This document shows positions 1-64,000 of a stretch of 64,000 nt of DNA, in pieces. The DNA lies in IMG/VR virus record IMGVR_UViG_3300026097_000010, positions 88,483-152,482 of that record; one strand, written 5' to 3'. The position numbers were made by a program, and so were the translations under genes. This DNA comes from a virus. How positions within the stretch are numbered: position 1 is the stretch's first letter; the number at the start of each line of letters is the position of its first letter. The notes under the pieces are model-generated. The model saw nothing but the letters and a program-made list of their open reading frames with translations. It searched no databases and had not been told where the DNA came from.

Positions 1-1
1 A

Positions 2-475
2 GACTTAACTAATCTTCTATCTAGCTTAGGCAACATCGAATATAACTCAGTTATCGATGTTGATCCTTTAAAAATACATATACGTCCTTATACATACCGA
101 GAAATGACAAAAACTGCTTTAAAGACTTTTGAACAACAAAGAATCTTTCAAATTATCAACGACGACTCGATGTCCGACGAACAAAAAGTCGATATGTTTG
201 GTCAAAGTTTTGTAAAAATTACAGAACTTTCGGTAGATATCATTGCAGGTTGTATCTATGCAATCGAAACACCTCAAGGCACTGTGCAAGATCAAGCACA
301 AATTAAAGATTTTATCAATAATACAACTAAAGAAATATTTGACACAATTAGCAATCATATTCAAGCAATGAAAAGTCGTAACGAAATCGAGCCTGTCGAC
401 GTTACCTGTACAGGTTGTGGACATGAATACAAACAACCGTTTACGATGGATCAAGCAAATTTTTTCGATCGATGA
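2..475 (+). CDS. Baseplate hub/tail assembly protein, T4 gp26-like (5'-truncated by window edge)
   Basis: Frame is open from base 2 (DLTNLLSS...IHIRPYTYRE) into the listed ORF 104..475. It has a C-terminal CxxC (CTGCGH) and a terminal NFF, as in gp26-like proteins of T4-like phages, and is followed by a small gp51-like ORF. Confidence 0.6.
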   Translation, partial: DLTNLLSSLGNIEYNSVIDVDPLKIHIRPYTYREMTKTALKTFEQQRIFQIINDDSMSDEQKVDMFGQSFVKITELSVDIIAGCIYAIETPQGTVQDQAQIKDFINNTTKEIFDTISNHIQAMKSRNEIEPVDVTCTGCGHEYKQPFTMDQANFFDR

Positions 476-693
476 TCCTTACGCAAACCGAGTCTGAAAT
501 TAGAGATTTTTCAGAGCGTTTGGATCAAGATGCCAAGGCAATTAAAAAAGAAGCATTAAAAATGTCTTGGTATATGAGAGGAATGGGCTACTCGGAAGCT
601 ATGAATTTATCCTACGACGAACGAGAAATAGTATCAGACATTATCAAAGAAAACCTAGAAACAACTAAGAAGTCAGGACTACCGTTCTTTTAA
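472..693 (+). CDS. Small baseplate hub assembly protein, gp51-like; possible C-terminal part of a -1 frameshift product
   Basis: 73 aa, motif SWYMRG-x-YSEAMNLSYDERE; ATGA overlap with the upstream gene; lies in the -1 frame of that gene. Confidence 0.55.
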   Translation: MILTQTESEIRDFSERLDQDAKAIKKEALKMSWYMRGMGYSEAMNLSYDEREIVSDIIKENLETTKKSGLPFF

Positions 694-1520
694 GCGGTAG
701 TCGCTGTTGCTGTCTTCGGTTTTGGAGTAATCTTAGGTTGTTTTTTACCAACCTGTGAAGTCATATTGGTAAATTTTTGGTTGTAGCCCATTTGCTGTCC
801 TGCTTTTTGACCCGTTGTTGCTGTACTTGCTGTACTTGATGTAGCATCTTTTGCTGTATTTCCACCTTGAGCAGTTGTGTTCTGTGTTTGATCACCGCCT
901 TGAACATTAATATTAATGTTGTTAGGCTGTGTTGGAGACTGTTGTTGCTGTTGTTGATCTTGTCCAGAACCTTTTTTAGCGTCTAACCCTGCAATTTCTT
1001 TTTCTAGCATTTTTCTAATTTGTGCTCTTTGCTGTCCAGTTAATCCTGATAGCATATCCTGAGCTTGTTTGTAATTTGTAGCTCTGTTTGGATCCGGTTC
1101 TGGAGTTGGAGTTGGTCCAGGAGTTGGCGTTGGCGTTGGAGTCGGTCCGGGTGTTGGCGTTGGAGTCGGTCCGGGTGTTGGTGTTGGCTGTGGAGTAACT
1201 CCTTGAGTACCACCAGCTCCGCCACTTGTTCCATCAGCACCATCAGCACCATCAGCACCGTCTTTTCCAGAATCGCCATCACTTCCGCCGTCTAAGCTTG
1301 TAGTCTTGTAACCTGCTTTAACACCTTTAGTAAATGCTTTACCTAACCCTGCTAGACCTCCAATTGCGGCACCAGCACCTTTAGCAACTGTACCTGCGGC
1401 TGTGCCAGCACCTTTAACTATCTTACCACCAATTTCTTTGGCTTTATCTAGCTTAGGACCTTCTGCCAGATATTCTAGTTCGTTAATTTCAGATTCTGTT
1501 AAAAAGTCATTGAATTTCAT
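690..1520 (-). CDS. Low-complexity Gly/Thr/Pro/Gln-rich protein, putative virion (internal head) protein
   Basis: 276 aa; N-terminus MKFNDFLTESEINELEYLAE; (PT)n/PGPT and GAD repeats, poly-Q; ATGA-coupled to the upstream late gene. Confidence 0.55.
   Translation of the reverse strand: MKFNDFLTESEINELEYLAEGPKLDKAKEIGGKIVKGAGTAAGTVAKGAGAAIGGLAGLGKAFTKGVKAGYKTTSLDGGSDGDSGKDGADGADGADGTSGGAGGTQGVTPQPTPTPGPTPTPTPGPTPTPTPTPGPTPTPEPDPNRATNYKQAQDMLSGLTGQQRAQIRKMLEKEIAGLDAKKGSGQDQQQQQQSPTQPNNININVQGGDQTQNTTAQGGNTAKDATSSTASTATTGQKAGQQMGYNQKFTNMTSQVGKKQPKITPKPKTATATTA
1100..1260 (-). repeat. Coding tandem repeats (Pro-Thr/PGPT linker and GAD x3)
   Basis: Near-tandem 24-nt unit GGAGTCGGTCCGGGTGTTGGCGTT around 1138-1185, with flanking GTTGGN hexamers; CCATCAGCA x3 at 1231-1257. 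Confidence 0.85.
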
Positions 1521-3313
1521 GCTGTTGGTCCTGTTGTTTGATATCCACCTTGTTTAATTCCTGCTGGTTGGGTAGCTGGTTTCTTAGCAGGAGCTTTTGT
1601 CGTTGTAGAAGATGGTTGCGATCTACCTAGATATTTTAAAAGTCTACGCTTGTCTTTTGCTGTTAATTTGGCAATATGAGCTTTAACGTCGTTATACGAA
1701 AATCCTTGAGCGGCTTTCTTTCCACCAGCTCCGCCTGTTTGGCCAGTAGGAGATGTTTTTCCTCCAGTAGCACCACCTGTTTGGCTAGCACCACCGTCTT
1801 TTGCTTTTGTAGCATTATCTTGTTTTGCGTTAGGATCAGTTTGCTTAGGTGCCGCAGGAACTTTCAATTTCATTTGCTTGTATACTGGAGTAATTACTTC
1901 GTCGTTAACTCCTTGCTGACGTAAAAAGTTTGCCAATTCATTTGAATCTGTAGGCGATCCTGCTTTTTTCCACGCTTTGTTTAGTTTATCTGCGGTAATT
2001 TTTGTGGTTAGATTCTTGCCCATTCGTGAAAAGAAGCCAGGCTTCTTTTCTTTTTGTTCAGGCTCACCTTCGGGTGCTGGCTTAGCATCTTGCTCTGCTT
2101 CTGCTTCAGAAAGTATTTGGATTCTTTCCAGTGTGTTAAAGACCAAATAAACCTGTCCTTCACTGAGTTTAGACTTGTAAAACTCTGTGCTTTCTTTTTT
2201 AGATTCACCGTCTTGCACAGGTTCACCTTCAACTTTAACATCTTTGCTGTCAAATTTACCTTGTATTGAACCTTGTGCTAGTGCCGCGACAGCATCGTTA
2301 ACTTTAGTCATTCCTTGTAAAAACGCATCGTTCTGTTGAGCAACTTCTTTTGCTACAGCATTAATAGCATTTACATTGTCTAAGTATTCGTTAACATCGA
2401 ACGAATCAGCAAACATTGATATTTCTCTAAATGCATCTACATCACCTGCGGCTGCTTTTTCTACAAGAGCCTGTAGTTCAGGCACCATGTCTTCAGGAAC
2501 GAATATACCAAGGATTGTGTCTTTAAATGAATAACCCGGCATTTCAAGTGTGTGGGTAAGATTTACATCTACCTTGGCTATTCCAGGTGCTTTATCGTAC
2601 GGAATAACATCGGCTCTGATACCTTCTAGCCAATCGCCAATTCCTTCCAGTGCCCAACCTGCCATAGCACCATATGCAGCAGTCTTTACTGACTTACCAA
2701 CGGCTGTGGATAGTTTTTCACCTTTGAGCAATTCATTGGCCGATCTTAAAAAGAAACCAGCGGCAGCACCACCTGCTGGTCCAGCGGCAAACGCCGCGGC
2801 AGCGGTTAAAATACCAACTGCTAGACTTGCTTTTCCTGGATTGGCTTTTGCCCAATCAGAAACTGACTTGATTCTTTTTGCTACTTCGGGATTATCTGTG
2901 GAAATCTTTTTCTTTAGTTCTTCGAACTTGGCATCTATATTTTTAATAGGACCAGCATTTTGAACCATTCTGCCTAGCTCATTGATTTTATCGTCAATGG
3001 CTGATACAACTTTACCTGGTAATTTAGCGGCATCTACGCCTTTTCCTACCATGGTTCTGTTACTGCCACTTGCTGTAGCACCTTGCTCTACATTGCCAAA
3101 TATCTGTTGGATTTGATCAGCTGATAATGTTGCTTCCATTAATCGCAATTCAGCAATAAGAGGTTCAAACCCATTATAAAATTCATAAACAACTTTGCGT
3201 TGCTTGGTTGTAAGTCCACTCATTGATTCGATAAGAATCTTACGAGATTCATACATCTGTGCTTCAACAAGAGACTGTCGTGATTCTACAATTGTAACTT
3301 CATTTAGTTTCAT
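1517..3313 (-). CDS. Hypothetical 598-aa protein, putative virion/internal head protein with hydrophobic Ala/Gly segment
   Basis: Long ORF with a late-promoter-like GATAAATA just upstream. It has repeated [LIM]-x-E-[AS/G] motifs, the hydrophobic stretch LAVGILTAAAAFAAGPAGGAAAGFF and a low-complexity C-terminus. Confidence 0.6.
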   Translation of the reverse strand: MKLNEVTIVESRQSLVEAQMYESRKILIESMSGLTTKQRKVVYEFYNGFEPLIAELRLMEATLSADQIQQIFGNVEQGATASGSNRTMVGKGVDAAKLPGKVVSAIDDKINELGRMVQNAGPIKNIDAKFEELKKKISTDNPEVAKRIKSVSDWAKANPGKASLAVGILTAAAAFAAGPAGGAAAGFFLRSANELLKGEKLSTAVGKSVKTAAYGAMAGWALEGIGDWLEGIRADVIPYDKAPGIAKVDVNLTHTLEMPGYSFKDTILGIFVPEDMVPELQALVEKAAAGDVDAFREISMFADSFDVNEYLDNVNAINAVAKEVAQQNDAFLQGMTKVNDAVAALAQGSIQGKFDSKDVKVEGEPVQDGESKKESTEFYKSKLSEGQVYLVFNTLERIQILSEAEAEQDAKPAPEGEPEQKEKKPGFFSRMGKNLTTKITADKLNKAWKKAGSPTDSNELANFLRQQGVNDEVITPVYKQMKLKVPAAPKQTDPNAKQDNATKAKDGGASQTGGATGGKTSPTGQTGGAGGKKAAQGFSYNDVKAHIAKLTAKDKRRLLKYLGRSQPSSTTTKAPAKKPATQPAGIKQGGYQTTGPTA

Positions 3314-3340
3314 TTTTTATAATTCCGAAATATTATAATT

Positions 3341-3348
3341 TATTTATC
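3341..3348 (-). promoter_or_regulatory. T4 gp55-type late promoter (GATAAATA)
   Basis: Reverse complement of TATTTATC, ~27 nt upstream of the ATG at 3313; same TAAATA core as other structural-gene promoters here. Confidence 0.6.
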
Positions 3349-3361
3349 GCATATTAACTAG

Positions 3362-3846
3362 AGAACGATCTAAAGATCGTTTGCGTTATCGCTTACGCTC
3401 AACGCATTTTTTTTAATTATTAACTGCGAAGCAGTTTTAGTATTATCTAGATTGTTCGGTCATAAAGAGCCCGTTGCGGGGCTCAATATTTTCTGCACAT
3501 TATCTGAGTTGCACAGTCATAACAGCATTAGGATTATATGTATTGCTACACTCGCAGGCGGTTGGCCGATACCTGCTCATCCCGTTCGAGTTTCTAGTTG
3601 TCCAACGGCAGCCATGTATATAAAATGCTGTCTTTTATACATGACCTGGGTTTGTTCCCATCCTTAGCCTATAAAATTTTGTTCTAAACGCATCAAACTG
3701 GTTAATTAGGCATATCCAGTCATCATCATCTGGTAGTGATACGAGTCTCCGCCGTCAAACGAATATTCAATTCCCTGCGCAACTCTGGTGCCAGGTGTAA
3801 GTCCACTATAACTGCGCCAGTGGAGGCTTAATTGACGGTGTTTTGC
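3362..3846 (-). ncRNA. Candidate large structured non-coding RNA (~490 nt), family not identified
   Basis: This is the only large intergenic gap in the window and is visibly more GC-rich than nearby intergenic DNA. It has at least 10 stems: 3752-3758/3832-3838, 3802-3807/3819-3824, 3697-3701/3716-3720, 3647-3660, 3610-3646, 3554-3576, 3538-3551, 3467-3484, 3422-3436, 3382-3406 and 3364-3381. GNRA loops (GCAA, GUAA) and several G-U pairs occur on the minus strand. Confidence 0.65.
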
Positions 3847-4272
3847 CTATAATTTTTTAAGATGTTCTTTAAGAATGTTTGAACTGCCTACACGCACATT
3901 GATAATACCGTTATAGTATTCATCCGTTTCTAGTACACGCCTGTCGAATTGCTCTTTAGCCTCTAGATAACTTAATACGCCTCTGCTAGGACAAAAATGA
4001 AGGATTTCTCTTGTGAATTTGTCTGGGCCTAATGCCTTTACATCAGCATTTAGATGATCTGAAGATCCCCAATAGTCTCTCCAGTCACTTTCTACTGTGC
4101 TACGCCTTTTATTTTTTCTGCCTTTGAGTGGTGGTCTAGTTTTTTTGAATCGTGCTAGTTTTTTGCCTATGTATTTTTTATTGTTAGTAATATTTGTGAT
4201 CAGATAGACAAAGCCTTCGCAATCTTTAGGAAGTTCTTGTACTATTTGACCGTTGTAAGTCCACTCTGACAT
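3847..4272 (-). CDS. Stand-alone GIY-YIG family endonuclease (Seg-like catalytic domain only)
   Basis: GFVYLITN...KKYIGKK motif, YWGSS, conserved late Glu (LEAKEQF) and YYN; 141 aa with no appended DNA-binding domain. Confidence 0.8.
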   Translation of the reverse strand: MSEWTYNGQIVQELPKDCEGFVYLITNITNNKKYIGKKLARFKKTRPPLKGRKNKRRSTVESDWRDYWGSSDHLNADVKALGPDKFTREILHFCPSRGVLSYLEAKEQFDRRVLETDEYYNGIINVRVGSSNILKEHLKKL

Positions 4273-4277
4273 CAGAC

Positions 4278-4505
4278 TTACTTAGTTTTCTTCGGTCTCC
4301 CTACCATGCCTTTTCTGGCGGCCTTTCGCGCTTCACGCTTTGCTTGTATTTCTTTGCGCCTCTCGGAAGCATGGTTTCTAATTTCACTCAGCCAAAAACG
4401 TGCTTTAATACCTGCTTCGTCAGAGCCTTTGTATTCAAAGTTTGTTTGCCATTTGAAGTATTCTTGGAATGCTTCAATCATTTTATCGTGACTGTCAGTG
4501 GCCAT
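4278..4505 (-). CDS. Small basic protein, histone H1-like (Hc1-type) candidate
   Basis: 75 aa; KG-x-x-EAGIKAR-x-x-L-x-EI...RKE helix resembles the Hc1 N-terminal domain; basic tail ends GRPKKTK. Confidence 0.5.
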   Translation of the reverse strand: MATDSHDKMIEAFQEYFKWQTNFEYKGSDEAGIKARFWLSEIRNHASERRKEIQAKREARKAARKGMVGRPKKTK

Positions 4506-6280
4506 TACACTATATCTACATCCGTTGAGTAGGAAGTGAATCCGTTTTCCTTGATCACTTTCAGAACTTGGCTGACTCTATTAGTTAAGTCATCTCTGTG
4601 AGATATTAAAAACACATTTTTGTCACGCTCACGGGTCATCTTTTTCAGCACACTTATGCTGTTTTCAACACCGTTCGCATCTAATCCGTTGTCAATCAGT
4701 TCGTCAATGAACAACAGGTTGATCGAGTGATACAGATTTTCCCACACATCTCTAAACGCAAAACTTAAAGACAGGATTAATCTGTTGCGTTCACCTCTTG
4801 ATAGATTGTCAAAATCTAAATCCTGACCTAACTGTGTGATAATCACGCTGAGGTCATTTTGAAACTCCACTAGATGTGGCAGACCTGTCTTGTTCAAATA
4901 GTATGTAAGACGTTGATTTAAAAATGCAAGATTCTGATCGATAATGCGTTTGCGAATATAACTGTCCTTGTTGGTAAGCAGTTTGTATAAAAACTCTTGA
5001 TGCTCTTTGATCCGAGTAAGTTCATTGACAGTGTCCCAGTTAATTTCTTGCATTGCACTGTCTTTCAGTTCTGCAATTTGATCGTCGTAAGGATTGGTTT
5101 CTGTGTTTTTGTTCTCTAATTCTTTTTCTAATCCGTCAATCGTTGCTCTATGATTAAGAGCTTCTTCTAACGTACTGTATTCTACACTGGGACAATCACC
5201 GAGTTCTCCAATCAAAGACAGTGCTTCATTATAATCTCCAAGCTCACTAGACTGTGTATCCACACGCTTTTGATAGTCAGCAACCTGCTCTGCTTTTTTC
5301 TCAACCATCGATTCGTGCTGATCGTCGTGAACTTCTTGACCGCAAGCGTGGCACTTGTGATCTGCCAGTTTTTCCAATTCGATTTGCAATTTGTCTAAAT
5401 GACGTTGATCATTTTCTACCTGTGTAACCAATCTTGCGACTGTTTTTTCAAGCTGATCTTTTTCTCTCTTGTGTTCACGCCATTGCTGTAGTGCTTTTTG
5501 TTTTTCAATTTCTACATCAATATCAATATGATCCAAGACAGAAATACTCTGTGCAATGTCTTTGAGAGACTGTGCTTTGTTATCATCCCACATACGCTTC
5601 TTGCGTTCAAGGCTTTCGATGCTTTGTTGTATACGTTCGTTTGATGCTTTAATTGCTTCAATTTTGGTAGTTTCTGTCTGTATTTCGTCTTTGGTAAATT
5701 TAATCTGTTCTTTGAGATTTTCTGCTTTTTCTGAAAGCATAGTAATACCCAGTAACTGTTCAATGATAGCTCGTTGGTCATTACTTCGCATACTCAAAAA
5801 CGGTTCAGTATATGTGTTCAATGCCACAAGATGCTTGAACATATCGTGACTCATTCCGAACAGTTCTTCGATAGACTTTTGTGTTTCTCGGCTATCGCCT
5901 TGACTTTCGTCAGCATCTTCGGGTGTGTGTTCGTGACCGTTTACACTTAATTTTAGAAAATTGGGTTTGCGTCCACGTTCAATATGATATTCAACGCCGT
6001 CCTTTTCAAAGGAACATGTAACCAGCATATTCTTGCCATTGATTTTGTTAATAAGATTGTCTTTTTTAATATTAGTCAATGCAGAACCGTAAATGGCATA
6101 AGAAAGCCCGTTCACAATGGTAGTTTTACCTGTTCCGTTTCTAGCACCACCATCATCGCCTCCTAGATCTAAGTTCTCACCTAACACCAAAGTAAGATGA
6201 CCTTTATCAAAATCAATAGCCTGCGTTTGATTGCCCACACTCATAAAATTTTGTACTGTTAGTGTCTTGATTTTAATCAT
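4505..6280 (-). CDS. gp46: Recombination endonuclease ATPase subunit (T4 gp46 / SbcC / Rad50-like)
   Basis: Walker A NGTGKTT, coiled coil with zinc hook CHAC, signature LSRGE, Walker B LFIDE, H-loop ISHR. Confidence 0.95.
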   Translation of the reverse strand: MIKIKTLTVQNFMSVGNQTQAIDFDKGHLTLVLGENLDLGGDDGGARNGTGKTTIVNGLSYAIYGSALTNIKKDNLINKINGKNMLVTCSFEKDGVEYHIERGRKPNFLKLSVNGHEHTPEDADESQGDSRETQKSIEELFGMSHDMFKHLVALNTYTEPFLSMRSNDQRAIIEQLLGITMLSEKAENLKEQIKFTKDEIQTETTKIEAIKASNERIQQSIESLERKKRMWDDNKAQSLKDIAQSISVLDHIDIDVEIEKQKALQQWREHKREKDQLEKTVARLVTQVENDQRHLDKLQIELEKLADHKCHACGQEVHDDQHESMVEKKAEQVADYQKRVDTQSSELGDYNEALSLIGELGDCPSVEYSTLEEALNHRATIDGLEKELENKNTETNPYDDQIAELKDSAMQEINWDTVNELTRIKEHQEFLYKLLTNKDSYIRKRIIDQNLAFLNQRLTYYLNKTGLPHLVEFQNDLSVIITQLGQDLDFDNLSRGERNRLILSLSFAFRDVWENLYHSINLLFIDELIDNGLDANGVENSISVLKKMTRERDKNVFLISHRDDLTNRVSQVLKVIKENGFTSYSTDVDIV

Positions 6281-7287
6281 AAGTTTTGATAGATATCCAG
6301 TAATATTTTTTGATCGTAATTTTCACTTTCGATTTGATTGAGCTGATTCATCACAATAGTATCAACACTTTCAAAGTTTAAATCAATAGGCTCTGATTGT
6401 GAATCCAGTTCTACTTTTTCTGGAATCATCATTAGTTCGCGAAGCCCGTATCTAGGAATAAGTTCTTCTTTAATAAAGTTTGCTTCTTCAAACGAAATTT
6501 CAACATCGATCGTTGCTCGAACATGCATTTTTTCTCGGAGAACAGAATCTGTGTCTTCTAGTAATTCACTGAGTTTCATGGTTCTGTAAACAGGCTGTTC
6601 AGGCCACGCTTCGTACTCAGGTACGCCTCCCCATTCTAAGGTCATCATTCCTCGATCATCGTCCCACGCATCTGCATAATTGTGCGGAAATGCATTGCCC
6701 ATATACACAATATTGCCTTTTTGCTGACGTTTGTGAAAATGACCTGAAAACACATATTCTGCATTTTGAAAGTGACTAGAACGGAGAGTTCCGTGATCTG
6801 GCATTTGTACCATTGCATTCATATAGAAACTAGGCAGTTCAAAATGTCCAAACATATATCTTGAAGTGTCTTTTTCAATCAGCTTCCATTCGTCACCCAC
6901 TAACCAGGGAAATATAGTTACTTCGCCTTCTGTGAATGGTTCTCTGATAGGAACAACATTAGGAAACAGTCGCATAAACTCCACTGAGTTAATCTCACGC
7001 TTGTCTTTGTAAAACAGATCGTGATTTCCTAGAATAAAATATACTTTTTCAAAGTTTTTGCTCAGTGTTTCTAGATTGCTCAGAGTATAGTTCATTGTGG
7101 ATACATCTGTAGAACTACGATTGTGATGCCAGTCGCCTAAAAAGATACAGGTTTCTGCACCTTTTTCTTGTGCTCTTTTACAGAACCAATCCACAAACTG
7201 TTCACAGTCGATATTGTGAACTCTGCTACCGCTTTTCATACCAAAATGAATATCGGTAAAGCAGGCCGCTTTTTTAAATAAAGACAT
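6277..7287 (-). CDS. gp47: Recombination endonuclease nuclease subunit (T4 gp47 / SbcD / Mre11-like)
   Basis: Metallophosphoesterase motifs DIHFG, GDWHH, GNHD, GHFE, SGHFH; adjacent to gp46. Confidence 0.95.
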   Translation of the reverse strand: MSLFKKAACFTDIHFGMKSGSRVHNIDCEQFVDWFCKRAQEKGAETCIFLGDWHHNRSSTDVSTMNYTLSNLETLSKNFEKVYFILGNHDLFYKDKREINSVEFMRLFPNVVPIREPFTEGEVTIFPWLVGDEWKLIEKDTSRYMFGHFELPSFYMNAMVQMPDHGTLRSSHFQNAEYVFSGHFHKRQQKGNIVYMGNAFPHNYADAWDDDRGMMTLEWGGVPEYEAWPEQPVYRTMKLSELLEDTDSVLREKMHVRATIDVEISFEEANFIKEELIPRYGLRELMMIPEKVELDSQSEPIDLNFESVDTIVMNQLNQIESENYDQKILLDIYQNL

Positions 7288-7304
7288 TATCTACCTCCAT
7301 TAAG

Positions 7305-7333
7305 AGTATAGTTTAAATTTAAATAAAAGTCAA
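7305..7333 (-). promoter_or_regulatory. sigma70-type promoter for gp47-gp46 operon
   Basis: TTGACT-N17-TATACT on the minus strand, followed by SD GGAGG before the ATG at 7287. Confidence 0.75.
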
Positions 7334-8176
7334 TCATTCGTCCCCGCTTGTGCCTCTTTCTTGGGTAAGTCCATTATCTCTACCTTCGTTCTGTCTGGTC
7401 CAACTAGGATTCATACCATTCATTTCTAAAATATCGTCACGAATGTTTTGATTGCGTTTTTCAATGTTAATGATCCTTACAAATGAATTTGTAACAGCCG
7501 CAGTGTAGTATGCAAAAGGATTGTCTGATTTTGATTCATCGAACTGTAGTCCGATCTGTGCTAGCTGTAAAATAGCCTGCCCTTGCATTTCGTCATTGTA
7601 GGTATATCCTCGAACGTTGCCTCGTGTACCGTAACGTTCGCACAATTTCATCCACATTTTAGCCAGTTCGTTGGTGGCCATACCGTGGTCCTTAGAGAAC
7701 TTACCACTGTCTAAAGGACCACGCCAGTGACTTTTTCCTACGCATTCTAACTCTCCTTCGTCATTACTAAATTTCCAATGTTGGAACGGAGGAAAATTAA
7801 CTTTTTCGTGTGCATCGGCAACAGTCTTTACTGTTTTCTTTCTGCCAGGTGCAAGCGGAATATGATCAAATGTCATAATTCTAAAAATCAACTCTTCTTT
7901 GGTAATTTTTCTATAATCGATTTCGAAATCTTTTAGGCTGGGCTTTTTTCCTTTATAATCTTGACAAGCAAGTTCGTGTGCTTCTTTGGCCAATCTTGCG
8001 GCCTTGTTTCGCTTTGCTTCAGCAACAGTCCGAATATTGATTTTGTCGATGCTAGGCAAAATTATATCGTACCGATGGTAATCTTTTTGAAGGTAAGAAC
8101 AGAATGTATTCTTGCTCCTGTGAATTTCTTTCAATAAATCTTTATTGTTTAAATATTTTACTCGGCGCTGTGTCAT
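7334..8176 (-). CDS. gp55: Sigma factor for late transcription (T4 gp55-like)
   Basis: N-terminal YLNNKDLL, RGYTYNDEM, FDESKSDNPFAYYT motifs typical of gp55; canonical position next to gp47/gp46. Confidence 0.88.
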   Translation of the reverse strand: MTQRRVKYLNNKDLLKEIHRSKNTFCSYLQKDYHRYDIILPSIDKINIRTVAEAKRNKAARLAKEAHELACQDYKGKKPSLKDFEIDYRKITKEELIFRIMTFDHIPLAPGRKKTVKTVADAHEKVNFPPFQHWKFSNDEGELECVGKSHWRGPLDSGKFSKDHGMATNELAKMWMKLCERYGTRGNVRGYTYNDEMQGQAILQLAQIGLQFDESKSDNPFAYYTAAVTNSFVRIINIEKRNQNIRDDILEMNGMNPSWTRQNEGRDNGLTQERGTSGDE

Positions 8177-8224
8177 GTTATGTGTATACTCCTATCGCTA
8201 TTATAATAGCATATTTTTCTAAGA

Positions 8225-8231
8225 ATAAATA
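8225..8231 (+). promoter_or_regulatory. Late promoter (ATAAATA) for baseplate operon
   Basis: TAAATA core 27 nt upstream of the ATG at 8259, with AGGA SD between. Confidence 0.6.
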
Positions 8232-8258
8232 GAGTTAAGAATAGGAAATTTTACCAAA

Positions 8259-9323
8259 ATGGCATTAAAAATTAATCCTTTAGCAATTGCTGTTGGAGCA
8301 ATTGCGGTACAAGCTGCAAGCCAGGCATCAAATGAAAACTCTGCAACAGTTCCGTCGCAGGTTTCAGAAAGCTCAAAACAAAGTCTAGATTCAACAGTTT
8401 CTAGATTGTCCGATGGACTTGCAGAAGCACAACGAGGTGTTTCTGAAACCTTAGGAAATCTTGACGAAAGAATTAGCGATTTTGCAAATGATACATTCGG
8501 CAGTCTAACTGATACAGTTAGTACATTTCGAGATACAGCTGATATTGCAGGCGCATTAGACAAATTAACAGGCGGCAACCTCGCCGGCGGTTTATCTGAC
8601 TTGGCATCGGGAATCTCTAAATCAGCAGGCATTCTTAACGATATTCTCAGTTTAAAAAGGGGAGCGAATCTCCCCGCAGGTGCTGATTTATTTCAAGCTT
8701 CAGGTCCAGCAATTAAAGTTCAACCTAACGCTAAAAATGACTGGAGAGTAAAAATTAATACTAATTGGGCAATTTTTAACTCTGCGTTATTCAAAAGACT
8801 AGAAGAAACTGGAGGTGTAGTATTTCCTTTTACACCTCAAATAACCTTTTCAACTTCTGCCAGTTATAACGAAATAGAACCAACACATAGTAATTATCCT
8901 TTCAATGCATATCAAAATAGCAAAATTGAAGATATACAAATTAATGCAAATTTTGTAAATCAAACCGAACGAGATGCAGAATATTTTATAGCCGCTATGA
9001 CATTTTTTAAAACAGCTACAAAAATGTTCTACGGACAAGGCGCAAATGTAGGCAACCCGCCAATAATTTGTCATCTTTCGGGTTACGGCAGTCAAATGTT
9101 TGATAGGGTTCCGGTAGTTGTAACGAGTGTTAACTTAGATTTGCCGAATGATTGTGATTATATCAGATACACATCAGGAAACGATACTACCTGGGTACCA
9201 TCAGACCTCAGTTTAAATCTTAGTGTAAGACCGGTATACAATAGAGCACAATTGCGCCAGTTTAGTTTACAACAGTATGCTCAGGGTAATATGATCTCGC
9301 CAACCGGAGGAAGATACTTATAA
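8259..9323 (+). CDS. Baseplate tail-tube initiator/cap-like protein (gp48/gp54-like)
   Basis: Tube-fold-like C-terminal half (VFPFTPQI, GNPPIICHLSGYG, VPVVVTSV); first gene of the baseplate operon, just before gp53. Confidence 0.55.
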   Translation: MALKINPLAIAVGAIAVQAASQASNENSATVPSQVSESSKQSLDSTVSRLSDGLAEAQRGVSETLGNLDERISDFANDTFGSLTDTVSTFRDTADIAGALDKLTGGNLAGGLSDLASGISKSAGILNDILSLKRGANLPAGADLFQASGPAIKVQPNAKNDWRVKINTNWAIFNSALFKRLEETGGVVFPFTPQITFSTSASYNEIEPTHSNYPFNAYQNSKIEDIQINANFVNQTERDAEYFIAAMTFFKTATKMFYGQGANVGNPPIICHLSGYGSQMFDRVPVVVTSVNLDLPNDCDYIRYTSGNDTTWVPSDLSLNLSVRPVYNRAQLRQFSLQQYAQGNMISPTGGRYL

Positions 9324-9622
9324 TGGCAAGTTACAGTAAAAGTTCTCCGTATTCGTCTACTCCGCAAAATAGACTCTATCTGGAATTGTTAGATATAAGA
9401 CCTGTTCCTGCAGAACCCGACGATTTTTTGTATACAATCGAAAGCCAATATCAACATCGTCCTGATTTATTAGCTTACGATTTATATGGCAACGAAAAGC
9501 TTTGGTGGGTATTTGCTCAAAGAAACATGGCAATTATTAAAGACCCTATATATGATTTTGAAATAGGAAATAAAATTTATTTGCCTAAAAAAACAAATTT
9601 AGAAAGATTTTTAGGAGTCTAA
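9323..9622 (+). CDS. gp53: Baseplate wedge subunit, LysM-like (T4 gp53-like)
   Basis: RPDLLAYDLYGNEKLWWVF motif. Confidence 0.85.
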   Translation: MASYSKSSPYSSTPQNRLYLELLDIRPVPAEPDDFLYTIESQYQHRPDLLAYDLYGNEKLWWVFAQRNMAIIKDPIYDFEIGNKIYLPKKTNLERFLGV

Positions 9623-9623
9623 T

Positions 9624-12086
9624 GTGGCTGCAGAATTCACTGAAAGACGGCTACAGTCGACTGGTAGCACCACAAATGCTAATATTGATAGAAGCCAGCC
9701 ATATGTTGATATTCAAAAGAACGGCAAGACTGAAAGAATATACGGAGATCAAGCACAACTTGAATCTTTTAAACAGAAACAAGCCGCCCGAAAATCCACA
9801 AACACTGGAACTCAAAACGTTTCAGTTGCATCTGGACAAGCAACTAATATAACAGGAATAGATGTTCCAGGCGCTATTAGTGAATTTATTAATAATTCAC
9901 CCGAAGAAACATTGCAATCGGCTACTAAAACTCAAACTCAAGGCGGCCGAGGACTTACAAACATAGTTGCTAACCCAATGGAGCAATTTGCTTCGTATAC
10001 TCCATTGTGGACCATGGCTGTTTTAACTCCTACACAATTCAATGATCCTGCTTCGTATCGCACCGACGATTTAAGTTTTGCTGGAGATTTCGACATCAAT
10101 TTCGAAACAGGAAATACAATCGAATCAAGTATAATTTTTTCTAGTGCAGGAAGAGGAGACGAATATCGAACGACAACATTTTATGGATCTCCTGAATATT
10201 TTGTAGATAATTTTGTTATGCGTTCAATAATATCAGCAACTCCTGCAACCGGAAATTCAAATGCAATAAAATTTGATTTTGAAATACACGAACCGTACTC
10301 TATGGGCCTTTTGTTACAGAGTATGCAAAATGCAGCTTTAAAAGCCGGATATGCAAATTATCTTGATAATTGTCCATATTTGCTAAGATTAGACTTCAAA
10401 GGATTTTCAGAAACCGGACAAGAATATACTTCTATTAAACCGAAGTATTTTGTTATGAAATTGTCTAGCGTTAAATTTGAAGTAAATGAAGGCGGAAGTC
10501 TTTACAAAGTAGAAGCTATTCCTTATAACCATCAAGCATTTAGTGATGCAATGGATATAACATTTAAGGATTTATCTTTAAAGGCCGGTAGCAAAGGAAC
10601 AGTTGAAGAGTTGTTGGTTAACGGCCCAGAAAGTTTGGTGGCTGCACTTAATGCAAATGAACTGAAACTTGTAGAAGAAAAAAGAATTACTGTGCCTGAC
10701 GAGTATGATATTCAATTTCCAGAAAAATCTAGCGACTTTCAGTCAAGATCTAAATTACCAGTTGAAAAAGGTGCTACAAAAAACCCAAAAGCAGGCAGCG
10801 GAAGAAAAGTCATCAAAGGAACAGATGTAGAAGTTGTTACTGATTTTACATCTAATCCTATAGGAAAATCATCTTTCGGATATGATGCAGGCCAAGGCGG
10901 CAATTTTGTTTTTAAGAAAGAAGGCGATGTTGTTGACGAAAAAACAGGAAAGATAAGAAGGGATCAAATGATAATTGATCCAAAAAACAGAACCTTTATG
11001 TTTAGTCAAGGACAGAGTTTAACAGACATTATAACACAAGTTGTTTTAAGTTCGCAATATGTAAAAAATGCAATTTCTCCTCCTGTAAATTCAGACGGAT
11101 TTATTAGATGGTTTCGATTGGATATACAGATAGAGTTTGGCCAGTTTGACTATCTAGTGGGAGATTACGCTAGAAAAATTACATTTCGTGTTGTACCGTT
11201 TTTGGTTCATCACAGCATTTTTTCAAATCCCAATTCTGCACCAATCGGATACGATCAATTAGAAAAGAAAATTGCTAAACGGTACGACTATATCTATACC
11301 GGACAAAACAATGACATTATAAATTTTGATATACAGATAAACAATTTATTTTATTCAGGAACTAATTCTAGTTCAGAAGGCAATACAGCCTCAGAACAGA
11401 ATCCTGATATTAAAGGAGCCTCGCCGGATCCAGGACTTGAAACAGAAACTCCTGCAGGTGCCGCACCGGAGACGCAAGCTGCCCAGACTGGACGAGCTAG
11501 ACCGATGGCAGATCCTGATAATCTAAAAACTAAGTTTAAAGGAGGATCAGGATCTAAAGACACAGAACAGATGGTTGCTGAATCTTTTCATAATGCATTT
11601 ATTACTGGAAGTAGTGCTGACATGGTAAGTTTAGATCTAGAAGTTTTAGGAGATCCGTATTGGCTAGTCGACAGCGGAATGTCAAATTATTTTGCAGACA
11701 CTAACGAGCCTACTGATCTTATAAATGCTGATGGCACAGCAAATTATGAAGGCAGCGATGTCTATATCTATATTACATTCAGAACTCCTGCTGATATAGA
11801 CATAGCATCGGGAATGTATCAATTTAGTAAAAATCAAACTGAAAGCCCGTTCGGCGGCATATACAGGGTTACTATGTGTGAAAATACATTTAATGAAGGC
11901 AGATTTACACAAAAACTTAGATGCATAAGAATGCCGGGACAACCAGCAGATTACGACGGCGAGACTGCCACTAAAGATCCACAAAATGCACTGGCAGTCC
12001 AAACCGGAAAACAAAAATCTGAAAAAACTGGAGTAAATGACGACTCGAAATCAGTAGCTAAAAGAGTGCTCGGAGGCAGCATTTAA
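9624..12086 (+). CDS. Baseplate hub protein (gp27-like)
   Basis: 820 aa between gp53-like and gp5-like genes; C-terminal LEVLGDPYWL and GIYRVTMCENTFNEGRFTQKL resemble hub-protein ends. Confidence 0.6.
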   Translation: MAAEFTERRLQSTGSTTNANIDRSQPYVDIQKNGKTERIYGDQAQLESFKQKQAARKSTNTGTQNVSVASGQATNITGIDVPGAISEFINNSPEETLQSATKTQTQGGRGLTNIVANPMEQFASYTPLWTMAVLTPTQFNDPASYRTDDLSFAGDFDINFETGNTIESSIIFSSAGRGDEYRTTTFYGSPEYFVDNFVMRSIISATPATGNSNAIKFDFEIHEPYSMGLLLQSMQNAALKAGYANYLDNCPYLLRLDFKGFSETGQEYTSIKPKYFVMKLSSVKFEVNEGGSLYKVEAIPYNHQAFSDAMDITFKDLSLKAGSKGTVEELLVNGPESLVAALNANELKLVEEKRITVPDEYDIQFPEKSSDFQSRSKLPVEKGATKNPKAGSGRKVIKGTDVEVVTDFTSNPIGKSSFGYDAGQGGNFVFKKEGDVVDEKTGKIRRDQMIIDPKNRTFMFSQGQSLTDIITQVVLSSQYVKNAISPPVNSDGFIRWFRLDIQIEFGQFDYLVGDYARKITFRVVPFLVHHSIFSNPNSAPIGYDQLEKKIAKRYDYIYTGQNNDIINFDIQINNLFYSGTNSSSEGNTASEQNPDIKGASPDPGLETETPAGAAPETQAAQTGRARPMADPDNLKTKFKGGSGSKDTEQMVAESFHNAFITGSSADMVSLDLEVLGDPYWLVDSGMSNYFADTNEPTDLINADGTANYEGSDVYIYITFRTPADIDIASGMYQFSKNQTESPFGGIYRVTMCENTFNEGRFTQKLRCIRMPGQPADYDGETATKDPQNALAVQTGKQKSEKTGVNDDSKSVAKRVLGGSI

Positions 12087-13900
12087 TGTCACAACAACGA
12101 AGAAGAGCACAAAATCAAAGACAGCGTCTTAACGAATCGCTTCCTACAAGTCCTATACTTGCAAGAGTTATAAGTCATCTTGATTCTAAGGTAATGGGCG
12201 GTCTTGAAGTTACTCTATTGCGTAATCAGGGAAACACGCTAGGCGAAGACACAGAAACGTATTCTTGCTGGCCAGCATTTCCGTTCTTTGGATATACCGG
12301 ATATGAATTTCAAGGGCTAAACAACCAAGACTTTAACGACACACAAAAAAGTTACGGAATGTGGATGGTTCCACCAGACGTTGGAGTAACTGTAATGGTA
12401 GTGTTCATTGAAGGAGATCCTAGTAAAGGTTATTGGATTGCCTGTGTTCCTCCTGACTTCAATAATCATATGGTTCCTGCTCTAGGAGCGAGCACAGAAG
12501 TTGATTTAAGTAAGGAGGATCAACAAAAGTACAATACTACACAACCACTACCTGTAGGAAATCCTAACAAAAAATATATGCGCGATATTGGGTTTCCTGC
12601 AGAAAACATTGATTTTCTAAAAAAACCAGTTCATCCAATAGCCGATAGATTTTTAGAACAAGGCACACTTGAAGACGATATTAGAGGTCCTACTACAACG
12701 ACAGCCCGCCGCGATATTCCTAGTGCGGTATACGGCATTTCGACTCCAGGTCCGTTAGACAGACGTCCAGGATCTAAAAGAGCAAGAATAGGAAAAAATA
12801 ATAATCAAACTCCTGCTCCTGTTCCTGTAAGTCGACTAGGTGGTACAACTTTTGTAATGGACGATGGCGATGATCGTTATCAAAGAAAAACGCCAGCCAG
12901 CGAAGGTCCTGTAGATTATGCTGATACACTTAATGATGAAACAGGCGATCCTACAATACCATACAATGAATATTTTCGTATAAGAACCAGAACCGGGCAT
13001 CAAATTTTGATGCATAATTCAGAAGATTTAATTTATATCGGAAATGCCAAAGGCACTACTTGGATTGAATTAACCGCCAACGGAAAAATTGACATCTATG
13101 CAGAAGACTCTATTTCAGTACATACACAAACAGACATAAATTTTCGTGCCGACAGAGACGTCAACATCGAAGCAGGCCGCAATATTAATATGAAGGCTAC
13201 CGCCGAGTACCAAAGTCCAGACAGCTTGATTAACGAAAAGAAAATTCAAGATGCCAGAGAGTTTGAAAACGGCAGGATACAATTTGAAAGTGCTTTCAAT
13301 ACTAATATTTTAGTCGGTGCAAATTTAAAAGTCGAAACTAGAAAATATAAAAATATAGACGATGAAGATGTTGATGGAAACTTAGATATTAACATCAAAG
13401 GTAACACTAAAATAGCGACCGGCACTGGAGATGTAGAAGATCTATATAGGCTTGATATAAACACCGACGGCAATGTGTTTGTAACTACAACAAATAATGT
13501 TGATCTTTATACCGAAGCAAATGTTAAAATCAAAACTGGTGGAAATTTAGATCTGAATACCGATGGCAATAATGCCTATACTGCAGGTGGGTCAACTGAT
13601 ATTTTAAGTGGCGGAAACCACACAGAAACTGCCGCAAGAATTGATATGAACGGCCCAACAGCTAGAACAGCAGAAGAAGCTGTCGAAAGCAATATTGCCG
13701 AAGTCATAACTGATCTTATATTACATGATAATGTAAGAACCGACGGAACACAAGTTTGGGCTGATACAAAATATCAAACAGAAATAATAAAGAGCATTAT
13801 GCGAAGAGTGCCTATGCACGAACCCTGGGCACAGCATGAACATCTTGCTCCGCAAATACAAACGCCCAACGATACAGATAGAGAGTTAGGAGAAGAATAA
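12086..13900 (+). CDS. gp5: Baseplate central spike (gp5/VgrG-like; OB-fold plus beta-helix, no lysozyme domain)
   Basis: YGMWMVPPDVGVTVMVVF OB-fold, RTRTGHQILM, beta-helix-type repeats, C-terminal RVPMHEPWAQHE. Confidence 0.75.
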   Translation: MSQQRRRAQNQRQRLNESLPTSPILARVISHLDSKVMGGLEVTLLRNQGNTLGEDTETYSCWPAFPFFGYTGYEFQGLNNQDFNDTQKSYGMWMVPPDVGVTVMVVFIEGDPSKGYWIACVPPDFNNHMVPALGASTEVDLSKEDQQKYNTTQPLPVGNPNKKYMRDIGFPAENIDFLKKPVHPIADRFLEQGTLEDDIRGPTTTTARRDIPSAVYGISTPGPLDRRPGSKRARIGKNNNQTPAPVPVSRLGGTTFVMDDGDDRYQRKTPASEGPVDYADTLNDETGDPTIPYNEYFRIRTRTGHQILMHNSEDLIYIGNAKGTTWIELTANGKIDIYAEDSISVHTQTDINFRADRDVNIEAGRNINMKATAEYQSPDSLINEKKIQDAREFENGRIQFESAFNTNILVGANLKVETRKYKNIDDEDVDGNLDINIKGNTKIATGTGDVEDLYRLDINTDGNVFVTTTNNVDLYTEANVKIKTGGNLDLNTDGNNAYTAGGSTDILSGGNHTETAARIDMNGPTARTAEEAVESNIAEVITDLILHDNVRTDGTQVWADTKYQTEIIKSIMRRVPMHEPWAQHEHLAPQIQTPNDTDRELGEE

Positions 13901-14343
13901 TGGCCACTACTAGATTGTATAATCAAACAGTTGTTGCAAGAAATAAAGTCAGTGTCGGTGATGCAAATACAGGATCGTTTACTTATAAAGGATTTAGTTC
14001 GAAAGAAAAAACTAAAGGTTTTAAACTATATGATATAGATCTTGTAAAGCAGGATTTAATAAACCATTTTTACATAAGAAAAGGTGAAAAGTTAGAAAAT
14101 CCTGCGTTCGGAACCGTAATATGGGATATGTTGTTTGAGCAATTTACAGAAGAAGTAAAAGAAATTATTGCCAAAGACGTCGAAGATGTTATTAATTATG
14201 ACCCTAGGATAACTGTTAATTCTATTGCAATCGATGCAACAAGCATGGGTATAAGAATAGAAGCAGATATAACATATCTTCCTTTTGATGTTAACGAAAG
14301 GATGACCTTTAATTTCGATAGAGATAACAATACAATAAACTGA
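13900..14343 (+). CDS. gp25: Baseplate wedge subunit (T4 gp25-like)
   Basis: DLINHFYIRKGEKLENPAFGTVIWDMLFE and YDPRI motifs. Confidence 0.9.
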   Translation: MATTRLYNQTVVARNKVSVGDANTGSFTYKGFSSKEKTKGFKLYDIDLVKQDLINHFYIRKGEKLENPAFGTVIWDMLFEQFTEEVKEIIAKDVEDVINYDPRITVNSIAIDATSMGIRIEADITYLPFDVNERMTFNFDRDNNTIN

Positions 14344-14360
14344 CCAGTTTATCAAGTATG

Positions 14361-14367
14361 GTAAATA
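14361..14367 (+). promoter_or_regulatory. Late promoter-like GTAAATA upstream of gp6
   Basis: TAAATA core inside the inverted repeat TATGGTA-AA-TACCATA (14357-14372), followed by AGGA SD. Confidence 0.5.
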
Positions 14368-14384
14368 CCATATAGGAAACATTT

Positions 14385-17300
14385 ATGAGTTCAACAGCTA
14401 GACAAAACAACCTTATTTTAAACGAGGACTGGACGAGAATATATCAGACATTTAAAAATGCTGATTTCAAAAGTTACGACTTTGAAAATCTTCGTCGTGT
14501 AATTATTGCATATCTACGTGAAAATTATCCCGAAGATTTTAACGATTATATTGAAAGTTCCGAGTATCTTGCTCTTATCGATGCTGTTGCATTTTTAGGA
14601 CAAAGTCTCAGTTTTCGTGTAGATTTAGCCAGTCGCGAAAATTTTATTGAGCTTGCAGAACGCAAAGAAAGTGTCTTGCGTATCGCAAAAATGTTAGGAT
14701 ATAACGCTAAAAGAAATATCCCTGCCACCGGATTATTAAAGTTTACGTCAGTAACGACCACAGAACGCATTACCGATTCTAACGGAAGAAATTTAGCACA
14801 ACAGTTGGTAACATGGAACGATCCTACTAATACAAATTGGGCAGAGCAATTTATTTTAATTCTTAATGCAGCTATGTCTGACAACACAGAATTTGGTAGA
14901 AGCCAAGGCAGTGCAACTATTTTGGGTGTTCCAGCAGAACAGTATAGATTTAGAACGAGTACCAGTGACATACCATTATTTACTTTTTCAAAAACTGTTT
15001 CAGGCAGGTCGGCAGCTTTTGAATTGGTAAGCACAGTTTTTAAAGATGCAGAAAATTTTTACGAAGAAGCACCTACTCCTGGTAGTCAACTAGGTTTTGT
15101 ATATCGACAAGATGGTCAAGGTCCGGGTAGTATAAATACCGGTTTTTTCTTGCAATTTAAACAAGGCAGTTTAGAGTTTGCCGATTTCAATATCGAAGTT
15201 CCTACCACAAACGAAAGAGTTACAGTAGATAGTCAAAATATTAACAACGACGACGTGTGGTTGTTTAAATTAAATTCAAACGGACAGCAACTTTCAGAAT
15301 GGACTAAAGTTTCTAATTTTGTAGGAAATAATATTGCATATAACAGTGTTATTGGTAATATAAAAGATATCTATGCTGTAGAAACAAAAGAAAATGATAG
15401 AATTGATTTAGTTTTTGCAGACGGAGTATATGGAAATCTGCCCCAAGGACCTTTCAGAGTATATTACCGTGTTAGTAACGGACTAAATTATTCAATTACA
15501 CCTCAAGAAATGCGGAATATTTCTATTTCGATAGATTATGTAAACAATAATGGAGAAAGCCACACATTAACAATCGGCTTATCTTTGCAATCGACGGTTG
15601 CTAATGCCAGCGAAACTGAAAACATTGATACAATAAGACAGAATGCTCCTGCATTGTACTATACTCAAAATAGAATGATTACAGGAGAAGATTACAATCT
15701 AGCTCCATTTTCTAGTTCTCAAGATATATTAAAAGTTAAAGCCATAAACAGAACATCTAGCGGAATAAGCAGAAATTTTGATATTGTCGATGCTAGTGGA
15801 AAGTATTCTAGCATTAACGTATTTGCCGACGATGGCTTTATCTATAAAAACGAAAGCGAAAGAAATTTTTCTTTTAAGTTTACCAACAGAACAGATATTA
15901 TAAATGTTATAAAAAGACAATTAGAACCTGTTTTTAGTAGTACTGGTGTTTATAATTTTTATCTTACCAAATATGATAAAGTTGTATTCACTGATAATAA
16001 CAAGGTATGGAATCAATCTACATCGGATATAAATTCGTCAACAGGTTATTTTACAGATGCGGTAGATTTAACTTTTCAAAAAGTCGGAGTGTTTTCAACT
16101 AGTTCATTACAATACCTTAAGGTCGGTTCCACAATAAAGTTTATTGCACCTTCTGGACAATCTTTTAAGAATGGAAAGTTAGTTACTTCTAATTCGTCAG
16201 ATTCTGATCAAACTTCGTATATTTGGACCAAAGTTGTTAATATTTTAGGTGACGGTACAAATGCAAGCCGAGGTAATCTGCCGTCGGGTTTAGGTCCTAT
16301 TACATTTAGTGATCCTGTTCCTACTGGTGCAATTGCTAACAGAATTCTTCCTAGATTTGTTACCGATCTTCCTATATCTCTTGAAAATGAAATTGTTAAT
16401 TATGTTTTTCAAAATATTAATTTTGGACTTCGTTATGATAATCTTGCGTCTCAATGGAAAATTATTCAAGCATCCAATTTAGATTTAATTAGTCCTTTTA
16501 CACAAGGTCGTGCTGGAGATACTTCTAACACAAATCTTGACGGAAGTTGGAGTGTTGCTTTTGTGAAAGAAGCCGACGAATATGTTGTGCGTATTAGAAC
16601 AATTGACTATATTTTTGGAAGTGTAGAACAGAATAGATTTTATTTTGACGCTAACGAAAAAAATTACAATAGTCAAACAGGACAGGTTGTAAAAGATCAA
16701 GTAAAAGTTTTAGGAATTAATACCGGAAAAGACTTTATTACACCACTTAATAATGATTTTTCTTTTGAAATATCTGATACAATTAAATTTGATGACGGAT
16801 ACGAAAGCACAGAATCTATTAAAATTTCGTTCAGCGACTCAGATGACGACGGAGCAATTGATAATCCAGAATCTTTTGAAAATATAGTCGGCGAAGATAC
16901 AGATTTAAATTACCTTTACTTTCAAGAAACTACCGACGAATATGGCAGTGTTATCTATGAAAAAATTGATAATTCAAATGAAACAATAAAAATATTGCAA
17001 ACAGAAACAACATTTACATTTGATGATGAAGAAACATACCCAGACGGGCAATTAATTTACTTCTATGATGCAAACGAAGACAGAGTTAAGCGTGTAGATA
17101 GAACAACAAACACTCTTGTTCTAGAAAGCAGTTACCGAGCTAATATAGGACGAGATGGTTTAAAATTCCAGTATATTCACAATGCAAGCGAAGATAGAAG
17201 AATAGATCCTAGTTCTAGTAATATAATCGATCTCTTTCTGTTAACAAGAGGATACGACACCGCATATCGAAATTATCTCCGCTCCGGAGGTTCAAGACCT

Positions 17301-17789
17301 CAAGAACCCAGTACTGATGAATTAAGGATTACATATGGTGCTAGATTAAATCCTATTAAAAGCATCAGCGATGAAATTATATACCAGCCTGCCAAATATA
17401 AAGTTCTCTTTGGGTCAGAGGCACAAGAATCATTAAGGGCTAAATTTAAAGTTGTTAAAAACAAAGACAAAGTAATTAACGATAACGACTTAAAGGTTAG
17501 AATTGTAGACGCTATTGATGAATTTTTTAATGTCGCTAACTGGGATTTTGGAGATAAATTTTATCTGAGCGAATTGACAACCTACATTTTAAATTCTGTG
17601 TCGCCCGACATTAGTAATATTGTGATATTGCCTAGACAGGCAGATCAAATTTTTGGAAATTTATTCGAAATACAGAGTAATCCCGATGAAATATTTGTAA
17701 GCGGAACAAGTGTAGATGATATTGAAATTGTTTCTTCTATAACAACAGCAGAAGTTAGGACTGGAACCAATCAACAGGATAATTATTAA
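14385..17789 (+). CDS. gp6: Baseplate wedge subunit (T4 gp6-like), extended
   Basis: DFENLR...FNDYIESS..., ESVLRIAKMLGY, VFADGVYG, QNRMITGEDY motifs; 1134 aa. Confidence 0.88.
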   Translation: MSSTARQNNLILNEDWTRIYQTFKNADFKSYDFENLRRVIIAYLRENYPEDFNDYIESSEYLALIDAVAFLGQSLSFRVDLASRENFIELAERKESVLRIAKMLGYNAKRNIPATGLLKFTSVTTTERITDSNGRNLAQQLVTWNDPTNTNWAEQFILILNAAMSDNTEFGRSQGSATILGVPAEQYRFRTSTSDIPLFTFSKTVSGRSAAFELVSTVFKDAENFYEEAPTPGSQLGFVYRQDGQGPGSINTGFFLQFKQGSLEFADFNIEVPTTNERVTVDSQNINNDDVWLFKLNSNGQQLSEWTKVSNFVGNNIAYNSVIGNIKDIYAVETKENDRIDLVFADGVYGNLPQGPFRVYYRVSNGLNYSITPQEMRNISISIDYVNNNGESHTLTIGLSLQSTVANASETENIDTIRQNAPALYYTQNRMITGEDYNLAPFSSSQDILKVKAINRTSSGISRNFDIVDASGKYSSINVFADDGFIYKNESERNFSFKFTNRTDIINVIKRQLEPVFSSTGVYNFYLTKYDKVVFTDNNKVWNQSTSDINSSTGYFTDAVDLTFQKVGVFSTSSLQYLKVGSTIKFIAPSGQSFKNGKLVTSNSSDSDQTSYIWTKVVNILGDGTNASRGNLPSGLGPITFSDPVPTGAIANRILPRFVTDLPISLENEIVNYVFQNINFGLRYDNLASQWKIIQASNLDLISPFTQGRAGDTSNTNLDGSWSVAFVKEADEYVVRIRTIDYIFGSVEQNRFYFDANEKNYNSQTGQVVKDQVKVLGINTGKDFITPLNNDFSFEISDTIKFDDGYESTESIKISFSDSDDDGAIDNPESFENIVGEDTDLNYLYFQETTDEYGSVIYEKIDNSNETIKILQTETTFTFDDEETYPDGQLIYFYDANEDRVKRVDRTTNTLVLESSYRANIGRDGLKFQYIHNASEDRRIDPSSSNIIDLFLLTRGYDTAYRNYLRSGGSRPQEPSTDELRITYGARLNPIKSISDEIIYQPAKYKVLFGSEAQESLRAKFKVVKNKDKVINDNDLKVRIVDAIDEFFNVANWDFGDKFYLSELTTYILNSVSPDISNIVILPRQADQIFGNLFEIQSNPDEIFVSGTSVDDIEIVSSITTAEVRTGTNQQDNY

Positions 17790-20700
17790 TGGCAAATAGA
17801 TCATACCCTAAAAGTAACTTACCTATAAGAAAAACATCGGAGTTACTACCACAAGTATTTCAAACAGATACCAATAATAAATTTTTATCCGGAGTAGTAG
17901 ACCCGTTGGTTCAGCCAGGAGTCTTAGATAAGACTGTCGGTTATATAGGCAGACGCTACGGTAAAACATTTAAAGGTTCTGAGGTATACCTAGATAATGA
18001 TCAAACCTTACGAAGTAGGTATCAGTTAGAGCCAGGCGTAACAATTTCTGAAGACGGAAAAATAAATTCTTTCTACGATTATTTAGATTTCAAAAATCAA
18101 TTAAAGTTTTTTGGAAATGATAATGATAGAGATGATAAAATAACCTCACAAGAACACTATAGTTGGAACCCTCCTATTAACTGGGATATGTTTGTAAACT
18201 ATAGAGAATATTATTGGATGCCATTGGGGCCAGAACCTGTTTCCATAACCGGTCAAACAGGATCTATTGTTAGCACATACAAGGTAATGGCTTCAACAGG
18301 CACAAGCTGGATTTTTACTCCTGATGGATTAACAAACAACCCGTCGATTACATTGTATAGAGGACAGACTTATGAATTTAATGTAAACTCTCCCGACGAA
18401 GGATTTACCATAAGAACAAATTATGATACTGGATCGTTACTATTTGATCCTAACAAAACATATTTTTCTGGCGATCTTGCTGTATTCGATGAGAAACTAT
18501 GGAGAGCCGATACAGAAATATCACCACTAGATGGTAGCACAATAGATATTAATTCTCAAGATTGGACTTTGATAGATTCGAGTGTTGCTAATTCTAGCTT
18601 AAATTATAATCAAGGTATCGAAAATAACGGAGTGAAAAATGGAAAATTAACATTTACTGTTCCTCTAGATGCTCCGGATATTCTTTATTACCAAAGTGAT
18701 GTGATACCTGATAGGTTAGGAACATTTATAATCGCCGATATAGAATCTAATACTTTTATAAATGTTGAACGCGAAGTAATAGGAAAAACAACCTACAAAT
18801 CGAGTAACGACATCGAGTTAACAAACGGGCTGGTTGTAGAGTTTAAAGGAAATGTAACTCCGGAGAGTTATTCAAAATCAAGATGGTTAGTCGAAGGAGT
18901 TGGTAATGCTATCACACTAACAAAGTTCGAAGATTTAGTTCCTCCTGCGTTAGCACAAGACACTCCAGAAGTCCTTTTCGATAATGAAGGGTTTGATACT
19001 CAGCCATTTGATGATGCTGATCAATTCCCTGCAGAAAAAGATTATATAGTAATTTCTAAAAACAGTAAAGATCTTAATCCGTGGAGTAGATATAATCGTT
19101 GGTTCCATCGTAGCGTAATCGAGCAATCGGCTAATTTTAATAATTCTAGTTTTAGTGCGTCTGAAGAATCTAGAGCTAAAAGACCTATAATTGAATTTAA
19201 ACCGAACACAAAATTGTTTAATCACGGCGTTGTTGCGAAAAGAACAGTCGATTATATTGATACTGTTACAGACGATGTATTTTCACAAATAGAAGGAAGT
19301 ATAGGCTACAGCATCGATGGAGAATTTTTATTCGAAGGCGCCCGCATTCTTATTGTTGCTGACACTGATTCTCTTGTGAATAATAAAATCTATGAAGTTA
19401 AATTTATAACACACAATGGAATAAGAATTATTAATTTGCAAGAAACTGAGGATAGTGATTCTTTACTAGATGAAAGTGTGTTAATTAGACGAGGACAGTT
19501 AAACGCTGGACTAATGTATCATTTTAATGGCGTTGCTTGGATAAGAAGCCAGCAAAAAACATCTGTAAATCAATCGCCGCTGTTTGATGCATTTGATTCC
19601 AACGGTGTTAGTTTTAGTGATATTGAGACATATCCTGTTTCGACCTTTCAAGGAACTAAATTATTAAGTTACCAAATTGGAACTAGTATTAATGATTCGG
19701 AGTTAGGGTTCAGTTTAAGTTATCTAAATATCGACAATGTTGGTGATATACAGTTTAACTGGAATTGGGATATTGATAATTTTCAGTATACTGAAAATCA
19801 AGTTACTAACACCGTAAAATTAAACACAGGATTTTATAAAATTGATTCCGATTTTGATAATGGGTGGACCCAAACAGATCTAACTTTTACCCAACCAATA
19901 ATTGACAGTGTTATTTTAGATACAGACACTAACGAAGTTGAACTTAGAACAGTACAGTGGGAAAATTTAACAGATTCTGCGATAATTAATTTTTATCTAA
20001 ACGGACAACGAATAAACAATAATTACAGCAGACAAGGTAACAAATTTTTATTTCAAACAACATTTTCTCAAAACGATGTAATATCTATTAAGATAATAGA
20101 TAATATAGAACCTGATCAAGGATACTATGAAATTCCGTTAGGGTTGGAAAAAAATCCGCTGAATCAGGAAATTACGAGTTTTACACTAGGACAGGCGATA
20201 GATCATGTCGAATCGTCTTTGGAATTTGATAGAGAGTTTGTAGGTTCTATACCAGGTTCGTCAAATTTAAGAGATTTATCAAATTATCAATCTAAGACTA
20301 CTCGATTTATAAAGCACGGCGGCGTTTCTGCATTACCGATTGTATTCTTGTGCAATAAAGATCAAAATTTAATAAAAGCATTAAAGTATGCTAAACAAGA
20401 ATACACTAGATTTAAAAACAATTTTATCGAAACAGCAACAAGTTTAAATTTTGATGGAAATACAGCAGATTTTGTAGACGAAATAGTTAACCAGTTATCA
20501 AAAACAAAGACGGTTGATAGTCCTTTTATCGACTCGGACATGATCGGAAGCGGCGCCTACACTTCTTTAGATTATACGGTAGACGATGAAGGCATTAAAA
20601 CATTTGCTCTTAGTGAAAATTTTGATCTAGACACTCTAAGTAATCGAGCGGTGTATGTCTATTTAAATGATAACCAATTATTGCATGGAGCTGAATATAC

Positions 20701-23700
20701 TTTCGACAGCACCTTTGGTTTTATTACAATAAACAAAGATCTAAGCAGAGGTGATCAGTTACAAATTAGAGAGTATGTGTCTACAACATTTAGTCACATT
20801 CCTTCGACACCAACCTCACTTGGCCTTTTTAAAAAATATACACCGTCTAAATTTATTGATAATACTTTTCTGGAACCTAGAGAAGTAATTATTGGACACG
20901 ATGGAAGCTTAACACCTACCTATAATGATTTCCGAGACGATCTAATATTAGAATTAGAGTATCGAATTTATAACAACATCAAAGTTAATTACGACGAAAC
21001 TGTATTTGATATTGATAGTGTACTAGGAGGATATTATCAGCAAGGCGATTTTACAAAATCAGATGTAGATGCAATTGTTTCGCAAGAATTTCTTTCTTGG
21101 GTTTCTAATACCGGTGTAAATTATGCAATTAATCAGTATTTTGATAGCGAAAACGCATTCACCTATACTTATTCTAATATGACCGATCCGACTGGTACAC
21201 AAAACTTACCAGGTTATTGGAGAGGTGTATATCAATGGTTCTACGACACCGACAGACCGCACCGTTCTCCTTGGGAAATGTTAGGATTTAGCGAAAAGCC
21301 TACTTGGTGGAATGATGAATATGGTCCTTCTCCATATACTCGAGGAAATTTATTATTGTGGGAAGATATACAGCAAGGCATAGTTCGTCAAGGACCTAGA
21401 GCAGGAAGATATTCTAGATATGCTAGACCGACAATATTGAATCATATTCCAGTTGACGATGACGGTAATTTGTTAGATCCGCTATCATCTGGACTTGCAA
21501 GAGATTTTACATTGGTTAATAATCAAGGAAGTTTTAAACTAGGTGATGTAGCTCCTGTTGAACATGCCTGGAGATCAAGTTCTGAATGGCCGTATGCTGT
21601 TTTGATTGCTTTATCATTGTTAAAACCATTTGATTTTATTACTAGATGTCTTGATAGGTCTTCTGTTACTACAAACTTGATCGGACAAGTAGTAACTAAA
21701 AATACTGGATATTTTCCAACAATTAAAGACATTGTGGTACCTGAGCCTACTGTTCGCTTAACGAGTGGTTTAATTAATTATATGTCGTCTTATTTAAGAT
21801 CTATAGGATTAAGCCCTGGCTTGTTGACAGATACCATTCAAAATATATCTGTTAGTTTATCTTCTAGATTAAGTGGATTCGTTGATAAGACACAACAAAA
21901 ATATCTTTTAGATAGCAAAAATCCTAATTCTGCATCGGGTAGTATTTTCATCCCACCTGAAAATTATGATATCATTTTTAATGTTAGTTCTCCTATAGAT
22001 ACTATTACCTACAGCGGTGTAATTTTAGAAAAAACGTCTAGGGGATGGATAGTAAGAGGGTACGACAATATAAGTCCCTTCTTTAAATTTTATCAAGCCG
22101 TGCCGAATCAACGAGATCCTATAATTAAAGTAGGCGGTATAAGCGAAACATTTGTTGAATGGGCTCCTGAGCAAACATACAACAACGGATCTATAGTATT
22201 ATATAGAAATGATTATTATAGATCGTTAAAAACACATGTATCGGGTGAAACACTTGATACTTCTTTATGGAATAAATTACCTAATCTTCCGTTAGTAGGG
22301 GCTATCGAAGCACAGCGTAGAAGAAACTTTAATAAACTGAAATTACAACAAATAACATATGGACATGAATTTAATACAATTCAACAAGTTGTAGATTTCT
22401 TATTAGGTTACGAAGAATACTTAAAATCCACCGGCTTTGTTTTTGACAATTACGATACTGAAAATCAAGTTTCGCAAGATTGGACAACTAGCTGTAAAGA
22501 ATTTATGTTTTGGACCAAGCATAATTGGGCGGAAGGCTCGATTATTACATTAAGTCCATCAGCTACCAAGATCCAGATCACGGCACCGGTAGGAGTAGTG
22601 GATAATATTTTAGACAGTTTCTACGAATATAGTGTTTTTAAAGGCGATGGAAACCCGTTAGATCCGAAGTTTATAGATGTAAACAGGGATTTTCAATCAG
22701 TAACAATTAATACAACTAATACAAATCAAGGAATATATTTTCTAAAATTAAATTATGTCCTTAAAGAACATGTTGTTGTATTTGATGATAGAACTGTTTT
22801 TAATGATGTAATATACGATAAACCTACCGGGTACCGCCAGCTTAGAATTAAATCTAGAGGATTTCGGACGGTTGATTGGGACGGCGATTATACGAGTCCT
22901 GGATTTTTATTTGATAATGTTAATATCGAATCTTGGCAACCGTTTAGAGATTACAGTTTAGGGGATATTGTTTCTTATCGTTCGAATAACTGGGTCGCAC
23001 GAGTTTCACACCCAGGCAATGAGAATTTTGATGATGCCCAGTGGAGCCTATTAGATTCGGAACCAGAAAAGAAATTAATACCTAATTTTGATTATCGAAT
23101 TAATCAATTTGAAGATTATTTCGAAACCGGTGCTGAAGGAGTTAGCGAAGTTCAACGCCAATTAGCTAGAAATACTATAGGATTTCAATCTAGACAATAT
23201 CTGAATAATTTAGCAGAAGACACAGTTACTCAGTACCGCTTATACCAAGGCTTTATAAGAGAAAAAGGAACTAATAACGCACTTACTAAACTTTTTACAA
23301 AATTAAGTGACGATACAGAAGATACTAGTTTGTTGTTAAACGAAGAATGGGCTTTTAAAGTCGGTGAATTTGGAGGTACAGACCAGTCATCAGAAGTCGA
23401 GTTCGAAATTAAAATAAACAATTTTGAAATCAATCCTCAACCGTTGTTAGTTACATCGACCCTGCCAACTAGTAATTTAGATCAAAATTACAGAGTCACG
23501 GGAGACGAATTTACAATTTCTGCTATACCGTTCTCAACAAACATTATTCCGGTATCTTACAACTCTGAACCTGTTAAAACAGCAGGATATGTAAAATTAG
23601 ACCAACCCGAATGGACGGTTAGAGATAGAATATCTCTTAATAATTTAGATATAGATCAAATTGTAGAAAATGATCATATATGGATTACATTCGACACTAT

Positions 23701-26700
23701 TGACTGGGACGTTGTAAGATTCAACCAAATACCCGGAGTAATCATTACAGATATCGAATTGACCGCAAATTCAACTGCATTAATATTTTTGAATAAAGAA
23801 AGCGGTTTAGAAATTGGTAGCTATATTGGTATTAAAAATATAACAAATCTTTCAGGCTTTTTTGAAATTGTAGATAAGTTTGTAGAAAGAAGTGAAGTTT
23901 TGCTAACACATATTATAGAAATATCTATTCCTGAAGGCACCCAGACGCCGGAATTTGAAGGAAGCACTGTAAATAATTTGTATACATTAACTGATGCTAG
24001 ATTCGATGCATATGACAATTTAGATCCTCAGTTATCGGCATTGCTAGATGAAAATAGCAAGTTATGGGTCGATAACAATGGAAATGATCTCTGGGAAGTT
24101 GTTGAAAAGAAAAAACAATTTATATCTAAAAAGATAGAAAATTTTGGATTAATCGACCCTAGCAAAGTAGGAAGTAAAGTAGTTTATAATTCCACTTTAA
24201 ATCAGACACTAACTGCCATTCCAGATCCAGGATTTGTAATTGCATATACCGAAGCCCCAGAGTTTTTATCAGTAAGACAAATATTATCTCCTCCAGATTT
24301 TCTGCAAAGCACAGTAACAGGACTCTTCGGCGAAGAAATATCAGTCAGTCCTGATGGAAAATGGCTTGCTGTAGGATCACCTCTTGCCAGCGGCGTCGGA
24401 AGTTATTATAAAGGATTGTTTAATCCTACCATTACATATAACCCTCTAGATATAGTATTATATGAAGGAAAATTATGGAGAGCAACCCAGCAGTATGACA
24501 GAGATCTTCTTGCCAGTTTAGACGACTCAACTTGGATAGCACCAGGAACAGAAGGTTGGGAACCTGCTACTATCGTGGAAGCGGTCAACAATCCTTCAGC
24601 TGAAGGACACACCGAGCAAGGAGTTGTTACGTTATATGAATTTGCAAATAATCAATGGTCACGAAGAATAAGCGTAGTTAGTCCAAGACCTAATAATAGA
24701 GAAAAATTCGGATCATCTATCAGCATAGGTGTTGCAGACGGAATATATTATATGGCTGTCTCTGCACCAGGTGCCGCAGAAAATAGAGGAAGAGTATATC
24801 TGTACATTTTTGAAAACTCAGAATGGAAACATATCGAAAATGTAAAATACAGAGGAATTTATGACGACGAAGCATCTGTCTACTATGCAGGAGACATTGT
24901 TTGGTACAATGGAAATCTTTATGAGTGTCTCGACAATTCAACAACCTATGTTGATGTTAAAGATACCGGCGACTTATCATCTACAGGAAATTGGGTCAAA
25001 TTAAACAATGTTGCTACACAGAACTCTTTACCTCAAAGTGTATCTGTGGAAGATGATGGTTCGACTTTGCAAAGTGGTATACTTAATCCTATCCAAATGG
25101 CCGAACTAATAAAGGTAGGAGATCAATTTGGATCCAGTGTAGCAATGAATTACGATGCTAGTATTTTAGTAGTCGGCGCTCCGTTCTCTGATGATCAATA
25201 TTTTCCTAACTATAAAGGAGTTTGGCGCCCGGATTACGAGTACACTCAAAACGACACTGTTAGACACAAAGGTAATTATTATCAGTTAGCTAACATAGGC
25301 GAAACCGCAGTTGCTTTAGATTCTACCATTACTAGTTACAATCAAGAACCTGTCGGAGAACCATGGATAGAAATTGGCGATAGTTCGACAGATCCGACCG
25401 GAAAAGTTTTTGTCTATCAACGATCATTGCTTGGTACATACGAGCTCAAACAAACCGTTTCCGCAGATAATTTTATAAACCAAAGCGGAACAGCTATATC
25501 TATTAACACAGGTGACGAGTTTGGATCGTCGGTTGATATAGATTTTTCAGGAACAACGATAGTTGCATCAAGTCCTAAGTCGGATATTGAATTTTCAAAT
25601 CAAGGGTCTGCATATATTCTAAGAACCGATTCTGTAATCTTGCCCGAATACAAGCTAGTTCAAAAAATACAAAGTTATGAAAAATATCCAAATGAATTTT
25701 TCGGATTTAATGTTAGTATAAGTCCAAATACCTCTAAAATTGCAATAGGTGCAAACAATGCACAATTTAGTTCTCCTATAAGATTTGATTCAAGCTCTAC
25801 TACATTCGACGAAGGCAGATCGTTATTTTATAGTTCTAGAGGATTTGTTGGAGCTGTATATGTTTACGAATTAAAAGATGATATCTATTTTTTAACAGAA
25901 AAACTTGAAGCTGATTTCCAAGTAGGCGAGTCTTTTGGATACAGTGTTGATTGTGACGATTCAGTGGTTGTTGTCGGGTCCCCCTTCTATAAAACAACTG
26001 GTATGGTTAGAACATTTAGAAAAGATCCAACAAAGAACAGTTGGGAAATTTTAGCTCAACAAACTCCTGTAACTCAAATAGAAAAAGTTAAAAGTATTGC
26101 ATTGTATGATAACATAAACAATATTAAAATTCAAGATCTTGATTATGTCGATCCTGCAAAATTAAAAATTTTAAACGAAGCCGAACAAGAATTAAAATTC
26201 AAAACACCTTACGACCCAGCGGTATATTCAATAGGCACCGAAACTGTGGTAGTTGATTCAGACATCGCATGGACTACAAAAAATGTCGGCGAGCTGTGGT
26301 GGGATTTAAGTACAGCAAAATGGATATACTACGAGCAAGGCGATACAGCCTATAGAACAGGAAATTGGGGAGTTCTTGCTGAAGGAGCAAGCATAGACGT
26401 GTACGAATGGGTTGAATCTTCGATCCTTCCGGCAGATTGGGCGATATTAGCAGACACCACAGAAGGTCTTGCCGAAGGTATAAGTGGACAGCCGTTGTAT
26501 CCTGATAACTCTGTGTATAGTATTAAAGAATTATACAATGTACAAACATTAGAACCTACAGAAACATTGTATTATTTCTGGGTAAGAAATAAAACAACAG
26601 TGCCTAATGATATGAACAACAGAAGACTGTCAGCATCTTCGGTTGCAAATTTAATTTTAAATCCTTCAGCTAACAATACTTTTATAACATTGGCAGGGTC

Positions 26701-29700
26701 TGATAAATTATTGGCATATAATTTTGAGACTGTGATTAATGAAGAAACAGCCCTGGTAAATTTAGATTTTTTCAACAAATTAGAAAAACAAAATGCGGTC
26801 CATAAAGAGTATCAATTAATATCTGAAGGTATTGCAGACAGTTTACCTTCAGATCAATTAGAAGCAAAATGGATTGATAGCTTAATAGGTTACGACAAAG
26901 AAGGAAACAGGGTTCCGGATACAAATTTACCATCTAAGCAAAAATACGGTTTAAATTTCAGACCTAGACAAAGTATGTTTGTAGATAGAATACCTCCTTT
27001 AAGAACGGCTATCATAAACGTAAACCGTGTATTACAGAGAGAACCATTTGCCGACATCATAAATTTTGAAACTTTAAATTCGTTCGACGAAAAACCTAAT
27101 GCAATTTTAAATTTGTATGATGTTGCTGTTCAAACATTAATAGATTTAGAAACAGTAGGAACTGTAAGAATCAAACAAGCTGTACTAAGGGCCAACCTTA
27201 TCGATGGCAGTATCGATACTGTTGATATTTTAGATCCGGGATATGGATATAGAGTACCACCGCCTGTAGAATTTGAAGGAGATGGTACAGATGCAAAAGT
27301 ATCTGTGGAATTAGATAATCAAGGACGCATTGTTAATACGATTATCGAAAACCCAGGAAGAAAATACGCAAATATAACGACAAAAGTTAGAAATTTTTCT
27401 GTACTAGTAGAATCAGATAGTACATTAAATGGTTTTTGGAGTATATATGCTTGGGACGATGTAAGAAAATCATTTTTTAGAAGCAGATCGCAATCATTCA
27501 ACACCACTAGATATTGGGATCTAGTTGACTGGTGGAAAGAAGGATATTCACCGACCACACGTATTGTAAAAGAAGTTAATTTAGCATTTGAAGAACAAAC
27601 CATAAATGTAGAAATAGGCGATTTAATTAGAATTAAAGAATATGGTTCCGGCGGCTGGGCGGTATTTGAAAAAGTTTCTCAGTCTTCTGAGACTTTATTA
27701 GACAACTATACACTGGTCGGAAGACAGTTAGGTACTATAGAATTCAGTTCAACCTTGTATGATACATCTCAGTCCGGTATTGGATTTGATAATGTAAATT
27801 CTTTTGATACAGGATTATATGACATAGAAAATTCTAAGGAACTTAGAAATATTTTACAAACAATAAAAGAAGATATTTTTATAGGAGATTATAGTGCTGA
27901 GTGGAATAAACTATTTTTTACTTCGATTAGATATGCATTCGCAGAACAAACGTATGTAGATTGGGCATTTAAAACAAGTTTCTTAAATGCTGTACACAAT
28001 GTCGGTTCTTTGAAGCAAAAAACAAACTATAAAAACGATAGTTTAGAAAGTTATAGAGATTATATAAATGAAGTTAAACCTTATAAAACGTCAATAAGAG
28101 AATATACAAGTAGATATACGAGTCAGGAAAACACGCAAACTGCTGTTGGCGACTTTGATCTTCCTCCAGTATACTCCGAAATCGAAGGAAAAATTGTTTC
28201 TGTAAATCAATCGTTAGCATTTATTGATCAATACCCGTGGAAGCTCTGGAAAGACAGCCAAGGATATTCTATCGAGTCTATACAAATTGCAGATCAAGGT
28301 ACTGGATATAAGCAACCTCCGTCTGTTTTAATTCAAGGAGACGGTACAGGTGCAACCGCACAAGCATATATATCTAACGGAAAAGTAGTAGCAGTACGAA
28401 TGATTAATGAAGGCATCGGTTACACTGTTGCAACCGTAACTTTAGTCGGAGGAAACGATAATGCGTCTACAACAGCAAAAGTTGTTCCAATTTTAGGTAA
28501 ATCTAAATTTAGAACTCTAGATTTAACAGTAAAATTTGACAGATATACAAAGGAAGGGCTTTATACACAGTTTAATTATACACAAGAATTTATAGCAGAT
28601 GGAAATTCTTCAGTGTTTAATTTAAATTATGCTCCTACTAGAGATAAAAGCAAAATTTCTGTAATACGTAATGACAACCCTGTTCTCGATGGAGAATATA
28701 CAATATCTTTATTTTCGTCTGATACTGATTCGTACAGTTTGTTAAAAGGTAAAATAACATTCATAGAAGTTCCTAACAATGGCGATATAATATCAATTGA
28801 GTACGAAAAGAATGACGAACTACTAGATTCAGTAAATCGAATTAACAAATATTATTCTCCGGTATCTGGTATGAAAGGTTCTGATATTAACCAATTAATG
28901 ACAGGTATCGATTTCGGTGGAGTACAGGTTCAAGGAACTACTTTTGATGTTACAGGCGGCTGGGACGCATTACCATGGTTCACTGATAGTTGGGATAGCG
29001 TGGAAGTCTCTTCGGATTATTATGTTGTAGCAGACGGTAGTACAACTGAAATAACGCTACCATATATTCCTTCAGAAGGACAAATAATTAACATCTATCT
29101 CAAGCGAAATACCACGGTAGAACCGAGATCGATTAATGATTTACAATATACTACTGAAATACCTGATAGTGCTACAATTCGAATTGACGATCCCGAGTAT
29201 GGAACTCAAAATCAAACCAATGAAAATGCATTATTGCCTACATTTGTAGGAGACGGCTCGACTAGCACTATTGAAATTGGCACTTCTGTAAGAACCAGTA
29301 CAGGCGATATCTTAATTTTCCGCCCTATCGAAAGTGATGGCTCGGTGACAATTACCGATCCTACAATTGTAGATACAAACATTCGCGGCGGCACTCTATC
29401 TGCAATGAACGGAGCTTATTCGACAGCAACTGGATTAACAGCAGAAGAAATAGTTATCGACGGCGAAACGTTTATAAGTCCCGATCAAGTACCTGCTCCT
29501 GAAGAAAATATTCCGGGACAGATACTTGATAGTGTTAGTATCAAAGTTTTTACTACAGACTCACAAGGAGCAGCTCCATTAAAATCAAAAATAAGCTATG
29601 GTGATAATTCTACGTCAGTGTTTGAAATAGGACAAACTATATTAGAAAATAGTTCAGTTATTGTTTACATAGACAAAGAACAACAAATCTTAGACACGGA

Positions 29701-31570
29701 CTATTCAATAGACATAGAAAATAACAATGTAGTTTTTGCAGATCCGCCTGCCGCAGAAGAAGTTATTGAAATTGTTTCTTTAGGCATCGGCGGCATTTCT
29801 ATTTTAGATTATCAAGAATTTGTTGGCGACGGCAATACCAAGAACTTCTTTACCGGAGCAAGATTCGAAGATACAACTTCTACGGTTGTTATTGTGGACG
29901 GGGAAGAAATTAACATTGATTTTATTAATGGTCTCGATGTCGGCGCAGATTCTGATATTACCGCAATTCAGTTTGTCAATAGCCCGCAAACTGGCAGTGT
30001 TATTAAAGTTATAGTATTAGCAGGATCTGTATCGAATCAGCAACTTGTTAGAGTTAATCAGCAAACCGAGTTATATGACGGTTCAACAAGATCATATGAT
30101 CTTAACAACTTCGTTAATTTAAACAGAGGAAGTGCATTATCTTCATTAATTGTTGAAGTGAATAATAGAGCATTGCAAGGTGTAGATACTCGATATTTTA
30201 CTGTTAGTAACGAGTTCCTAGTGCCAAAAACTACTACAAACCAAGCAGGAGAGGTGATCGATACTTTTAACGAATGGGAATTTGAGATAGGTATTGATCC
30301 TGCAGAATCTGCAGGTGCAATTTTAACAGAGAATATCAGGGTTGAAGTTAACGGATCTACTCTTACTGGTGGACAAAACTTTGTTTACGATGGAATTAAC
30401 AGAATCTTAATTTTCAGTGAATCGGTGTTATCGGAAGGCGATATATTAAAAATAGAAAATAATTTTAGAACAGAATACAATATATCTGGAAACATTTTAA
30501 CTATAGATTCGGAATATACTTTAACAGAAGGCGACGAAATAAAAATAACCTGGTTCAGCGAATATCCGTCTATGGAAATTTTATCAGATGAATACACTGG
30601 AGGAAAAGTTAATTTTGAATTAAAGTATCAACCTATATCCTCAGATTTTGTTTGGGTATATAAAAACGGATTGAGACTGGCCCCTGAAGTTGATTATTCG
30701 GTAGACCAGCGAAATAAAACAGTTTATTTAAAAGATCGCACCAGCGTAAACGATATAATTAAAATTATTTTATTTGGAACACAATCCTTTAAATTATCAA
30801 GTGCATACGAAATACACAAAGATATGTTTAATGTTTATCAATATAAGCGATACTCTCAAGGATCAGTTAAACTTGCAAAATCTCTAAATTATTATGATAC
30901 TTCTATTGAAGTTACAAATGGCGATTTACTAGGAGAACCTAATTTATCTAGAAATATACCCGGAGTAATTGAAATTAACCAAGAAAGAATTGAATATCTA
31001 GTTAAGTCGGGAAATATTTTATCTCAAATTAGAAGAGGAGCGACCGGAACCGCAATTAACGAAATTGTTGAATCGGGTGCAGGCATTATTGATCTAGGAG
31101 TTAATGAAAGTTTGCCATACGTTGAAGATCAAGAAAGATACGATTTCTTTAGTGACGGAAGCTCACAAGATATAGGACCGTTGCCGTTTACTCCGAATGC
31201 AACTGAAATCGATAACTGGTATAGAGATACTATTTCGGAAGACCATAAACAGTGCGACGATATTGAAGTATTTGTCGGCGGCCGTCGCTTGCGTAAAAAC
31301 CCTATTAGAATATATGATGAAAATTTAGGAGCCTCTAGTACGTCTGCCGATAAGACAGTTGAAGCAGAATTTAGTGTAACTGGTAATGATGCAGAAATAA
31401 GATTAACAGTCGCTCCGCCGGCCGGAACACGTATATCCGTAATACGGAAAGTTGGCAAAGTTTGGTATGATACAGGAGAAAATAGTGCAACTTCTGGAAT
31501 AACTTTGCTTGAAAACGAATCGTCGATAGCTAAATTCATTGCTCAGAAGTCAACGGATTTACCTGAATAA
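17789..31570 (+). CDS. Giant 4593-aa virion structural protein (gp7-position baseplate wedge; FG-GAP-like propeller, CBM-like modules)
   Basis: Uninterrupted 13.8 kb ORF directly after gp6. It has FG-x-S-V/I...VG[AS]P repeats, repeated Y-x-x-GD-x-V-x-Y modules, and GxGY-x-x-PP and DG-x-x-x-x-F repeats. Confidence 0.8.
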   Translation: MANRSYPKSNLPIRKTSELLPQVFQTDTNNKFLSGVVDPLVQPGVLDKTVGYIGRRYGKTFKGSEVYLDNDQTLRSRYQLEPGVTISEDGKINSFYDYLDFKNQLKFFGNDNDRDDKITSQEHYSWNPPINWDMFVNYREYYWMPLGPEPVSITGQTGSIVSTYKVMASTGTSWIFTPDGLTNNPSITLYRGQTYEFNVNSPDEGFTIRTNYDTGSLLFDPNKTYFSGDLAVFDEKLWRADTEISPLDGSTIDINSQDWTLIDSSVANSSLNYNQGIENNGVKNGKLTFTVPLDAPDILYYQSDVIPDRLGTFIIADIESNTFINVEREVIGKTTYKSSNDIELTNGLVVEFKGNVTPESYSKSRWLVEGVGNAITLTKFEDLVPPALAQDTPEVLFDNEGFDTQPFDDADQFPAEKDYIVISKNSKDLNPWSRYNRWFHRSVIEQSANFNNSSFSASEESRAKRPIIEFKPNTKLFNHGVVAKRTVDYIDTVTDDVFSQIEGSIGYSIDGEFLFEGARILIVADTDSLVNNKIYEVKFITHNGIRIINLQETEDSDSLLDESVLIRRGQLNAGLMYHFNGVAWIRSQQKTSVNQSPLFDAFDSNGVSFSDIETYPVSTFQGTKLLSYQIGTSINDSELGFSLSYLNIDNVGDIQFNWNWDIDNFQYTENQVTNTVKLNTGFYKIDSDFDNGWTQTDLTFTQPIIDSVILDTDTNEVELRTVQWENLTDSAIINFYLNGQRINNNYSRQGNKFLFQTTFSQNDVISIKIIDNIEPDQGYYEIPLGLEKNPLNQEITSFTLGQAIDHVESSLEFDREFVGSIPGSSNLRDLSNYQSKTTRFIKHGGVSALPIVFLCNKDQNLIKALKYAKQEYTRFKNNFIETATSLNFDGNTADFVDEIVNQLSKTKTVDSPFIDSDMIGSGAYTSLDYTVDDEGIKTFALSENFDLDTLSNRAVYVYLNDNQLLHGAEYTFDSTFGFITINKDLSRGDQLQIREYVSTTFSHIPSTPTSLGLFKKYTPSKFIDNTFLEPREVIIGHDGSLTPTYNDFRDDLILELEYRIYNNIKVNYDETVFDIDSVLGGYYQQGDFTKSDVDAIVSQEFLSWVSNTGVNYAINQYFDSENAFTYTYSNMTDPTGTQNLPGYWRGVYQWFYDTDRPHRSPWEMLGFSEKPTWWNDEYGPSPYTRGNLLLWEDIQQGIVRQGPRAGRYSRYARPTILNHIPVDDDGNLLDPLSSGLARDFTLVNNQGSFKLGDVAPVEHAWRSSSEWPYAVLIALSLLKPFDFITRCLDRSSVTTNLIGQVVTKNTGYFPTIKDIVVPEPTVRLTSGLINYMSSYLRSIGLSPGLLTDTIQNISVSLSSRLSGFVDKTQQKYLLDSKNPNSASGSIFIPPENYDIIFNVSSPIDTITYSGVILEKTSRGWIVRGYDNISPFFKFYQAVPNQRDPIIKVGGISETFVEWAPEQTYNNGSIVLYRNDYYRSLKTHVSGETLDTSLWNKLPNLPLVGAIEAQRRRNFNKLKLQQITYGHEFNTIQQVVDFLLGYEEYLKSTGFVFDNYDTENQVSQDWTTSCKEFMFWTKHNWAEGSIITLSPSATKIQITAPVGVVDNILDSFYEYSVFKGDGNPLDPKFIDVNRDFQSVTINTTNTNQGIYFLKLNYVLKEHVVVFDDRTVFNDVIYDKPTGYRQLRIKSRGFRTVDWDGDYTSPGFLFDNVNIESWQPFRDYSLGDIVSYRSNNWVARVSHPGNENFDDAQWSLLDSEPEKKLIPNFDYRINQFEDYFETGAEGVSEVQRQLARNTIGFQSRQYLNNLAEDTVTQYRLYQGFIREKGTNNALTKLFTKLSDDTEDTSLLLNEEWAFKVGEFGGTDQSSEVEFEIKINNFEINPQPLLVTSTLPTSNLDQNYRVTGDEFTISAIPFSTNIIPVSYNSEPVKTAGYVKLDQPEWTVRDRISLNNLDIDQIVENDHIWITFDTIDWDVVRFNQIPGVIITDIELTANSTALIFLNKESGLEIGSYIGIKNITNLSGFFEIVDKFVERSEVLLTHIIEISIPEGTQTPEFEGSTVNNLYTLTDARFDAYDNLDPQLSALLDENSKLWVDNNGNDLWEVVEKKKQFISKKIENFGLIDPSKVGSKVVYNSTLNQTLTAIPDPGFVIAYTEAPEFLSVRQILSPPDFLQSTVTGLFGEEISVSPDGKWLAVGSPLASGVGSYYKGLFNPTITYNPLDIVLYEGKLWRATQQYDRDLLASLDDSTWIAPGTEGWEPATIVEAVNNPSAEGHTEQGVVTLYEFANNQWSRRISVVSPRPNNREKFGSSISIGVADGIYYMAVSAPGAAENRGRVYLYIFENSEWKHIENVKYRGIYDDEASVYYAGDIVWYNGNLYECLDNSTTYVDVKDTGDLSSTGNWVKLNNVATQNSLPQSVSVEDDGSTLQSGILNPIQMAELIKVGDQFGSSVAMNYDASILVVGAPFSDDQYFPNYKGVWRPDYEYTQNDTVRHKGNYYQLANIGETAVALDSTITSYNQEPVGEPWIEIGDSSTDPTGKVFVYQRSLLGTYELKQTVSADNFINQSGTAISINTGDEFGSSVDIDFSGTTIVASSPKSDIEFSNQGSAYILRTDSVILPEYKLVQKIQSYEKYPNEFFGFNVSISPNTSKIAIGANNAQFSSPIRFDSSSTTFDEGRSLFYSSRGFVGAVYVYELKDDIYFLTEKLEADFQVGESFGYSVDCDDSVVVVGSPFYKTTGMVRTFRKDPTKNSWEILAQQTPVTQIEKVKSIALYDNINNIKIQDLDYVDPAKLKILNEAEQELKFKTPYDPAVYSIGTETVVVDSDIAWTTKNVGELWWDLSTAKWIYYEQGDTAYRTGNWGVLAEGASIDVYEWVESSILPADWAILADTTEGLAEGISGQPLYPDNSVYSIKELYNVQTLEPTETLYYFWVRNKTTVPNDMNNRRLSASSVANLILNPSANNTFITLAGSDKLLAYNFETVINEETALVNLDFFNKLEKQNAVHKEYQLISEGIADSLPSDQLEAKWIDSLIGYDKEGNRVPDTNLPSKQKYGLNFRPRQSMFVDRIPPLRTAIINVNRVLQREPFADIINFETLNSFDEKPNAILNLYDVAVQTLIDLETVGTVRIKQAVLRANLIDGSIDTVDILDPGYGYRVPPPVEFEGDGTDAKVSVELDNQGRIVNTIIENPGRKYANITTKVRNFSVLVESDSTLNGFWSIYAWDDVRKSFFRSRSQSFNTTRYWDLVDWWKEGYSPTTRIVKEVNLAFEEQTINVEIGDLIRIKEYGSGGWAVFEKVSQSSETLLDNYTLVGRQLGTIEFSSTLYDTSQSGIGFDNVNSFDTGLYDIENSKELRNILQTIKEDIFIGDYSAEWNKLFFTSIRYAFAEQTYVDWAFKTSFLNAVHNVGSLKQKTNYKNDSLESYRDYINEVKPYKTSIREYTSRYTSQENTQTAVGDFDLPPVYSEIEGKIVSVNQSLAFIDQYPWKLWKDSQGYSIESIQIADQGTGYKQPPSVLIQGDGTGATAQAYISNGKVVAVRMINEGIGYTVATVTLVGGNDNASTTAKVVPILGKSKFRTLDLTVKFDRYTKEGLYTQFNYTQEFIADGNSSVFNLNYAPTRDKSKISVIRNDNPVLDGEYTISLFSSDTDSYSLLKGKITFIEVPNNGDIISIEYEKNDELLDSVNRINKYYSPVSGMKGSDINQLMTGIDFGGVQVQGTTFDVTGGWDALPWFTDSWDSVEVSSDYYVVADGSTTEITLPYIPSEGQIINIYLKRNTTVEPRSINDLQYTTEIPDSATIRIDDPEYGTQNQTNENALLPTFVGDGSTSTIEIGTSVRTSTGDILIFRPIESDGSVTITDPTIVDTNIRGGTLSAMNGAYSTATGLTAEEIVIDGETFISPDQVPAPEENIPGQILDSVSIKVFTTDSQGAAPLKSKISYGDNSTSVFEIGQTILENSSVIVYIDKEQQILDTDYSIDIENNNVVFADPPAAEEVIEIVSLGIGGISILDYQEFVGDGNTKNFFTGARFEDTTSTVVIVDGEEINIDFINGLDVGADSDITAIQFVNSPQTGSVIKVIVLAGSVSNQQLVRVNQQTELYDGSTRSYDLNNFVNLNRGSALSSLIVEVNNRALQGVDTRYFTVSNEFLVPKTTTNQAGEVIDTFNEWEFEIGIDPAESAGAILTENIRVEVNGSTLTGGQNFVYDGINRILIFSESVLSEGDILKIENNFRTEYNISGNILTIDSEYTLTEGDEIKITWFSEYPSMEILSDEYTGGKVNFELKYQPISSDFVWVYKNGLRLAPEVDYSVDQRNKTVYLKDRTSVNDIIKIILFGTQSFKLSSAYEIHKDMFNVYQYKRYSQGSVKLAKSLNYYDTSIEVTNGDLLGEPNLSRNIPGVIEINQERIEYLVKSGNILSQIRRGATGTAINEIVESGAGIIDLGVNESLPYVEDQERYDFFSDGSSQDIGPLPFTPNATEIDNWYRDTISEDHKQCDDIEVFVGGRRLRKNPIRIYDENLGASSTSADKTVEAEFSVTGNDAEIRLTVAPPAGTRISVIRKVGKVWYDTGENSATSGITLLENESSIAKFIAQKSTDLPE

Positions 31571-31577
31571 ATACACT

Positions 31578-32243
31578 ATGAAACCTAAAGAGACCAAGAT
31601 GACAGATCAAGAAATTGAACCAAAATCAGAAAGCAAAAGTCCTGATGAAAACAGCGGATTCCACGTCGAAGGACATATAAAAATATTCGACCCAAACACC
31701 GATGAAGTGTTTGTTGATAAAAGAAATGCTATACATTATGAAAACATGAGTGTGGCAATGGTAAATTCTTTATCTAATCAAGGTCAAGGTTGGATATATG
31801 AAATGAGTTTTGGAAGTGGCGGTACCACTGTCGATCCTACAGGATTAATAACTTATCTCACTCCGAATACAGTTGGCAGAAATTCTAGTTTGTATAATCA
31901 AACATTTTCTAAAATAGTTGATCAAAACTCTATTGCCAATACTGATCCTGTAAGAAATAAAATGGAGATTCGACATATCAGTGGCGCATCTTATAGTGAT
32001 ATAGTAGTTAGTTGTATATTAGATTATGGCGAACCATTGGAACAAGAAGCGTTTGATAATTCAGTTGACATGGATAGTGATTTTGTTTTTGACGAATTAG
32101 GTTTAAGATCATACGATCCTGCAGGAACAGGAGATTTGTTAACACATGTTATTTTTCACCCTGTTCAAAAATCTTTGAATAGGCTTTTGCAGATCGATTA
32201 TACAATACGTGTTCAGAGTTTAACTGGTTTTACCGAGGTATAA
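31578..32243 (+). CDS. Virion structural protein (baseplate-associated)
   Basis: Likely start is ATG 31578 (or 31599) after ATAAATA at 31567-31573, not 31539; FDELGL and HPVQKSLNR motifs; lies between the giant protein and the fibres. Confidence 0.6.
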   Translation: MKPKETKMTDQEIEPKSESKSPDENSGFHVEGHIKIFDPNTDEVFVDKRNAIHYENMSVAMVNSLSNQGQGWIYEMSFGSGGTTVDPTGLITYLTPNTVGRNSSLYNQTFSKIVDQNSIANTDPVRNKMEIRHISGASYSDIVVSCILDYGEPLEQEAFDNSVDMDSDFVFDELGLRSYDPAGTGDLLTHVIFHPVQKSLNRLLQIDYTIRVQSLTGFTEV

Positions 32244-32246
32244 TAA

Positions 32247-34406
32247 ATGCCGTATATTATTAATTTTACAGACAGCGAAAATAAGACACCGATAACGGTC
32301 TTTGATAACACATCAAGTAACGACACCAGTTTAACTTTTCCTGGAAGAAACGTTACAGGATACGGTCAGATAATTGGAGAAAATTTTCTTGCCCTTTTAG
32401 AAAATTTTGCTAATGCTAGTGAGCCTATCAATCCAGTTGAAGGACAATTATGGTATGATAGCAGCGACGGTGTACAACAATTAAAAATTTGGAACAATAC
32501 ACAGTGGACAGCTGCTTCGGGTATTCAGCGTGGACCAACTGCACCTGCTGTTGAAGAATCAAAAATTGGCGAATTGTGGGTTGATACAACAAAGCAACAA
32601 CTTAATATCTTTACAGGAAATCGGTGGATTTTAGTAGGCCCAACAGAAAGTTCTATTGACGGGTTACGATATGGTCCGTCTGTTGAACAGATATCAGATA
32701 CCGATGACGATATTCGAGTTGTACTGATTTTGTATATTGCTGATCAACCGGTAGCAATAGTTAGTAAAGACTCGTTCACTCCCAAAATTACAATTTCAGG
32801 ATACAGTGATATCAGGGCCGGAATAAACGTTATAACACCAACAGATGCGGCACAAATAGCATTGTTTGAAGGGGGGCTGATACCGAAATTGGTTGGTACC
32901 GCATCAAATGCAGACGCACTGAATATAGGCGGCACTGAAGTTCCGGCAAGTTTATTTTTAAGATCAGATACAACTAATACCACAGAATTTGGCTTCAATA
33001 TAAGGAATAATTTTGGATTAACAATAGGTGTCGATGGAAGTCTGAGCATTTCTACATCATCTACTGGTGCTAGAATTTATAATGCAACTCCGGGTGCGTC
33101 TTTAGACCTACAATTAAACCGAAACAGTGTTCCGAGTACAATTTTAAGAGTAATTGACAATACTGTAGGCATAAACAAATTAGATCCGAATTATGAATTA
33201 GATGTTGCTGGCGATATTGGCCTGTCTGGATCTTTGATTATTGAAGGCACAGCAGAAACAACCAATTTAAATAATGGTAGTTTAAGAACAGCCGGCGGAT
33301 TAGCTGTGACTAAAAGCGCCAGAATAGGACAGAATTTGTTTGTGGAAGGTACAACACAAGCAGAAAATATTCTACCAGCAACCGACGAGTTATACGATAT
33401 AGGATCTTCTACAAGAAGATGGAACAGAGTTTTTTCTAAAGATATCATCGCAGACACCATCACAGGAACAATTGTTGGCGATATTCAAGGCAACTCTCAG
33501 ACAGCAACATCGTTGCGAAGTGTATCTTCGTTTGAACTAACTGGAGATATTGTATCTCAGAAAGCTACATTTGACGGGTCTCCTAACACACAAATCGAAT
33601 TCAATACAAGTCTTTCTGCTTCCTTGATTAGAGAACGACCTGATGCCCAGCCAAATTTGTCAGAACCTAATGATTTAATACTAGTATATAGATCATCTGC
33701 AGAAGCCGCAGGAACAGGAGAATCAGCAGGATTAATTAAACAAACTAGAGATACATTTATAGGTGATTTAGGAATTCCGCTAGGTACTATTTTACCGTAT
33801 GCCGGAGTAAATCCACCTGAAGGATTTTTATTGTGTGACGGATCTGAACTAGAAATTAATCAATACATTCAACTATACGGAATATTAGGCGATAGGTACA
33901 ACGGTAATGCTCCTCTTGCAGGCGACAACACGTTTAGACTTCCAGATCTAAGAGGTAGATTTGCCCTAGGTAGACATAATATGGATAATAACAGAAATGT
34001 TCCGGCAGCTTCGGGATCAGGAGCACTAGTCAGTGCAGGCGGCGGCGAGCCAAGTCCTGCAAGGGTCGAAGGTGTAGAAGCGTCGACATTATCTGCATCT
34101 GCTGGACAAAGTTCGCTATCATTAGAATTAACAAATATCCCCCAACATGAGCATAGTTTGAATGTGGATAATGTACAATACTCTGCTGTAAGGGTCGATA
34201 ATGCTATTCGACCAGCCGCTCAGACCGGAAACGGCCCGACAGCTCCAGGACAAGCTCAGTATTTAAATCGATCGGGAGGTGTGCTGTCTGGCGCAAGAAT
34301 ACCTCTTGATGCCAGTCAGTTAGGACAACCTTTTGGTATAATGAATCCGTTTTTAACTTTAAACTACATTATCAGAGCTGGCCAGCCAGAATTTACAAGA
34401 GATTAA
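32247..34406 (+). CDS. Tail fibre protein with C-terminal tail-collar domain
   Basis: Shared N-terminal anchor (GRNVTGYG...ENFLALLENFA); collar motif PLGTILPYAG...PEGFLLCDG...FRLPDLRGRF; terminal NPFLTLNYII. Confidence 0.85.
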   Translation: MPYIINFTDSENKTPITVFDNTSSNDTSLTFPGRNVTGYGQIIGENFLALLENFANASEPINPVEGQLWYDSSDGVQQLKIWNNTQWTAASGIQRGPTAPAVEESKIGELWVDTTKQQLNIFTGNRWILVGPTESSIDGLRYGPSVEQISDTDDDIRVVLILYIADQPVAIVSKDSFTPKITISGYSDIRAGINVITPTDAAQIALFEGGLIPKLVGTASNADALNIGGTEVPASLFLRSDTTNTTEFGFNIRNNFGLTIGVDGSLSISTSSTGARIYNATPGASLDLQLNRNSVPSTILRVIDNTVGINKLDPNYELDVAGDIGLSGSLIIEGTAETTNLNNGSLRTAGGLAVTKSARIGQNLFVEGTTQAENILPATDELYDIGSSTRRWNRVFSKDIIADTITGTIVGDIQGNSQTATSLRSVSSFELTGDIVSQKATFDGSPNTQIEFNTSLSASLIRERPDAQPNLSEPNDLILVYRSSAEAAGTGESAGLIKQTRDTFIGDLGIPLGTILPYAGVNPPEGFLLCDGSELEINQYIQLYGILGDRYNGNAPLAGDNTFRLPDLRGRFALGRHNMDNNRNVPAASGSGALVSAGGGEPSPARVEGVEASTLSASAGQSSLSLELTNIPQHEHSLNVDNVQYSAVRVDNAIRPAAQTGNGPTAPGQAQYLNRSGGVLSGARIPLDASQLGQPFGIMNPFLTLNYIIRAGQPEFTRD

Positions 34407-34419
34407 GGGTTAGATATAC

Positions 34420-36348
34420 ATGGCTTATCAAATTAACAAAACAGACGGAACAATAATTGCAACAGTAGCTGATGGGCAACTCGATGATCTCTCAACAGAT
34501 TTAACTCTTATTGGAAAAAATTATAGCGGTTACGGAGAAGCTTTCAACGAAAATTTTGTAAAAATCTTAGAAAATTTTGCTGATGTTTCTCAACCAAGTA
34601 ATCCTATAAAAGGACAAGTTTGGTTCGACTCGTCAGAATCAAAATTAAAAGTTTATAATGGAACAACATTTGTTCCAGTTAGCTCTGCTACTGTAAGCAA
34701 CACACAACCAGATACATTAGCCATTGGAGATCTGTGGTTTAATAATGTTGATAAACAATTGTATTTTTTCGACGGTAGCAATGCAATTCTTTTAGGGCCG
34801 GATTATTCTGAATCTCAATTGTTAAGCGGGTTAAGAGTAGAAAATATTCTCGATAATCTAAACCAAACTCGAGTAATAACAAAACTATTTACTAACGGTA
34901 TTTTGTTAGGAATATTTTCTAAAGATACATTTACACCCAAAGATCCTATTGTAGGATTTGCAGGAAGTATTCAGCCGGGATTTAATGCCAGTACTTTGGC
35001 AGGAATAAAATTTAATGTAACCGCTACAAATTCTGAATCTCTAGGCGGAGCAGATGCAGGACTGTACGTGAGAAATGATTCGTCTAATAACATCAACGGA
35101 CAATTGTCATTACGAAATGATCTAGGACTTGTAGTAGGCTCGAGTGGTACCGCATCGTTCCGTGTGGAAAATAGAGATCTTGTTATTAGAAATTCTGCAG
35201 ATAATAGACAATTTATTATAGACGTAAGAAGAGATACTAGAGGAGAAGACGCTGTAGTAATTGATGCGGCTGATAGAAGCATTGGGCTGTACGAAGAATT
35301 TAGCGATAGTCAAGTTAATATAGGTGGCGATCTAACTATAAACGGTGACATTACTATTAAAGGTAATTTTACCATTAATGACGGCGATGTCACCCAGGTC
35401 AAGACATCTGAACTAGTTATTGAAGATAAAGTTGTTATTCTAGGACAAACAGGCGATAGTTCATTAAACACAGATGAAAATGCAGATGGTGGCGGAATTG
35501 TATTAAAAGGATCTAATGATCATATAATTTTATGGAGTGACGCTGGACAGGCGGCTACAGGATCATATCCTGCGTTACTAAGCAATTCGTGGACTTTTTC
35601 AGATCATATAAATCTTGCTACTAACAAATATTTTGCGATTGACGGAATTCCTATAATCGAACAAACTAATAGTACTCCAGGTTCTCAAACTTTTAAATTA
35701 ACTTCGGCGGTTACATCAGTCGAAGGTGTTAGCTCTTTTGGTAAACAAACTGTAATTACAGTAGGTCCGGGAGCTGTATCAGCCGATCCGCTTTTAAGAC
35801 TAGAAGATGCTAAAATATCTACCGAGCAAAATCAAGATTTAACAATTTCTCCCGACTCTGGACAGAATATTGTTCTAGAAAACTCCCCTAGAATACAAGG
35901 CCTAGCAGATCCTAGAAGCGGTTCGTCTGGAGAGCAAGATGCAGCCACAAGAGAATATGTAGATAGTGAAATTGAATCTAGACCGATCCTTTTAAGTATT
36001 GATCTTTCAGACGGTAAACCGAATAGCTACATTATTAGCAATATATTAGACAACATGGCTCCTGTTTCTGAATACAGATCAGGAACTGTTGCAAGAATTT
36101 TGTGTAATATTTTGAATAATTCAGCATCGTCTTTAGATTTTGATCCGTTATTGGCAGCCGGAACTTCGAAATCAACATTCAACACGCCAACAGGAACCGC
36201 GCCGGCTGTTACAGATGTACTTCCGGGTATTATTAATTTTCCTGCGGCAGGGCATTCAACGACCAGAATCATAAAAACATTTCAAATTACCGGACCAGAG
36301 AGTGCTAAAAATTGGAGCTTTGTTAATGACACAATTTTGGCACCATAA
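34420..36348 (+). CDS. Tail fibre-like protein (paralogue 2)
   Basis: Same N-terminal anchor (GKNYSGYGE-x-x-NENF..LENFA); DAATREYVD fibre repeat. Confidence 0.75.
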   Translation: MAYQINKTDGTIIATVADGQLDDLSTDLTLIGKNYSGYGEAFNENFVKILENFADVSQPSNPIKGQVWFDSSESKLKVYNGTTFVPVSSATVSNTQPDTLAIGDLWFNNVDKQLYFFDGSNAILLGPDYSESQLLSGLRVENILDNLNQTRVITKLFTNGILLGIFSKDTFTPKDPIVGFAGSIQPGFNASTLAGIKFNVTATNSESLGGADAGLYVRNDSSNNINGQLSLRNDLGLVVGSSGTASFRVENRDLVIRNSADNRQFIIDVRRDTRGEDAVVIDAADRSIGLYEEFSDSQVNIGGDLTINGDITIKGNFTINDGDVTQVKTSELVIEDKVVILGQTGDSSLNTDENADGGGIVLKGSNDHIILWSDAGQAATGSYPALLSNSWTFSDHINLATNKYFAIDGIPIIEQTNSTPGSQTFKLTSAVTSVEGVSSFGKQTVITVGPGAVSADPLLRLEDAKISTEQNQDLTISPDSGQNIVLENSPRIQGLADPRSGSSGEQDAATREYVDSEIESRPILLSIDLSDGKPNSYIISNILDNMAPVSEYRSGTVARILCNILNNSASSLDFDPLLAAGTSKSTFNTPTGTAPAVTDVLPGIINFPAAGHSTTRIIKTFQITGPESAKNWSFVNDTILAP

Positions 36349-36369
36349 TAGACAATCAGGAGCGAATAG

Positions 36370-38751
36370 ATGTCCTACTTAATTAATAAATTCAACGGAG
36401 ACGAACTAGTCATCTTAGAAGATGGAACAGTTAATGTATCCACTAGTTTAGGATTGGTCGGTAGAAACTACGTCGGATACGGAGAAATACAAAATGAAAA
36501 TTTTGTATTTCTATTGGAAAATTTTGCAAATGCCGAAGCTCCAAGCAGGCCCATTACCGGACAATTATGGTATGACACTGATATAGAAACTCTTAAAATA
36601 TATAACGGTAACGCCTGGGGAATTGTAGGATCTGCTCAACTTAGCGACACAGCACCTGAGGATAAAAGAGAAGGCAGTTTATGGATTGACACTGTTAATA
36701 ATATATTATACGTATGGTCCGGTGCAGAATGGATTTTTATAGGGCCAGAATCTGCTCCGGGATTTGGGGTTACTAGAGCCAGGTCGGCCACAGTAATTGA
36801 CAACACCGAGTTAGGCCATCCAGTTATCTTGTTAACCATTAATGATACTGTAATCGGTATAATTGCTAACGATTCATTTAGATTATCGGGCGATCCGGGC
36901 GATTCTTTTAATGGATTTTTAGATATTGAGCCGGGTATAAATTTATCAAATACTGTAACTGTAAACGGTGACTTAAAAGGTACAGCATCTAGAGCAACGG
37001 TTTTAGAAACCAGAAGAACAATAAATGGAATTGGATTCGACGGCTCTCAAAATATAACAATTACCGCAAATACAACCAATCATTTAGTTTCGGGACCGTA
37101 TATATCCGGTTCGGATTTTAACGGGTCTACTCAAGTAACCTGGGAAGTAGACGCTAGTCCAGAAAATCGAGCAGGTAAAATAGTAGCAAGAAATGCAAAC
37201 GGTGACTTCAGTGCAAATATTATTACATCTGATGTCGTAGGAAATCTAACAGGAAACGTAAATTCTACAGGAACAAGCAATTTTAATATTGTAACAGCTA
37301 GCGAATTTAGAGGTGCAGTACTAACTGGAAATGCGTTTACAGCAACTAAATTAAATAACTCTAGAGAAATTAACGGAGTAGAGTTTGACGGAAGTCAAAA
37401 CATCACTGTTCCTGTAAGCGGTAGAGATGTTACAGGAGACACTCTTGCGTCTGCTGTTAAATTTTCGTCTTTGCAATCTGTTGGTGTACTACAAAGTTTA
37501 GATGTAGACAACACAGGAATAGAAATTGGATCCGGAAAAGAATTAAAATTATCGGTCGATAGCGGTGCTCCTGTAATCGAAAGTAGTCAAGCAAGCCTAA
37601 CGTTAGAAATAGATCAAGGATCTAGTAGAGTTCAATTTTTGTCTTCCAGTGTTATAGATGGTTCAGACAATCCTACAATATCGGCACAGAACTGGAATAT
37701 TGGATCTCCAGCAGAAACATTAGATAACATATACGCAGATAATTTTATAGGTAGATTAGTAGGTAATTCTGATACAGCTACACTTGCTACTACAGCTACA
37801 AATATTCAAGGCGGCGGCCTAGGTGCTATTCCGTATCAAACCGCATCAGGAACTACTAGTTTTGTTGCTCCTCTTGCTAATAAAATTTTAAGATCAAACG
37901 GCTCAGGAGTGCCATCTTGGGGAGAAGCTACCTTTGCAGATCTTATCCCTGGAGATTATATAAACGGATCGACATATACAGGTCTTTCGGAAGAAACATG
38001 GAGTATAAATGCTACCGATGCTAATACTTCTTCTGCAATTGTAGCAAGAGACACAAATGGTAATTTTAGTGCAGGAACAATCACGGCAGACTTATCAGGT
38101 ACCGCATCTCAAGCAACTTCTGTGTATATTGAGGAAACCGGAACCGGCGGCGGGCTATTCACTAGCGGTGATCCTAACGAGGATTTTAACGTTGTATTCC
38201 AAGGAGAGTCCAGTGCCGGTGATAGATTTACTAATTTGCAAGTTGACAACGGTGGCCTCCAATTTAATCCTTTTACTAACACCATTTCAGGAACAAACTT
38301 AACTTTAGATGGTAGAGCAACAGATAATGTAGAAAAAGCCGGCGATACAATGACAGGTTCATTAACATTGAATGCCGATCCAACTGCAAACTTGCATGCC
38401 GCTACAAAACAATATGTTGATTCGGTAGTACAGACTGAAATTACAGCATTAGGAGCAGGGTTAGTAAGAGCATTTGTAAAATTTGATGGTAGTGATCTTA
38501 ACATTGCAAACACGTTAAATGTATCTGCTGTACAAAGAATTTCAGCAGGTAGGTATCGTCTAACATTTATTCCAGGAACATTTGAAAACGCCGATTATGT
38601 TATGAGCGGTATGGCAAGTGATACCGATCATTTTGTGGCGTTTAGGAATTCTTCAGTAGATAGCGTTGATATTTTTACGGTTGACAACGGTTCGGGAAAT
38701 AATACTCCTAGCAATACCAGCGGAGCCGTAATGGTAACGTTCTTTACATAA
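36370..38751 (+). CDS. Tail fibre-like protein (paralogue 3)
   Basis: Same anchor; two R-x-INGxxFDGSQNIT repeats, IVARxxNGxFSA repeats, HAATKQYVD. Confidence 0.8.
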   Translation: MSYLINKFNGDELVILEDGTVNVSTSLGLVGRNYVGYGEIQNENFVFLLENFANAEAPSRPITGQLWYDTDIETLKIYNGNAWGIVGSAQLSDTAPEDKREGSLWIDTVNNILYVWSGAEWIFIGPESAPGFGVTRARSATVIDNTELGHPVILLTINDTVIGIIANDSFRLSGDPGDSFNGFLDIEPGINLSNTVTVNGDLKGTASRATVLETRRTINGIGFDGSQNITITANTTNHLVSGPYISGSDFNGSTQVTWEVDASPENRAGKIVARNANGDFSANIITSDVVGNLTGNVNSTGTSNFNIVTASEFRGAVLTGNAFTATKLNNSREINGVEFDGSQNITVPVSGRDVTGDTLASAVKFSSLQSVGVLQSLDVDNTGIEIGSGKELKLSVDSGAPVIESSQASLTLEIDQGSSRVQFLSSSVIDGSDNPTISAQNWNIGSPAETLDNIYADNFIGRLVGNSDTATLATTATNIQGGGLGAIPYQTASGTTSFVAPLANKILRSNGSGVPSWGEATFADLIPGDYINGSTYTGLSEETWSINATDANTSSAIVARDTNGNFSAGTITADLSGTASQATSVYIEETGTGGGLFTSGDPNEDFNVVFQGESSAGDRFTNLQVDNGGLQFNPFTNTISGTNLTLDGRATDNVEKAGDTMTGSLTLNADPTANLHAATKQYVDSVVQTEITALGAGLVRAFVKFDGSDLNIANTLNVSAVQRISAGRYRLTFIPGTFENADYVMSGMASDTDHFVAFRNSSVDSVDIFTVDNGSGNNTPSNTSGAVMVTFFT

Positions 38752-38776
38752 ATATTAGACAACATAGGAAATAATA

Positions 38777-40606
38777 ATGTCATATCAGGTAGACAAATTT
38801 AATGGAACATTTCTAACAGCGGTTGAAGATGGAACCATCGATACAACCACGGATATTCGACTTGTTGGTAAAAATTATGCTGGTTACGGCGAAGTTCAAA
38901 ATGAAAATTTTGTTCATATGCTTGAACATTTTGCTAATACAACTGCTCCTCCGAGATCAATTACAGGCCAAATTTGGTTCGATTCTACAACTACTGAGAA
39001 AAAATTAAAGTATTACGACGGTACCAGATGGAAAGTGATAGGCGGCGCACAAGTAAGTTCTTCTGCTCCTGCTGGATTATCGAAAGGTGAATTCTGGTGG
39101 GACGATTCGGCTAAACAATTATATACCTGGTCCGGAACAGATTTTATTTTGGTAGGTCCAGAAACCAGCCCCGAGCTTGGCGCAACTGGCTTAACAGCTC
39201 GAACAGTAAAAGATGACCAAGAAAACGATAAAACAATTTTACAATTAACCGCTAATGATATTCCAGTAGCTATTATTAGTTCTGAAGAATTTAATCTTAA
39301 TAAAACATCAGGACTATATGAAGATTTAACAGCATTTAATTTAATCGGTAAAGGCATAACAATTGCAGGTGCTACTACCGGTATTTCAGACGCCAATAAC
39401 TACAAGTACAGAGGCACAGCTACAAACTCTGATCGACTCGGCGGATTCGCAGTAGACCAATTTGTGAGAACTGGGTCTATCATATTCGATGAAACTATTT
39501 CTTTTGGAAAAACTGGATTTATAGTAGGAATAGATGATCCTTTAGATTTAGTTGGAAATTTACATATTAAAACAGAAACTTTCCGTCCGAGTATTTTTGA
39601 TCAACCGCAAGAGCGTACAGTTTTAGATTCCGTTAAAAATGAAAATGTTGTCTTTAGATTTACAGATGACCTAATTGAATTAACACCGAATTCTATAATT
39701 CCAGGACAACACAATACATACGATATAGGTATTGATGACGAGCAAACCCCATCAAATAACAGATATTTTAGAAATATATATTCTACTAATTTTATCGGAA
39801 CATTACAAGGTAATGTTGTTGGAAATGTGACTGGTAACATAACCGGAAATGTAATTAATGATACAGGATCGGTAATTGTAAGTGCTGAAACCAATTCTGT
39901 TGGTAATTCGACCACAACTTATTCTGGAACATTTAATGGCAATGTTGTAGGAGAATTACAAGGTAATGCATCAAATGCAATTACATTAGGAAATAATCTT
40001 CCAGTAGAGTCTGTACCGTCAGGCGCAGATAAGCGTTCGATACCTGTACGAGACGCCGACGGTGACATTTATGCTACTAATTTTGTCGGAACAGCATCGA
40101 ATGCTAACAGGCTTAAAATAGACGATAGTGCAACTGACCCAGACTCTAATTATCGTTCAGCAAAAACTACAGCAACAGCAAATACCATTGTAGCAAGAGA
40201 CGGTGCCTCGGATATCTATGCCAATATATTTAACGGAACAGCTACATCAGCTAGATATGCTGACCTAGCAGAAAAATATTTAACTGATAACGATTATGAA
40301 CCCGGAACGGTTGTTGCTGTAGGAGGCGAAGCTGAAGTAACGGCCTGTACACCTGGATCTCATGCAATTGGTGTAGTTTCAACAGATCCTGCATTTATGA
40401 TGAATAAAGACCTTGAAGGAGGCACATATATTGCACTGAAAGGCCGAGTCCCAGTCAAGGTAGGGGGCAAGGTTAAAAAGGGAGACACATTAGTTGCAGG
40501 CGTAAACGGATATGCGGTATCAGGTTCAGAAGGACACATATTCGGTATAGCTCTAGAAACTAACGATAACGAATCAGTTAAACTTATTGAATCGGTAATT
40601 TTATAA
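38777..40606 (+). CDS. Tail fibre-like protein (paralogue 4) with C-terminal ADLAE chaperone/peptidase-like domain
   Basis: Same anchor; GNVxG repeats; C-terminal YADLAEKY...PGTVV...GVVST.P...IALKGRVPVKV. Preceded by ATAAATA at 38748-38754. Confidence 0.75.
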   Translation: MSYQVDKFNGTFLTAVEDGTIDTTTDIRLVGKNYAGYGEVQNENFVHMLEHFANTTAPPRSITGQIWFDSTTTEKKLKYYDGTRWKVIGGAQVSSSAPAGLSKGEFWWDDSAKQLYTWSGTDFILVGPETSPELGATGLTARTVKDDQENDKTILQLTANDIPVAIISSEEFNLNKTSGLYEDLTAFNLIGKGITIAGATTGISDANNYKYRGTATNSDRLGGFAVDQFVRTGSIIFDETISFGKTGFIVGIDDPLDLVGNLHIKTETFRPSIFDQPQERTVLDSVKNENVVFRFTDDLIELTPNSIIPGQHNTYDIGIDDEQTPSNNRYFRNIYSTNFIGTLQGNVVGNVTGNITGNVINDTGSVIVSAETNSVGNSTTTYSGTFNGNVVGELQGNASNAITLGNNLPVESVPSGADKRSIPVRDADGDIYATNFVGTASNANRLKIDDSATDPDSNYRSAKTTATANTIVARDGASDIYANIFNGTATSARYADLAEKYLTDNDYEPGTVVAVGGEAEVTACTPGSHAIGVVSTDPAFMMNKDLEGGTYIALKGRVPVKVGGKVKKGDTLVAGVNGYAVSGSEGHIFGIALETNDNESVKLIESVIL

Positions 40607-41544
40607 TGGCATTAGGCGGTGATATTGAAGCTCTCGATTACAATACTATTCGAGAAAAAATAAGTGAAGTTTTAGGAACTGGCGCAGGAACATACGGCTA
40701 CGGTCAATCTTTACAGAGTAGCGCAGTGTTTTCTGGAGACACCATTACAAAAGCACAATGGAACAATTTAAGATTTGATATATTAAACACACTAATACAT
40801 CAACGTGGAACAGGATCCTTGGTTGAGATAGCGGACAGTCAATTAATCGATGATACTGCAGCCGATCCGGTAATAAACTTTAATACACAGACAGATCTAG
40901 CTAGACTCAATAGATTTAACATAGACACTACCAGACGAACGGTTTCGGCTATCGGCTCGGGTAATGCTACACCTACTCCGGTAGAAGGAGAATATGTTTA
41001 TTCATCTCCTTGGAGTAGTCTTTTAGAAATAGAATTAACATGTACCTTTAATAATTCAAATGAAGCAAGGTATTTTTTTAACAGTGGCGGAAAAATTCAA
41101 GTTACTCCGTCGATTGAAGGATTTACTTCTACTCAACAAACCGAAAGTTGGAGTACTTTATTTTCTCAGGTAGGAACTCAATCGTTTGGTGCAGATACTG
41201 ATCCTGCAGTTAATTATTATAGTTTGACAGATCAATATCAAACATACTACCTTGCCACCGCAAGTGCTTCGTATGCAAATAACTCTGTACAGCTGAAAGC
41301 AAAAACAAATGTTGCTGACAATTCGACCGGAACAGCCACTATCTTATACATTAAAGTTTCGTTGGTCGACGGTTATGTTGATCCTGATGTATCATCGCCT
41401 ACAAATAATCCTCCCGATGACGTTGTTGACGGCACGACAAAATTAACATTTACAGAATTAAAAGACGACGGATCTCTACAACCATCCGGAAGCTTTTCTA
41501 TAACCAGCCCGTTTTATAGTTTTGGTTCGTTTTCTGCAAGCTGA
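40606..41544 (+). CDS. Virion structural protein (paralogue A)
   Basis: GYGQ...WNNLRFDI and ARYFFNSGGKIQ shared with the next gene; at the end of the tail operon. Confidence 0.6.
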   Translation: MALGGDIEALDYNTIREKISEVLGTGAGTYGYGQSLQSSAVFSGDTITKAQWNNLRFDILNTLIHQRGTGSLVEIADSQLIDDTAADPVINFNTQTDLARLNRFNIDTTRRTVSAIGSGNATPTPVEGEYVYSSPWSSLLEIELTCTFNNSNEARYFFNSGGKIQVTPSIEGFTSTQQTESWSTLFSQVGTQSFGADTDPAVNYYSLTDQYQTYYLATASASYANNSVQLKAKTNVADNSTGTATILYIKVSLVDGYVDPDVSSPTNNPPDDVVDGTTKLTFTELKDDGSLQPSGSFSITSPFYSFGSFSAS

Positions 41545-41568
41545 TAAAATACATAGGTAAATAAAAAC

Positions 41569-42633
41569 ATGGCAGGAGTTGGACTTAAAATAAAAGTTGA
41601 TGATTTCAATAATCTACAAGAAGATGTTGAAAAAATCTTAGGTTCTTCGTTTACAACCGATCCTCAGTTTGGTTATGGTCAACCAGTACGAAGTTCTCAG
41701 GTAACTGTATCTGACAAAGTTTCTGTAAGTGATTTTTCTGCATTAAGGGCTGATATTGTTAATATTGCACTTCATCAAACAGGAACCCTTCCAAGTGACG
41801 CCGTTGGCGAAGATAATTTAATTACACCAATTGAAGACGAAATAATAAGATTTGATACCACCGACGAACCTTTTGATCAGTATGTAAATTTAACTACAAC
41901 ATTGCTGTCTAATACATTCGATATAAACGAAAATTATCGACAAACAGTTAATATATTAGTTGATTCTGACGATCCGGATACAGAAACACCTATTTTAAGG
42001 AACTGGGATCCTGCACTAGGAGAGCAATGGGGTGTTGAAGATACCGGAATAGAAGTAACTGTAACTGTGGATTTTTCATCGGCTGGCGCCGCCCGTCATT
42101 TTTTTAACAGTGGCGGAAAAATTCAATTCAGTTCTAGAAGATACGGCGGAACTGTTAGTGGCGGCACACAAACTATCCGAGCCCAAAACGAAAACTGGTC
42201 AAATTTCTTATTACTTAATGTAGGCACAAGAGAATTTGGAGGCAACACACCCGGAACAGGAGTGTCTCCAAGTAACGGACTAAATTTTTATAGATTAAGA
42301 AGCACCTATCAAGATCCTTTTGTAGATTTATCATCTTCGAGTGTGTACTCAAACAACTATTTTCAAATTTGGGCCAGAACGCCCGATGTTGCTGATAACG
42401 ACGACGGAGAAGCCAAAACTATAGAATTTACAGTTCGATGGATTGACGACCATGTTCCTATACTCGATTCTCCGGTCGATGGTGTTGACGGCACAATTGA
42501 ATTGTACATCCAATCTTTAGAGCCAGTTCAAACTTTATTTCCTAGCGGCCAGTGGGAAGTAGAAAGACCGACTATAACAAGTTTCACAGATATTACAACT
42601 GTAGATCCATCAAATCGTTCAGCCACTCCTTAA
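41569..42633 (+). CDS. Virion structural protein (paralogue B)
   Basis: GYGQ...LRADI and ARHFFNSGGKIQ; preceded by GTAAATA at 41557-41563. Confidence 0.6.
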   Translation: MAGVGLKIKVDDFNNLQEDVEKILGSSFTTDPQFGYGQPVRSSQVTVSDKVSVSDFSALRADIVNIALHQTGTLPSDAVGEDNLITPIEDEIIRFDTTDEPFDQYVNLTTTLLSNTFDINENYRQTVNILVDSDDPDTETPILRNWDPALGEQWGVEDTGIEVTVTVDFSSAGAARHFFNSGGKIQFSSRRYGGTVSGGTQTIRAQNENWSNFLLLNVGTREFGGNTPGTGVSPSNGLNFYRLRSTYQDPFVDLSSSSVYSNNYFQIWARTPDVADNDDGEAKTIEFTVRWIDDHVPILDSPVDGVDGTIELYIQSLEPVQTLFPSGQWEVERPTITSFTDITTVDPSNRSATP

Positions 42634-42648
42634 AATTTATCTACCAAG

Positions 42649-42683
42649 TTGACATAATATAAATAATATGCTACTATTATAAT
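42649..42683 (+). promoter_or_regulatory. Composite promoter: sigma70 consensus with nested gp55 late promoter
   Basis: TTGACA (42649-42654)-N17-TACTAT (42672-42677) with extended TG; perfect TATAAATA at 42658-42665 in the spacer; SD AGGAG downstream. Confidence 0.75.
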
Positions 42684-42698
42684 GTAGGAGTATATTAT

Positions 42699-43052
42699 AT
42701 GGATGAACGCTTAAAAAATGCACTAGAGTTCGCAAATTATCGACAAACACTGTCGGCACAACGAAAGATTCTTAAAGAAAAAAGTCAAGCAAAGTTAACA
42801 TATGGATTTAACGGTGGTCTTTTTAAAATCGATCAAACGCTAATTAACTTTATTTTTACATTAGAATCTGCAGGAAGAATTACAAATGTAGTAATTTTAG
42901 ATTCTAATGAAAACCCGATTTTAATTGAAGATTTGAATAAGTTTAAAGACGAAGTGTTTGACAGATATTTCACTGTAACTAATGAATATTATGAAGAATA
43001 CAAGAAAATTAAATCTAGTAGAACAATAGAAAAACTTATTAGTTATGAATAA
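42699..43052 (+). CDS. Hypothetical protein (first gene of modification operon)
   Basis: 117-aa ORF with AGGAG SD; no recognisable motif. Confidence 0.7.
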   Translation: MDERLKNALEFANYRQTLSAQRKILKEKSQAKLTYGFNGGLFKIDQTLINFIFTLESAGRITNVVILDSNENPILIEDLNKFKDEVFDRYFTVTNEYYEEYKKIKSSRTIEKLISYE

Positions 43053-43908
43053 GGGTGTTGTTCTGTTTGCGCATAATAATAGAAAAATTGACTATGCACT
43101 AATGTCTGTAATTTCCGGCGGATTTGCAAAAAAACATCTGAAAGTTCCTGTTAGTTTAATTACTGACAGTTCTACGCTTGACTGGATGAAAAAATCTAAA
43201 ATTTATTCTAAAGCTAAATCTGTTTTTGATAAAATTATATTAACTGATCGCCCCGAAACTAATAATAATAGAATTTTATATGACGGTCTTGAAAAAGACG
43301 TTGTGCCTTTCAATAATAGTAATAGATCATCTGTGTGGGAATTAACACCCTATGATAGAACACTCTTAATAGACAGTGATTATTTAATTATGTCTCAAGA
43401 TTTATCAAAATATTGGAGTGTCGACTCGGATTTATTAATTTCCTCAGCCATAAATGATCCAATCGGTGATAAAAGAACCGGATATTTAGATAAACATGTT
43501 TCTGCGACTGGTGTAAAATTATTTTGGGCAACGACAGTTATGTTTACCAAAAACGAAAAAACAAAAAAGTTTTTTGAAACAGTAGATCTAATAAAAGAAA
43601 AATACAATATGTTTAGCGACATTTACAGATTTAGTAATACCCAGTATAGAAATGATATCAGTTTCAGTATTGCTAAACATATTTTTGATGGTTTTCAAGA
43701 ATTATACTCGTATGATTTGCCAGAAGTGTTGACGTTTACTGATAAAGATATTTTACAAGAAGTTACTAAAACTGGAGATCTAATATTTTTAGTAAGCGAA
43801 ACATTTAATGATAACTATTTTCCAATTTTAATTAAAGATCGAGACGTACACATTATCAATAAACAGAGTATTACTAGACATTCTAAAAAATTGTTGGATC
43901 TTATATGA
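43045..43908 (+). CDS. Glycosyltransferase-like protein (GT-A fold, GT8-like)
   Basis: TPYDRTLLIDSDYL DxD motif, RND motif, N-terminal GVVLFA strand. Confidence 0.6.
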   Translation: MNKGVVLFAHNNRKIDYALMSVISGGFAKKHLKVPVSLITDSSTLDWMKKSKIYSKAKSVFDKIILTDRPETNNNRILYDGLEKDVVPFNNSNRSSVWELTPYDRTLLIDSDYLIMSQDLSKYWSVDSDLLISSAINDPIGDKRTGYLDKHVSATGVKLFWATTVMFTKNEKTKKFFETVDLIKEKYNMFSDIYRFSNTQYRNDISFSIAKHIFDGFQELYSYDLPEVLTFTDKDILQEVTKTGDLIFLVSETFNDNYFPILIKDRDVHIINKQSITRHSKKLLDLI

Positions 43909-44744
43909 ATTTTGGATACTTGCTCTTTGTATCAGATCACGATACTATTGATTACACCAAGCTTGCGTATGCTTTAGCCCTTAGTATCAAGGGTACACAA
44001 AAGCCAGGTTATGATAAAGTAGCACTAGTAATAGATAATCCTGACAGGTTGCATGAGCTAAACAGCTCATGGGTGTTTGACGAAGTTATCGAATGGAGTG
44101 AGCAAGCAGGATGGGATGGAAGATCATGGATGGACAAACTAAGTCCTTGGGAATACACCGTTTGTTTAGATTCCGATATGTTATTTTTGCGTGATTACAG
44201 TCACTGGATTGATTATTTTATCGAAAATACAGAATTATATGTTTCTAATAAAAGTTATACATACAGAGGACACAAAGTTACTAACGATTACTATAGGAAA
44301 ACATTTACAAAAAATGATCTTCCGAATTTGTATAGCTTTTATACATTTTTTAAAAAAAATAGTAATTTATCACAGGAATTTTTTGAATTAGGTAGATATA
44401 TAATTAAAAATCCTATAGAATTTTCAAATAAATTTCTATCAAAATTGAAACCTAAGGTAATAGGAACAGATGAAGCATTTTCTTTAAGTGCTAAAATTCT
44501 AGACATTCAAGATGAAATTGCGTATGATTTAGAATTTCCAAAAGTTTTACATATGAAAGGACAAATACAGGATTTTCCGTTTCCTGCAGAGTTAGTATCG
44601 GATCACTTAGGGTTTTATTTCGATTCAAATTGCAATTTAAAAGTAGGAAACTATCAGCAGACCGATATTATACACTACGTTGAAAAAGACAAAATAACTT
44701 TAGAAGTTTTGCATTTATTAGAGAAAAAAGTATGGAAGATCTAG
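43905..44744 (+). CDS. Glycosyltransferase-like protein (GT-A fold), paralogue of the preceding gene
   Basis: SPWEYTVCLDSDMLF DxD motif; GTDEAF; LHMK; IHYVEK. Confidence 0.6.
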   Translation: MNFGYLLFVSDHDTIDYTKLAYALALSIKGTQKPGYDKVALVIDNPDRLHELNSSWVFDEVIEWSEQAGWDGRSWMDKLSPWEYTVCLDSDMLFLRDYSHWIDYFIENTELYVSNKSYTYRGHKVTNDYYRKTFTKNDLPNLYSFYTFFKKNSNLSQEFFELGRYIIKNPIEFSNKFLSKLKPKVIGTDEAFSLSAKILDIQDEIAYDLEFPKVLHMKGQIQDFPFPAELVSDHLGFYFDSNCNLKVGNYQQTDIIHYVEKDKITLEVLHLLEKKVWKI

Positions 44745-45358
44745 AGGATATTGGAAGATTAATTAAGGAGTATATATCACAAGAAGTCTCATACTCAGCA
44801 GAATTTAATATAAAAACAGGAAGAGTTGTTAGAGTAGGACCTAGTCATGGGTTTAATTTAGAAAACAAAAATGTAATATCAGTCGACGACGAAATAGCCG
44901 AAAAAATATTATCTGGAGGGCTTTCAATATCTAATTGTTTTGTAGATATTGTAAATGAAACCTTCGAAATCATAGAAACAAAAAGTCTAAGCAAGTTGGA
45001 CGATTTGCTTCATAGGATAATGTATATAGAACATGCTAATATAGAATCTCCTGATTTATATGTGCTGTATGAAAATAATTCTTTGATTGTTGAATTATCA
45101 GAAGAATTAGGAGGATCATATAAGTTATCTAAAAATTTAAACCCGATCAAAAAAAGAAAACTATTGTGGTCGGGCGACACCGATGTAAGCTTTCTTTTAA
45201 CTAGTTATAATGATCCTCATATTGTATTTGATGAATATCAATGCTCATTGCAAGATTTATTAAAAGGGCCTGTTATATTTGATGATGTTAAATTTTCTAA
45301 TAATAATAGCTTATACACTAAAAGATTGTTTAAAAATTATGTAATGGAGATTAAATGA
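44732..45358 (+). CDS. Hypothetical protein
   Basis: 208-aa ORF overlapping its neighbours within the operon. Confidence 0.65.
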   Translation: MEDLEDIGRLIKEYISQEVSYSAEFNIKTGRVVRVGPSHGFNLENKNVISVDDEIAEKILSGGLSISNCFVDIVNETFEIIETKSLSKLDDLLHRIMYIEHANIESPDLYVLYENNSLIVELSEELGGSYKLSKNLNPIKKRKLLWSGDTDVSFLLTSYNDPHIVFDEYQCSLQDLLKGPVIFDDVKFSNNNSLYTKRLFKNYVMEIK

Positions 45359-46242
45359 AGATATTGGATTTTGATATAATATTCCTAAGTTATGATGAGC
45401 CGAATGCAGAAGAACATTATGCAGATTTGTGTAATAAATTACCGTGGGTACAACGTATTCACGGAGTAAAAGGATCTGATGCTGCACATAAGGCAGCAGC
45501 CGAACTAAGTGAAACTGACTGGTTTATAACAATTGATGCTGACAACATAGTTCGTCCCTCATTTTTCGACTTAGATTTAGATATGAGTGATCCGAATATA
45601 GAAGTGTATGGTTGGTGCGGACGTAATAATATTAACGGTCTTCGGTACGGAAACGGAGGCCCTAAGATCTGGAAGAAAGATTTTGTTTTAAATATGAAAA
45701 CACACGAAGCTGCCGAAACAGAAAATGCTCAAGTAGATTTTTGTTGGGAAGCTGGATATAAAAATTTTCCAGTAACCTACAGTGATAGTATAATAAATTC
45801 TACACCTTTTCAAGCATGGCGAGCAGGTTTTAGAGAAGGTGTTAAAATGACACTCAAGGACGGTATTAAAGTACCTCCTCAAGAAATACAACAACATATT
45901 TGGTGGCACAATATACATCGTCTGCGTATGTGGTCAACCGTAGGCTCTCATGTCGAAAACGGAAAATATGCGATTCTTGGAGCTCGCCAAGGAACTCATA
46001 TGACTAACTGTACTGATTGGAATCATGTGCAAGTTAGAGATTTTGAATATCTTAAGGAACTATATAAAGAAATAGTAGAACCTTTAGAAAATAATATTGA
46101 TTCGAAAATTGAACATTTAGGAAAAGAGATTAAGTACGGTCTGGGATTAGATTGGCCAGATTTTGATGCAAGACAGAGCCAATACACACTAGATTTATAT
46201 GAAGAAACACTAAACCTAGGTATAACTTATTATAATGTATGA
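45355..46242 (+). CDS. Glycosyltransferase-like protein (GT2-like GT-A fold)
   Basis: DIIFLSYDEPNA, RIHGVKG...AH.AAA, FITIDADN DxD, YGNGG, AWRAGFREG. Confidence 0.65.
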   Translation: MKILDFDIIFLSYDEPNAEEHYADLCNKLPWVQRIHGVKGSDAAHKAAAELSETDWFITIDADNIVRPSFFDLDLDMSDPNIEVYGWCGRNNINGLRYGNGGPKIWKKDFVLNMKTHEAAETENAQVDFCWEAGYKNFPVTYSDSIINSTPFQAWRAGFREGVKMTLKDGIKVPPQEIQQHIWWHNIHRLRMWSTVGSHVENGKYAILGARQGTHMTNCTDWNHVQVRDFEYLKELYKEIVEPLENNIDSKIEHLGKEIKYGLGLDWPDFDARQSQYTLDLYEETLNLGITYYNV

Positions 46243-47578
46243 TATATTGTTTGTTGGTAACGATGAAAAACAATTTAAACAACTGAGTAAGTGTTATCCT
46301 AACAGCCAGTGGGTAACATTCAACGACTTCGACGACCTCAAAAAACAATCATTTACAAAACATTTTTGGTTGGTTCATGATGACTATAATATAGTAGAAA
46401 CCTTTAATCTAAATTCATACAAGATCGATAAATGGGATTCTCAATACCATCATGTGTTTTTAAACGATAATGAATATGACGGATTAGTTCTATTAAATAA
46501 AACCCTAACCGTATCTACTAAGGAATTAAAACATAGATTTTATACAAACCAAAAAAAAATAGAAAAAAAAGTATCCTTGCCGAAAAAATTCGATATTTTT
46601 AGTGTTAAAAATTACGATGATTATTTAGAAATTTATAATCAGGTTGATAAAGATCTTTTTTGGATTGTGTTTGATGACTTAACCGTTGTTGAAGATTTTG
46701 ATTTTTCTTTTTATATTCCTCATCATAATTTTGCAGATCGTAAACAAAATCATATCTTTTTAAACGATAATGTTTTTGATGGAATTATACTTGCCAGTAG
46801 ATATAAGAAGATTTCTAAAAAAGAGTTCGAATACAGATTTTTAATTAGTAAAAAAGAAATTAATATAAAGGCAAGTATACCTAATCCTTTTGATATAGTT
46901 TTTATATCATATGAAGAACCTAATGCAGAAGATAATTATAAAGATCTACAACAGCGATTTCCTAACGTAAAGCGGGTACATGGTGTTAAAGGTATTCACC
47001 AAGCACACATCGCCGCAGCAAAGCTCTGTGACACCAAAATGTTTTGGGTAGTTGACGGCGATGCAAAAATTGTGGAAAATTTTAATTTTAATTACCAAGT
47101 AGCAGCATGGGATAAAAATGTAGTTCATGTTTGGCGAAGTAAAAACCCAATCAATGATCTTGTTTACGGATACGGCGGCATTAAATTACTACCAAGAGAT
47201 TTAACAATAAATATGGATACTTCAAAGCCCGACATGACTACTAGTATCAGTAGTAAATTTAAACCAGTAAACGAAATATCTAATATTACAGAATTTAATA
47301 CTGATCCATTTAATACCTGGAAGTCTGCATTTAGAGAATGTGCTAAGTTAGCTAGTAAAACCATACAAGGACAAATTGATGAAGAAACAGAACAGCGGTT
47401 ACAGGCCTGGACAACACAAGGCAGAGAACGGAGATTCGGAGATACCGCAATTCGAGGAGCAAGACTTGGTAGTGTTTTCGGTAGTACTAATAGGAATAAT
47501 CCTGCTGAGCTTGCTCTTATAAATGATTTTGATTGGCTTAAACAAGAATTTATTAAAAGTGAAGTAAATGAACAGTGA
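46235..47578 (+). CDS. Glycosyltransferase-like protein with two degenerate N-terminal GT-like repeats
   Basis: C-terminal domain is paralogous to 45355..46242 (DIVFISYEEPNA, FWVVDGDA, WKSAFREC); N-terminal FWLVHDD...HVFLND...DG and FWIVFDD...HIFLND...DG repeats. Confidence 0.65.
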   Translation: MYDILFVGNDEKQFKQLSKCYPNSQWVTFNDFDDLKKQSFTKHFWLVHDDYNIVETFNLNSYKIDKWDSQYHHVFLNDNEYDGLVLLNKTLTVSTKELKHRFYTNQKKIEKKVSLPKKFDIFSVKNYDDYLEIYNQVDKDLFWIVFDDLTVVEDFDFSFYIPHHNFADRKQNHIFLNDNVFDGIILASRYKKISKKEFEYRFLISKKEINIKASIPNPFDIVFISYEEPNAEDNYKDLQQRFPNVKRVHGVKGIHQAHIAAAKLCDTKMFWVVDGDAKIVENFNFNYQVAAWDKNVVHVWRSKNPINDLVYGYGGIKLLPRDLTINMDTSKPDMTTSISSKFKPVNEISNITEFNTDPFNTWKSAFRECAKLASKTIQGQIDEETEQRLQAWTTQGRERRFGDTAIRGARLGSVFGSTNRNNPAELALINDFDWLKQEFIKSEVNEQ

Positions 47579-48947
47579 ATTAGAACAAATAAAAAACATT
47601 ATTCCTATAACAAATCAGGAAGTTAGTAATACTTTTTGCATGGCAAAGTGGCATCACACAACTATATATCTGCAAACAGGAGAGACACATAGTTGTTATC
47701 ATCCTCCCCCTCACAAAATTCCTCTAGATGAAATTCAAGAGGATCCTAGTGCGTTGCATAATACAAAAGAGAAAAAAGAACAACGTAAGCAAATGTTGCA
47801 GGGAAATAAACCAAGCGGTTGCAATTACTGTTGGAAAATTGAAGAAATGGGAGAAGACTATATTAGCGATCGTCACATAAAAACAGCTAGTATATATACT
47901 CCTGAAAGGTTGCAGGAAATAAAACAAGGCAATTTTGATTATAATATCAATCCTGAATATATTGAAATTAGTTTTTCTAACGAGTGCAATTTTAAATGCG
48001 GCTATTGTCATCCCAAAGCTAGCAGCCGATATTGGAATGAAATTAACAAATATGGTCCTTACGATGTTAGTACAGATCATAGACAGGATATTGATTGGTT
48101 TGATGTATTTCATAAAGAAGAAGAAAATCCTTATGTAGATGCTTGGTGGAAATGGTGGCCTGAAGTTAGTAAAACATTAAACATTTTACGCATTACTGGA
48201 GGAGAGCCTTTAATGCATCGGAGCACATGGGAATTGTTTGATAGATTAGACCGAGACCCTAAGCCACACATTCAAATTGAATTAAACAGTAATTTGGGAG
48301 TAAAATCTAAACTGGTTGAAAAATTAGTAGAGCGTGTTACCAAGCTTAAAACAGAAAATAAAATTCGCAGTTTTAAACTTTATACCAGCATCGATACTTG
48401 GACAACTCGTGCAGAGTATACCAGAACAGGATTAGATATAAATCTCTGGGAACGTAACTTAGATTATTACTTGTCTAATACTGGCTGGCCTGTAACATTT
48501 ATGATTACATTTAATTTGTTCAGTGTGACTAGCTTTAATTCGTTGCTTGAGAAAATTCTAGAATGGCGAAAAAAATATAATACTGATGACAACAGTACTC
48601 AATGGCAGCGTGTAAGATTCGACACTCCTCATTTAAAAGAACCTAGTATATATGATATGAATATACTTCCTAAAACAGAGTTTATGCCTTACATGCATAT
48701 GCATCTAGAGTTTATAAAAAATAATATAGATGATGATAATCGTACTAAGTTTACCTCTATTGAGTACGAAAAGTTTAAGCGTGTGGTTGATTATATGGAG
48801 AAAACAGTGTATCATGATAATAAATTACAAGAGTCAAGAAGAAATTTTTCCAGATGGTTTGATGAACACGACAAGAGAAGAGCGGTTAACAAAGAAGAAA
48901 TTTTTCCAGAAATGAAAGATTTTTTTGAATTGTGTCGCCAACAGTAG
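47568..48947 (+). CDS. Radical SAM enzyme with N-terminal twitch/SPASM-like cysteine domain
   Basis: CNFKCGYC, ITGGEP; N-terminal FCMAKW...SCYH...GCNYC. Confidence 0.9.
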   Translation: MNSELEQIKNIIPITNQEVSNTFCMAKWHHTTIYLQTGETHSCYHPPPHKIPLDEIQEDPSALHNTKEKKEQRKQMLQGNKPSGCNYCWKIEEMGEDYISDRHIKTASIYTPERLQEIKQGNFDYNINPEYIEISFSNECNFKCGYCHPKASSRYWNEINKYGPYDVSTDHRQDIDWFDVFHKEEENPYVDAWWKWWPEVSKTLNILRITGGEPLMHRSTWELFDRLDRDPKPHIQIELNSNLGVKSKLVEKLVERVTKLKTENKIRSFKLYTSIDTWTTRAEYTRTGLDINLWERNLDYYLSNTGWPVTFMITFNLFSVTSFNSLLEKILEWRKKYNTDDNSTQWQRVRFDTPHLKEPSIYDMNILPKTEFMPYMHMHLEFIKNNIDDDNRTKFTSIEYEKFKRVVDYMEKTVYHDNKLQESRRNFSRWFDEHDKRRAVNKEEIFPEMKDFFELCRQQ

Positions 48948-48955
48948 GAAACAAA

Positions 48956-49498
48956 ATGATATTAAAACCTTTAAAATTGGATTATAATTTTGATGTTTTT
49001 TTAAATGCAGATTATAGTGTTCATTACGGTAGTTGTATATCGTACCAAAAAAAAGAACAAAGCGATCTGCATGAAAAATTTGGTACAGGATTTCCTGATA
49101 GCTATCATGAAGATAATACCAGAATACAACAACTTTGGTGGACCGATGACCAAATCGATTATAAAGAACTTGGGAATCAACTCGGAATGAAAGTAATTAC
49201 AGTCAGTACTATTCTTCAACCTCCAGGAAATGTAGTAACCTTACATCGCGACATGTTTTTTCAAATCAATAAACAATATCCTAATGACAAAAGAACTAAA
49301 GTTAGAGCTAACATTTATTTAGAAGATTGGAAAGTAGGACATTTTTTACAATATACAGATGGAAAAAAATGGCATTCGCACACCGATTGGAAACAAGGAC
49401 AAGGATGGCTTTGGGATAGCGAGCCTTTGCATCTTAGTGCAAATGCCGGACTCGAGCCAAAATATACATTGCAAGTGAGCGGATTTTATAATGCATGA
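48956..49498 (+). CDS. Cupin / 2OG-Fe(II) oxygenase-like protein (Asp/Asn beta-hydroxylase-like)
   Basis: H-x-D...H triad (LHRD ... LHLSANAG); start placed at ATG 48956 after AGGA. Confidence 0.6.
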   Translation: MILKPLKLDYNFDVFLNADYSVHYGSCISYQKKEQSDLHEKFGTGFPDSYHEDNTRIQQLWWTDDQIDYKELGNQLGMKVITVSTILQPPGNVVTLHRDMFFQINKQYPNDKRTKVRANIYLEDWKVGHFLQYTDGKKWHSHTDWKQGQGWLWDSEPLHLSANAGLEPKYTLQVSGFYNA

Positions 49499-51869
49499 TA
49501 TATTAATTTTTACCACACAAAACGATATTAATTTTCATGGACCTATTACAATTAATTCATTACCTAAACATAGTTCTTTATTTTTAGAAAAATTATTTAT
49601 TGGGTTTAAAAACTTCGATCGAAATCAAATTATGAGATTTGAATTTTTTGATTCGTTTGGGGGTGATAACATTAAATTAGTGATGAATATTAATTATATT
49701 CCTTCGGATAATAACATATATGTTGATGAACACGTTCTAAATAAAATTAATAAAACAGCTAATGCTTATTTATGGATAGTATCTCCGTGGGAAGCGGTGA
49801 TTCACAGAGATAAATTAATGGAGCATATTAATAATAGTCCTATAAAAAATGAAAAGGTTATTGTCACTACTAGTAATACTGAATATGCTGGAAGTACTAT
49901 CGACGGCGTAAAATTTACCTGTATACATGATTTCTGGGAAGGACAATACAGACATCATATTAAACATTTTTCTGATGTAAGCTATATTCATCCAAACCAA
50001 AAGAAAAAAACACTAAAATCAGCATCTAAAAAATTTTTATCGTTAAATAGAAATCTTAAACATCACCGCGTGTGGACCTATTATCAGCTTTTAAACTCTC
50101 CTACATGGAACGAGAGTCACGTAAGTTATCATTTACCGAGTATTGCAAAAGAAGAAGGCATGGACTTTAAGTCTTTTGTAAACCGTGCTCTTTTAAAAAT
50201 TGATAACAAGCTTAAACGTAAAAAAGTAAATCAATTGTATAAAAACAAAACACTGGATAAATTAGATAGTACATGGATTATTAACCATAAAAATGATATT
50301 ATTCCTTATTATCATGATTCTTTATTCAGTATTGTAACAGAAAGTTTATTAGATGAACAGTTTATTACTGAAAAAACTTTTAAGCCGATGATGCACGGAC
50401 ATCCTTTTGTATTTTTAGGATCACAAAAAAACTTAGAAAGACTAAAGCTTCGAGGCTACGAAACATTCGAAGATGTATTCGGTATAGGTGCAATTGAAAC
50501 TCCTAAACAATTAGAACAATTTTTGAATCATGTTCATAAAACACCTCTAGAAGAATGGCGACAGAAAATCATCGATGTATGGGACAGAGTTGAATTTAAT
50601 TATTTTCATTTTTTAGGTTCTACACACGATTACGAATTTTTTGTTAATGAAATTAATAAAATTACAGATCAAGACAGATCTAAAGGATATTTTTGTATGG
50701 CACCTTGGGTTCATATGAGTATCTGGCAAAAAGGCGAAGCATTTCCGTGTTGTGTGTACGACTGGAGAACTCCGATTGGAAATATAAAAGATCAAGGAAT
50801 TGCTGGTGCCTGGAATAGCGAAGATATGAAAAATCTTCGACTTGAAATGTTAGCAGGCAATGCACCTAAAGGATGCGAACGATGTACTAAATTAGATAAA
50901 CAGGGAATTTATAGTTATCGTAGAAAAATTACCGAAGATTACAAACATCATCTGCCATTAGTAGATACAACTAACGAAGACGGCTCAGTCGATAAAGTTA
51001 ATCTTGCATATTTTGATATACGTTTCAGCAATCTATGCAACATGAAATGTCGTTCGTGCGGTCCGCATTTTAGTAGTAAATGGGCTGAAGATACTGTAGG
51101 CAAACCTGTAATAATACAGATAGATCATGAAGAAATGTGGGATGAGATCGAACAATATATCGATACGATTGAAGAGATATATTTTACAGGCGGCGAAAGT
51201 TTGTTTATGGATCAGCACTATAGACTTTTAGATATGATAATCGCTAATAACAAGCATCCTAAACTTGTTTATAATAGCAATGGCTCTAAATTAGAACACA
51301 AAGGTAAAAGTGTAACTGATTACTGGAAAAAAATTAAAAATAATATTGAATTTCAGGTAAGTTTAGATCAAATTGGTAAAAAAGCAGAATATACAAGGCA
51401 CGGTCAAAAATGGAGTACCATTGAAAATAATTTAAAATTTATTAGAGATAATATTCCAAATGTAGCAATTATTCCTAATCCTACAATAAGTGTTTTAAAT
51501 ATTATGGATCTAAAAGAAATTATTGAATATCTATTTGAAAATAAACTAGTAACTGAATGTAATATAAATTTAAATAATATTTTAATGACCCCAGAATGGA
51601 TGAGTATTCAAATATTACCTAAACATTTAAAACGCAAAGTCGAAGAAAATCTTAATTTATTTTTATATAACTCTCTAGATAACTACGAAATGGAGCCAGT
51701 AATTAGAAATATCTATATGGATTGTATTCCTAAAATTATAAACATAATGAATGAAAGTGACGAAAGTCACAGAATATCTGAGTTTAAACAAGAAATGCAA
51801 AAACTGGATAAAATAAGAGAAGAAAATTTCTTAGAAGTCTTTCCAGAATTGGGTGAATTATATGAATAA
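49491..51869 (+). CDS. Fusion: glycosyltransferase-like (GT10-like) N-domain + twitch-radical SAM C-domain
   Basis: N-half KFLSLNR...HR and SIVTES...FITEKTFKP...HPF...G...LKLRGYETF; C-half FCMAPW...PCC...CERC, CNMKCRSC, FTGGE. Confidence 0.8.
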   Translation: MHDILIFTTQNDINFHGPITINSLPKHSSLFLEKLFIGFKNFDRNQIMRFEFFDSFGGDNIKLVMNINYIPSDNNIYVDEHVLNKINKTANAYLWIVSPWEAVIHRDKLMEHINNSPIKNEKVIVTTSNTEYAGSTIDGVKFTCIHDFWEGQYRHHIKHFSDVSYIHPNQKKKTLKSASKKFLSLNRNLKHHRVWTYYQLLNSPTWNESHVSYHLPSIAKEEGMDFKSFVNRALLKIDNKLKRKKVNQLYKNKTLDKLDSTWIINHKNDIIPYYHDSLFSIVTESLLDEQFITEKTFKPMMHGHPFVFLGSQKNLERLKLRGYETFEDVFGIGAIETPKQLEQFLNHVHKTPLEEWRQKIIDVWDRVEFNYFHFLGSTHDYEFFVNEINKITDQDRSKGYFCMAPWVHMSIWQKGEAFPCCVYDWRTPIGNIKDQGIAGAWNSEDMKNLRLEMLAGNAPKGCERCTKLDKQGIYSYRRKITEDYKHHLPLVDTTNEDGSVDKVNLAYFDIRFSNLCNMKCRSCGPHFSSKWAEDTVGKPVIIQIDHEEMWDEIEQYIDTIEEIYFTGGESLFMDQHYRLLDMIIANNKHPKLVYNSNGSKLEHKGKSVTDYWKKIKNNIEFQVSLDQIGKKAEYTRHGQKWSTIENNLKFIRDNIPNVAIIPNPTISVLNIMDLKEIIEYLFENKLVTECNINLNNILMTPEWMSIQILPKHLKRKVEENLNLFLYNSLDNYEMEPVIRNIYMDCIPKIINIMNESDESHRISEFKQEMQKLDKIREENFLEVFPELGELYE

Positions 51870-53058
51870 TAAACATTTTTGTATGATACCGTGGATACAT
51901 ATGCATCTTTGGCCAGCCGGTACCACGTATCCGTGTTGCATGTCCGATCCAGATCTACCAATTGGCGATACTCAAACACAAAGTTTGCAAGAAATTTGGA
52001 ACGGTGAACAACTACGAACAATACGACAAAACATGCTGGCTGATAAACCTAGCCCGGAATGCCGACGCTGTTATGAACTGGAAGAGAATAACATGTGGAC
52101 CTTGCGCAACAGTTCAAACGTTAACTTCAAACATCATTACGATAAAGTAATTGCTACTGATAAGGATGGTTATGCCGGCGAGGTTAATATGGCATATATG
52201 GATATACGCTTTTCGAACCTGTGCAATTTAAAATGTCGTTCTTGCGGTCCGCAATTTTCTTCAAGTTGGTTTGAAGATCACAAAGCCACAAACGGTGATC
52301 CGGGACATCCTAAGATATTAAAGGTTCGAGATGACATGCTTAATTTCATGGACGAATTAGAACCGCTATTAACGTCTGTAGAGCGTGTGTATTGGGCCGG
52401 CGGCGAACCGCTTATTACAGATGAGCACTATAGAATTTTAGATTTTTGGATAGCACACGGAATGCACGATGTGAAATTGGACTATACTACTAATTTTACA
52501 CAAATGCGTTTTAAAAAGAAAACAATTTTTGATTATTGGAACGCATTTAAAAATGTCCGGGTTGCGGCAAGCTTAGATGCAAACCATGCAAGAGGCGAAT
52601 ATCTTAGAAAGAACATGGATTGGTCTCAAGTTGTTCAAAACAGACGCGACATGATTGAACAATGCCCTCACGTATATTTTGAATTGACACCTACAGTAAG
52701 TGTGTATAATGTATTGAATCTTCCAGACTTTCACAAAGAATGGGTCGAAGAAGGATTATTAGAACCCGCAAATGTTAGAATTAACATTTTGCTAGATCCA
52801 ACCTACATGCGATTGCAGATACTACCTGAAAAAATAAAAGATAAAGTTCGCCGTAGATATGACGATCATATAAAATATTTGAGATCTTTCAATGGCACAG
52901 AAGAAGCAATACAAAATTATAAAAATATACTCCAGTTTTTAGAAACAGACCGAAGCGACGAAATTCTAATGTGGCAATATAAGACTGAGAAAATTGACAA
53001 GTTACGCAATGAAAAAGTGTTTGATGTTTTTCCAGAATTGGGGGATATTAATGTATAA
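51862..53058 (+). CDS. Radical SAM enzyme with N-terminal twitch/SPASM-like domain
   Basis: FCMIPW...PCC...CRRC; CNLKCRSC; AGGEP. Confidence 0.9.
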   Translation: MNNKHFCMIPWIHMHLWPAGTTYPCCMSDPDLPIGDTQTQSLQEIWNGEQLRTIRQNMLADKPSPECRRCYELEENNMWTLRNSSNVNFKHHYDKVIATDKDGYAGEVNMAYMDIRFSNLCNLKCRSCGPQFSSSWFEDHKATNGDPGHPKILKVRDDMLNFMDELEPLLTSVERVYWAGGEPLITDEHYRILDFWIAHGMHDVKLDYTTNFTQMRFKKKTIFDYWNAFKNVRVAASLDANHARGEYLRKNMDWSQVVQNRRDMIEQCPHVYFELTPTVSVYNVLNLPDFHKEWVEEGLLEPANVRINILLDPTYMRLQILPEKIKDKVRRRYDDHIKYLRSFNGTEEAIQNYKNILQFLETDRSDEILMWQYKTEKIDKLRNEKVFDVFPELGDINV

Positions 53059-55264
53059 TAAATCTCAAAAAACATTTTTTGAGTTAGGAGATGATAATTG
53101 GACCCCACCACCAAAACCATCTGGAGTTACCGCGGAAGATAAACATGTTGCTACGTTAGAAGCAATGCAACAATATGCGAAACCACCGCAGAAGAATTTG
53201 GAAGATCTGTCTATTGAATATTCAGTAGATCGTAAAACAAAAATATCTATGGTACTGTGTCCGGAATGGGATCCTGCATTTGTTCCTTATAATATTGCAA
53301 AACTAGCAGGTGCATTAAAGTCTGCAGGATATTTTTGTAAATGCTATGACCTTAATGTGGAAAGTTATTACAAATATAATCAAGATAAACAGAATAACCT
53401 TTTAAATAATAAAATAGATTATTTTCCTTGGGATCCTATGCGAGACTGGCACTGGATCGGAGACAAATATTATAACGAACTCCATGAATACATAGAACCT
53501 ATACTTGAGGATTGTGCTCAAAAAATTGTATATGAAGACGAAGCCGATGTTGTAGGATTTACTTTGTATTATTGTAATGAAGAACCTAGTAAATGGCTAG
53601 CAAATAGAATTAAGGAATTAAATCCTAAAATCAAAATAGTTGTAGGAGGACCTCATACTCACTCCAGTCATTATTATGGTGATAAAATTTTTGACATAGT
53701 AGTAAATGGCGAAGGCGAAAAATCTTTGCTGTCAATTTTAGAAAGGTTAGAATCGGAAAATGAAATAATTGCAACAGATTCGCTCCCTAATACCGGAGTG
53801 CCTGTAATAAGACAGCCAGAAAAGGAGATTACTAATCTCAGCACAATGCCAAGACCTTATTACGGCGATTTTGATTTTAAAAAGTATAAGTTTCCTAACG
53901 GTGCCTTGTGTGAAATTAGCAGGGGGTGTGTTGCTAAATGTGTATTTTGTGACGAAACTCATTTTTGGAAATATAGACAGAGAACAGCAATCTCCACACT
54001 TGAAGAAATAGAACATATGTACTATGAACACGGTGTTAATGTATTTTGGTTCATAGACAGTTTGGTTAACGGCAATCTAAACGAACTTAGAGCATTTGTT
54101 AAAGGAGTTGCCGCAAAGGGATTGGAAATTAACTGGACTGGATATGCAAGATGCAATGGTAAAATGGATCTTGAATACTTTAAAGATCTAAAAGCAGGCG
54201 GGTGCTCTCTTTTAAATTATGGAATTGAAAGCGGAAGTCAGAAAGTTTTAGACGACATGGATAAAAAAGTCACTGTAGAAGAAATGGAGCAAAACTTCAT
54301 TGACGGCGAGAAAGTTGGCATAGGTGCAATGACAAACTGGATTGTGGGATTTCCAAGTGAAGGCCCAAAAGAATTTGAAGATACCTTAACTTTTCTTTGG
54401 AGGATTAAAGATAAAAAACTAGAAGCGATCGCCCAAGGTCCGGGATTCAATGTCGGAGTAGATACTATTGTTGGACAGAATTTTGACAGATTTAATTTAC
54501 AAGATCATTATTATTTTGATCATTGGATCACAAAAGATTTCAAACACAGCATCATGCATAAAATGATCAAAATGAAGTGTTTCAGTATTTTTACAGATTA
54601 TCTTCCGACAAAGTATTCGTGTGCAAAACCACACAGACCCGAGCTAGCAAAACGTCATTATAAAATACGGTTTGACAATCCTAATAAAGAAAAACAGGTT
54701 GAATATAACTATGAAGATTTTGATTATGAAATTATAAAACCTGGCCTTGGCAATTTTGCAGATAGCGTGATAAATGTAATATGGCCCTTTTTGAGAATAT
54801 TGTGGAGAACACGAGGCGGCTATCAATTGCATTTGATTTTTGATAAAGAGTTAGACAGACAAGAATGGGGAGAACGCGGCTCTGCTCCGCTGGATGCTGT
54901 TTATAATTTTATCATAGACGATTCGGGAAATTGGCAGGCAGACTTCAGTTTTGATTATCAGCAACCCAAATACACTGACTGGAACGATGAGAAAATTGAC
55001 ATGGGCAACGGCGAATACAGAATCGAACCCGACACAATGGGACCAGTGTGGAGTCTTATGGAGTTTAGTCAGCATACAAGCAATTCTGTGGTCCGTGCTA
55101 GGAAATTAGCGTGGAAAGGTGACGAATCGAAAAAACATAGAGATCCGCACAATGCGTTTGATATAGAGGAGTTTATTCGTAAAAAAGAATTTTTTCACAA
55201 AAATAGAGATTTAGATCTCAGTTTCAGTTTTGATTGGCAAGGAAACGGTTCATGGAAGAAATAA
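53051..55264 (+). CDS. Cobalamin (B12)-binding radical SAM enzyme (class B methyltransferase-like)
   Basis: B12-binding domain (DVVGFT, KIVVGGPH, GEGE); SRGCVAKCVFC; GIESGSQKVL..M.K; IVGFP.E. Start is ATG 53051 after GGGGA. Confidence 0.88.
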   Translation: MYNKSQKTFFELGDDNWTPPPKPSGVTAEDKHVATLEAMQQYAKPPQKNLEDLSIEYSVDRKTKISMVLCPEWDPAFVPYNIAKLAGALKSAGYFCKCYDLNVESYYKYNQDKQNNLLNNKIDYFPWDPMRDWHWIGDKYYNELHEYIEPILEDCAQKIVYEDEADVVGFTLYYCNEEPSKWLANRIKELNPKIKIVVGGPHTHSSHYYGDKIFDIVVNGEGEKSLLSILERLESENEIIATDSLPNTGVPVIRQPEKEITNLSTMPRPYYGDFDFKKYKFPNGALCEISRGCVAKCVFCDETHFWKYRQRTAISTLEEIEHMYYEHGVNVFWFIDSLVNGNLNELRAFVKGVAAKGLEINWTGYARCNGKMDLEYFKDLKAGGCSLLNYGIESGSQKVLDDMDKKVTVEEMEQNFIDGEKVGIGAMTNWIVGFPSEGPKEFEDTLTFLWRIKDKKLEAIAQGPGFNVGVDTIVGQNFDRFNLQDHYYFDHWITKDFKHSIMHKMIKMKCFSIFTDYLPTKYSCAKPHRPELAKRHYKIRFDNPNKEKQVEYNYEDFDYEIIKPGLGNFADSVINVIWPFLRILWRTRGGYQLHLIFDKELDRQEWGERGSAPLDAVYNFIIDDSGNWQADFSFDYQQPKYTDWNDEKIDMGNGEYRIEPDTMGPVWSLMEFSQHTSNSVVRARKLAWKGDESKKHRDPHNAFDIEEFIRKKEFFHKNRDLDLSFSFDWQGNGSWKK

Positions 55265-56472
55265 GTAAAACTTTTTGTGTATATCCTTGGATAAACGTTC
55301 ATACAAATACTGATGGCAGGTGTAAATTGTGTTGTCATGTTTACACTGAAGATTATGTACAGGTCAACGGAAAAGATGCTATCTTAGGCGTAGATGAATT
55401 TGATGATATTTGGACGGGCGACAATATGACAAAAATACGTCGCAAAATGCTCTCTGGAGAAAAAGTTAAAGCATGTAAAAGATGTTATGAGCACGAAGAA
55501 AAAGGCCTAGAAAGTAGTAGGCAATGGGCCAATAAAAATTACCCTATTTCCTCTACAGAGGTATATAATCCTACACATCTAGAATTACGTTTAGGAAATC
55601 ATTGCAATCTCAAATGTAATAGTTGTTGGAGTGTTAGTAGTGATAATATCTATAAAGAACGCAAAAAAATTATTGCTAGCGATACCATTCCGGATTGGTT
55701 ATCAGATCAATGGAATCATGAAATTAACAGCGTAGAAAAATTCAACTGGCAATGGTTCGAAACAGACCAATTTAAAATGTTCGTAGACAGGGTCGCTCCA
55801 ACACTTAAACGTCTGTATTTGACCGGTGGCGAACCTACCCTTATAAAAGCAAATCAGTATGTAATTGACAAACTGGTTGAGTCTGGAAACAAAGACTGTT
55901 ATGTGTGCTGGACCACAAATATGACTATCTGGCCCGAAGAATTTTATGATAAGTTAGAATTTTTTAACTCGAGTGAAATACAGATGAGCATTGATGGTTA
56001 TAAAGACGCAAACATGTATATTAGATATCCAACAGATTGGGATAAGTTAGAAACTAATTTTGCAAAAGCCCAAAAATTACCTAGTAAAGTAGCACTTAAA
56101 ATATATTTTGTTTATCAAGCATGGAATGTGTTTGATGTAGGAAATTTGCTAGAATGGCTCGAAGAAAATCAAACAAGGCGTATCGATTTTGTTCCTATTT
56201 TTCTAGAGCACCCTGATCAATTACACAGTTCAGTATGGCCAACGCATGTGCAAACTGAAATTGTAAATTATCTTAAATCAATCGAAACAGCACGTCATCG
56301 AGATGCATTAGATAGAATTATTAACTACGCGGTTAATACTGATAAATATTCTGTTGAACAAATGCAAAGAATGAATCAGTTTATTAAAATAAATGATAGG
56401 CACAGAAAGTATAGCTTTGCAGACATTTTCCCCTATCTAAATCAAATACTGGAAAAAGAATGCAAGATATAA
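55252..56472 (+). CDS. Radical SAM enzyme with N-terminal twitch/SPASM-like domain
   Basis: FCVYPW...LCC...CKRC; CNLKCNSC; TGGEP. Confidence 0.9.
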   Translation: MEEISKTFCVYPWINVHTNTDGRCKLCCHVYTEDYVQVNGKDAILGVDEFDDIWTGDNMTKIRRKMLSGEKVKACKRCYEHEEKGLESSRQWANKNYPISSTEVYNPTHLELRLGNHCNLKCNSCWSVSSDNIYKERKKIIASDTIPDWLSDQWNHEINSVEKFNWQWFETDQFKMFVDRVAPTLKRLYLTGGEPTLIKANQYVIDKLVESGNKDCYVCWTTNMTIWPEEFYDKLEFFNSSEIQMSIDGYKDANMYIRYPTDWDKLETNFAKAQKLPSKVALKIYFVYQAWNVFDVGNLLEWLEENQTRRIDFVPIFLEHPDQLHSSVWPTHVQTEIVNYLKSIETARHRDALDRIINYAVNTDKYSVEQMQRMNQFIKINDRHRKYSFADIFPYLNQILEKECKI

Positions 56473-57452
56473 AAGCAATTATACCCGCTAAAGAAAAATG
56501 GTGCAGTATAGTATGGCAAGTAAACGATTGGTGCAACTATCGATGCTCCTATTGCAATGAATGGAATTGGGGCGGCCGAAACAAAAATGAAGACGAAATT
56601 AAAGTTATTGTCGAAACACTTGAAAGGATAGTTGAACATTATCAGAGTAAAGGTTATAGATATTTTAAACTTTTTTTAAGCGGCGGCGAGCCAACTTTCT
56701 GGAAAGGGCTGATTCCTGTTGTAGAAAAATTTAGAGAAAAGGTAGAATGGCCTGGAAGTTGTGTAGGAATCAACACCAATCTTTCCAAATCTCTAAATTG
56801 GTGGAAAGGCCATCATTATCTATTTGAGGATGTAGTTGCTAGCTATCATCCCGAATTTTCCAAAGAACAAAAATATATTGAGACATTTAAATTTCTACAA
56901 GACAAAAAGAATTATTTGTGCTCGCGTGTTATGATGCAAAAAGAAAACTTCATACAGTGTATAGATTTTGCTGAAAAACTCAAGTCGGAGTGCGATAATT
57001 ATATCATTGAATATGCACCTGTTTACGATCAACTTAGACCGGATGCAGAACCTTTTCATTATGACGAGGATTGGCATGTCGAATGGCTAAAAGAAAACAG
57101 TTATGAAAAGGTACAAACTGTGCCAATTAAAAAAGATCCCAATTATGCATACGCCAGAACCTGGTTCGAAGATGACACAATAACTCCTATAAACACAAAT
57201 AATATTATAGTACACGGAAAGAATTTTTTCAAAGGATGGTTTTGTAATATCCATGAAAGTTTGCATATTCATCCAAACGGAAACATTCAACAAGCAAGTT
57301 GCGGTGTAGGTCCGATTGTTGGTAATATCGTAAAAGGTGAATTTGATAAAAGTAGCACACAAGGAGTTTGGTGTCCCAAGAATCATTGTCATTGTGCAGC
57401 AGATTTTAACATTTCCAAAGCAAGGCCCGAGCATGTCGATAAAATACAATAA
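56460..57452 (+). CDS. Radical SAM enzyme with C-terminal cysteine-rich domain
   Basis: CNYRCSYC; SGGEP; C-terminal C...SC...CPKNHCHC. Confidence 0.88.
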   Translation: MQDIKAIIPAKEKWCSIVWQVNDWCNYRCSYCNEWNWGGRNKNEDEIKVIVETLERIVEHYQSKGYRYFKLFLSGGEPTFWKGLIPVVEKFREKVEWPGSCVGINTNLSKSLNWWKGHHYLFEDVVASYHPEFSKEQKYIETFKFLQDKKNYLCSRVMMQKENFIQCIDFAEKLKSECDNYIIEYAPVYDQLRPDAEPFHYDEDWHVEWLKENSYEKVQTVPIKKDPNYAYARTWFEDDTITPINTNNIIVHGKNFFKGWFCNIHESLHIHPNGNIQQASCGVGPIVGNIVKGEFDKSSTQGVWCPKNHCHCAADFNISKARPEHVDKIQ

Positions 57453-58782
57453 TATTAAAGACTCAACATATTGTTTTTTTGCAATGCATAGTTTTAGTGT
57501 GCATGCACACGGCAAAGCGCGGGCTTGTTGTGTTAGCAGAGACAAGAGCAAGTCATATCTTGAAGGTTATAATGATCTAATAAGCCTCAAAGATGTGCAT
57601 GGCAGTAGTCAGTATAAAGTCGTTCATTCGCTCGATGATTTTGTAAACGATCCTGTATTAATGCAAATGCGGAAAGATATGCTAGAAGGAATCCGCCCAG
57701 AAGCATGTACCAGATGTTGGAATTTAGAAGAGCAAGGAATTAAAAGTTTTAGACAAATTAACAACACTACTTACTCTGATTTAATAGATACTGATTTATC
57801 TAACATAGATGAAGACGGTAGAATGAACATATCGAGTATTAAATATCTTGATATTACATTGGGAAATGTATGTAATCTCAAATGCAGAAGTTGCAATCCG
57901 TGGAACAGTCATCGTTGGATAGAAGAAGGTCCTCATTTACCACACAACGGGTGGACTGAAAGTGCATATAACACAGGAAGATTAAGCTCCGAAGCACCTT
58001 GGTTTGCTCGAGCGTTTGCCGAAGGATTGTTCGATGATGTGTTGTCTAATATAACCAGTATAAACTTTTTAGGTGGCGAACCGCTGGTTGTAGAGGAACA
58101 TTACGAGTGGTTACAAAAAATAATCGAAATGGGTCACGCAAACCATATCAATTTATATTATAATACAAATGCAACAACCATTCCAGACAAATTATACGAT
58201 ATATGGAAAGAATTTAATGGTGTAAATCTAGGTATAAGCATTGATGCTATAGGAGATTTAGCATATTATGTTCGGCATCCGAGTAAGTGGAAGGTGATCG
58301 AACGAAATATGCTTAAATTGGCAGAGTTTACAAAACAGCATAAAAATATATTTGTGCAGATGCATAGCACATTAAGCTGTCTAAACCTGCACGATCTTCC
58401 TAATCTTTTAGAATGGTCTCGACAAAATTATGAAGCTTGGCACTATACATGGAAATGGGGAAATTACGGTTACCAAAATTGTATCCCCCATTTTAACATA
58501 GTTGAATATCCTTCTTTTATGCATATTAAGCACCTGCCAGATGAAATAAAAGAATCTTTAAACAATATGTTAGATCGAGAATATGAAAAATATTCGAATA
58601 TGAACCTAAATGAATGGGAGTATTCGAGTTTGGATAACATAATTGGTATTAAAAATACGCTAAATCAAGAAAGAGATTCAAGCGAATGGAAAAAATTTAT
58701 AGAAAATACAAAGGCAAGCGATAATTTTAGAAGTTTAAATATTGTCGATTATGTACCTTGGATGGAACCCTACTTAAAATAG
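57433..58782 (+). CDS. Radical SAM enzyme with N-terminal twitch/SPASM-like domain
   Basis: YCFFAM...ACC...CTRC; CNLKCRSC; LGGEP. Likely start is ATG 57433. Confidence 0.9.
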   Translation: MSIKYNNIKDSTYCFFAMHSFSVHAHGKARACCVSRDKSKSYLEGYNDLISLKDVHGSSQYKVVHSLDDFVNDPVLMQMRKDMLEGIRPEACTRCWNLEEQGIKSFRQINNTTYSDLIDTDLSNIDEDGRMNISSIKYLDITLGNVCNLKCRSCNPWNSHRWIEEGPHLPHNGWTESAYNTGRLSSEAPWFARAFAEGLFDDVLSNITSINFLGGEPLVVEEHYEWLQKIIEMGHANHINLYYNTNATTIPDKLYDIWKEFNGVNLGISIDAIGDLAYYVRHPSKWKVIERNMLKLAEFTKQHKNIFVQMHSTLSCLNLHDLPNLLEWSRQNYEAWHYTWKWGNYGYQNCIPHFNIVEYPSFMHIKHLPDEIKESLNNMLDREYEKYSNMNLNEWEYSSLDNIIGIKNTLNQERDSSEWKKFIENTKASDNFRSLNIVDYVPWMEPYLK

Positions 58783-59067
58783 TTTTTTGGTTTCGTGTTT
58801 GACATCGTTCATTAATCTTTCGATGTCCATTTTAAAATCAATTTTAACAATTATGTCTTGATAATCTTCGACAGTATCTAAGAGTTTTTCTGCAACCAAA
58901 TCCGGATCTTCTGAAAGTAATTTTGTAGTTATGTCTATCTCCCAGACAGATCCGTCGGAGAAATCTATTCGAACACTATCGATGTAAGCAACCGGCATTG
59001 TGTTTATTTCTAAATCAGTAAAAACTTCCGGCCATTGATCTATTAAGTGTTCAGGAGGTTTATACAT
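58774..59067 (-). CDS. Hypothetical protein
   Basis: 97-aa acidic ORF in the minus-strand block. Confidence 0.65.
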   Translation of the reverse strand: MYKPPEHLIDQWPEVFTDLEINTMPVAYIDSVRIDFSDGSVWEIDITTKLLSEDPDLVAEKLLDTVEDYQDIIVKIDFKMDIERLMNDVKHETKKLF

Positions 59068-59072
59068 ATAAA

Positions 59073-59714
59073 CTATGCATCAGCCTCTGTTTTTTTCTTT
59101 GTAGATTTTTTTGGTGCAGGATCTAGTTCTTCGGCCTCTCTGCGCAATCTGGCCGCTTCTTTATACATAGCATCAGCTTGACTACGATATGATTTTGCAA
59201 GATCTGCGTCGCTAAGAACGCCATCTGTAGAAACTGTTACAGGCTCGTCTGAAGGCAAGCTTTCTGCGACTGATGCTGTATTTTGTACTTCGTTAGTAGT
59301 TTGTGCTTTTGCAGGTGCGCCTTTAACAAAAGTATACAATTCATCTACAGTACAGTTTCTTTGCTCAGCTATGAATTTGTTAAGTTCGGATAAAACCACT
59401 TCCGAAGTAGGAGTAGGATTCATTATAATATTATCAGTTGCAACTTTTTGTAATCTATTATCTTGTTGCATTGCTTGCAGCATTGGACGACCGTCTGGAA
59501 AACTTCGAATAAACATGATTTCTCCAAACTCAAATGCTTCCTGTGCTTGATCAGTTTCTACAAGAGTCATCATAGAATCATGATATTGATCTGGTAAAGT
59601 ATGCACAGGCAATACTAATGCTTGATTACTTTCTCCGGGTAGTGTTCTAAAGATAACAATTACCCGGGTTCCGGTATTTTTAATTTTACCAACGTGTTTC
59701 ATTTGCTTTGCCAT
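59073..59714 (-). CDS. Hypothetical protein
   Basis: Start MAKQMKHVG at 59714 after AAGGA; coiled-coil and basic C-terminus. Confidence 0.75.
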   Translation of the reverse strand: MAKQMKHVGKIKNTGTRVIVIFRTLPGESNQALVLPVHTLPDQYHDSMMTLVETDQAQEAFEFGEIMFIRSFPDGRPMLQAMQQDNRLQKVATDNIIMNPTPTSEVVLSELNKFIAEQRNCTVDELYTFVKGAPAKAQTTNEVQNTASVAESLPSDEPVTVSTDGVLSDADLAKSYRSQADAMYKEAARLRREAEELDPAPKKSTKKKTEADA

Positions 59715-59715
59715 T

Positions 59716-59946
59716 TTATTCTTCCTTTTTAGAAACAGCATTTAAAAATGTGTCTAGTTTATTAAATACTTTGCCGACAGCTTCGAGTTCTTGTGCCTTA
59801 AATGCACCTCTTTGCGTAGCAACTTCTACAACATTTTTCAAAGCCGCTAAATCGCTGATATTTAAGTCAGGTCCAGCCGGCCCCGAATTTTCTGCACTTT
59901 CTGTAGTTTCTTCTACTTGCTGTGCTTCTACTTCTTGATTTTCCAT
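59716..59946 (-). CDS. Hypothetical protein
   Basis: Start at 59946 after AAGGAG; LNISDL...RGAF.A.E motif. Confidence 0.7.
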   Translation of the reverse strand: MENQEVEAQQVEETTESAENSGPAGPDLNISDLAALKNVVEVATQRGAFKAQELEAVGKVFNKLDTFLNAVSKKEE

Positions 59947-60215
59947 TAATTTCTCCTTAGATATGGACAAGCTAACATAAAGTATGTCATTTCTTTTTCT
60001 TCTTCAAACCCTATAAAAGATTCAACTTTTAAAGAATTTGAACTAGTAATAGTTGGCATCCTAGATAAGCAATACCGACCTTTTAGTTTAGATTTTATCC
60101 AATTTTCGATGTCTAGTGTATGCCAATCGTCTAACTTTGTTTTAACAAAATGTATCGGCATTTTTTCTAACTTTCTTACTTTTAAAACATCTAAAGGGTT
60201 AAGATCTAATTTCAT
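59946..60215 (-). CDS. Hypothetical protein (late-promoter driven)
   Basis: 89 aa; perfect TATAAATA at 60220-60227 just upstream. Confidence 0.65.
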   Translation of the reverse strand: MKLDLNPLDVLKVRKLEKMPIHFVKTKLDDWHTLDIENWIKSKLKGRYCLSRMPTITSSNSLKVESFIGFEEEKEMTYFMLACPYLRRN

Positions 60216-60219
60216 ATAA

Positions 60220-60227
60220 TATTTATA
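60220..60227 (-). promoter_or_regulatory. T4-type late promoter TATAAATA
   Basis: Exact T4 late consensus, 4 nt before the ATG at 60215. Confidence 0.65.
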
Positions 60228-60247
60228 ATGTGCTAAGTTTATTAAGT

Positions 60248-60637
60248 TTAATTCTGATTCATTCTTTTGGCCAATGCTTTAGTATATCCAAGTTTTTGTA
60301 CATCTCCGGAAAATAAATAAAGCTCAAATGCCGCTTTTTCTTTCAAAACAACGATATACTTTTTAGTGATATAATAAGGCGACTCGATAAAGTTATCTAG
60401 CCAAACTAACACCTGTGGAGTTATCGAAAAATTTTTTGGAAAATTAATTTTGTAAGTTTTTATTTCTGCTCGTTGTTCTATGTATTTAATAGCATATTCG
60501 GTTAATCTTAAACCGCCTTCTTCCTTGCTACGAACATTCCACCACCAATCTGCTCTTAACTTTTTAATTCGATTTTCAGTTGCTTCTTCTCCGCCTGCAT
60601 TAAGAAAAATAGAGGTAAATTGATCTTTTATGTCCAT
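60248..60637 (-). CDS. Hypothetical protein
   Basis: 129-aa ORF with WWWNVR...GGLRLT motif. Confidence 0.7.
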   Translation of the reverse strand: MDIKDQFTSIFLNAGGEEATENRIKKLRADWWWNVRSKEEGGLRLTEYAIKYIEQRAEIKTYKINFPKNFSITPQVLVWLDNFIESPYYITKKYIVVLKEKAAFELYLFSGDVQKLGYTKALAKRMNQN

Positions 60638-60638
60638 C

Positions 60639-60923
60639 TCATGTTTCTACTTCGCCCGAAGTTAGTTTATAAACCTTAAAATCTTCTGTTTTAAACATTT
60701 TGTTTAGTTTTTTAGCTAGATTATGAGCATGACCGGGATTCGAAAAAGACACTTTTTTATATTTCGGACCCGGATAGCTAGATACAAAACTACCACTTTT
60801 TAAGTTAAAGGGATTTCCTTTATAAAATACAGCCCAAATAGCTTCAGATTCTAATATCTGTTCTACTTTATATGTATCTTTGTTTGTGTGTTCTAAAATT
60901 ATTTTGGGCTTCGGCCTACTCAT
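60639..60923 (-). CDS. Hypothetical basic protein
   Basis: 94 aa, MSRPKP...GPKYKKVSFSNPGHA; AAGGA SD; GATAAATA at 60953-60960. Confidence 0.75.
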   Translation of the reverse strand: MSRPKPKIILEHTNKDTYKVEQILESEAIWAVFYKGNPFNLKSGSFVSSYPGPKYKKVSFSNPGHAHNLAKKLNKMFKTEDFKVYKLTSGEVET

Positions 60924-60963
60924 CTGCGTAATTCCTTAATTAACTACGCATATATTTATCTTC

Positions 60964-61215
60964 TTAAAACTTACCGCCGTCAAATTTTACATCAATATTT
61001 GAGGTTGATTCCTTAATGTCTTTTAGCATCTCGTTTACTTCAGTAATAGTTCCTGCTAATTTTGTAGAAAATAAAGCCAGATCGGAAACCATATCTCGGG
61101 CTTCTTGAATTGACAGTCTGATATCTTTTGCTTGACTTTTTTCTGCAGATCGAACACGCTGAATAAATCGTTCAACACTGGGCAAAGACTGCGGAATATT
61201 ACTTTGTGTTGGCAT
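60964..61215 (-). CDS. Hypothetical protein
   Basis: 83-aa helical ORF ending DGGKF. Confidence 0.65.
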   Translation of the reverse strand: MPTQSNIPQSLPSVERFIQRVRSAEKSQAKDIRLSIQEARDMVSDLALFSTKLAGTITEVNEMLKDIKESTSNIDVKFDGGKF

Positions 61216-61678
61216 GCGATAGTACCTGCTTCATTTCCATTTCTGTTTTAAAGGGTCCTTGATAGGGATATCTTTGTAAAGTAATAAGTTTAGGACAGAA
61301 GGATTTAACCCATCCTTTATCGAACTTAATTATATAATACCCTGCACAATATAAGCTTTTAGAATCTAAACTTTTAGTGAATAGAGGAAGTTTTTTCTTA
61401 ATATCAAACATAGAATTATGCGGTTTTGTACTACATGCAAACCCGTGAACTTCTAAAGGTTCTGCATTATCGGCAGGTTTAACAATTTTAGCAACAAAAA
61501 AGTCCGATCCAAATTCTGTTGTTAGACTCTTTTTATCTTTAAATATTCTCACACCGGATTCGTTACTCATTACGAAGCGATTGTCGTCGTTTTTTCTCAG
61601 TGTTGCACATTTCACACCATTTTGTTCGATAATCCAAAATTTATCATCGATAATAGGCTTTGCTTGCAATTCGTTCAT
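61199..61678 (-). CDS. Hypothetical protein
   Basis: 159-aa ORF with GGAG SD; SFCPKLITL motif. Confidence 0.7.
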   Translation of the reverse strand: MNELQAKPIIDDKFWIIEQNGVKCATLRKNDDNRFVMSNESGVRIFKDKKSLTTEFGSDFFVAKIVKPADNAEPLEVHGFACSTKPHNSMFDIKKKLPLFTKSLDSKSLYCAGYYIIKFDKGWVKSFCPKLITLQRYPYQGPFKTEMEMKQVLSHANTK

Positions 61679-61679
61679 G

Positions 61680-62672
61680 TTATTCTCCGTTGATATATCT
61701 TGCGTTTAATGGTTCTGCATAACTTTGTGCTTGATCAGCAATTTTTTGTAAATCCCAAAGATTACAAAATTTCATTAATCTGATCCCAACCTGGCTTATA
61801 TTTTTAGGTTCGCTGGTCTTTTCTGTAATTGTGTTATTAATTATTTCTCTAATATCTTCAGGCTGTTGTGTTAAATCGATTAGTTGTCGATTGCGTTCAT
61901 AGTCGTCTAACACACGATGTTCATCGCCGTTGTGATCTACCCACCGTTGTAACATAAGGTTATTCCAATTGAAACCTTTACTAGACTTGTCTTCAAATGC
62001 TTCTAATAACCCGACTTTATTTTTAGTACCTTTTTTTCTAACACCCGGATACGCCGAAAACACATTGTCACTAGTATCGCCACGCATACATTTTTCAAAT
62101 AACAACCATTGTGGATCGGGTGCAGGCTTTGCTTCTTTAGTTTTCTTATCAACTACAGGCTTGTTGTTTTTATCAAAGTAACCTTCATGTGTAGTTGTGA
62201 CTTCCTGCACTCCGTTATACTGTTTTACGTTAGGAGCAATTAACTGAGCAAAGTCAGAATCGGTTGAAATAATTACGTGATCGTCATCAGGATGCTGTTG
62301 AATCCATCCTGCAATTAAGTCATCCGCTTCCAGTTGTTTATGCTGTAAAACTGTGCAATTCGTTTTCTCAGTAATAAAGTCCTTAAAGGTGTCGAACGCT
62401 TCCCAGAAGACTTTGTCTTCTTCTTGTTCTTTTTCAGTGAGCGCCGCCCGGGCGTCAGACCTATTTCTCTTATACGGCTCATAATAGTCTTTCCTCCAGC
62501 TACGACCTTCTAAGCAAAATACTACATGACTTCCATTGAAGTCTTGCCATGCTTTGCGAACACTGTTTAAGGTAATGTGAAAAGCCATACCTAATTTAAT
62601 ATCGGCATCGCCTTTGATCACATGCCTGGCACGAAAAAATGTATTCGCGGTATCTACTAAAATATATGTCAT
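61680..62672 (-). CDS. rnh: RNase H / 5'-3' exonuclease (T4 rnh, FEN-like)
   Basis: LVDTAN, SWRK...YKRNR, EADD, ISTDSDF.QL, GDTSDNV motifs. Confidence 0.92.
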   Translation of the reverse strand: MTYILVDTANTFFRARHVIKGDADIKLGMAFHITLNSVRKAWQDFNGSHVVFCLEGRSWRKDYYEPYKRNRSDARAALTEKEQEEDKVFWEAFDTFKDFITEKTNCTVLQHKQLEADDLIAGWIQQHPDDDHVIISTDSDFAQLIAPNVKQYNGVQEVTTTHEGYFDKNNKPVVDKKTKEAKPAPDPQWLLFEKCMRGDTSDNVFSAYPGVRKKGTKNKVGLLEAFEDKSSKGFNWNNLMLQRWVDHNGDEHRVLDDYERNRQLIDLTQQPEDIREIINNTITEKTSEPKNISQVGIRLMKFCNLWDLQKIADQAQSYAEPLNARYINGE

Positions 62673-63073
62673 GAGTTATCTTTCTTCACTGAATTAATAT
62701 CAATAACGCCGGTATTAACTTGTTCCATCGGGCCACCGTAGTCACCGTCGACTACAACATTAGCACACAACTCTCTAAACCAACGATCTACAATTTCTTC
62801 TTCGGGATCACCTTCTAACCCATAACCTTGTGTTTTTAATTGTTCAATAAAGTATTTGTTCCAATCGAGTTCAAAAAATCCATTGCGAACATTTTCTTTA
62901 TTTACGTGCGTATCTAACACGCCAACCCAAGGTTCTTTCTTGCGTGTAGCTTTTTCTTTTTCACTAAGTGTTTTAAGTTCTGCCTGATCTTCTAGTTCTT
63001 TAGCTTTAGCAAGAGTAGCTTCTGCTTCTGCTTTGATCTTATCGAGACCAGTTAGTTTTTCTAACCACTTCAT
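62669..63073 (-). CDS. Hypothetical protein
   Basis: Probable start MKWLEK at 63073 (TAATG coupling to queE); GFFELDWN motif. Confidence 0.7.
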   Translation of the reverse strand: MKWLEKLTGLDKIKAEAEATLAKAKELEDQAELKTLSEKEKATRKKEPWVGVLDTHVNKENVRNGFFELDWNKYFIEQLKTQGYGLEGDPEEEIVDRWFRELCANVVVDGDYGGPMEQVNTGVIDINSVKKDNS

Positions 63074-63921
63074 TATGTACCCCACTCATTCTTAAACAAC
63101 GGCACTTGTAGTCTATCTGAATACCTAACACCGTTTGCCATAGCAAGTTCCGCTACACGGCGGTTGTTAAGCTCGTAGACACCTTCTGTGCCACCTACAG
63201 GCATCAAATACACAGGCCCTGTAAACCCTTCCGCACGATAAATGTCTGCGGCCTCTAATGCTTCTTCCGCATCTTCTTCTGTAGCAACTACAAACTTCAA
63301 ATATGTATAACCCGCTTCTTCATACTCGCACACAATGTCCGGACGAATAGCTTCACTGGAATCTTCACCACTACAACTAAGTTTAGCACTTACTGAAAAT
63401 GTAACTTCTCTGCCATCTCGCTGTGCCGTCCAAGACTTCAAATACCGTTTAAAATCTGCGTGTAACTTCTGAGTACCATTTGTTTCGAAAGTTATTTCTT
63501 TAAGCAGTTGCATACTTTCGTTATCAAGTAAATCAGGATATGCTCTCTGCCATCCTAACAACGGTTCGCCTCCTGTAATAACAAGATGCTCATCTTCCCA
63601 GCCATCCCCTGGCAACAGTTCACAGATGCGATCGGCAATGCCATCTGTTTCCATCATAGGTGAAAGATGTTTAAATCTCGGATCCCACGAAGCATAACTG
63701 TCACAACCTGTTGCCACAATAGGCAACTCTTCGTATGTGTTATACTTGTCAATATCCTTTGCGATAACGTCGTGTGCTGTACTTGCTTCGCCCGCAGGCA
63801 TATTAAAGCCACTACAGGTAAAGTTACACCCGAATGTACGCAAGAAAATACTAGGCACGCCCATATAGCGGCCTTCGCCTTGAATGCTGTAAAACAGCTC
63901 TGCAATTTTAATTTTACTCAT
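63073..63921 (-). CDS. queE: 7-carboxy-7-deazaguanine synthase (radical SAM)
   Basis: ELFYSIQGEG, FLRTFGCN, CDS, VITGGEP, FETNGT, KFVV, YLMP, RLQ motifs. Confidence 0.9.
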   Translation of the reverse strand: MSKIKIAELFYSIQGEGRYMGVPSIFLRTFGCNFTCSGFNMPAGEASTAHDVIAKDIDKYNTYEELPIVATGCDSYASWDPRFKHLSPMMETDGIADRICELLPGDGWEDEHLVITGGEPLLGWQRAYPDLLDNESMQLLKEITFETNGTQKLHADFKRYLKSWTAQRDGREVTFSVSAKLSCSGEDSSEAIRPDIVCEYEEAGYTYLKFVVATEEDAEEALEAADIYRAEGFTGPVYLMPVGGTEGVYELNNRRVAELAMANGVRYSDRLQVPLFKNEWGT

Positions 63922-64000
63922 AGTATGATTTTAACACCTTCCACGCCGATTTGTCAACATCGTTTGTGATAGTAAACGTGCCGTCGCTGTTATCAGTCCA
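63914..64000 (-). CDS. 3' end of a small ORF (possibly AbrB-like), truncated by window edge
   Basis: Open frame WTDNSDGTFTITNDVDKSAWKVLKSYYE*, overlapping the queE start by 8 nt. Confidence 0.45.
   Translation of the reverse strand, partial: WTDNSDGTFTITNDVDKSAWKVLKSYYE
63928..63957 (-). promoter_or_regulatory. sigma70-type promoter for queE
   Basis: TTGACA-N18-TAAAAT with extended TG; -10 ends 6 nt before the ATG. Confidence 0.6.

What the first reader, a model, noticed from the sequence alone, without database searches (positions are those of the whole stretch)
3362..4272. Minimal GIY-YIG nuclease followed immediately by a ~490-nt ornate structured RNA: candidate RNA-partnered nuclease system
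Seen: the only large non-coding gap in 64 kb starts at the GIY-YIG stop codon (3847) and is packed with helices. A long-range stem (CCGUCAA/UUGACGG) encloses a UCCACU/AGUGGA hairpin. Further stems are ACUGG/CCAGU, UGGG/CCCA, a ~37-nt hairpin with two G-U pairs (3610-3646), GCAGGU..CGG-CCAA-CCG..GCCUGC, GUGUA-GCAA-UACAU, GAGCCC/GGGCUC and UGCGUU..GC-GUAA-GC..AACGCA. The GNRA loops and most wobble pairs work on the minus strand, the same strand as the nuclease. The nuclease is only the catalytic domain plus a basic insert (RFKKTRPPLKGRKNKRR) and lacks the DNA-binding modules of I-TevI/Seg homing enzymes. Known: compact nucleases paired with large structured RNAs exist (IscB/HEARO-omegaRNA, TnpB), and phages carry large ornate RNAs (GOLLD, ROOL). 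Inference: this RNA may supply specificity or scaffolding to a GIY-YIG nuclease, a pairing I do not recognise as described, or it may be an independent phage ncRNA.
Basis: partly seen in the sequence, partly recalled or inferred. Interest (0 to 1): 0.88.

Follow-up and report, generated by a model that had tools for sequence, protein, structure and literature searches.

The report
Extended Polynucleobacter-1 twin-box phage RNA
The gene-free stretch behind a small nuclease gene of this uncultured T4-like phage encodes a real, roughly 480-base, doubly knotted non-coding RNA. Its first third is the catalogued but unexplained Polynucleobacter-1 motif. The RNA goes with the genomic locus and not with the nuclease, so it is probably not the nuclease's guide, and its job is still unknown.

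Summary
Window 3364-3846 (minus strand) is the only ORF-free gap over 300 nt. It is a conserved structured RNA directly behind a 141-aa SegE-type GIY-YIG gene.

The 5' third is Rfam RF01718 (Polynucleobacter-1, 95.7 bits). Weinberg et al. 2010 already placed that motif downstream of this gene family, without recognising the gene as a nuclease.

The rest is not in Rfam. It holds a middle domain with a loop-to-strand pseudoknot and a 3' module with two identical 7-nt words (AGAUAAU here). The two words differ between phages but were identical in 91 of 91 relatives.

The RNA-partnered-nuclease reading is not supported:
- The RNA follows the gp46-orf75-nuclease locus (79 of 81 loci). Nuclease genes of 77-83% identity in other contexts mostly lack it (13 of 20).
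- Six complete cultured phage genomes carry the nuclease but neither RNA part.
- One relative has a PD-(D/E)XK nuclease in place of GIY-YIG before the same RNA.
- Nuclease identity tracks neither RNA type nor word.

I found no reader of the words. This scan has met the same RNA family many times on other DNA.

The parts
3847..4272 (-). SegE-type GIY-YIG nuclease gene (141 aa, catalytic domain only); upstream neighbour of the RNA and not shown to be part of its function
   Evidence: Pfam PF19835 at 1.6e-35 covering the whole model. PHROG 447, whose name 'NAD synthetase' is a misnomer. The GIY Tyr, YIG Tyr/Gly, Arg, Glu and Asn are conserved in at least 97% of 91 homologues.
3364..3846 (-). Whole structured RNA, about 483 nt, from just after the nuclease stop codon to the end of the last hairpin
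   Evidence: Full length is conserved at 71-85% identity in IMG/VR contigs. A profile hits about 60 full-length relatives. Covariation supports the fold.
3686..3828 (-). 5' domain, the Rfam Polynucleobacter-1 motif (RF01718)
   Evidence: cmscan gives 95.7 bits, E 2.4e-19, model positions 1-141 of 141. It is the only copy in the 152-kb record.
3832..3838 (-). Pseudoknot PK1, 5' strand (CCGUCAA), upstream of the Rfam model
   Evidence: It pairs with 3752-3758. All 7 pairs show changes on both sides and 84.5% of cells are paired (helix 1).
3752..3758 (-). Pseudoknot PK1, 3' strand (UUGACGG), in the loop of the third Rfam hairpin
   Evidence: helix 1
3611..3645 (-). Long hairpin P8 of the middle domain
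   Evidence: All 12 pairs show compensatory change and 85.5% of cells are paired (helix 9).
3624..3631 (-). Pseudoknot PK2, loop strand (ACAGCAUU)
   Evidence: It pairs with 3522-3529. 91.5% of cells are paired and 6 of 8 pairs show changes on both sides (helix 10). Weinberg's alignment already draws it as SS_cons_1.
3522..3529 (-). Pseudoknot PK2, downstream strand (AAUGCUGU)
   Evidence: helix 10
3554..3576 (-). Hairpin P10 with the near-invariant GGUAYCGG-NNNA-CCGCC core
   Evidence: The outer stem is 99.4% paired (helices 12-13). Its columns are invariant in A2.
3499..3505 (-). Twin word, copy 1 (AGAUAAU), after ACUC and in the loop of hairpin 3493-3516
   Evidence: Identical to copy 2 in 91 of 91 relatives at word positions 0-5, while positions 0, 1 and 4 vary between phages. 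Coordinates.
3467..3484 (-). GC-rich hairpin P13 between the two words
   Evidence: 95.7% of cells are paired and 4 of 6 pairs show compensatory change (helix 16).
3442..3448 (-). Twin word, copy 2 (AGAUAAU), after AAUCU
3423..3435 (-). Hairpin P14 with the conserved GCUUCGC centre
   Evidence: (helices 17-18)
3383..3405 (-). Hairpin P15 with the conserved UGAGCG-NNAG-CGA centre (GNRA-type loop flanked by GA/GA)
   Evidence: All 5 outer pairs show compensatory change (helix 19). Its sequence is conserved across all RNA types.
3364..3381 (-). Last hairpin P16, likely terminator of the unit (U tract weak here, clear in most relatives)
   Evidence: 92% of cells are paired (helix 22). It is followed by UUUU in most homologues. 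The window's own copy was not called a terminator by the scan.
3340..3348 (-). GAUAAAUAA, a T4 late-promoter-like word before the next gene (ORF 1517-3313); it marks the end of the RNA unit
   Evidence: UAAAUA is conserved 10-20 nt after P16 in most relatives (columns 701-707). The comparison with the T4 late promoter TATAAATA is from my own knowledge.

Best explanation
What it is: a full-length member of a large structured non-coding RNA family of uncultured aquatic T4-like phages. Its 5' 140 nt are the Rfam motif Polynucleobacter-1. The middle domain, with a loop-strand pseudoknot, was drawn in Weinberg's 2010 supplementary alignment. The 3' 'twin-box' module is uncatalogued.

Shown:
- The fold, two pseudoknots, the strand and the position in a conserved gp46-orf75-nuclease-RNA-late gene locus.
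- Two identical 7-nt words that change in parallel between phages.
- Absence of the RNA from phages that carry the nuclease elsewhere in the genome.

Inferred:
- The RNA is made as the 3' end of the early or middle transcript that also encodes the nuclease. No promoter-like site lies between them, and the unit ends at a hairpin-U tract before a late-promoter-like word.
- It acts on its own as a compact scaffold or decoy that presents the same short word twice to two copies, or a dimer, of an outside reader, most likely a protein. This resembles the way CsrB/RsmZ-type RNAs present repeated motifs to a dimeric protein.
- The nuclease is a neighbour and not a subunit.
For: Identity:
- RF01718 scores 95.7 bits over the full model.
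- The upstream gene is the family Weinberg named: PSSM2_218 is the P-SSM2 homologue.

Structure:
- 74.9% of cells are paired against 63.1% in shuffles, and the covariation score is 0.316 against 0.147 shuffled and 0.07-0.12 slid.
- PK1, P8, PK2, P10, P13, P15 and P16 each show many two-sided changes.

The RNA follows the locus and not the nuclease:
- 86 of 101 distinct nuclease loci carry the module. That is 79 of 81 when gp46 lies upstream and 7 of 20 otherwise.
- Six complete cultured phage genomes with 44-81% identical nucleases have neither RF01718 nor the module model R1. The window's own genome is the positive control.
- L131 has a PDDEXK_15 nuclease before the same RNA.
- A nuclease 86% identical (L003) precedes a different 5' domain, while one 50% identical (L122) precedes the same type as here.

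Twin words:
- Identical in 91 of 91 relatives at positions 0-5, with three variable positions. Mutual information between the two copies is 0.93-1.06 bits, and no other column exceeds 0.57.
- Identical in 39 of 39 type-1 RNAs.
- No complement occurs in cis (12 of 93 against 3 controls, no common place) or nearby (0.36 against 0.37 per locus).

Transcription unit:
- No minus-strand promoter-like site lies in 3200-4600.
- The conserved AGGCAAAAUAA leader overlaps the nuclease stop codon in many relatives.
- A terminal hairpin plus U tract is followed by UAAAUA.
Against: - Expression, RNA ends and processing are therefore unshown for this window.
- No reader of the words was identified, so 'protein dimer' is an argument by exclusion and analogy.
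- Within its own lineage the RNA was never seen without a small nuclease gene directly upstream (GIY-YIG, or PD-(D/E)XK once). A functional tie to 'a nuclease' is therefore not excluded.
- Helices P1, P2 and P4 scored poorly on the MAFFT alignment (29-54% paired). I attribute this to register errors, since they belong to the Rfam model, but I did not realign to prove it.
Confidence: 0.55

Rival explanations
1. RNA-partnered nuclease. The RNA binds the small nuclease encoded just upstream and gives it target choice, scaffolding or regulation, forming a new ribonucleoprotein nuclease.
For: - The RNA starts within 10 nt of, or overlapping, the nuclease stop codon on the same strand.
- 12 of 12 true pattern hits lie directly behind a GIY-YIG homologue.
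- 79 of 81 syntenic loci keep the pair.
- The protein is a bare catalytic domain without a DNA-binding module.
- When GIY-YIG is missing, another small nuclease takes its place.
Against: - Nucleases 77-83% identical in other contexts mostly lack the RNA (13 of 20).
- Six cultured phages have the nuclease but not the RNA, and 827 phage records carry a homologue.
- Nuclease identity tracks neither RNA type nor word.
- Mutual information between protein columns and word positions is no higher than for the gp46 control.
- There is no long variable guide segment. The 7-nt words have no complement nearby and are not enriched in the genome.
Confidence: 0.07
2. Cis-acting 3' UTR. The structure serves only the mRNA that carries it, for example as a 3' exonuclease block, as a processing platform, or as a site through which the operon's expression is tuned.
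For: - No promoter-like site lies between the gene and the RNA.
- The RNA sits at the 3' end of an early or middle gene block and ends in a terminator-like hairpin.
- Its leader overlaps the stop codon.
Against: About 480 nt with two pseudoknots, near-invariant loops and two co-varying words is far more than 3' protection needs. Other phages express the same nuclease gene without it.
Confidence: 0.15
3. Selfish-nuclease parking. The GIY-YIG and PD-(D/E)XK genes are mobile, homing-type genes that sit next to a conserved RNA gene whose sequence they target in rival genomes. The adjacency then reflects homing and not joint function. This reading is compatible with the best explanation for the RNA itself.
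For: - Two GIY-YIG clades (about 70-99% and about 50-54% identical) and one PD-(D/E)XK gene occupy the same slot in phages with similar gp46.
- In cultured phages the homologue sits in varied contexts, often as a lone gene opposed to its neighbours.
- T4 Seg enzymes behave this way (my own knowledge).
Against: - No nuclease-free 'empty' RNA locus was seen among about 87 loci.
- The protein lacks the DNA-binding domain that Seg and I-TevI use to find a site.
- Cleavage specificity is untested.
Confidence: 0.13
4. DNA-level element. The twin words and hairpins act in DNA, as a replication origin, packaging site or recombination site.
For: Two identical direct words with parallel change resemble iterons or recombination cores. 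Several hairpins look like plus-strand terminators.
Against: - Pairs are kept through G-U and compensatory changes on one strand only, and the fold z-score favours the minus strand.
- The Rfam covariance model matches.
- The word is not enriched or clustered elsewhere in the genome.
Confidence: 0.03
5. Ribozyme or intron remnant. The RNA is a self-cleaving or self-splicing element, such as the core of a group I intron that once carried the nuclease ORF.
For: GIY-YIG ORFs are classic passengers of group I introns (my own knowledge). The size and the pseudoknots fit a ribozyme.
Against: - No group I, group II or small-ribozyme family scores at E of 5 or below.
- The flanking genes are intact and not split.
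- The ORF starts 5 nt after orf75, which leaves no 5' intron half.
Confidence: 0.03

Closest known systems
Polynucleobacter-1 RNA motif (Rfam RF01718; Weinberg et al. 2010, Genome Biol 11:R31, PMC2864571)
   Same: The 5' 143 nt match the full model at 95.7 bits. The gene context is the same, downstream of the GOS11034/PSSM2_218 family. The middle domain and its pseudoknot appear in the paper's supplementary alignment, and the 2010 flanks already contain twin words (for example GGAUGAU twice).
   Different: - Rfam models only the first 141 positions.
- The paper found no copy in any purified phage and did not recognise the upstream gene as a GIY-YIG nuclease.
- The 3' twin-word module, hairpin P15 and the terminator are not described.
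- Function is unknown in both.
GOLLD (RF01998) and ROOL (RF03087), large ornate RNAs of phages and prophages
   Same: These are several-hundred-nt, multi-pseudoknot RNAs carried by phages, with no known function and no coding role.
   Different: There is no sequence or structure match, and the architecture differs. Twin parallel-varying words are not a described feature of either (my own knowledge).
IscB/HEARO omega-RNA and TnpB omega-RNA (RNA-guided nucleases)
   Same: A compact nuclease gene lies next to a large structured RNA on the same strand.
   Different: - In those systems the nuclease never occurs without its RNA, the RNA carries a long variable guide, and the nuclease is RuvC/HNH.
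- Here the nuclease is GIY-YIG and often occurs alone, it can be swapped for a PD-(D/E)XK enzyme, and no guide segment exists.
T4 Seg free-standing GIY-YIG endonucleases (SegA-G) and I-TevI
   Same: The catalytic domain belongs to the same family (PF19835, SegE type). The gene is a small phage gene that moves between contexts.
   Different: It has only 141 aa and no C-terminal DNA-binding domain. It holds a fixed syntenic slot behind gp46 in this lineage. Homing was not tested.
CsrB/RsmZ-type protein-sponge RNAs (comparison of mechanism only)
   Same: A structured RNA shows the same short single-stranded motif more than once, as needed to engage a dimeric reader.
   Different: There is no GGA motif and no CsrA-type partner is known. 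Only two sites are present, embedded in a large knotted fold. The likeness is an inference from my own knowledge, not a tested relationship.

Membership tests
Rfam RF01718 Polynucleobacter-1 | Covariance-model score above the curated gathering cut-off over the whole model | tested here: met
   95.7 bits against a cut-off of 37, E 2.4e-19, positions 1-141 of 141
Rfam RF01718 Polynucleobacter-1 | Position downstream of a GOS11034/PSSM2_218-type gene, on the same strand | tested here: met
   The P-SSM2 homologue of the upstream ORF is PSSM2_218.
Rfam RF01718 Polynucleobacter-1 | 3' 'tail' with hairpins and a loop-strand pseudoknot, as drawn in the 2010 alignment | tested here: met
   P7, P8, P10 and PK2 are present and covary.
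SegE-type GIY-YIG nuclease domain (Pfam PF19835) | Profile score above the cut-off and conserved catalytic residues (GIY Tyr, YIG Tyr, Arg, Glu, Asn) | tested here: met
   122.4 bits against a cut-off of 25. The residues are conserved in at least 97% of 91 homologues.
Seg/I-TevI-type homing endonuclease | DNA-binding domain joined to the catalytic domain | tested here: not met
   The protein has 141 aa, the Pfam catalytic domain spans residues 4-124, and there is no second domain.
Seg/I-TevI-type homing endonuclease | Site-specific cleavage of nuclease-free alleles and biased inheritance | not testable with these tools
   This needs cleavage assays and co-infection.
RNA-guided nuclease systems (IscB/TnpB type) | The nuclease is always accompanied by its RNA | tested here: not met
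   13 of 20 out-of-locus nuclease genes and six cultured phage genomes lack the RNA.
RNA-guided nuclease systems (IscB/TnpB type) | A variable guide segment of about 15 nt or more, joined to a constant scaffold | tested here: not met
   The only fast-changing conserved-position elements are two 7-nt words. The long variable insert at 3530-3553 is a hairpin of variable length.
RNA-guided nuclease systems (IscB/TnpB type) | Physical RNA-protein complex and RNA-dependent cleavage | not testable with these tools
   This needs biochemistry.
Group I intron | Match to the intron core model and an interrupted host gene | tested here: not met
   No intron family scores at E of 5 or below. Both flanking ORFs are intact.
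GOLLD / ROOL | Match to the family covariance model | tested here: not met
   No hit at gathering score or at E of 5 or below.

The most novel reading that the evidence does not exclude
The RNA is a nuclease-agnostic partner. It recruits or restrains whichever small structure- or sequence-specific nuclease is encoded directly upstream (GIY-YIG in most phages, PD-(D/E)XK in some). The two identical words mark two equivalent docking or target-mimic sites. If so, this would be a new kind of RNA-nuclease system in the recombination gene block of T4-like phages.
Probability: 0.07. Interest if true: 0.9.

Novelty: new variant of a known kind. Interest (0 to 1): 0.5.

Why it matters
Large, intricately folded RNAs without a known job are rare. 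Each one solved so far, such as ribozymes, riboswitches and the omega-RNA guides, opened a field.

This RNA is common in uncultured aquatic T4-like phages. It has been a 140-nt orphan entry in Rfam since 2010, yet it is really about 480 nt long with two pseudoknots. Its two short words stay identical to each other while changing between phages, which points to an outside reader that binds twice and is a mechanism not yet described.

Showing that the neighbouring nuclease is not required for the RNA to exist, and the reverse, redirects experiments.

For database curation, the result argues for extending RF01718. It also argues for correcting the widespread 'NAD synthetase' label on the nuclease family.

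Tried and rejected
1. Word as a promoter-like or other genomic DNA motif. AGATAAT occurs 34 and 31 times in the 152-kb record, against about 28 expected per strand. It ranks 21st of 105 same-composition 7-mers. The extended contexts are unique to the RNA apart from three coding-region hits. Close pairs occur no more often than chance. Rejected.
2. Cis partner for the words. A 6-nt complement lies upstream in 12 of 93 RNAs against 3 controls, with no shared position. The counts are 0 and 3 in the middle and downstream parts. No column of the module or of the type-1 alignment covaries with the word beyond its twin. Rejected.
3. Nearby trans target. Complements in the flanking 5-8 kb occur at 0.36 per locus against 0.37 for foreign words. 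Rejected.
4. Reader is orf75 or the GIY-YIG protein. Mutual information between protein columns and word positions is no higher than for the gp46 control (note that the word index was offset by two columns in that run). Inconclusive, and no support.
5. Words as ends of mini-ORFs (sense codon plus UAA/UGA). An in-frame start is present in 42 of 86 (module 1) and 50 of 86 (module 2), none in 19, and 1-nt indels break the frame. Rejected as a general feature. The U-R-A core remains an unexplained pattern.
6. tRNA pairing. There are no tRNA genes in the window or in the 152-kb record. The complement of the word does not fit anticodon-loop rules (reasoning only).
7. Bacterial chromosomal copies. 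My single genome-contig scan used too loose a pattern. All 120 stretches it returned were chance matches. The Polynucleobacter chromosome copy reported in 2010 could not be re-examined.
9. blastn of the RNA against 50,697 phage records gave no match.
10. PDB sequence search of the nuclease gave no hit.
11. RNAalifold on raw MAFFT alignments recovered few helices, so I used a hand-built structure instead.
Full report
THE REGION
The window is part of a 152-kb IMG/VR virus record that CheckV rates at 42% complete. The gene order is that of a T4-like phage, all on the minus strand: a gp55-like ORF, a Mre11-like gp47 (Metallophos), a Rad50-like gp46 (AAA_23/SMC_N), a 75-aa ORF, and a 141-aa ORF at 3847-4272. 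A 533-nt ORF-free stretch follows (3314-3846), then a 598-aa ORF. The two other stretches lacking ORFs of 100 aa or more are filled by tightly packed 83-97-aa ORFs.

THE NUCLEASE
The 141-aa protein matches Pfam PF19835 (SegE-type GIY-YIG domain) at 1.6e-35 over the entire model. The basic stretch RFKK...KNKRR therefore belongs to the family and is not an insert. The protein falls in PHROG 447, which carries the propagated misnomer 'NAD synthetase'. The motif residues are conserved in at least 97% of 91 homologues. There is no second domain. tblastn finds homologues in 827 phage records, mostly cyanomyoviruses and other T4-like phages.

THE RNA IS PARTLY KNOWN
Rfam's only match in the 64-kb window at gathering score is RF01718, Polynucleobacter-1, at 3686-3828(-). 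It scores 95.7 bits with full model coverage. A permissive scan of the gap adds nothing credible.

The describing paper (Weinberg et al. 2010, PMC2864571, supplement) says that most of these RNAs lie downstream of genes of family GOS11034, with possible homology to PSSM2_218 of cyanophage P-SSM2. It also says that the 3' half is not always detected, and that no copy was found in any purified phage. The P-SSM2 homologue of the window's nuclease is PSSM2_218. The RNA-gene adjacency is therefore a published observation, although the gene was not recognised as a GIY-YIG nuclease.

The paper's Stockholm file draws a 'tail' with further hairpins and one pseudoknot. These correspond to my P7, P8, P10 and PK2.

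THE RNA IS LONGER
blastn of the whole gap finds full-length conservation (71-85%) in several IMG/VR contigs. Profiles built from these find about 60 full-length relatives.

I placed 21 helices, taken from the window's sequence, on a 39-sequence alignment (A2):
- 74.9% of cells pair, against 63.1 +/- 0.4 in shuffles (0 of 500 reach the observed value).
- 81 of 107 pairs show changes on both sides.
- The covariation score is 0.316, against 0.147 shuffled and 0.07-0.12 with slid partners.

The best-supported helices are:
- PK1, the leader just after the stop codon paired with the loop of the third Rfam hairpin. It is 84.5% paired, with two-sided change at 7 of 7 pairs.
- The long hairpin P8, with two-sided change at 12 of 12 pairs.
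- PK2, 91.5% paired.
- P10, 99.4% paired.
- P13, 95.7% paired.
- P15.
- The terminal hairpin P16, 92% paired.

P1, P2 and P4 score poorly on this MAFFT alignment. They are part of the Rfam model, so I read this as register error. The minus strand folds better than shuffles (z = -3.49) and the plus strand does not (z = -1.44).

THE 3' MODULE AND ITS TWIN WORDS
A 3' module is shared even by relatives whose 5' and middle domains are different structured sequences; at least three other types occur. The module holds two similar units of about 27 nt, each ending in a 7-nt word. In the window the word is AGAUAAU, at 3499-3505 and 3442-3448.

Across 92 distinct modules the two words are identical at positions 0-5 in 91 of 91 scorable cases. 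Meanwhile positions 0 (A/G), 1 (C/G/A) and 4 (A/G) vary between phages. Mutual information between the twin columns is 0.93-1.06 bits, and no other column exceeds 0.57. The same holds in 39 of 39 type-1 RNAs. I saw this before consulting earlier notes of this scan, which describe the same 'twin boxes' on many other genomes.

DOES THE RNA BELONG TO THE NUCLEASE?

For a link:
- All 12 genuine hits of an RNA pattern in IMG/VR lie directly behind a GIY-YIG homologue of 52-99% identity. The other 3 hits are chance matches in a coding region.
- The order gp46-orf75-nuclease-RNA is kept in 79 of 81 loci.

Against a link:
- Of 20 distinct loci where a 77-83% identical nuclease is not preceded by gp46, 13 lack the module.
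- Six complete cultured phage genomes carry homologues of 44-81% identity: Melnitz-1, P-SSM2, S-SRM01, V45v66, ACP17 and B23. There the gene sits in unrelated contexts with gaps of 0-148 nt behind it. Neither RF01718 nor my module model R1 matches anywhere in those genomes, while both find the window's copy.
- In L131 the slot before a type-1 RNA holds a 188-aa PDDEXK_15 protein (PHROG 'RusA-like resolvase') instead of GIY-YIG.
- Nuclease similarity does not follow RNA type. L003, at 86% identity, precedes another 5' domain. L122, at 50% identity, precedes the window's type.
- Protein columns do not track the word better than the gp46 control does.

WHO READS THE WORDS?
I found no answer.
- The word is not enriched or clustered in the 152-kb record.
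- It has no complement within the RNA or in the flanking 5-8 kb.
- It does not consistently end a mini-ORF.
- The record encodes no tRNA.

Two identical, exposed, fast-changing words with no cis partner fit best with an outside reader that binds twice, most simply a dimeric protein. That step is inference.

THE TRANSCRIPTION UNIT
No promoter-like site lies on the minus strand between 3200 and 4600. A conserved AGGCAAAAUAA leader overlaps the nuclease stop codon in many relatives. In most relatives the last hairpin is followed by a U tract and then UAAAUA, which resembles the T4 late promoter, before the next gene. The RNA is therefore most likely the 3' end of the nuclease's transcript, possibly processed. 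Expression could not be checked.

VERDICT
The element is a member of a known but unexplained RNA family whose true extent is about three times the catalogued motif. The RNA-guided or RNA-partnered nuclease idea is unlikely, at about 7%. Function is unknown. My working model is a bivalent scaffold or decoy for an unidentified reader. This scan has met the same family repeatedly on other DNA. What this window adds is one more full-length example, the locus-versus-nuclease count, and the negative tests for a reader.

Noticed in passing
L131:5517-6083 (IMG/VR contig 3300022935_000194): In this relative a 188-aa PD-(D/E)XK protein (Pfam PDDEXK_15, PHROG 'RusA-like Holliday junction resolvase') replaces the GIY-YIG gene between orf75 and the RNA. 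Displacement by a resolvase-type enzyme next to the gp46/gp47 recombination genes hints that the small GIY-YIG protein may itself be a recombination-junction nuclease and not a homing enzyme.
   Followed up: partly
window 3847-4272 and RefSeq phage records: Homologues of this GIY-YIG protein are labelled 'NAD synthetase' in dozens of RefSeq and GenBank phage records and in PHROG 447. The Pfam match and the conserved catalytic residues show that the label is wrong.
   Followed up: partly
loci L003, L153, L172; L038, L055, L060, L068, L129, L132; L014; L033: Behind closely related nuclease genes the same 3' twin-word module is preceded by at least three other, mutually unrelated structured 5'/middle domains of 200-380 nt. 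The family is therefore modular, and Polynucleobacter-1 is only one of several heads.
   Followed up: partly
window 3441-3468 and 3498-3525 (minus strand): The duplication extends beyond the 7-nt words. Both units read UUAUGAC, then 10 nt, then the word. In the window each can be read as a 6-codon mini-ORF (MTVQLR*, MTEQSR*), and the word's core U-R-A is always UAA or UGA. The ORFs are not conserved across the family (about half of members), so this is probably coincidence, but the U-R-A rule is unexplained.
   Followed up: yes
window 3383-3405 (minus strand): Hairpin P15 keeps the sequence UGAGCG-NNAG-CGA in all RNA types: two GA steps flanking a 2-bp stem with a GNRA-type loop. This is more sequence conservation than a plain stem needs. 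It could be a protein-binding or kink-type motif just before the terminator.
   Followed up: no
window 690-3313 (minus strand): The two genes after the RNA (598 aa and 276 aa) have no Pfam or PHROG match. They are rich in low-complexity Ala/Gly and Pro/Thr/Gln tracts. The first is preceded by a late-promoter-like GAUAAAUAA, so they are probably late (virion or lysis-stage) proteins.
   Followed up: no
loci L122, L124, L126, L141, L144-L151, L155, L162 versus L099-L121: Two GIY-YIG clades, about 70% and about 50-54% identical to the window's protein, occupy the same slot in phages whose gp46 proteins are equally similar (62-73%). The nuclease gene has therefore been exchanged more often than its flanks.
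   Followed up: partly

What the first reader, a model, noticed from the sequence alone, without database searches (positions are those of the whole stretch)
42699..58782. 16-kb tail-linked biosynthetic cluster: 4-5 glycosyltransferase domains, an oxygenase and seven radical SAM enzymes
Seen: 14 co-oriented, overlapping or abutting genes directly follow the tail genes behind a promoter containing a perfect late TATAAATA. They include seven CxxxCxxC enzymes (one B12-dependent), four DxD GT-like genes, a GT-rSAM fusion and an HxD..H oxygenase. Known: twitch-type radical SAM enzymes such as BtrN oxidise sugars/aminocyclitols, class B enzymes methylate unactivated carbons, and some phages glycosylate virion proteins. 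Inference: this is a phage-encoded assembly line that builds and then radically tailors a glycan, on the virion (tail/fibres), on DNA or on the host surface. I know of no characterised pathway with this composition.
Basis: partly seen in the sequence, partly recalled or inferred. Interest (0 to 1): 0.82.

Follow-up and report, generated by a model that had tools for sequence, protein, structure and literature searches.

The report
Jumbo-phage radical-SAM sugar-tailoring gene island
Right after its tail-fibre genes, an uncultured giant phage carries a 16-kb operon of soluble sugar-transferring enzymes, one iron oxygenase and seven radical-SAM enzymes; it most likely builds and chemically edits an unusual sugar chain, but its product and target have never been tested.

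Summary
42699-58782 carries 14 co-oriented, overlapping genes, and seven have a single CxxxCxxC motif. Five are paralogues of NCBIfam NF033640 (radical SAM with an N-terminal twitch domain). One is a B12-binding class B enzyme and one is a small radical SAM. g2 and g3 are GT8-like. g5 and the C-terminal half of g6 have a GT-A fold with DxD. g8 is a 2OG-Fe(II) oxygenase fold with HxD...H. g9 fuses a GT10-like domain to a twitch radical SAM.

The glycan reading has independent support. Related phage clusters add GT7, carbamoyltransferase, DegT aminotransferase and methyltransferase genes. A Bdellovibrio chromosomal island of the same radical SAM family also holds UDP-sugar dehydrogenases, epimerase/dehydratases, GT2 genes and a g9N homologue.

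The core order (fibre, u, g1, g2, g3, x, g5, g7) recurs in 15 diverged loci, including cultured Ralstonia phage RsoM2USA. The target is unresolved: virion fibres are favoured, and host envelope or DNA remain possible. A fibre link in Bdellovibrionales was tested and failed.

The late promoter is unproven. A similar arrangement is described as the "host recognition cluster" of pelagimyophages. This scan found the same island type on at least eight other genomes.

The parts
40606..41544 (+). u1, a 312-aa fibre-associated protein of unknown fold family and a paralogue of u2. A u-like gene precedes g1 in related loci.
   Evidence: There are no Pfam, PHROG or NCBIfam hits. Among 50,697 phage records the u family was found only in RsoM2USA.
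41569..42633 (+). u2, a 354-aa paralogue of u1 (shared motif AR[YH]FFNSGGKIQ).
42649..42677 (+). Promoter-like spacer: TTGACA-17-TACTAT overlapping TATAAATA (42658-42665), 34 nt upstream of the g1 ATG.
   Evidence: These are motifs only.
42699..43052 (+). g1, a 117-aa soluble protein of unknown function and the first gene of the conserved core.
43045..43908 (+). g2, a GT8-like glycosyltransferase with an invariant DxD (D110, D112).
43905..44744 (+). g3, a GT8-like glycosyltransferase and paralogue of g2.
   Evidence: (glycogenin, E 3e-4).
44732..45358 (+). g4, a 208-aa unknown protein in a variable slot between g3 and g5.
   Evidence: weakly similar to RsoM2USA gp351. Other relatives have an unrelated ~120-aa protein here.
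45355..46242 (+). g5, a GT-A-fold transferase with an invariant D61-x-D63. It is the most conserved non-radical-SAM gene in the cluster.
46235..47578 (+). g6: two degenerate N-terminal half-copies of the GT-A core plus a complete g5-like domain (residues 219-447).
47568..48947 (+). g7, an N-terminal-twitch radical SAM (NF033640). It is the paralogue that belongs to the conserved core.
   Evidence: (306 bits).
48932..49498 (+). g8, a 2OG-Fe(II)-type oxygenase (DSBH fold, HxD...H). Probable start at 48956.
49491..51869 (+). g9, a fusion of a GT10-like domain (residues 1-400) with an N-twitch radical SAM (residues 401-791).
   Evidence: (380 bits).
51853..53058 (+). g10, an N-twitch radical SAM.
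   Evidence: (394 bits).
52994..55264 (+). g11, a class B (B12-binding) radical SAM. Probable start at 53051.
   Evidence: TokK, E 9e-7.
55234..56472 (+). g12, an N-twitch radical SAM.
   Evidence: 306 bits.
56460..57452 (+). g13, a small radical SAM with a Cys-rich C-terminus. It is distantly STM4011-like and scores below that family's cutoff.
57337..58782 (+). g14, an N-twitch radical SAM. The start is uncertain (GTG 57337 or ATG 57433).
   Evidence: (326 bits).

Best explanation
This is a phage-encoded, wholly cytoplasmic module that assembles a short glycan and then edits it by radical chemistry. The core operon appears to be co-transcribed with the tail-fibre genes.

Proposed steps:
- Two GT8-like transferases (g2, g3), two GT-A transferases (g5, g6) and a GT10-like domain (g9N) transfer sugars from host nucleotide-sugars onto a soluble acceptor.
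- The 2OG-Fe(II) oxygenase (g8) hydroxylates the acceptor or a sugar.
- Five anciently diverged N-terminal-twitch radical SAM enzymes (g7, g9C, g10, g12, g14) and a small radical SAM (g13) abstract hydrogen from unactivated sugar carbons. The possible outcomes are oxidation, epimerisation, dehydration or decarboxylation.
- The B12-dependent enzyme (g11) adds methyl groups.

The most likely acceptor is a virion protein of the fibre apparatus: the fibres themselves or the u1/u2 proteins. The result would be a decorated adsorption organelle.

What is shown: the gene content, the family and fold assignments, the conserved synteny, and the association with sugar enzymes. What is inferred: that the radical SAM substrates are sugars, the order of steps, and the acceptor. 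My estimates are P(glycan-related) about 0.75 and P(glycan and virion target) about 0.35.
For: Transferases:
- The g3 profile hits glycogenin, a GT8 enzyme, and g2 is its paralogue.
- The g5 model matches GT-A enzymes, including PBCV-1 A64R, the capsid glycosyltransferase (Foldseek E 1e-5; Z 8-9.5 over residues 1-150). Its DxD is invariant.
- g6C is a g5 paralogue.
- g9N carries the [ST]E..FITEKT motif, and the nearest Pfam-bearing Atlas clusters are GT10 (score 0.83, weak).

Fusion: g9N and a twitch radical SAM are fused here but are separate neighbouring genes in relatives.

Sugar genes in related clusters: relatives add GT7 x2, carbamoyltransferase, DegT aminotransferase, a SAM methyltransferase, a cytidylyltransferase-like gene and SGNH-like genes.

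Bacterial parallels:
- The radical SAM island of Bdellovibrio sp. HCB2-146 holds two UDP-Glc/GDP-Man dehydrogenases, two NAD epimerase/dehydratases, GT2 genes and a g9N homologue.
- Halobacteriovoraceae loci pair a g7 homologue with two GT2 genes and a g5 homologue.

Solved relatives: the twitch domain aligns with BtrN's auxiliary-cluster domain, and BlsE (a sugar decarboxylase) is among the top hits.

None of the 14 proteins has a transmembrane segment.

Virion target:
- The order fibre-u-g1-g2-g3-x-g5-g7 is kept in 15 loci at 25-50% identity, including RsoM2USA gp355-348.
- In the phage database the u family occurs only where the module does.
- The nearest solved folds to g8 are protein prolyl and aspartyl hydroxylases.
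Against: - No glycan, acceptor or activity has been observed anywhere.
- No Pfam or NCBIfam model recognises g1-g6, g8 or g9N. The transferase calls rest on weak profile and fold matches (TM 0.3-0.5, pLDDT about 72).
- The best solved sequence relatives of the twitch radical SAMs include RiPP maturases (TvgB, SkfB) and nucleotide enzymes (viperin, MoaA). A sugar substrate is therefore not implied by homology.
- The window has no nucleotide-sugar biosynthesis gene.
- GT8 LPS-core enzymes are also soluble, so the lack of membrane proteins does not exclude a host-envelope target.
- In the closest relatives (L001-L010) the radical-SAM-rich block lies away from g1-g6. Only the core is fibre-linked.
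- Xanthomonas jumbo-phage records match the baseplate wedge protein but not g3, g5 or u2. The module is therefore accessory.
Confidence: 0.38

Rival explanations
1. Host-envelope remodelling. The enzymes alter the infected cell's LPS core, O-chain or capsule. This would block superinfection or stop progeny from adsorbing to debris. This is how the pelagimyophage 'host recognition cluster' glycosyltransferases were interpreted.
For: PMC7029224 describes tail-fibre-linked islands rich in GT8 and LPS-type genes, with radical SAM proteins elsewhere in those genomes, and proposes host O-chain modification. GT8 includes soluble LPS-core transferases (established knowledge). The homologous Bdellovibrio islands look like surface-glycan islands, with UDP-sugar dehydrogenases, epimerases and GT2 genes and GT-C-like membrane proteins in L060 and L071.
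Against: None of the 14 proteins is a flippase, polymerase, ligase, priming transferase or membrane protein. Tight, conserved translational coupling downstream of fibre genes is not needed for a host-modifying function. The carriers examined here are large lytic-type myoviruses, and no integrase or lysogeny gene was looked for.
Confidence: 0.2
2. Radical maturation of a protein or peptide with little or no glycan (RiPP-like). The radical SAM enzymes and the oxygenase would cross-link, epimerise, methylate or hydroxylate residues of a fibre-associated protein such as u1/u2, g1 or the fibres.
For: The top solved relatives of the twitch radical SAM profile are the RiPP enzymes TvgB (8vpo, E 3e-9) and SkfB. 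The best NCBIfam hit for g11 is a RiPP C-methyltransferase (1e-30, below cutoff). g8 resembles protein prolyl hydroxylases. Small conserved proteins (g1, slot x) sit in the operon.
Against: No RiPP recognition element (RRE) domain or precursor-like small ORF was found, and the genes abut with no room for one. There are five transferase-like domains and a transferase-radical SAM fusion. Genuine sugar enzymes lie in homologous clusters.
Confidence: 0.12
3. DNA hypermodification. The transferases glycosylate a modified base in phage DNA, and the radical SAM and carbamoyl enzymes elaborate it to evade restriction.
For: Phage glycosyltransferases are known to hypermodify DNA with glycans (Pyle et al. 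2024, cited in PMC12619734; PMC13326640). A carbamoyltransferase occurs in a related cluster. Radical SAM enzymes take part in thymidine hypermodification (my own recall, not checked here).
Against: The 152-kb fragment has no thymidylate-synthase-like hydroxymethylase or TET/JBP gene, but it is only 42% complete and the TET search had no positive control. The module sits inside the structural gene block. Homologous radical SAM and sugar islands sit in bacterial chromosomes. PMC13326640 mentions no radical SAM.
Confidence: 0.08

Closest known systems
NCBIfam NF033640, N_Twi_rSAM (twitch domain-containing radical SAM protein)
   Same: g7, g9C, g10, g12 and g14 score 306-394 bits against a cutoff of 170 bits. 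They share the four-Cys N-terminal auxiliary domain, CxxxCxxC and the GGEP motif.
   Different: The family has no assigned reaction or substrate. Here five anciently diverged members (18-37% identical) sit in one operon with transferases, and one is fused to a GT10-like domain.
Host recognition cluster (HRC) of pelagimyophages and cyanomyophages (Zaragoza-Solas et al. 2020, PMC7029224)
   Same: Both are hypervariable islands inside the structural module that mix tail-fibre genes with glycosyltransferases (GT8 is the most common) and sugar genes. Function is unknown in both.
   Different: That work concerns T4-like phages of about 150-200 kb that infect SAR11 and cyanobacteria. This is a Rak2-like jumbo myovirus; its baseplate wedge protein is 34-36% identical to those of Atu_ph07, SCTP-2 and 121Q. 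The paper does not describe a conserved g1-g2-g3-g5-g7 core or the twitch radical SAM arrays, and it favours host O-chain modification.
Virus-encoded virion glycosylation: mycobacteriophage capsid and tail-tube glycans (Freeman et al. 2023, cited in PMC12619734); PBCV-1 A64R; Mimivirus fibril glycosylation (PMC9614988)
   Same: In each case virus-encoded soluble transferases lie beside structural genes. The best Foldseek hit for g5 is PBCV-1 A64R.
   Different: None of those systems contains radical SAM enzymes. No glycan has been shown here.
Sugar-modifying radical SAM enzymes: BtrN (twitch dehydrogenase), BlsE (decarboxylase), and class B C-methylases such as TokK and GenK
   Same: The N-terminal domain aligns with BtrN's auxiliary-cluster domain (E 1.8e-4), and BlsE is a hit at 5e-6. 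g11 aligns with TokK at 9e-7.
   Different: The domain order is permuted, with the twitch domain in front. Overall similarity is low, and equally good hits go to peptide and nucleotide enzymes. None of these enzymes is a close relative.

Membership tests
NF033640 N_Twi_rSAM | Full-length HMM score above the curated cutoff (170 bits) | tested here: met
   g7 305.8, g9 379.8, g10 394.3, g12 306.2 and g14 325.8 bits. g13 scores only 19 bits and is not a member.
NF033640 N_Twi_rSAM | Auxiliary Cys cluster N-terminal to the CxxxCxxC core, plus a SAM-binding GGE motif | tested here: met
   invariant C10, C29, C70, C73, then C124, C128, C131 and G183-G184-E185 (g10 numbering). Pfam places SPASM before Radical_SAM.
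Class B (cobalamin-binding) radical SAM | B12-binding domain followed by a Radical_SAM domain, both above Pfam cutoffs | tested here: met
   PF02310 scores 36.7 bits (cutoff 32.1) and PF04055 scores 54.5 bits (cutoff 29.5). CVAKCVFC lies at residue 312.
Class B radical SAM, named subfamilies (RiPP C-methyltransferase, PhpK, HpnR, BchE and others) | Score above the subfamily's curated cutoff | tested here: not met
   the best score is 104.7 bits against a cutoff of 281.9. All 22 hits are below their cutoffs.
GT8 (glycogenin / LPS glucosyltransferase family) for g2 and g3 | Recognised by the family model or by a solved member, with a DxD motif | tested here: inconclusive
   There is no Pfam hit. 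The g3 profile matches glycogenin at E 3e-4 over the N-terminal 110 residues only. g2 matches g3 at hhalign 98.6%. DxD is invariant in g2, and xSD is conserved in g3.
GT-A fold glycosyltransferase for g5 and g6C | Rossmann-like GT-A fold with a DxD after strand 4 | tested here: met
   Foldseek probability 1.0 to A64R, RmlT and hyaluronan synthase; Z 8-9.5 over residues 1-150, a range also reached by nucleotidyltransferases of the same superfamily. D61-x-D63 is invariant. Model pLDDT is 72.6.
GT10 (fucosyltransferase) for g9N | Recognised by the Pfam PF00852 model or by a solved member | tested here: inconclusive
   There is no Pfam hit and no PDB hit with the profile. The Atlas feature score to GT10-bearing clusters is 0.83. 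The motif TES..FITEKTFK is invariant among relatives.
2OG-Fe(II) dioxygenase for g8 | DSBH fold with an HxD/E...H iron triad | tested here: met
   PHD2, Pseudomonas P4H, AsqJ and AspH at E 1e-5 to 1e-4, TM 0.44-0.53. H105, D107 and H167 are invariant. There is no Pfam hit. The 2OG-binding residue was not identified.
Host recognition cluster (PMC7029224) | Variable island with tail fibres and glycosyltransferases inside the structural module of a T4-like pelagi- or cyanomyophage | tested here: inconclusive
   The position and content fit. The phage lineage differs: it is a Rak2-like jumbo phage.
RiPP radical SAM maturase system | RRE or leader-binding domain and an adjacent precursor peptide gene | tested here: not met
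   No RRE-type Pfam hit was found. There is no intergenic room and no small ORF within 42699-58782.

The most novel reading that the evidence does not exclude
Arrays of N-terminal-twitch radical SAM enzymes could be a new class of glycan editors. Each paralogue would functionalise a different unactivated C-H of a protein-linked oligosaccharide on the phage's receptor-binding apparatus. Their repeated exchange between jumbo phages and predatory Bdellovibrionota would provide a shared toolkit for diversifying or masking adhesive surface structures.
Probability: 0.25. Interest if true: 0.85.

Novelty: new variant of a known kind. Interest (0 to 1): 0.68.

Why it matters
Virus-encoded glycosylation is known, but none of the known systems uses radical SAM chemistry. 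Here seven such enzymes sit with five transferase-like domains. The main radical SAM family (NF033640) has thousands of members in aquatic phages and up to 33 copies in a single Bdellovibrionota genome, and it has no known reaction. The g5 family alone has at least 8000 metagenomic members, all annotated as hypothetical. A minimal version with a single twitch radical SAM exists in the cultured phage RsoM2USA, so the question can be tested directly. Solving it would assign function to several large protein families. It could also reveal new sugar C-H chemistry and a new way for phages to tune adsorption or evade recognition.

Tried and rejected
1. Fibre link in bacteria (tested, rejected). In Bdellovibrio sp. 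HCB2-146 a 1965-aa fibre with a Peptidase_S74 domain lies next to the radical SAM island, and two weaker cases occur in a Halobacteriovoraceae genome. I then searched 41 Bdellovibrionales genomes. S74 was present in 25 and N_Twi_rSAM in 14. Only that one S74 gene, of about 31 in genomes having both, lies within 10 kb of a radical SAM. Genomes with 8-14 fibres have no N_Twi_rSAM. The adjacency is anecdotal.

2. Collagen-like acceptor repeats. The fibres and u1/u2 contain no G-X-Y runs.

3. Recent block capture. Megablast of the cluster against 50,697 phage records found nothing. Bacterial homologues are only 35-56% identical.

4. Late-promoter test. TATAAATA occurs 10 times in the 152-kb record and 3 of these are intergenic. 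This is suggestive only.

5. Bdellovibrionota gene families c2 and c3 that recur beside the radical SAM genes. They show no similarity to window proteins and have no Pfam hit.

6. Profile searches of g5, g2, g8 and g9N against PDB sequences gave nothing usable.

7. The alignment of all paralogues was too diverse for a genome scan.

9. An IQ-TREE run did not finish, so FastTree was used instead.

10. Whether the 49-56% identical 'Pseudobdellovibrionaceae' contigs are chromosomal could not be settled.

Full report
**What is there.** The window is the right-hand 64 kb of a 152-kb IMG/VR phage fragment with an estimated completeness of 42%. Upstream of the finding lie baseplate genes, a 4593-aa ORF and four tail-fibre genes with a shared N-terminus. 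The baseplate wedge protein is 34-36% identical to those of Rak2-like jumbo myoviruses such as Atu_ph07, SCTP-2, 121Q and CBB. From 42699 to 58782 there are 14 plus-strand genes. Each overlaps or abuts the next, and the block ends at a convergent gene. G+C drops from about 38% in the fibre genes to 31-33% over 42-52 kb.

**Radical SAM enzymes.** Seven proteins carry one CxxxCxxC each and hit Radical_SAM.
- Five (g7, g9 residues 401-791, g10, g12, g14) are full-length members of NCBIfam NF033640, 'twitch domain-containing radical SAM protein'. They score 306-394 bits against a cutoff of 170.
- The odd Pfam order, SPASM before Radical_SAM, is therefore a known family architecture and not a gene-calling artefact.
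- Four N-terminal cysteines, the core triad and GGE are invariant across 13 diverse members.
- The five window copies are only 18-37% identical to one another. In a 97-sequence tree they fall in separate old lineages.
- g11 is a B12-binding class B radical SAM, below every named subfamily cutoff. Its best solved relative is TokK.
- g13 is a small radical SAM with a Cys-rich C-terminus.

**The unannotated genes.** Pfam, PHROGs and NCBIfam are silent on g1-g6, g8 and the N-terminal half of g9. I built alignments from related loci to go further.
- The g3 profile matches glycogenin, a GT8 enzyme, at E 3e-4. g2 is its paralogue (hhalign 98.6%).
- g5 modelled at pLDDT 72.6. Its best Foldseek hits are GT-A enzymes, led by the PBCV-1 capsid glycosyltransferase A64R.
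- An independent all-against-all alignment gives Z 8-9.5 over residues 1-150 to GT-A enzymes and related nucleotidyl-transferases.
- The g5 DxD is invariant.
- g6 consists of two degenerate half-copies plus a complete g5-like domain.
- g8 modelled at pLDDT 72.4 as a double-stranded beta-helix. Its nearest folds are prolyl and aspartyl hydroxylases and AsqJ. H105-x-D107...H167 is invariant.
- g9N has an invariant TES..FITEKTFK motif and only a weak Atlas lead to GT10.
- In relatives g9N is a separate gene next to a twitch radical SAM. The window therefore shows a true gene fusion.

**Conservation.** A scan of IMG/VR with g10 returned 26 loci.
- Mapping all window proteins onto them shows a core order: fibre, u-like protein, g1, g2, g3, small variable protein, g5, g7-type radical SAM. 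Further radical SAM paralogues follow. The proteins are 25-50% identical to those in the window.
- The same core lies in phage-like contigs binned into unrelated MAGs.
- It also lies in the cultured Ralstonia jumbo phage RsoM2USA as gp355-348, with only one twitch radical SAM. All of these genes are annotated hypothetical, and the paper describing the phage does not discuss them.
- In total, 15 distinct loci keep a fibre homologue upstream of the core.
- Among 50,697 phage records, g3, g5 and the u family occur only in RsoM2USA.
- The radical-SAM-rich block g9N-g14 travels separately in the closest relatives (L001-L010), so the island is modular.
- The g10 and g5 families have thousands of metagenomic members without names.

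**Why a glycan.** Related clusters carry unambiguous sugar enzymes. These are two GT7 genes, a NodU-type carbamoyltransferase, a DegT aminotransferase fusion, a SAM methyltransferase, and cytidylyltransferase-like and SGNH-like proteins.

A genome scan with the g7 alignment found 79 loci, overwhelmingly in Bdellovibrionota.
- Single genomes hold 14-33 matches arranged in arrays.
- In the isolate Bdellovibrio sp. HCB2-146, the 37-kb array also contains two UDP-Glc/GDP-Man dehydrogenases, two NAD epimerase/dehydratases, several GT2 genes and a g9N homologue.
- Halobacteriovoraceae loci combine a g7 homologue with two GT2 genes, a GT-C-like protein and a g5 homologue.
- The context is heterogeneous: GT2 genes cluster with the radical SAM in 10 of 64 loci.

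All 14 window proteins lack transmembrane segments.

Sequence relatives among solved structures do not discriminate the substrate class. The hits are TvgB, viperin, SkfB, BlsE, MoaA and the twitch domain of BtrN.

**Target.** I tested the attractive idea that the module serves fibres in bacteria too. It failed across 41 Bdellovibrionales genomes. The virion target therefore rests on three things: conserved co-linearity with fibre genes in phages, co-occurrence with the u family, and the protein-hydroxylase-like fold of g8.

The published interpretation of similar islands in pelagimyophages is host O-chain modification. It remains a serious rival, because GT8 LPS-core enzymes are also soluble. 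DNA hypermodification is less likely but not excluded.

**Promoter.** TATAAATA is present at 42658. It overlaps a sigma-70-like site and is not enriched in the window. Three of the ten copies in the whole record are intergenic. Timing is not established.

**Exchange with Bdellovibrionota.** In the tree, phage and Bdellovibrionota sequences interleave, and well-supported branches force at least 13 label changes. The nearest relatives of window g7 are Pseudobdellovibrionaceae sequences at 56% identity. This argues for repeated old exchange, not a recent block capture.

**Standing.** The scan has flagged the same island type on at least eight other genomes. One of those notes pointed me to PMC7029224, which I read. 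No characterised pathway of this composition was found in the literature searches.

Noticed in passing
L108-L109 (G002:C1:740000-779999); G001:C1:1858-1895 kb; Bdellovibrionota genomes carry very large arrays of N-terminal-twitch radical SAM paralogues. One genome has up to 33 matches, about 17 of them in a single 30-kb island. In the tree, phage and bacterial copies interleave. This may be a hint about the host or about gene exchange for this jumbo-phage group.
   Followed up: partly
L059, L070/L073, L085, L088, L087, L091: Contigs with the full fibre-u-g1-g2-g3-g5-g7 phage synteny are deposited inside MAGs labelled Fischerella, Neomarinimicrobiota, Haliscomenobacter, Legionellales and Rickettsiales. 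They are probably mis-binned jumbo-phage contigs; one is 335 kb long.
   Followed up: partly
window 17789-31570 (+): A single 4593-aa ORF lies between the baseplate wedge gene and the tail-fibre genes.
   Followed up: no
window 40606-42633 (+): u1 and u2 are paralogous ~310-350-aa proteins with a shared AR[YH]FFNSGGKIQ motif and no family hit. The Atlas holds a confident model of u1 (pTM 0.85) that resembles only viral hypothetical proteins.
   Followed up: partly
window 42000-52000: G+C falls to 31-33% across g1-g9, against 37-39% in the fibre genes and 35-37% in g10-g14. This suggests the two halves of the island have different histories.
   Followed up: no
P0207 (Pseudobdellovibrio exovorus, 716 aa); also P0142, P0144, P0198, P0203: Some bacterial g7-type radical SAM proteins are about 250 residues longer than usual, which suggests fused forms.
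   Followed up: no
L003:2629-4194 (+): A sodium:solute symporter family gene (PF00474, E 9e-19) lies a few kb upstream of the radical SAM block in a related viral contig.
   Followed up: no
L116:3477-7040 (-) (G005:C7): A 1187-aa protein with five fibrinogen-C domains and a collagen C-terminal domain hit sits beside a 1904-aa S74 fibre in a Halobacteriovoraceae genome.
   Followed up: no
window 60220-60227 (-): A second intergenic TATAAATA lies 4 nt upstream of the ORF at 59946-60215 on the minus strand. A third intergenic copy lies elsewhere in the 152-kb record.
   Followed up: partly
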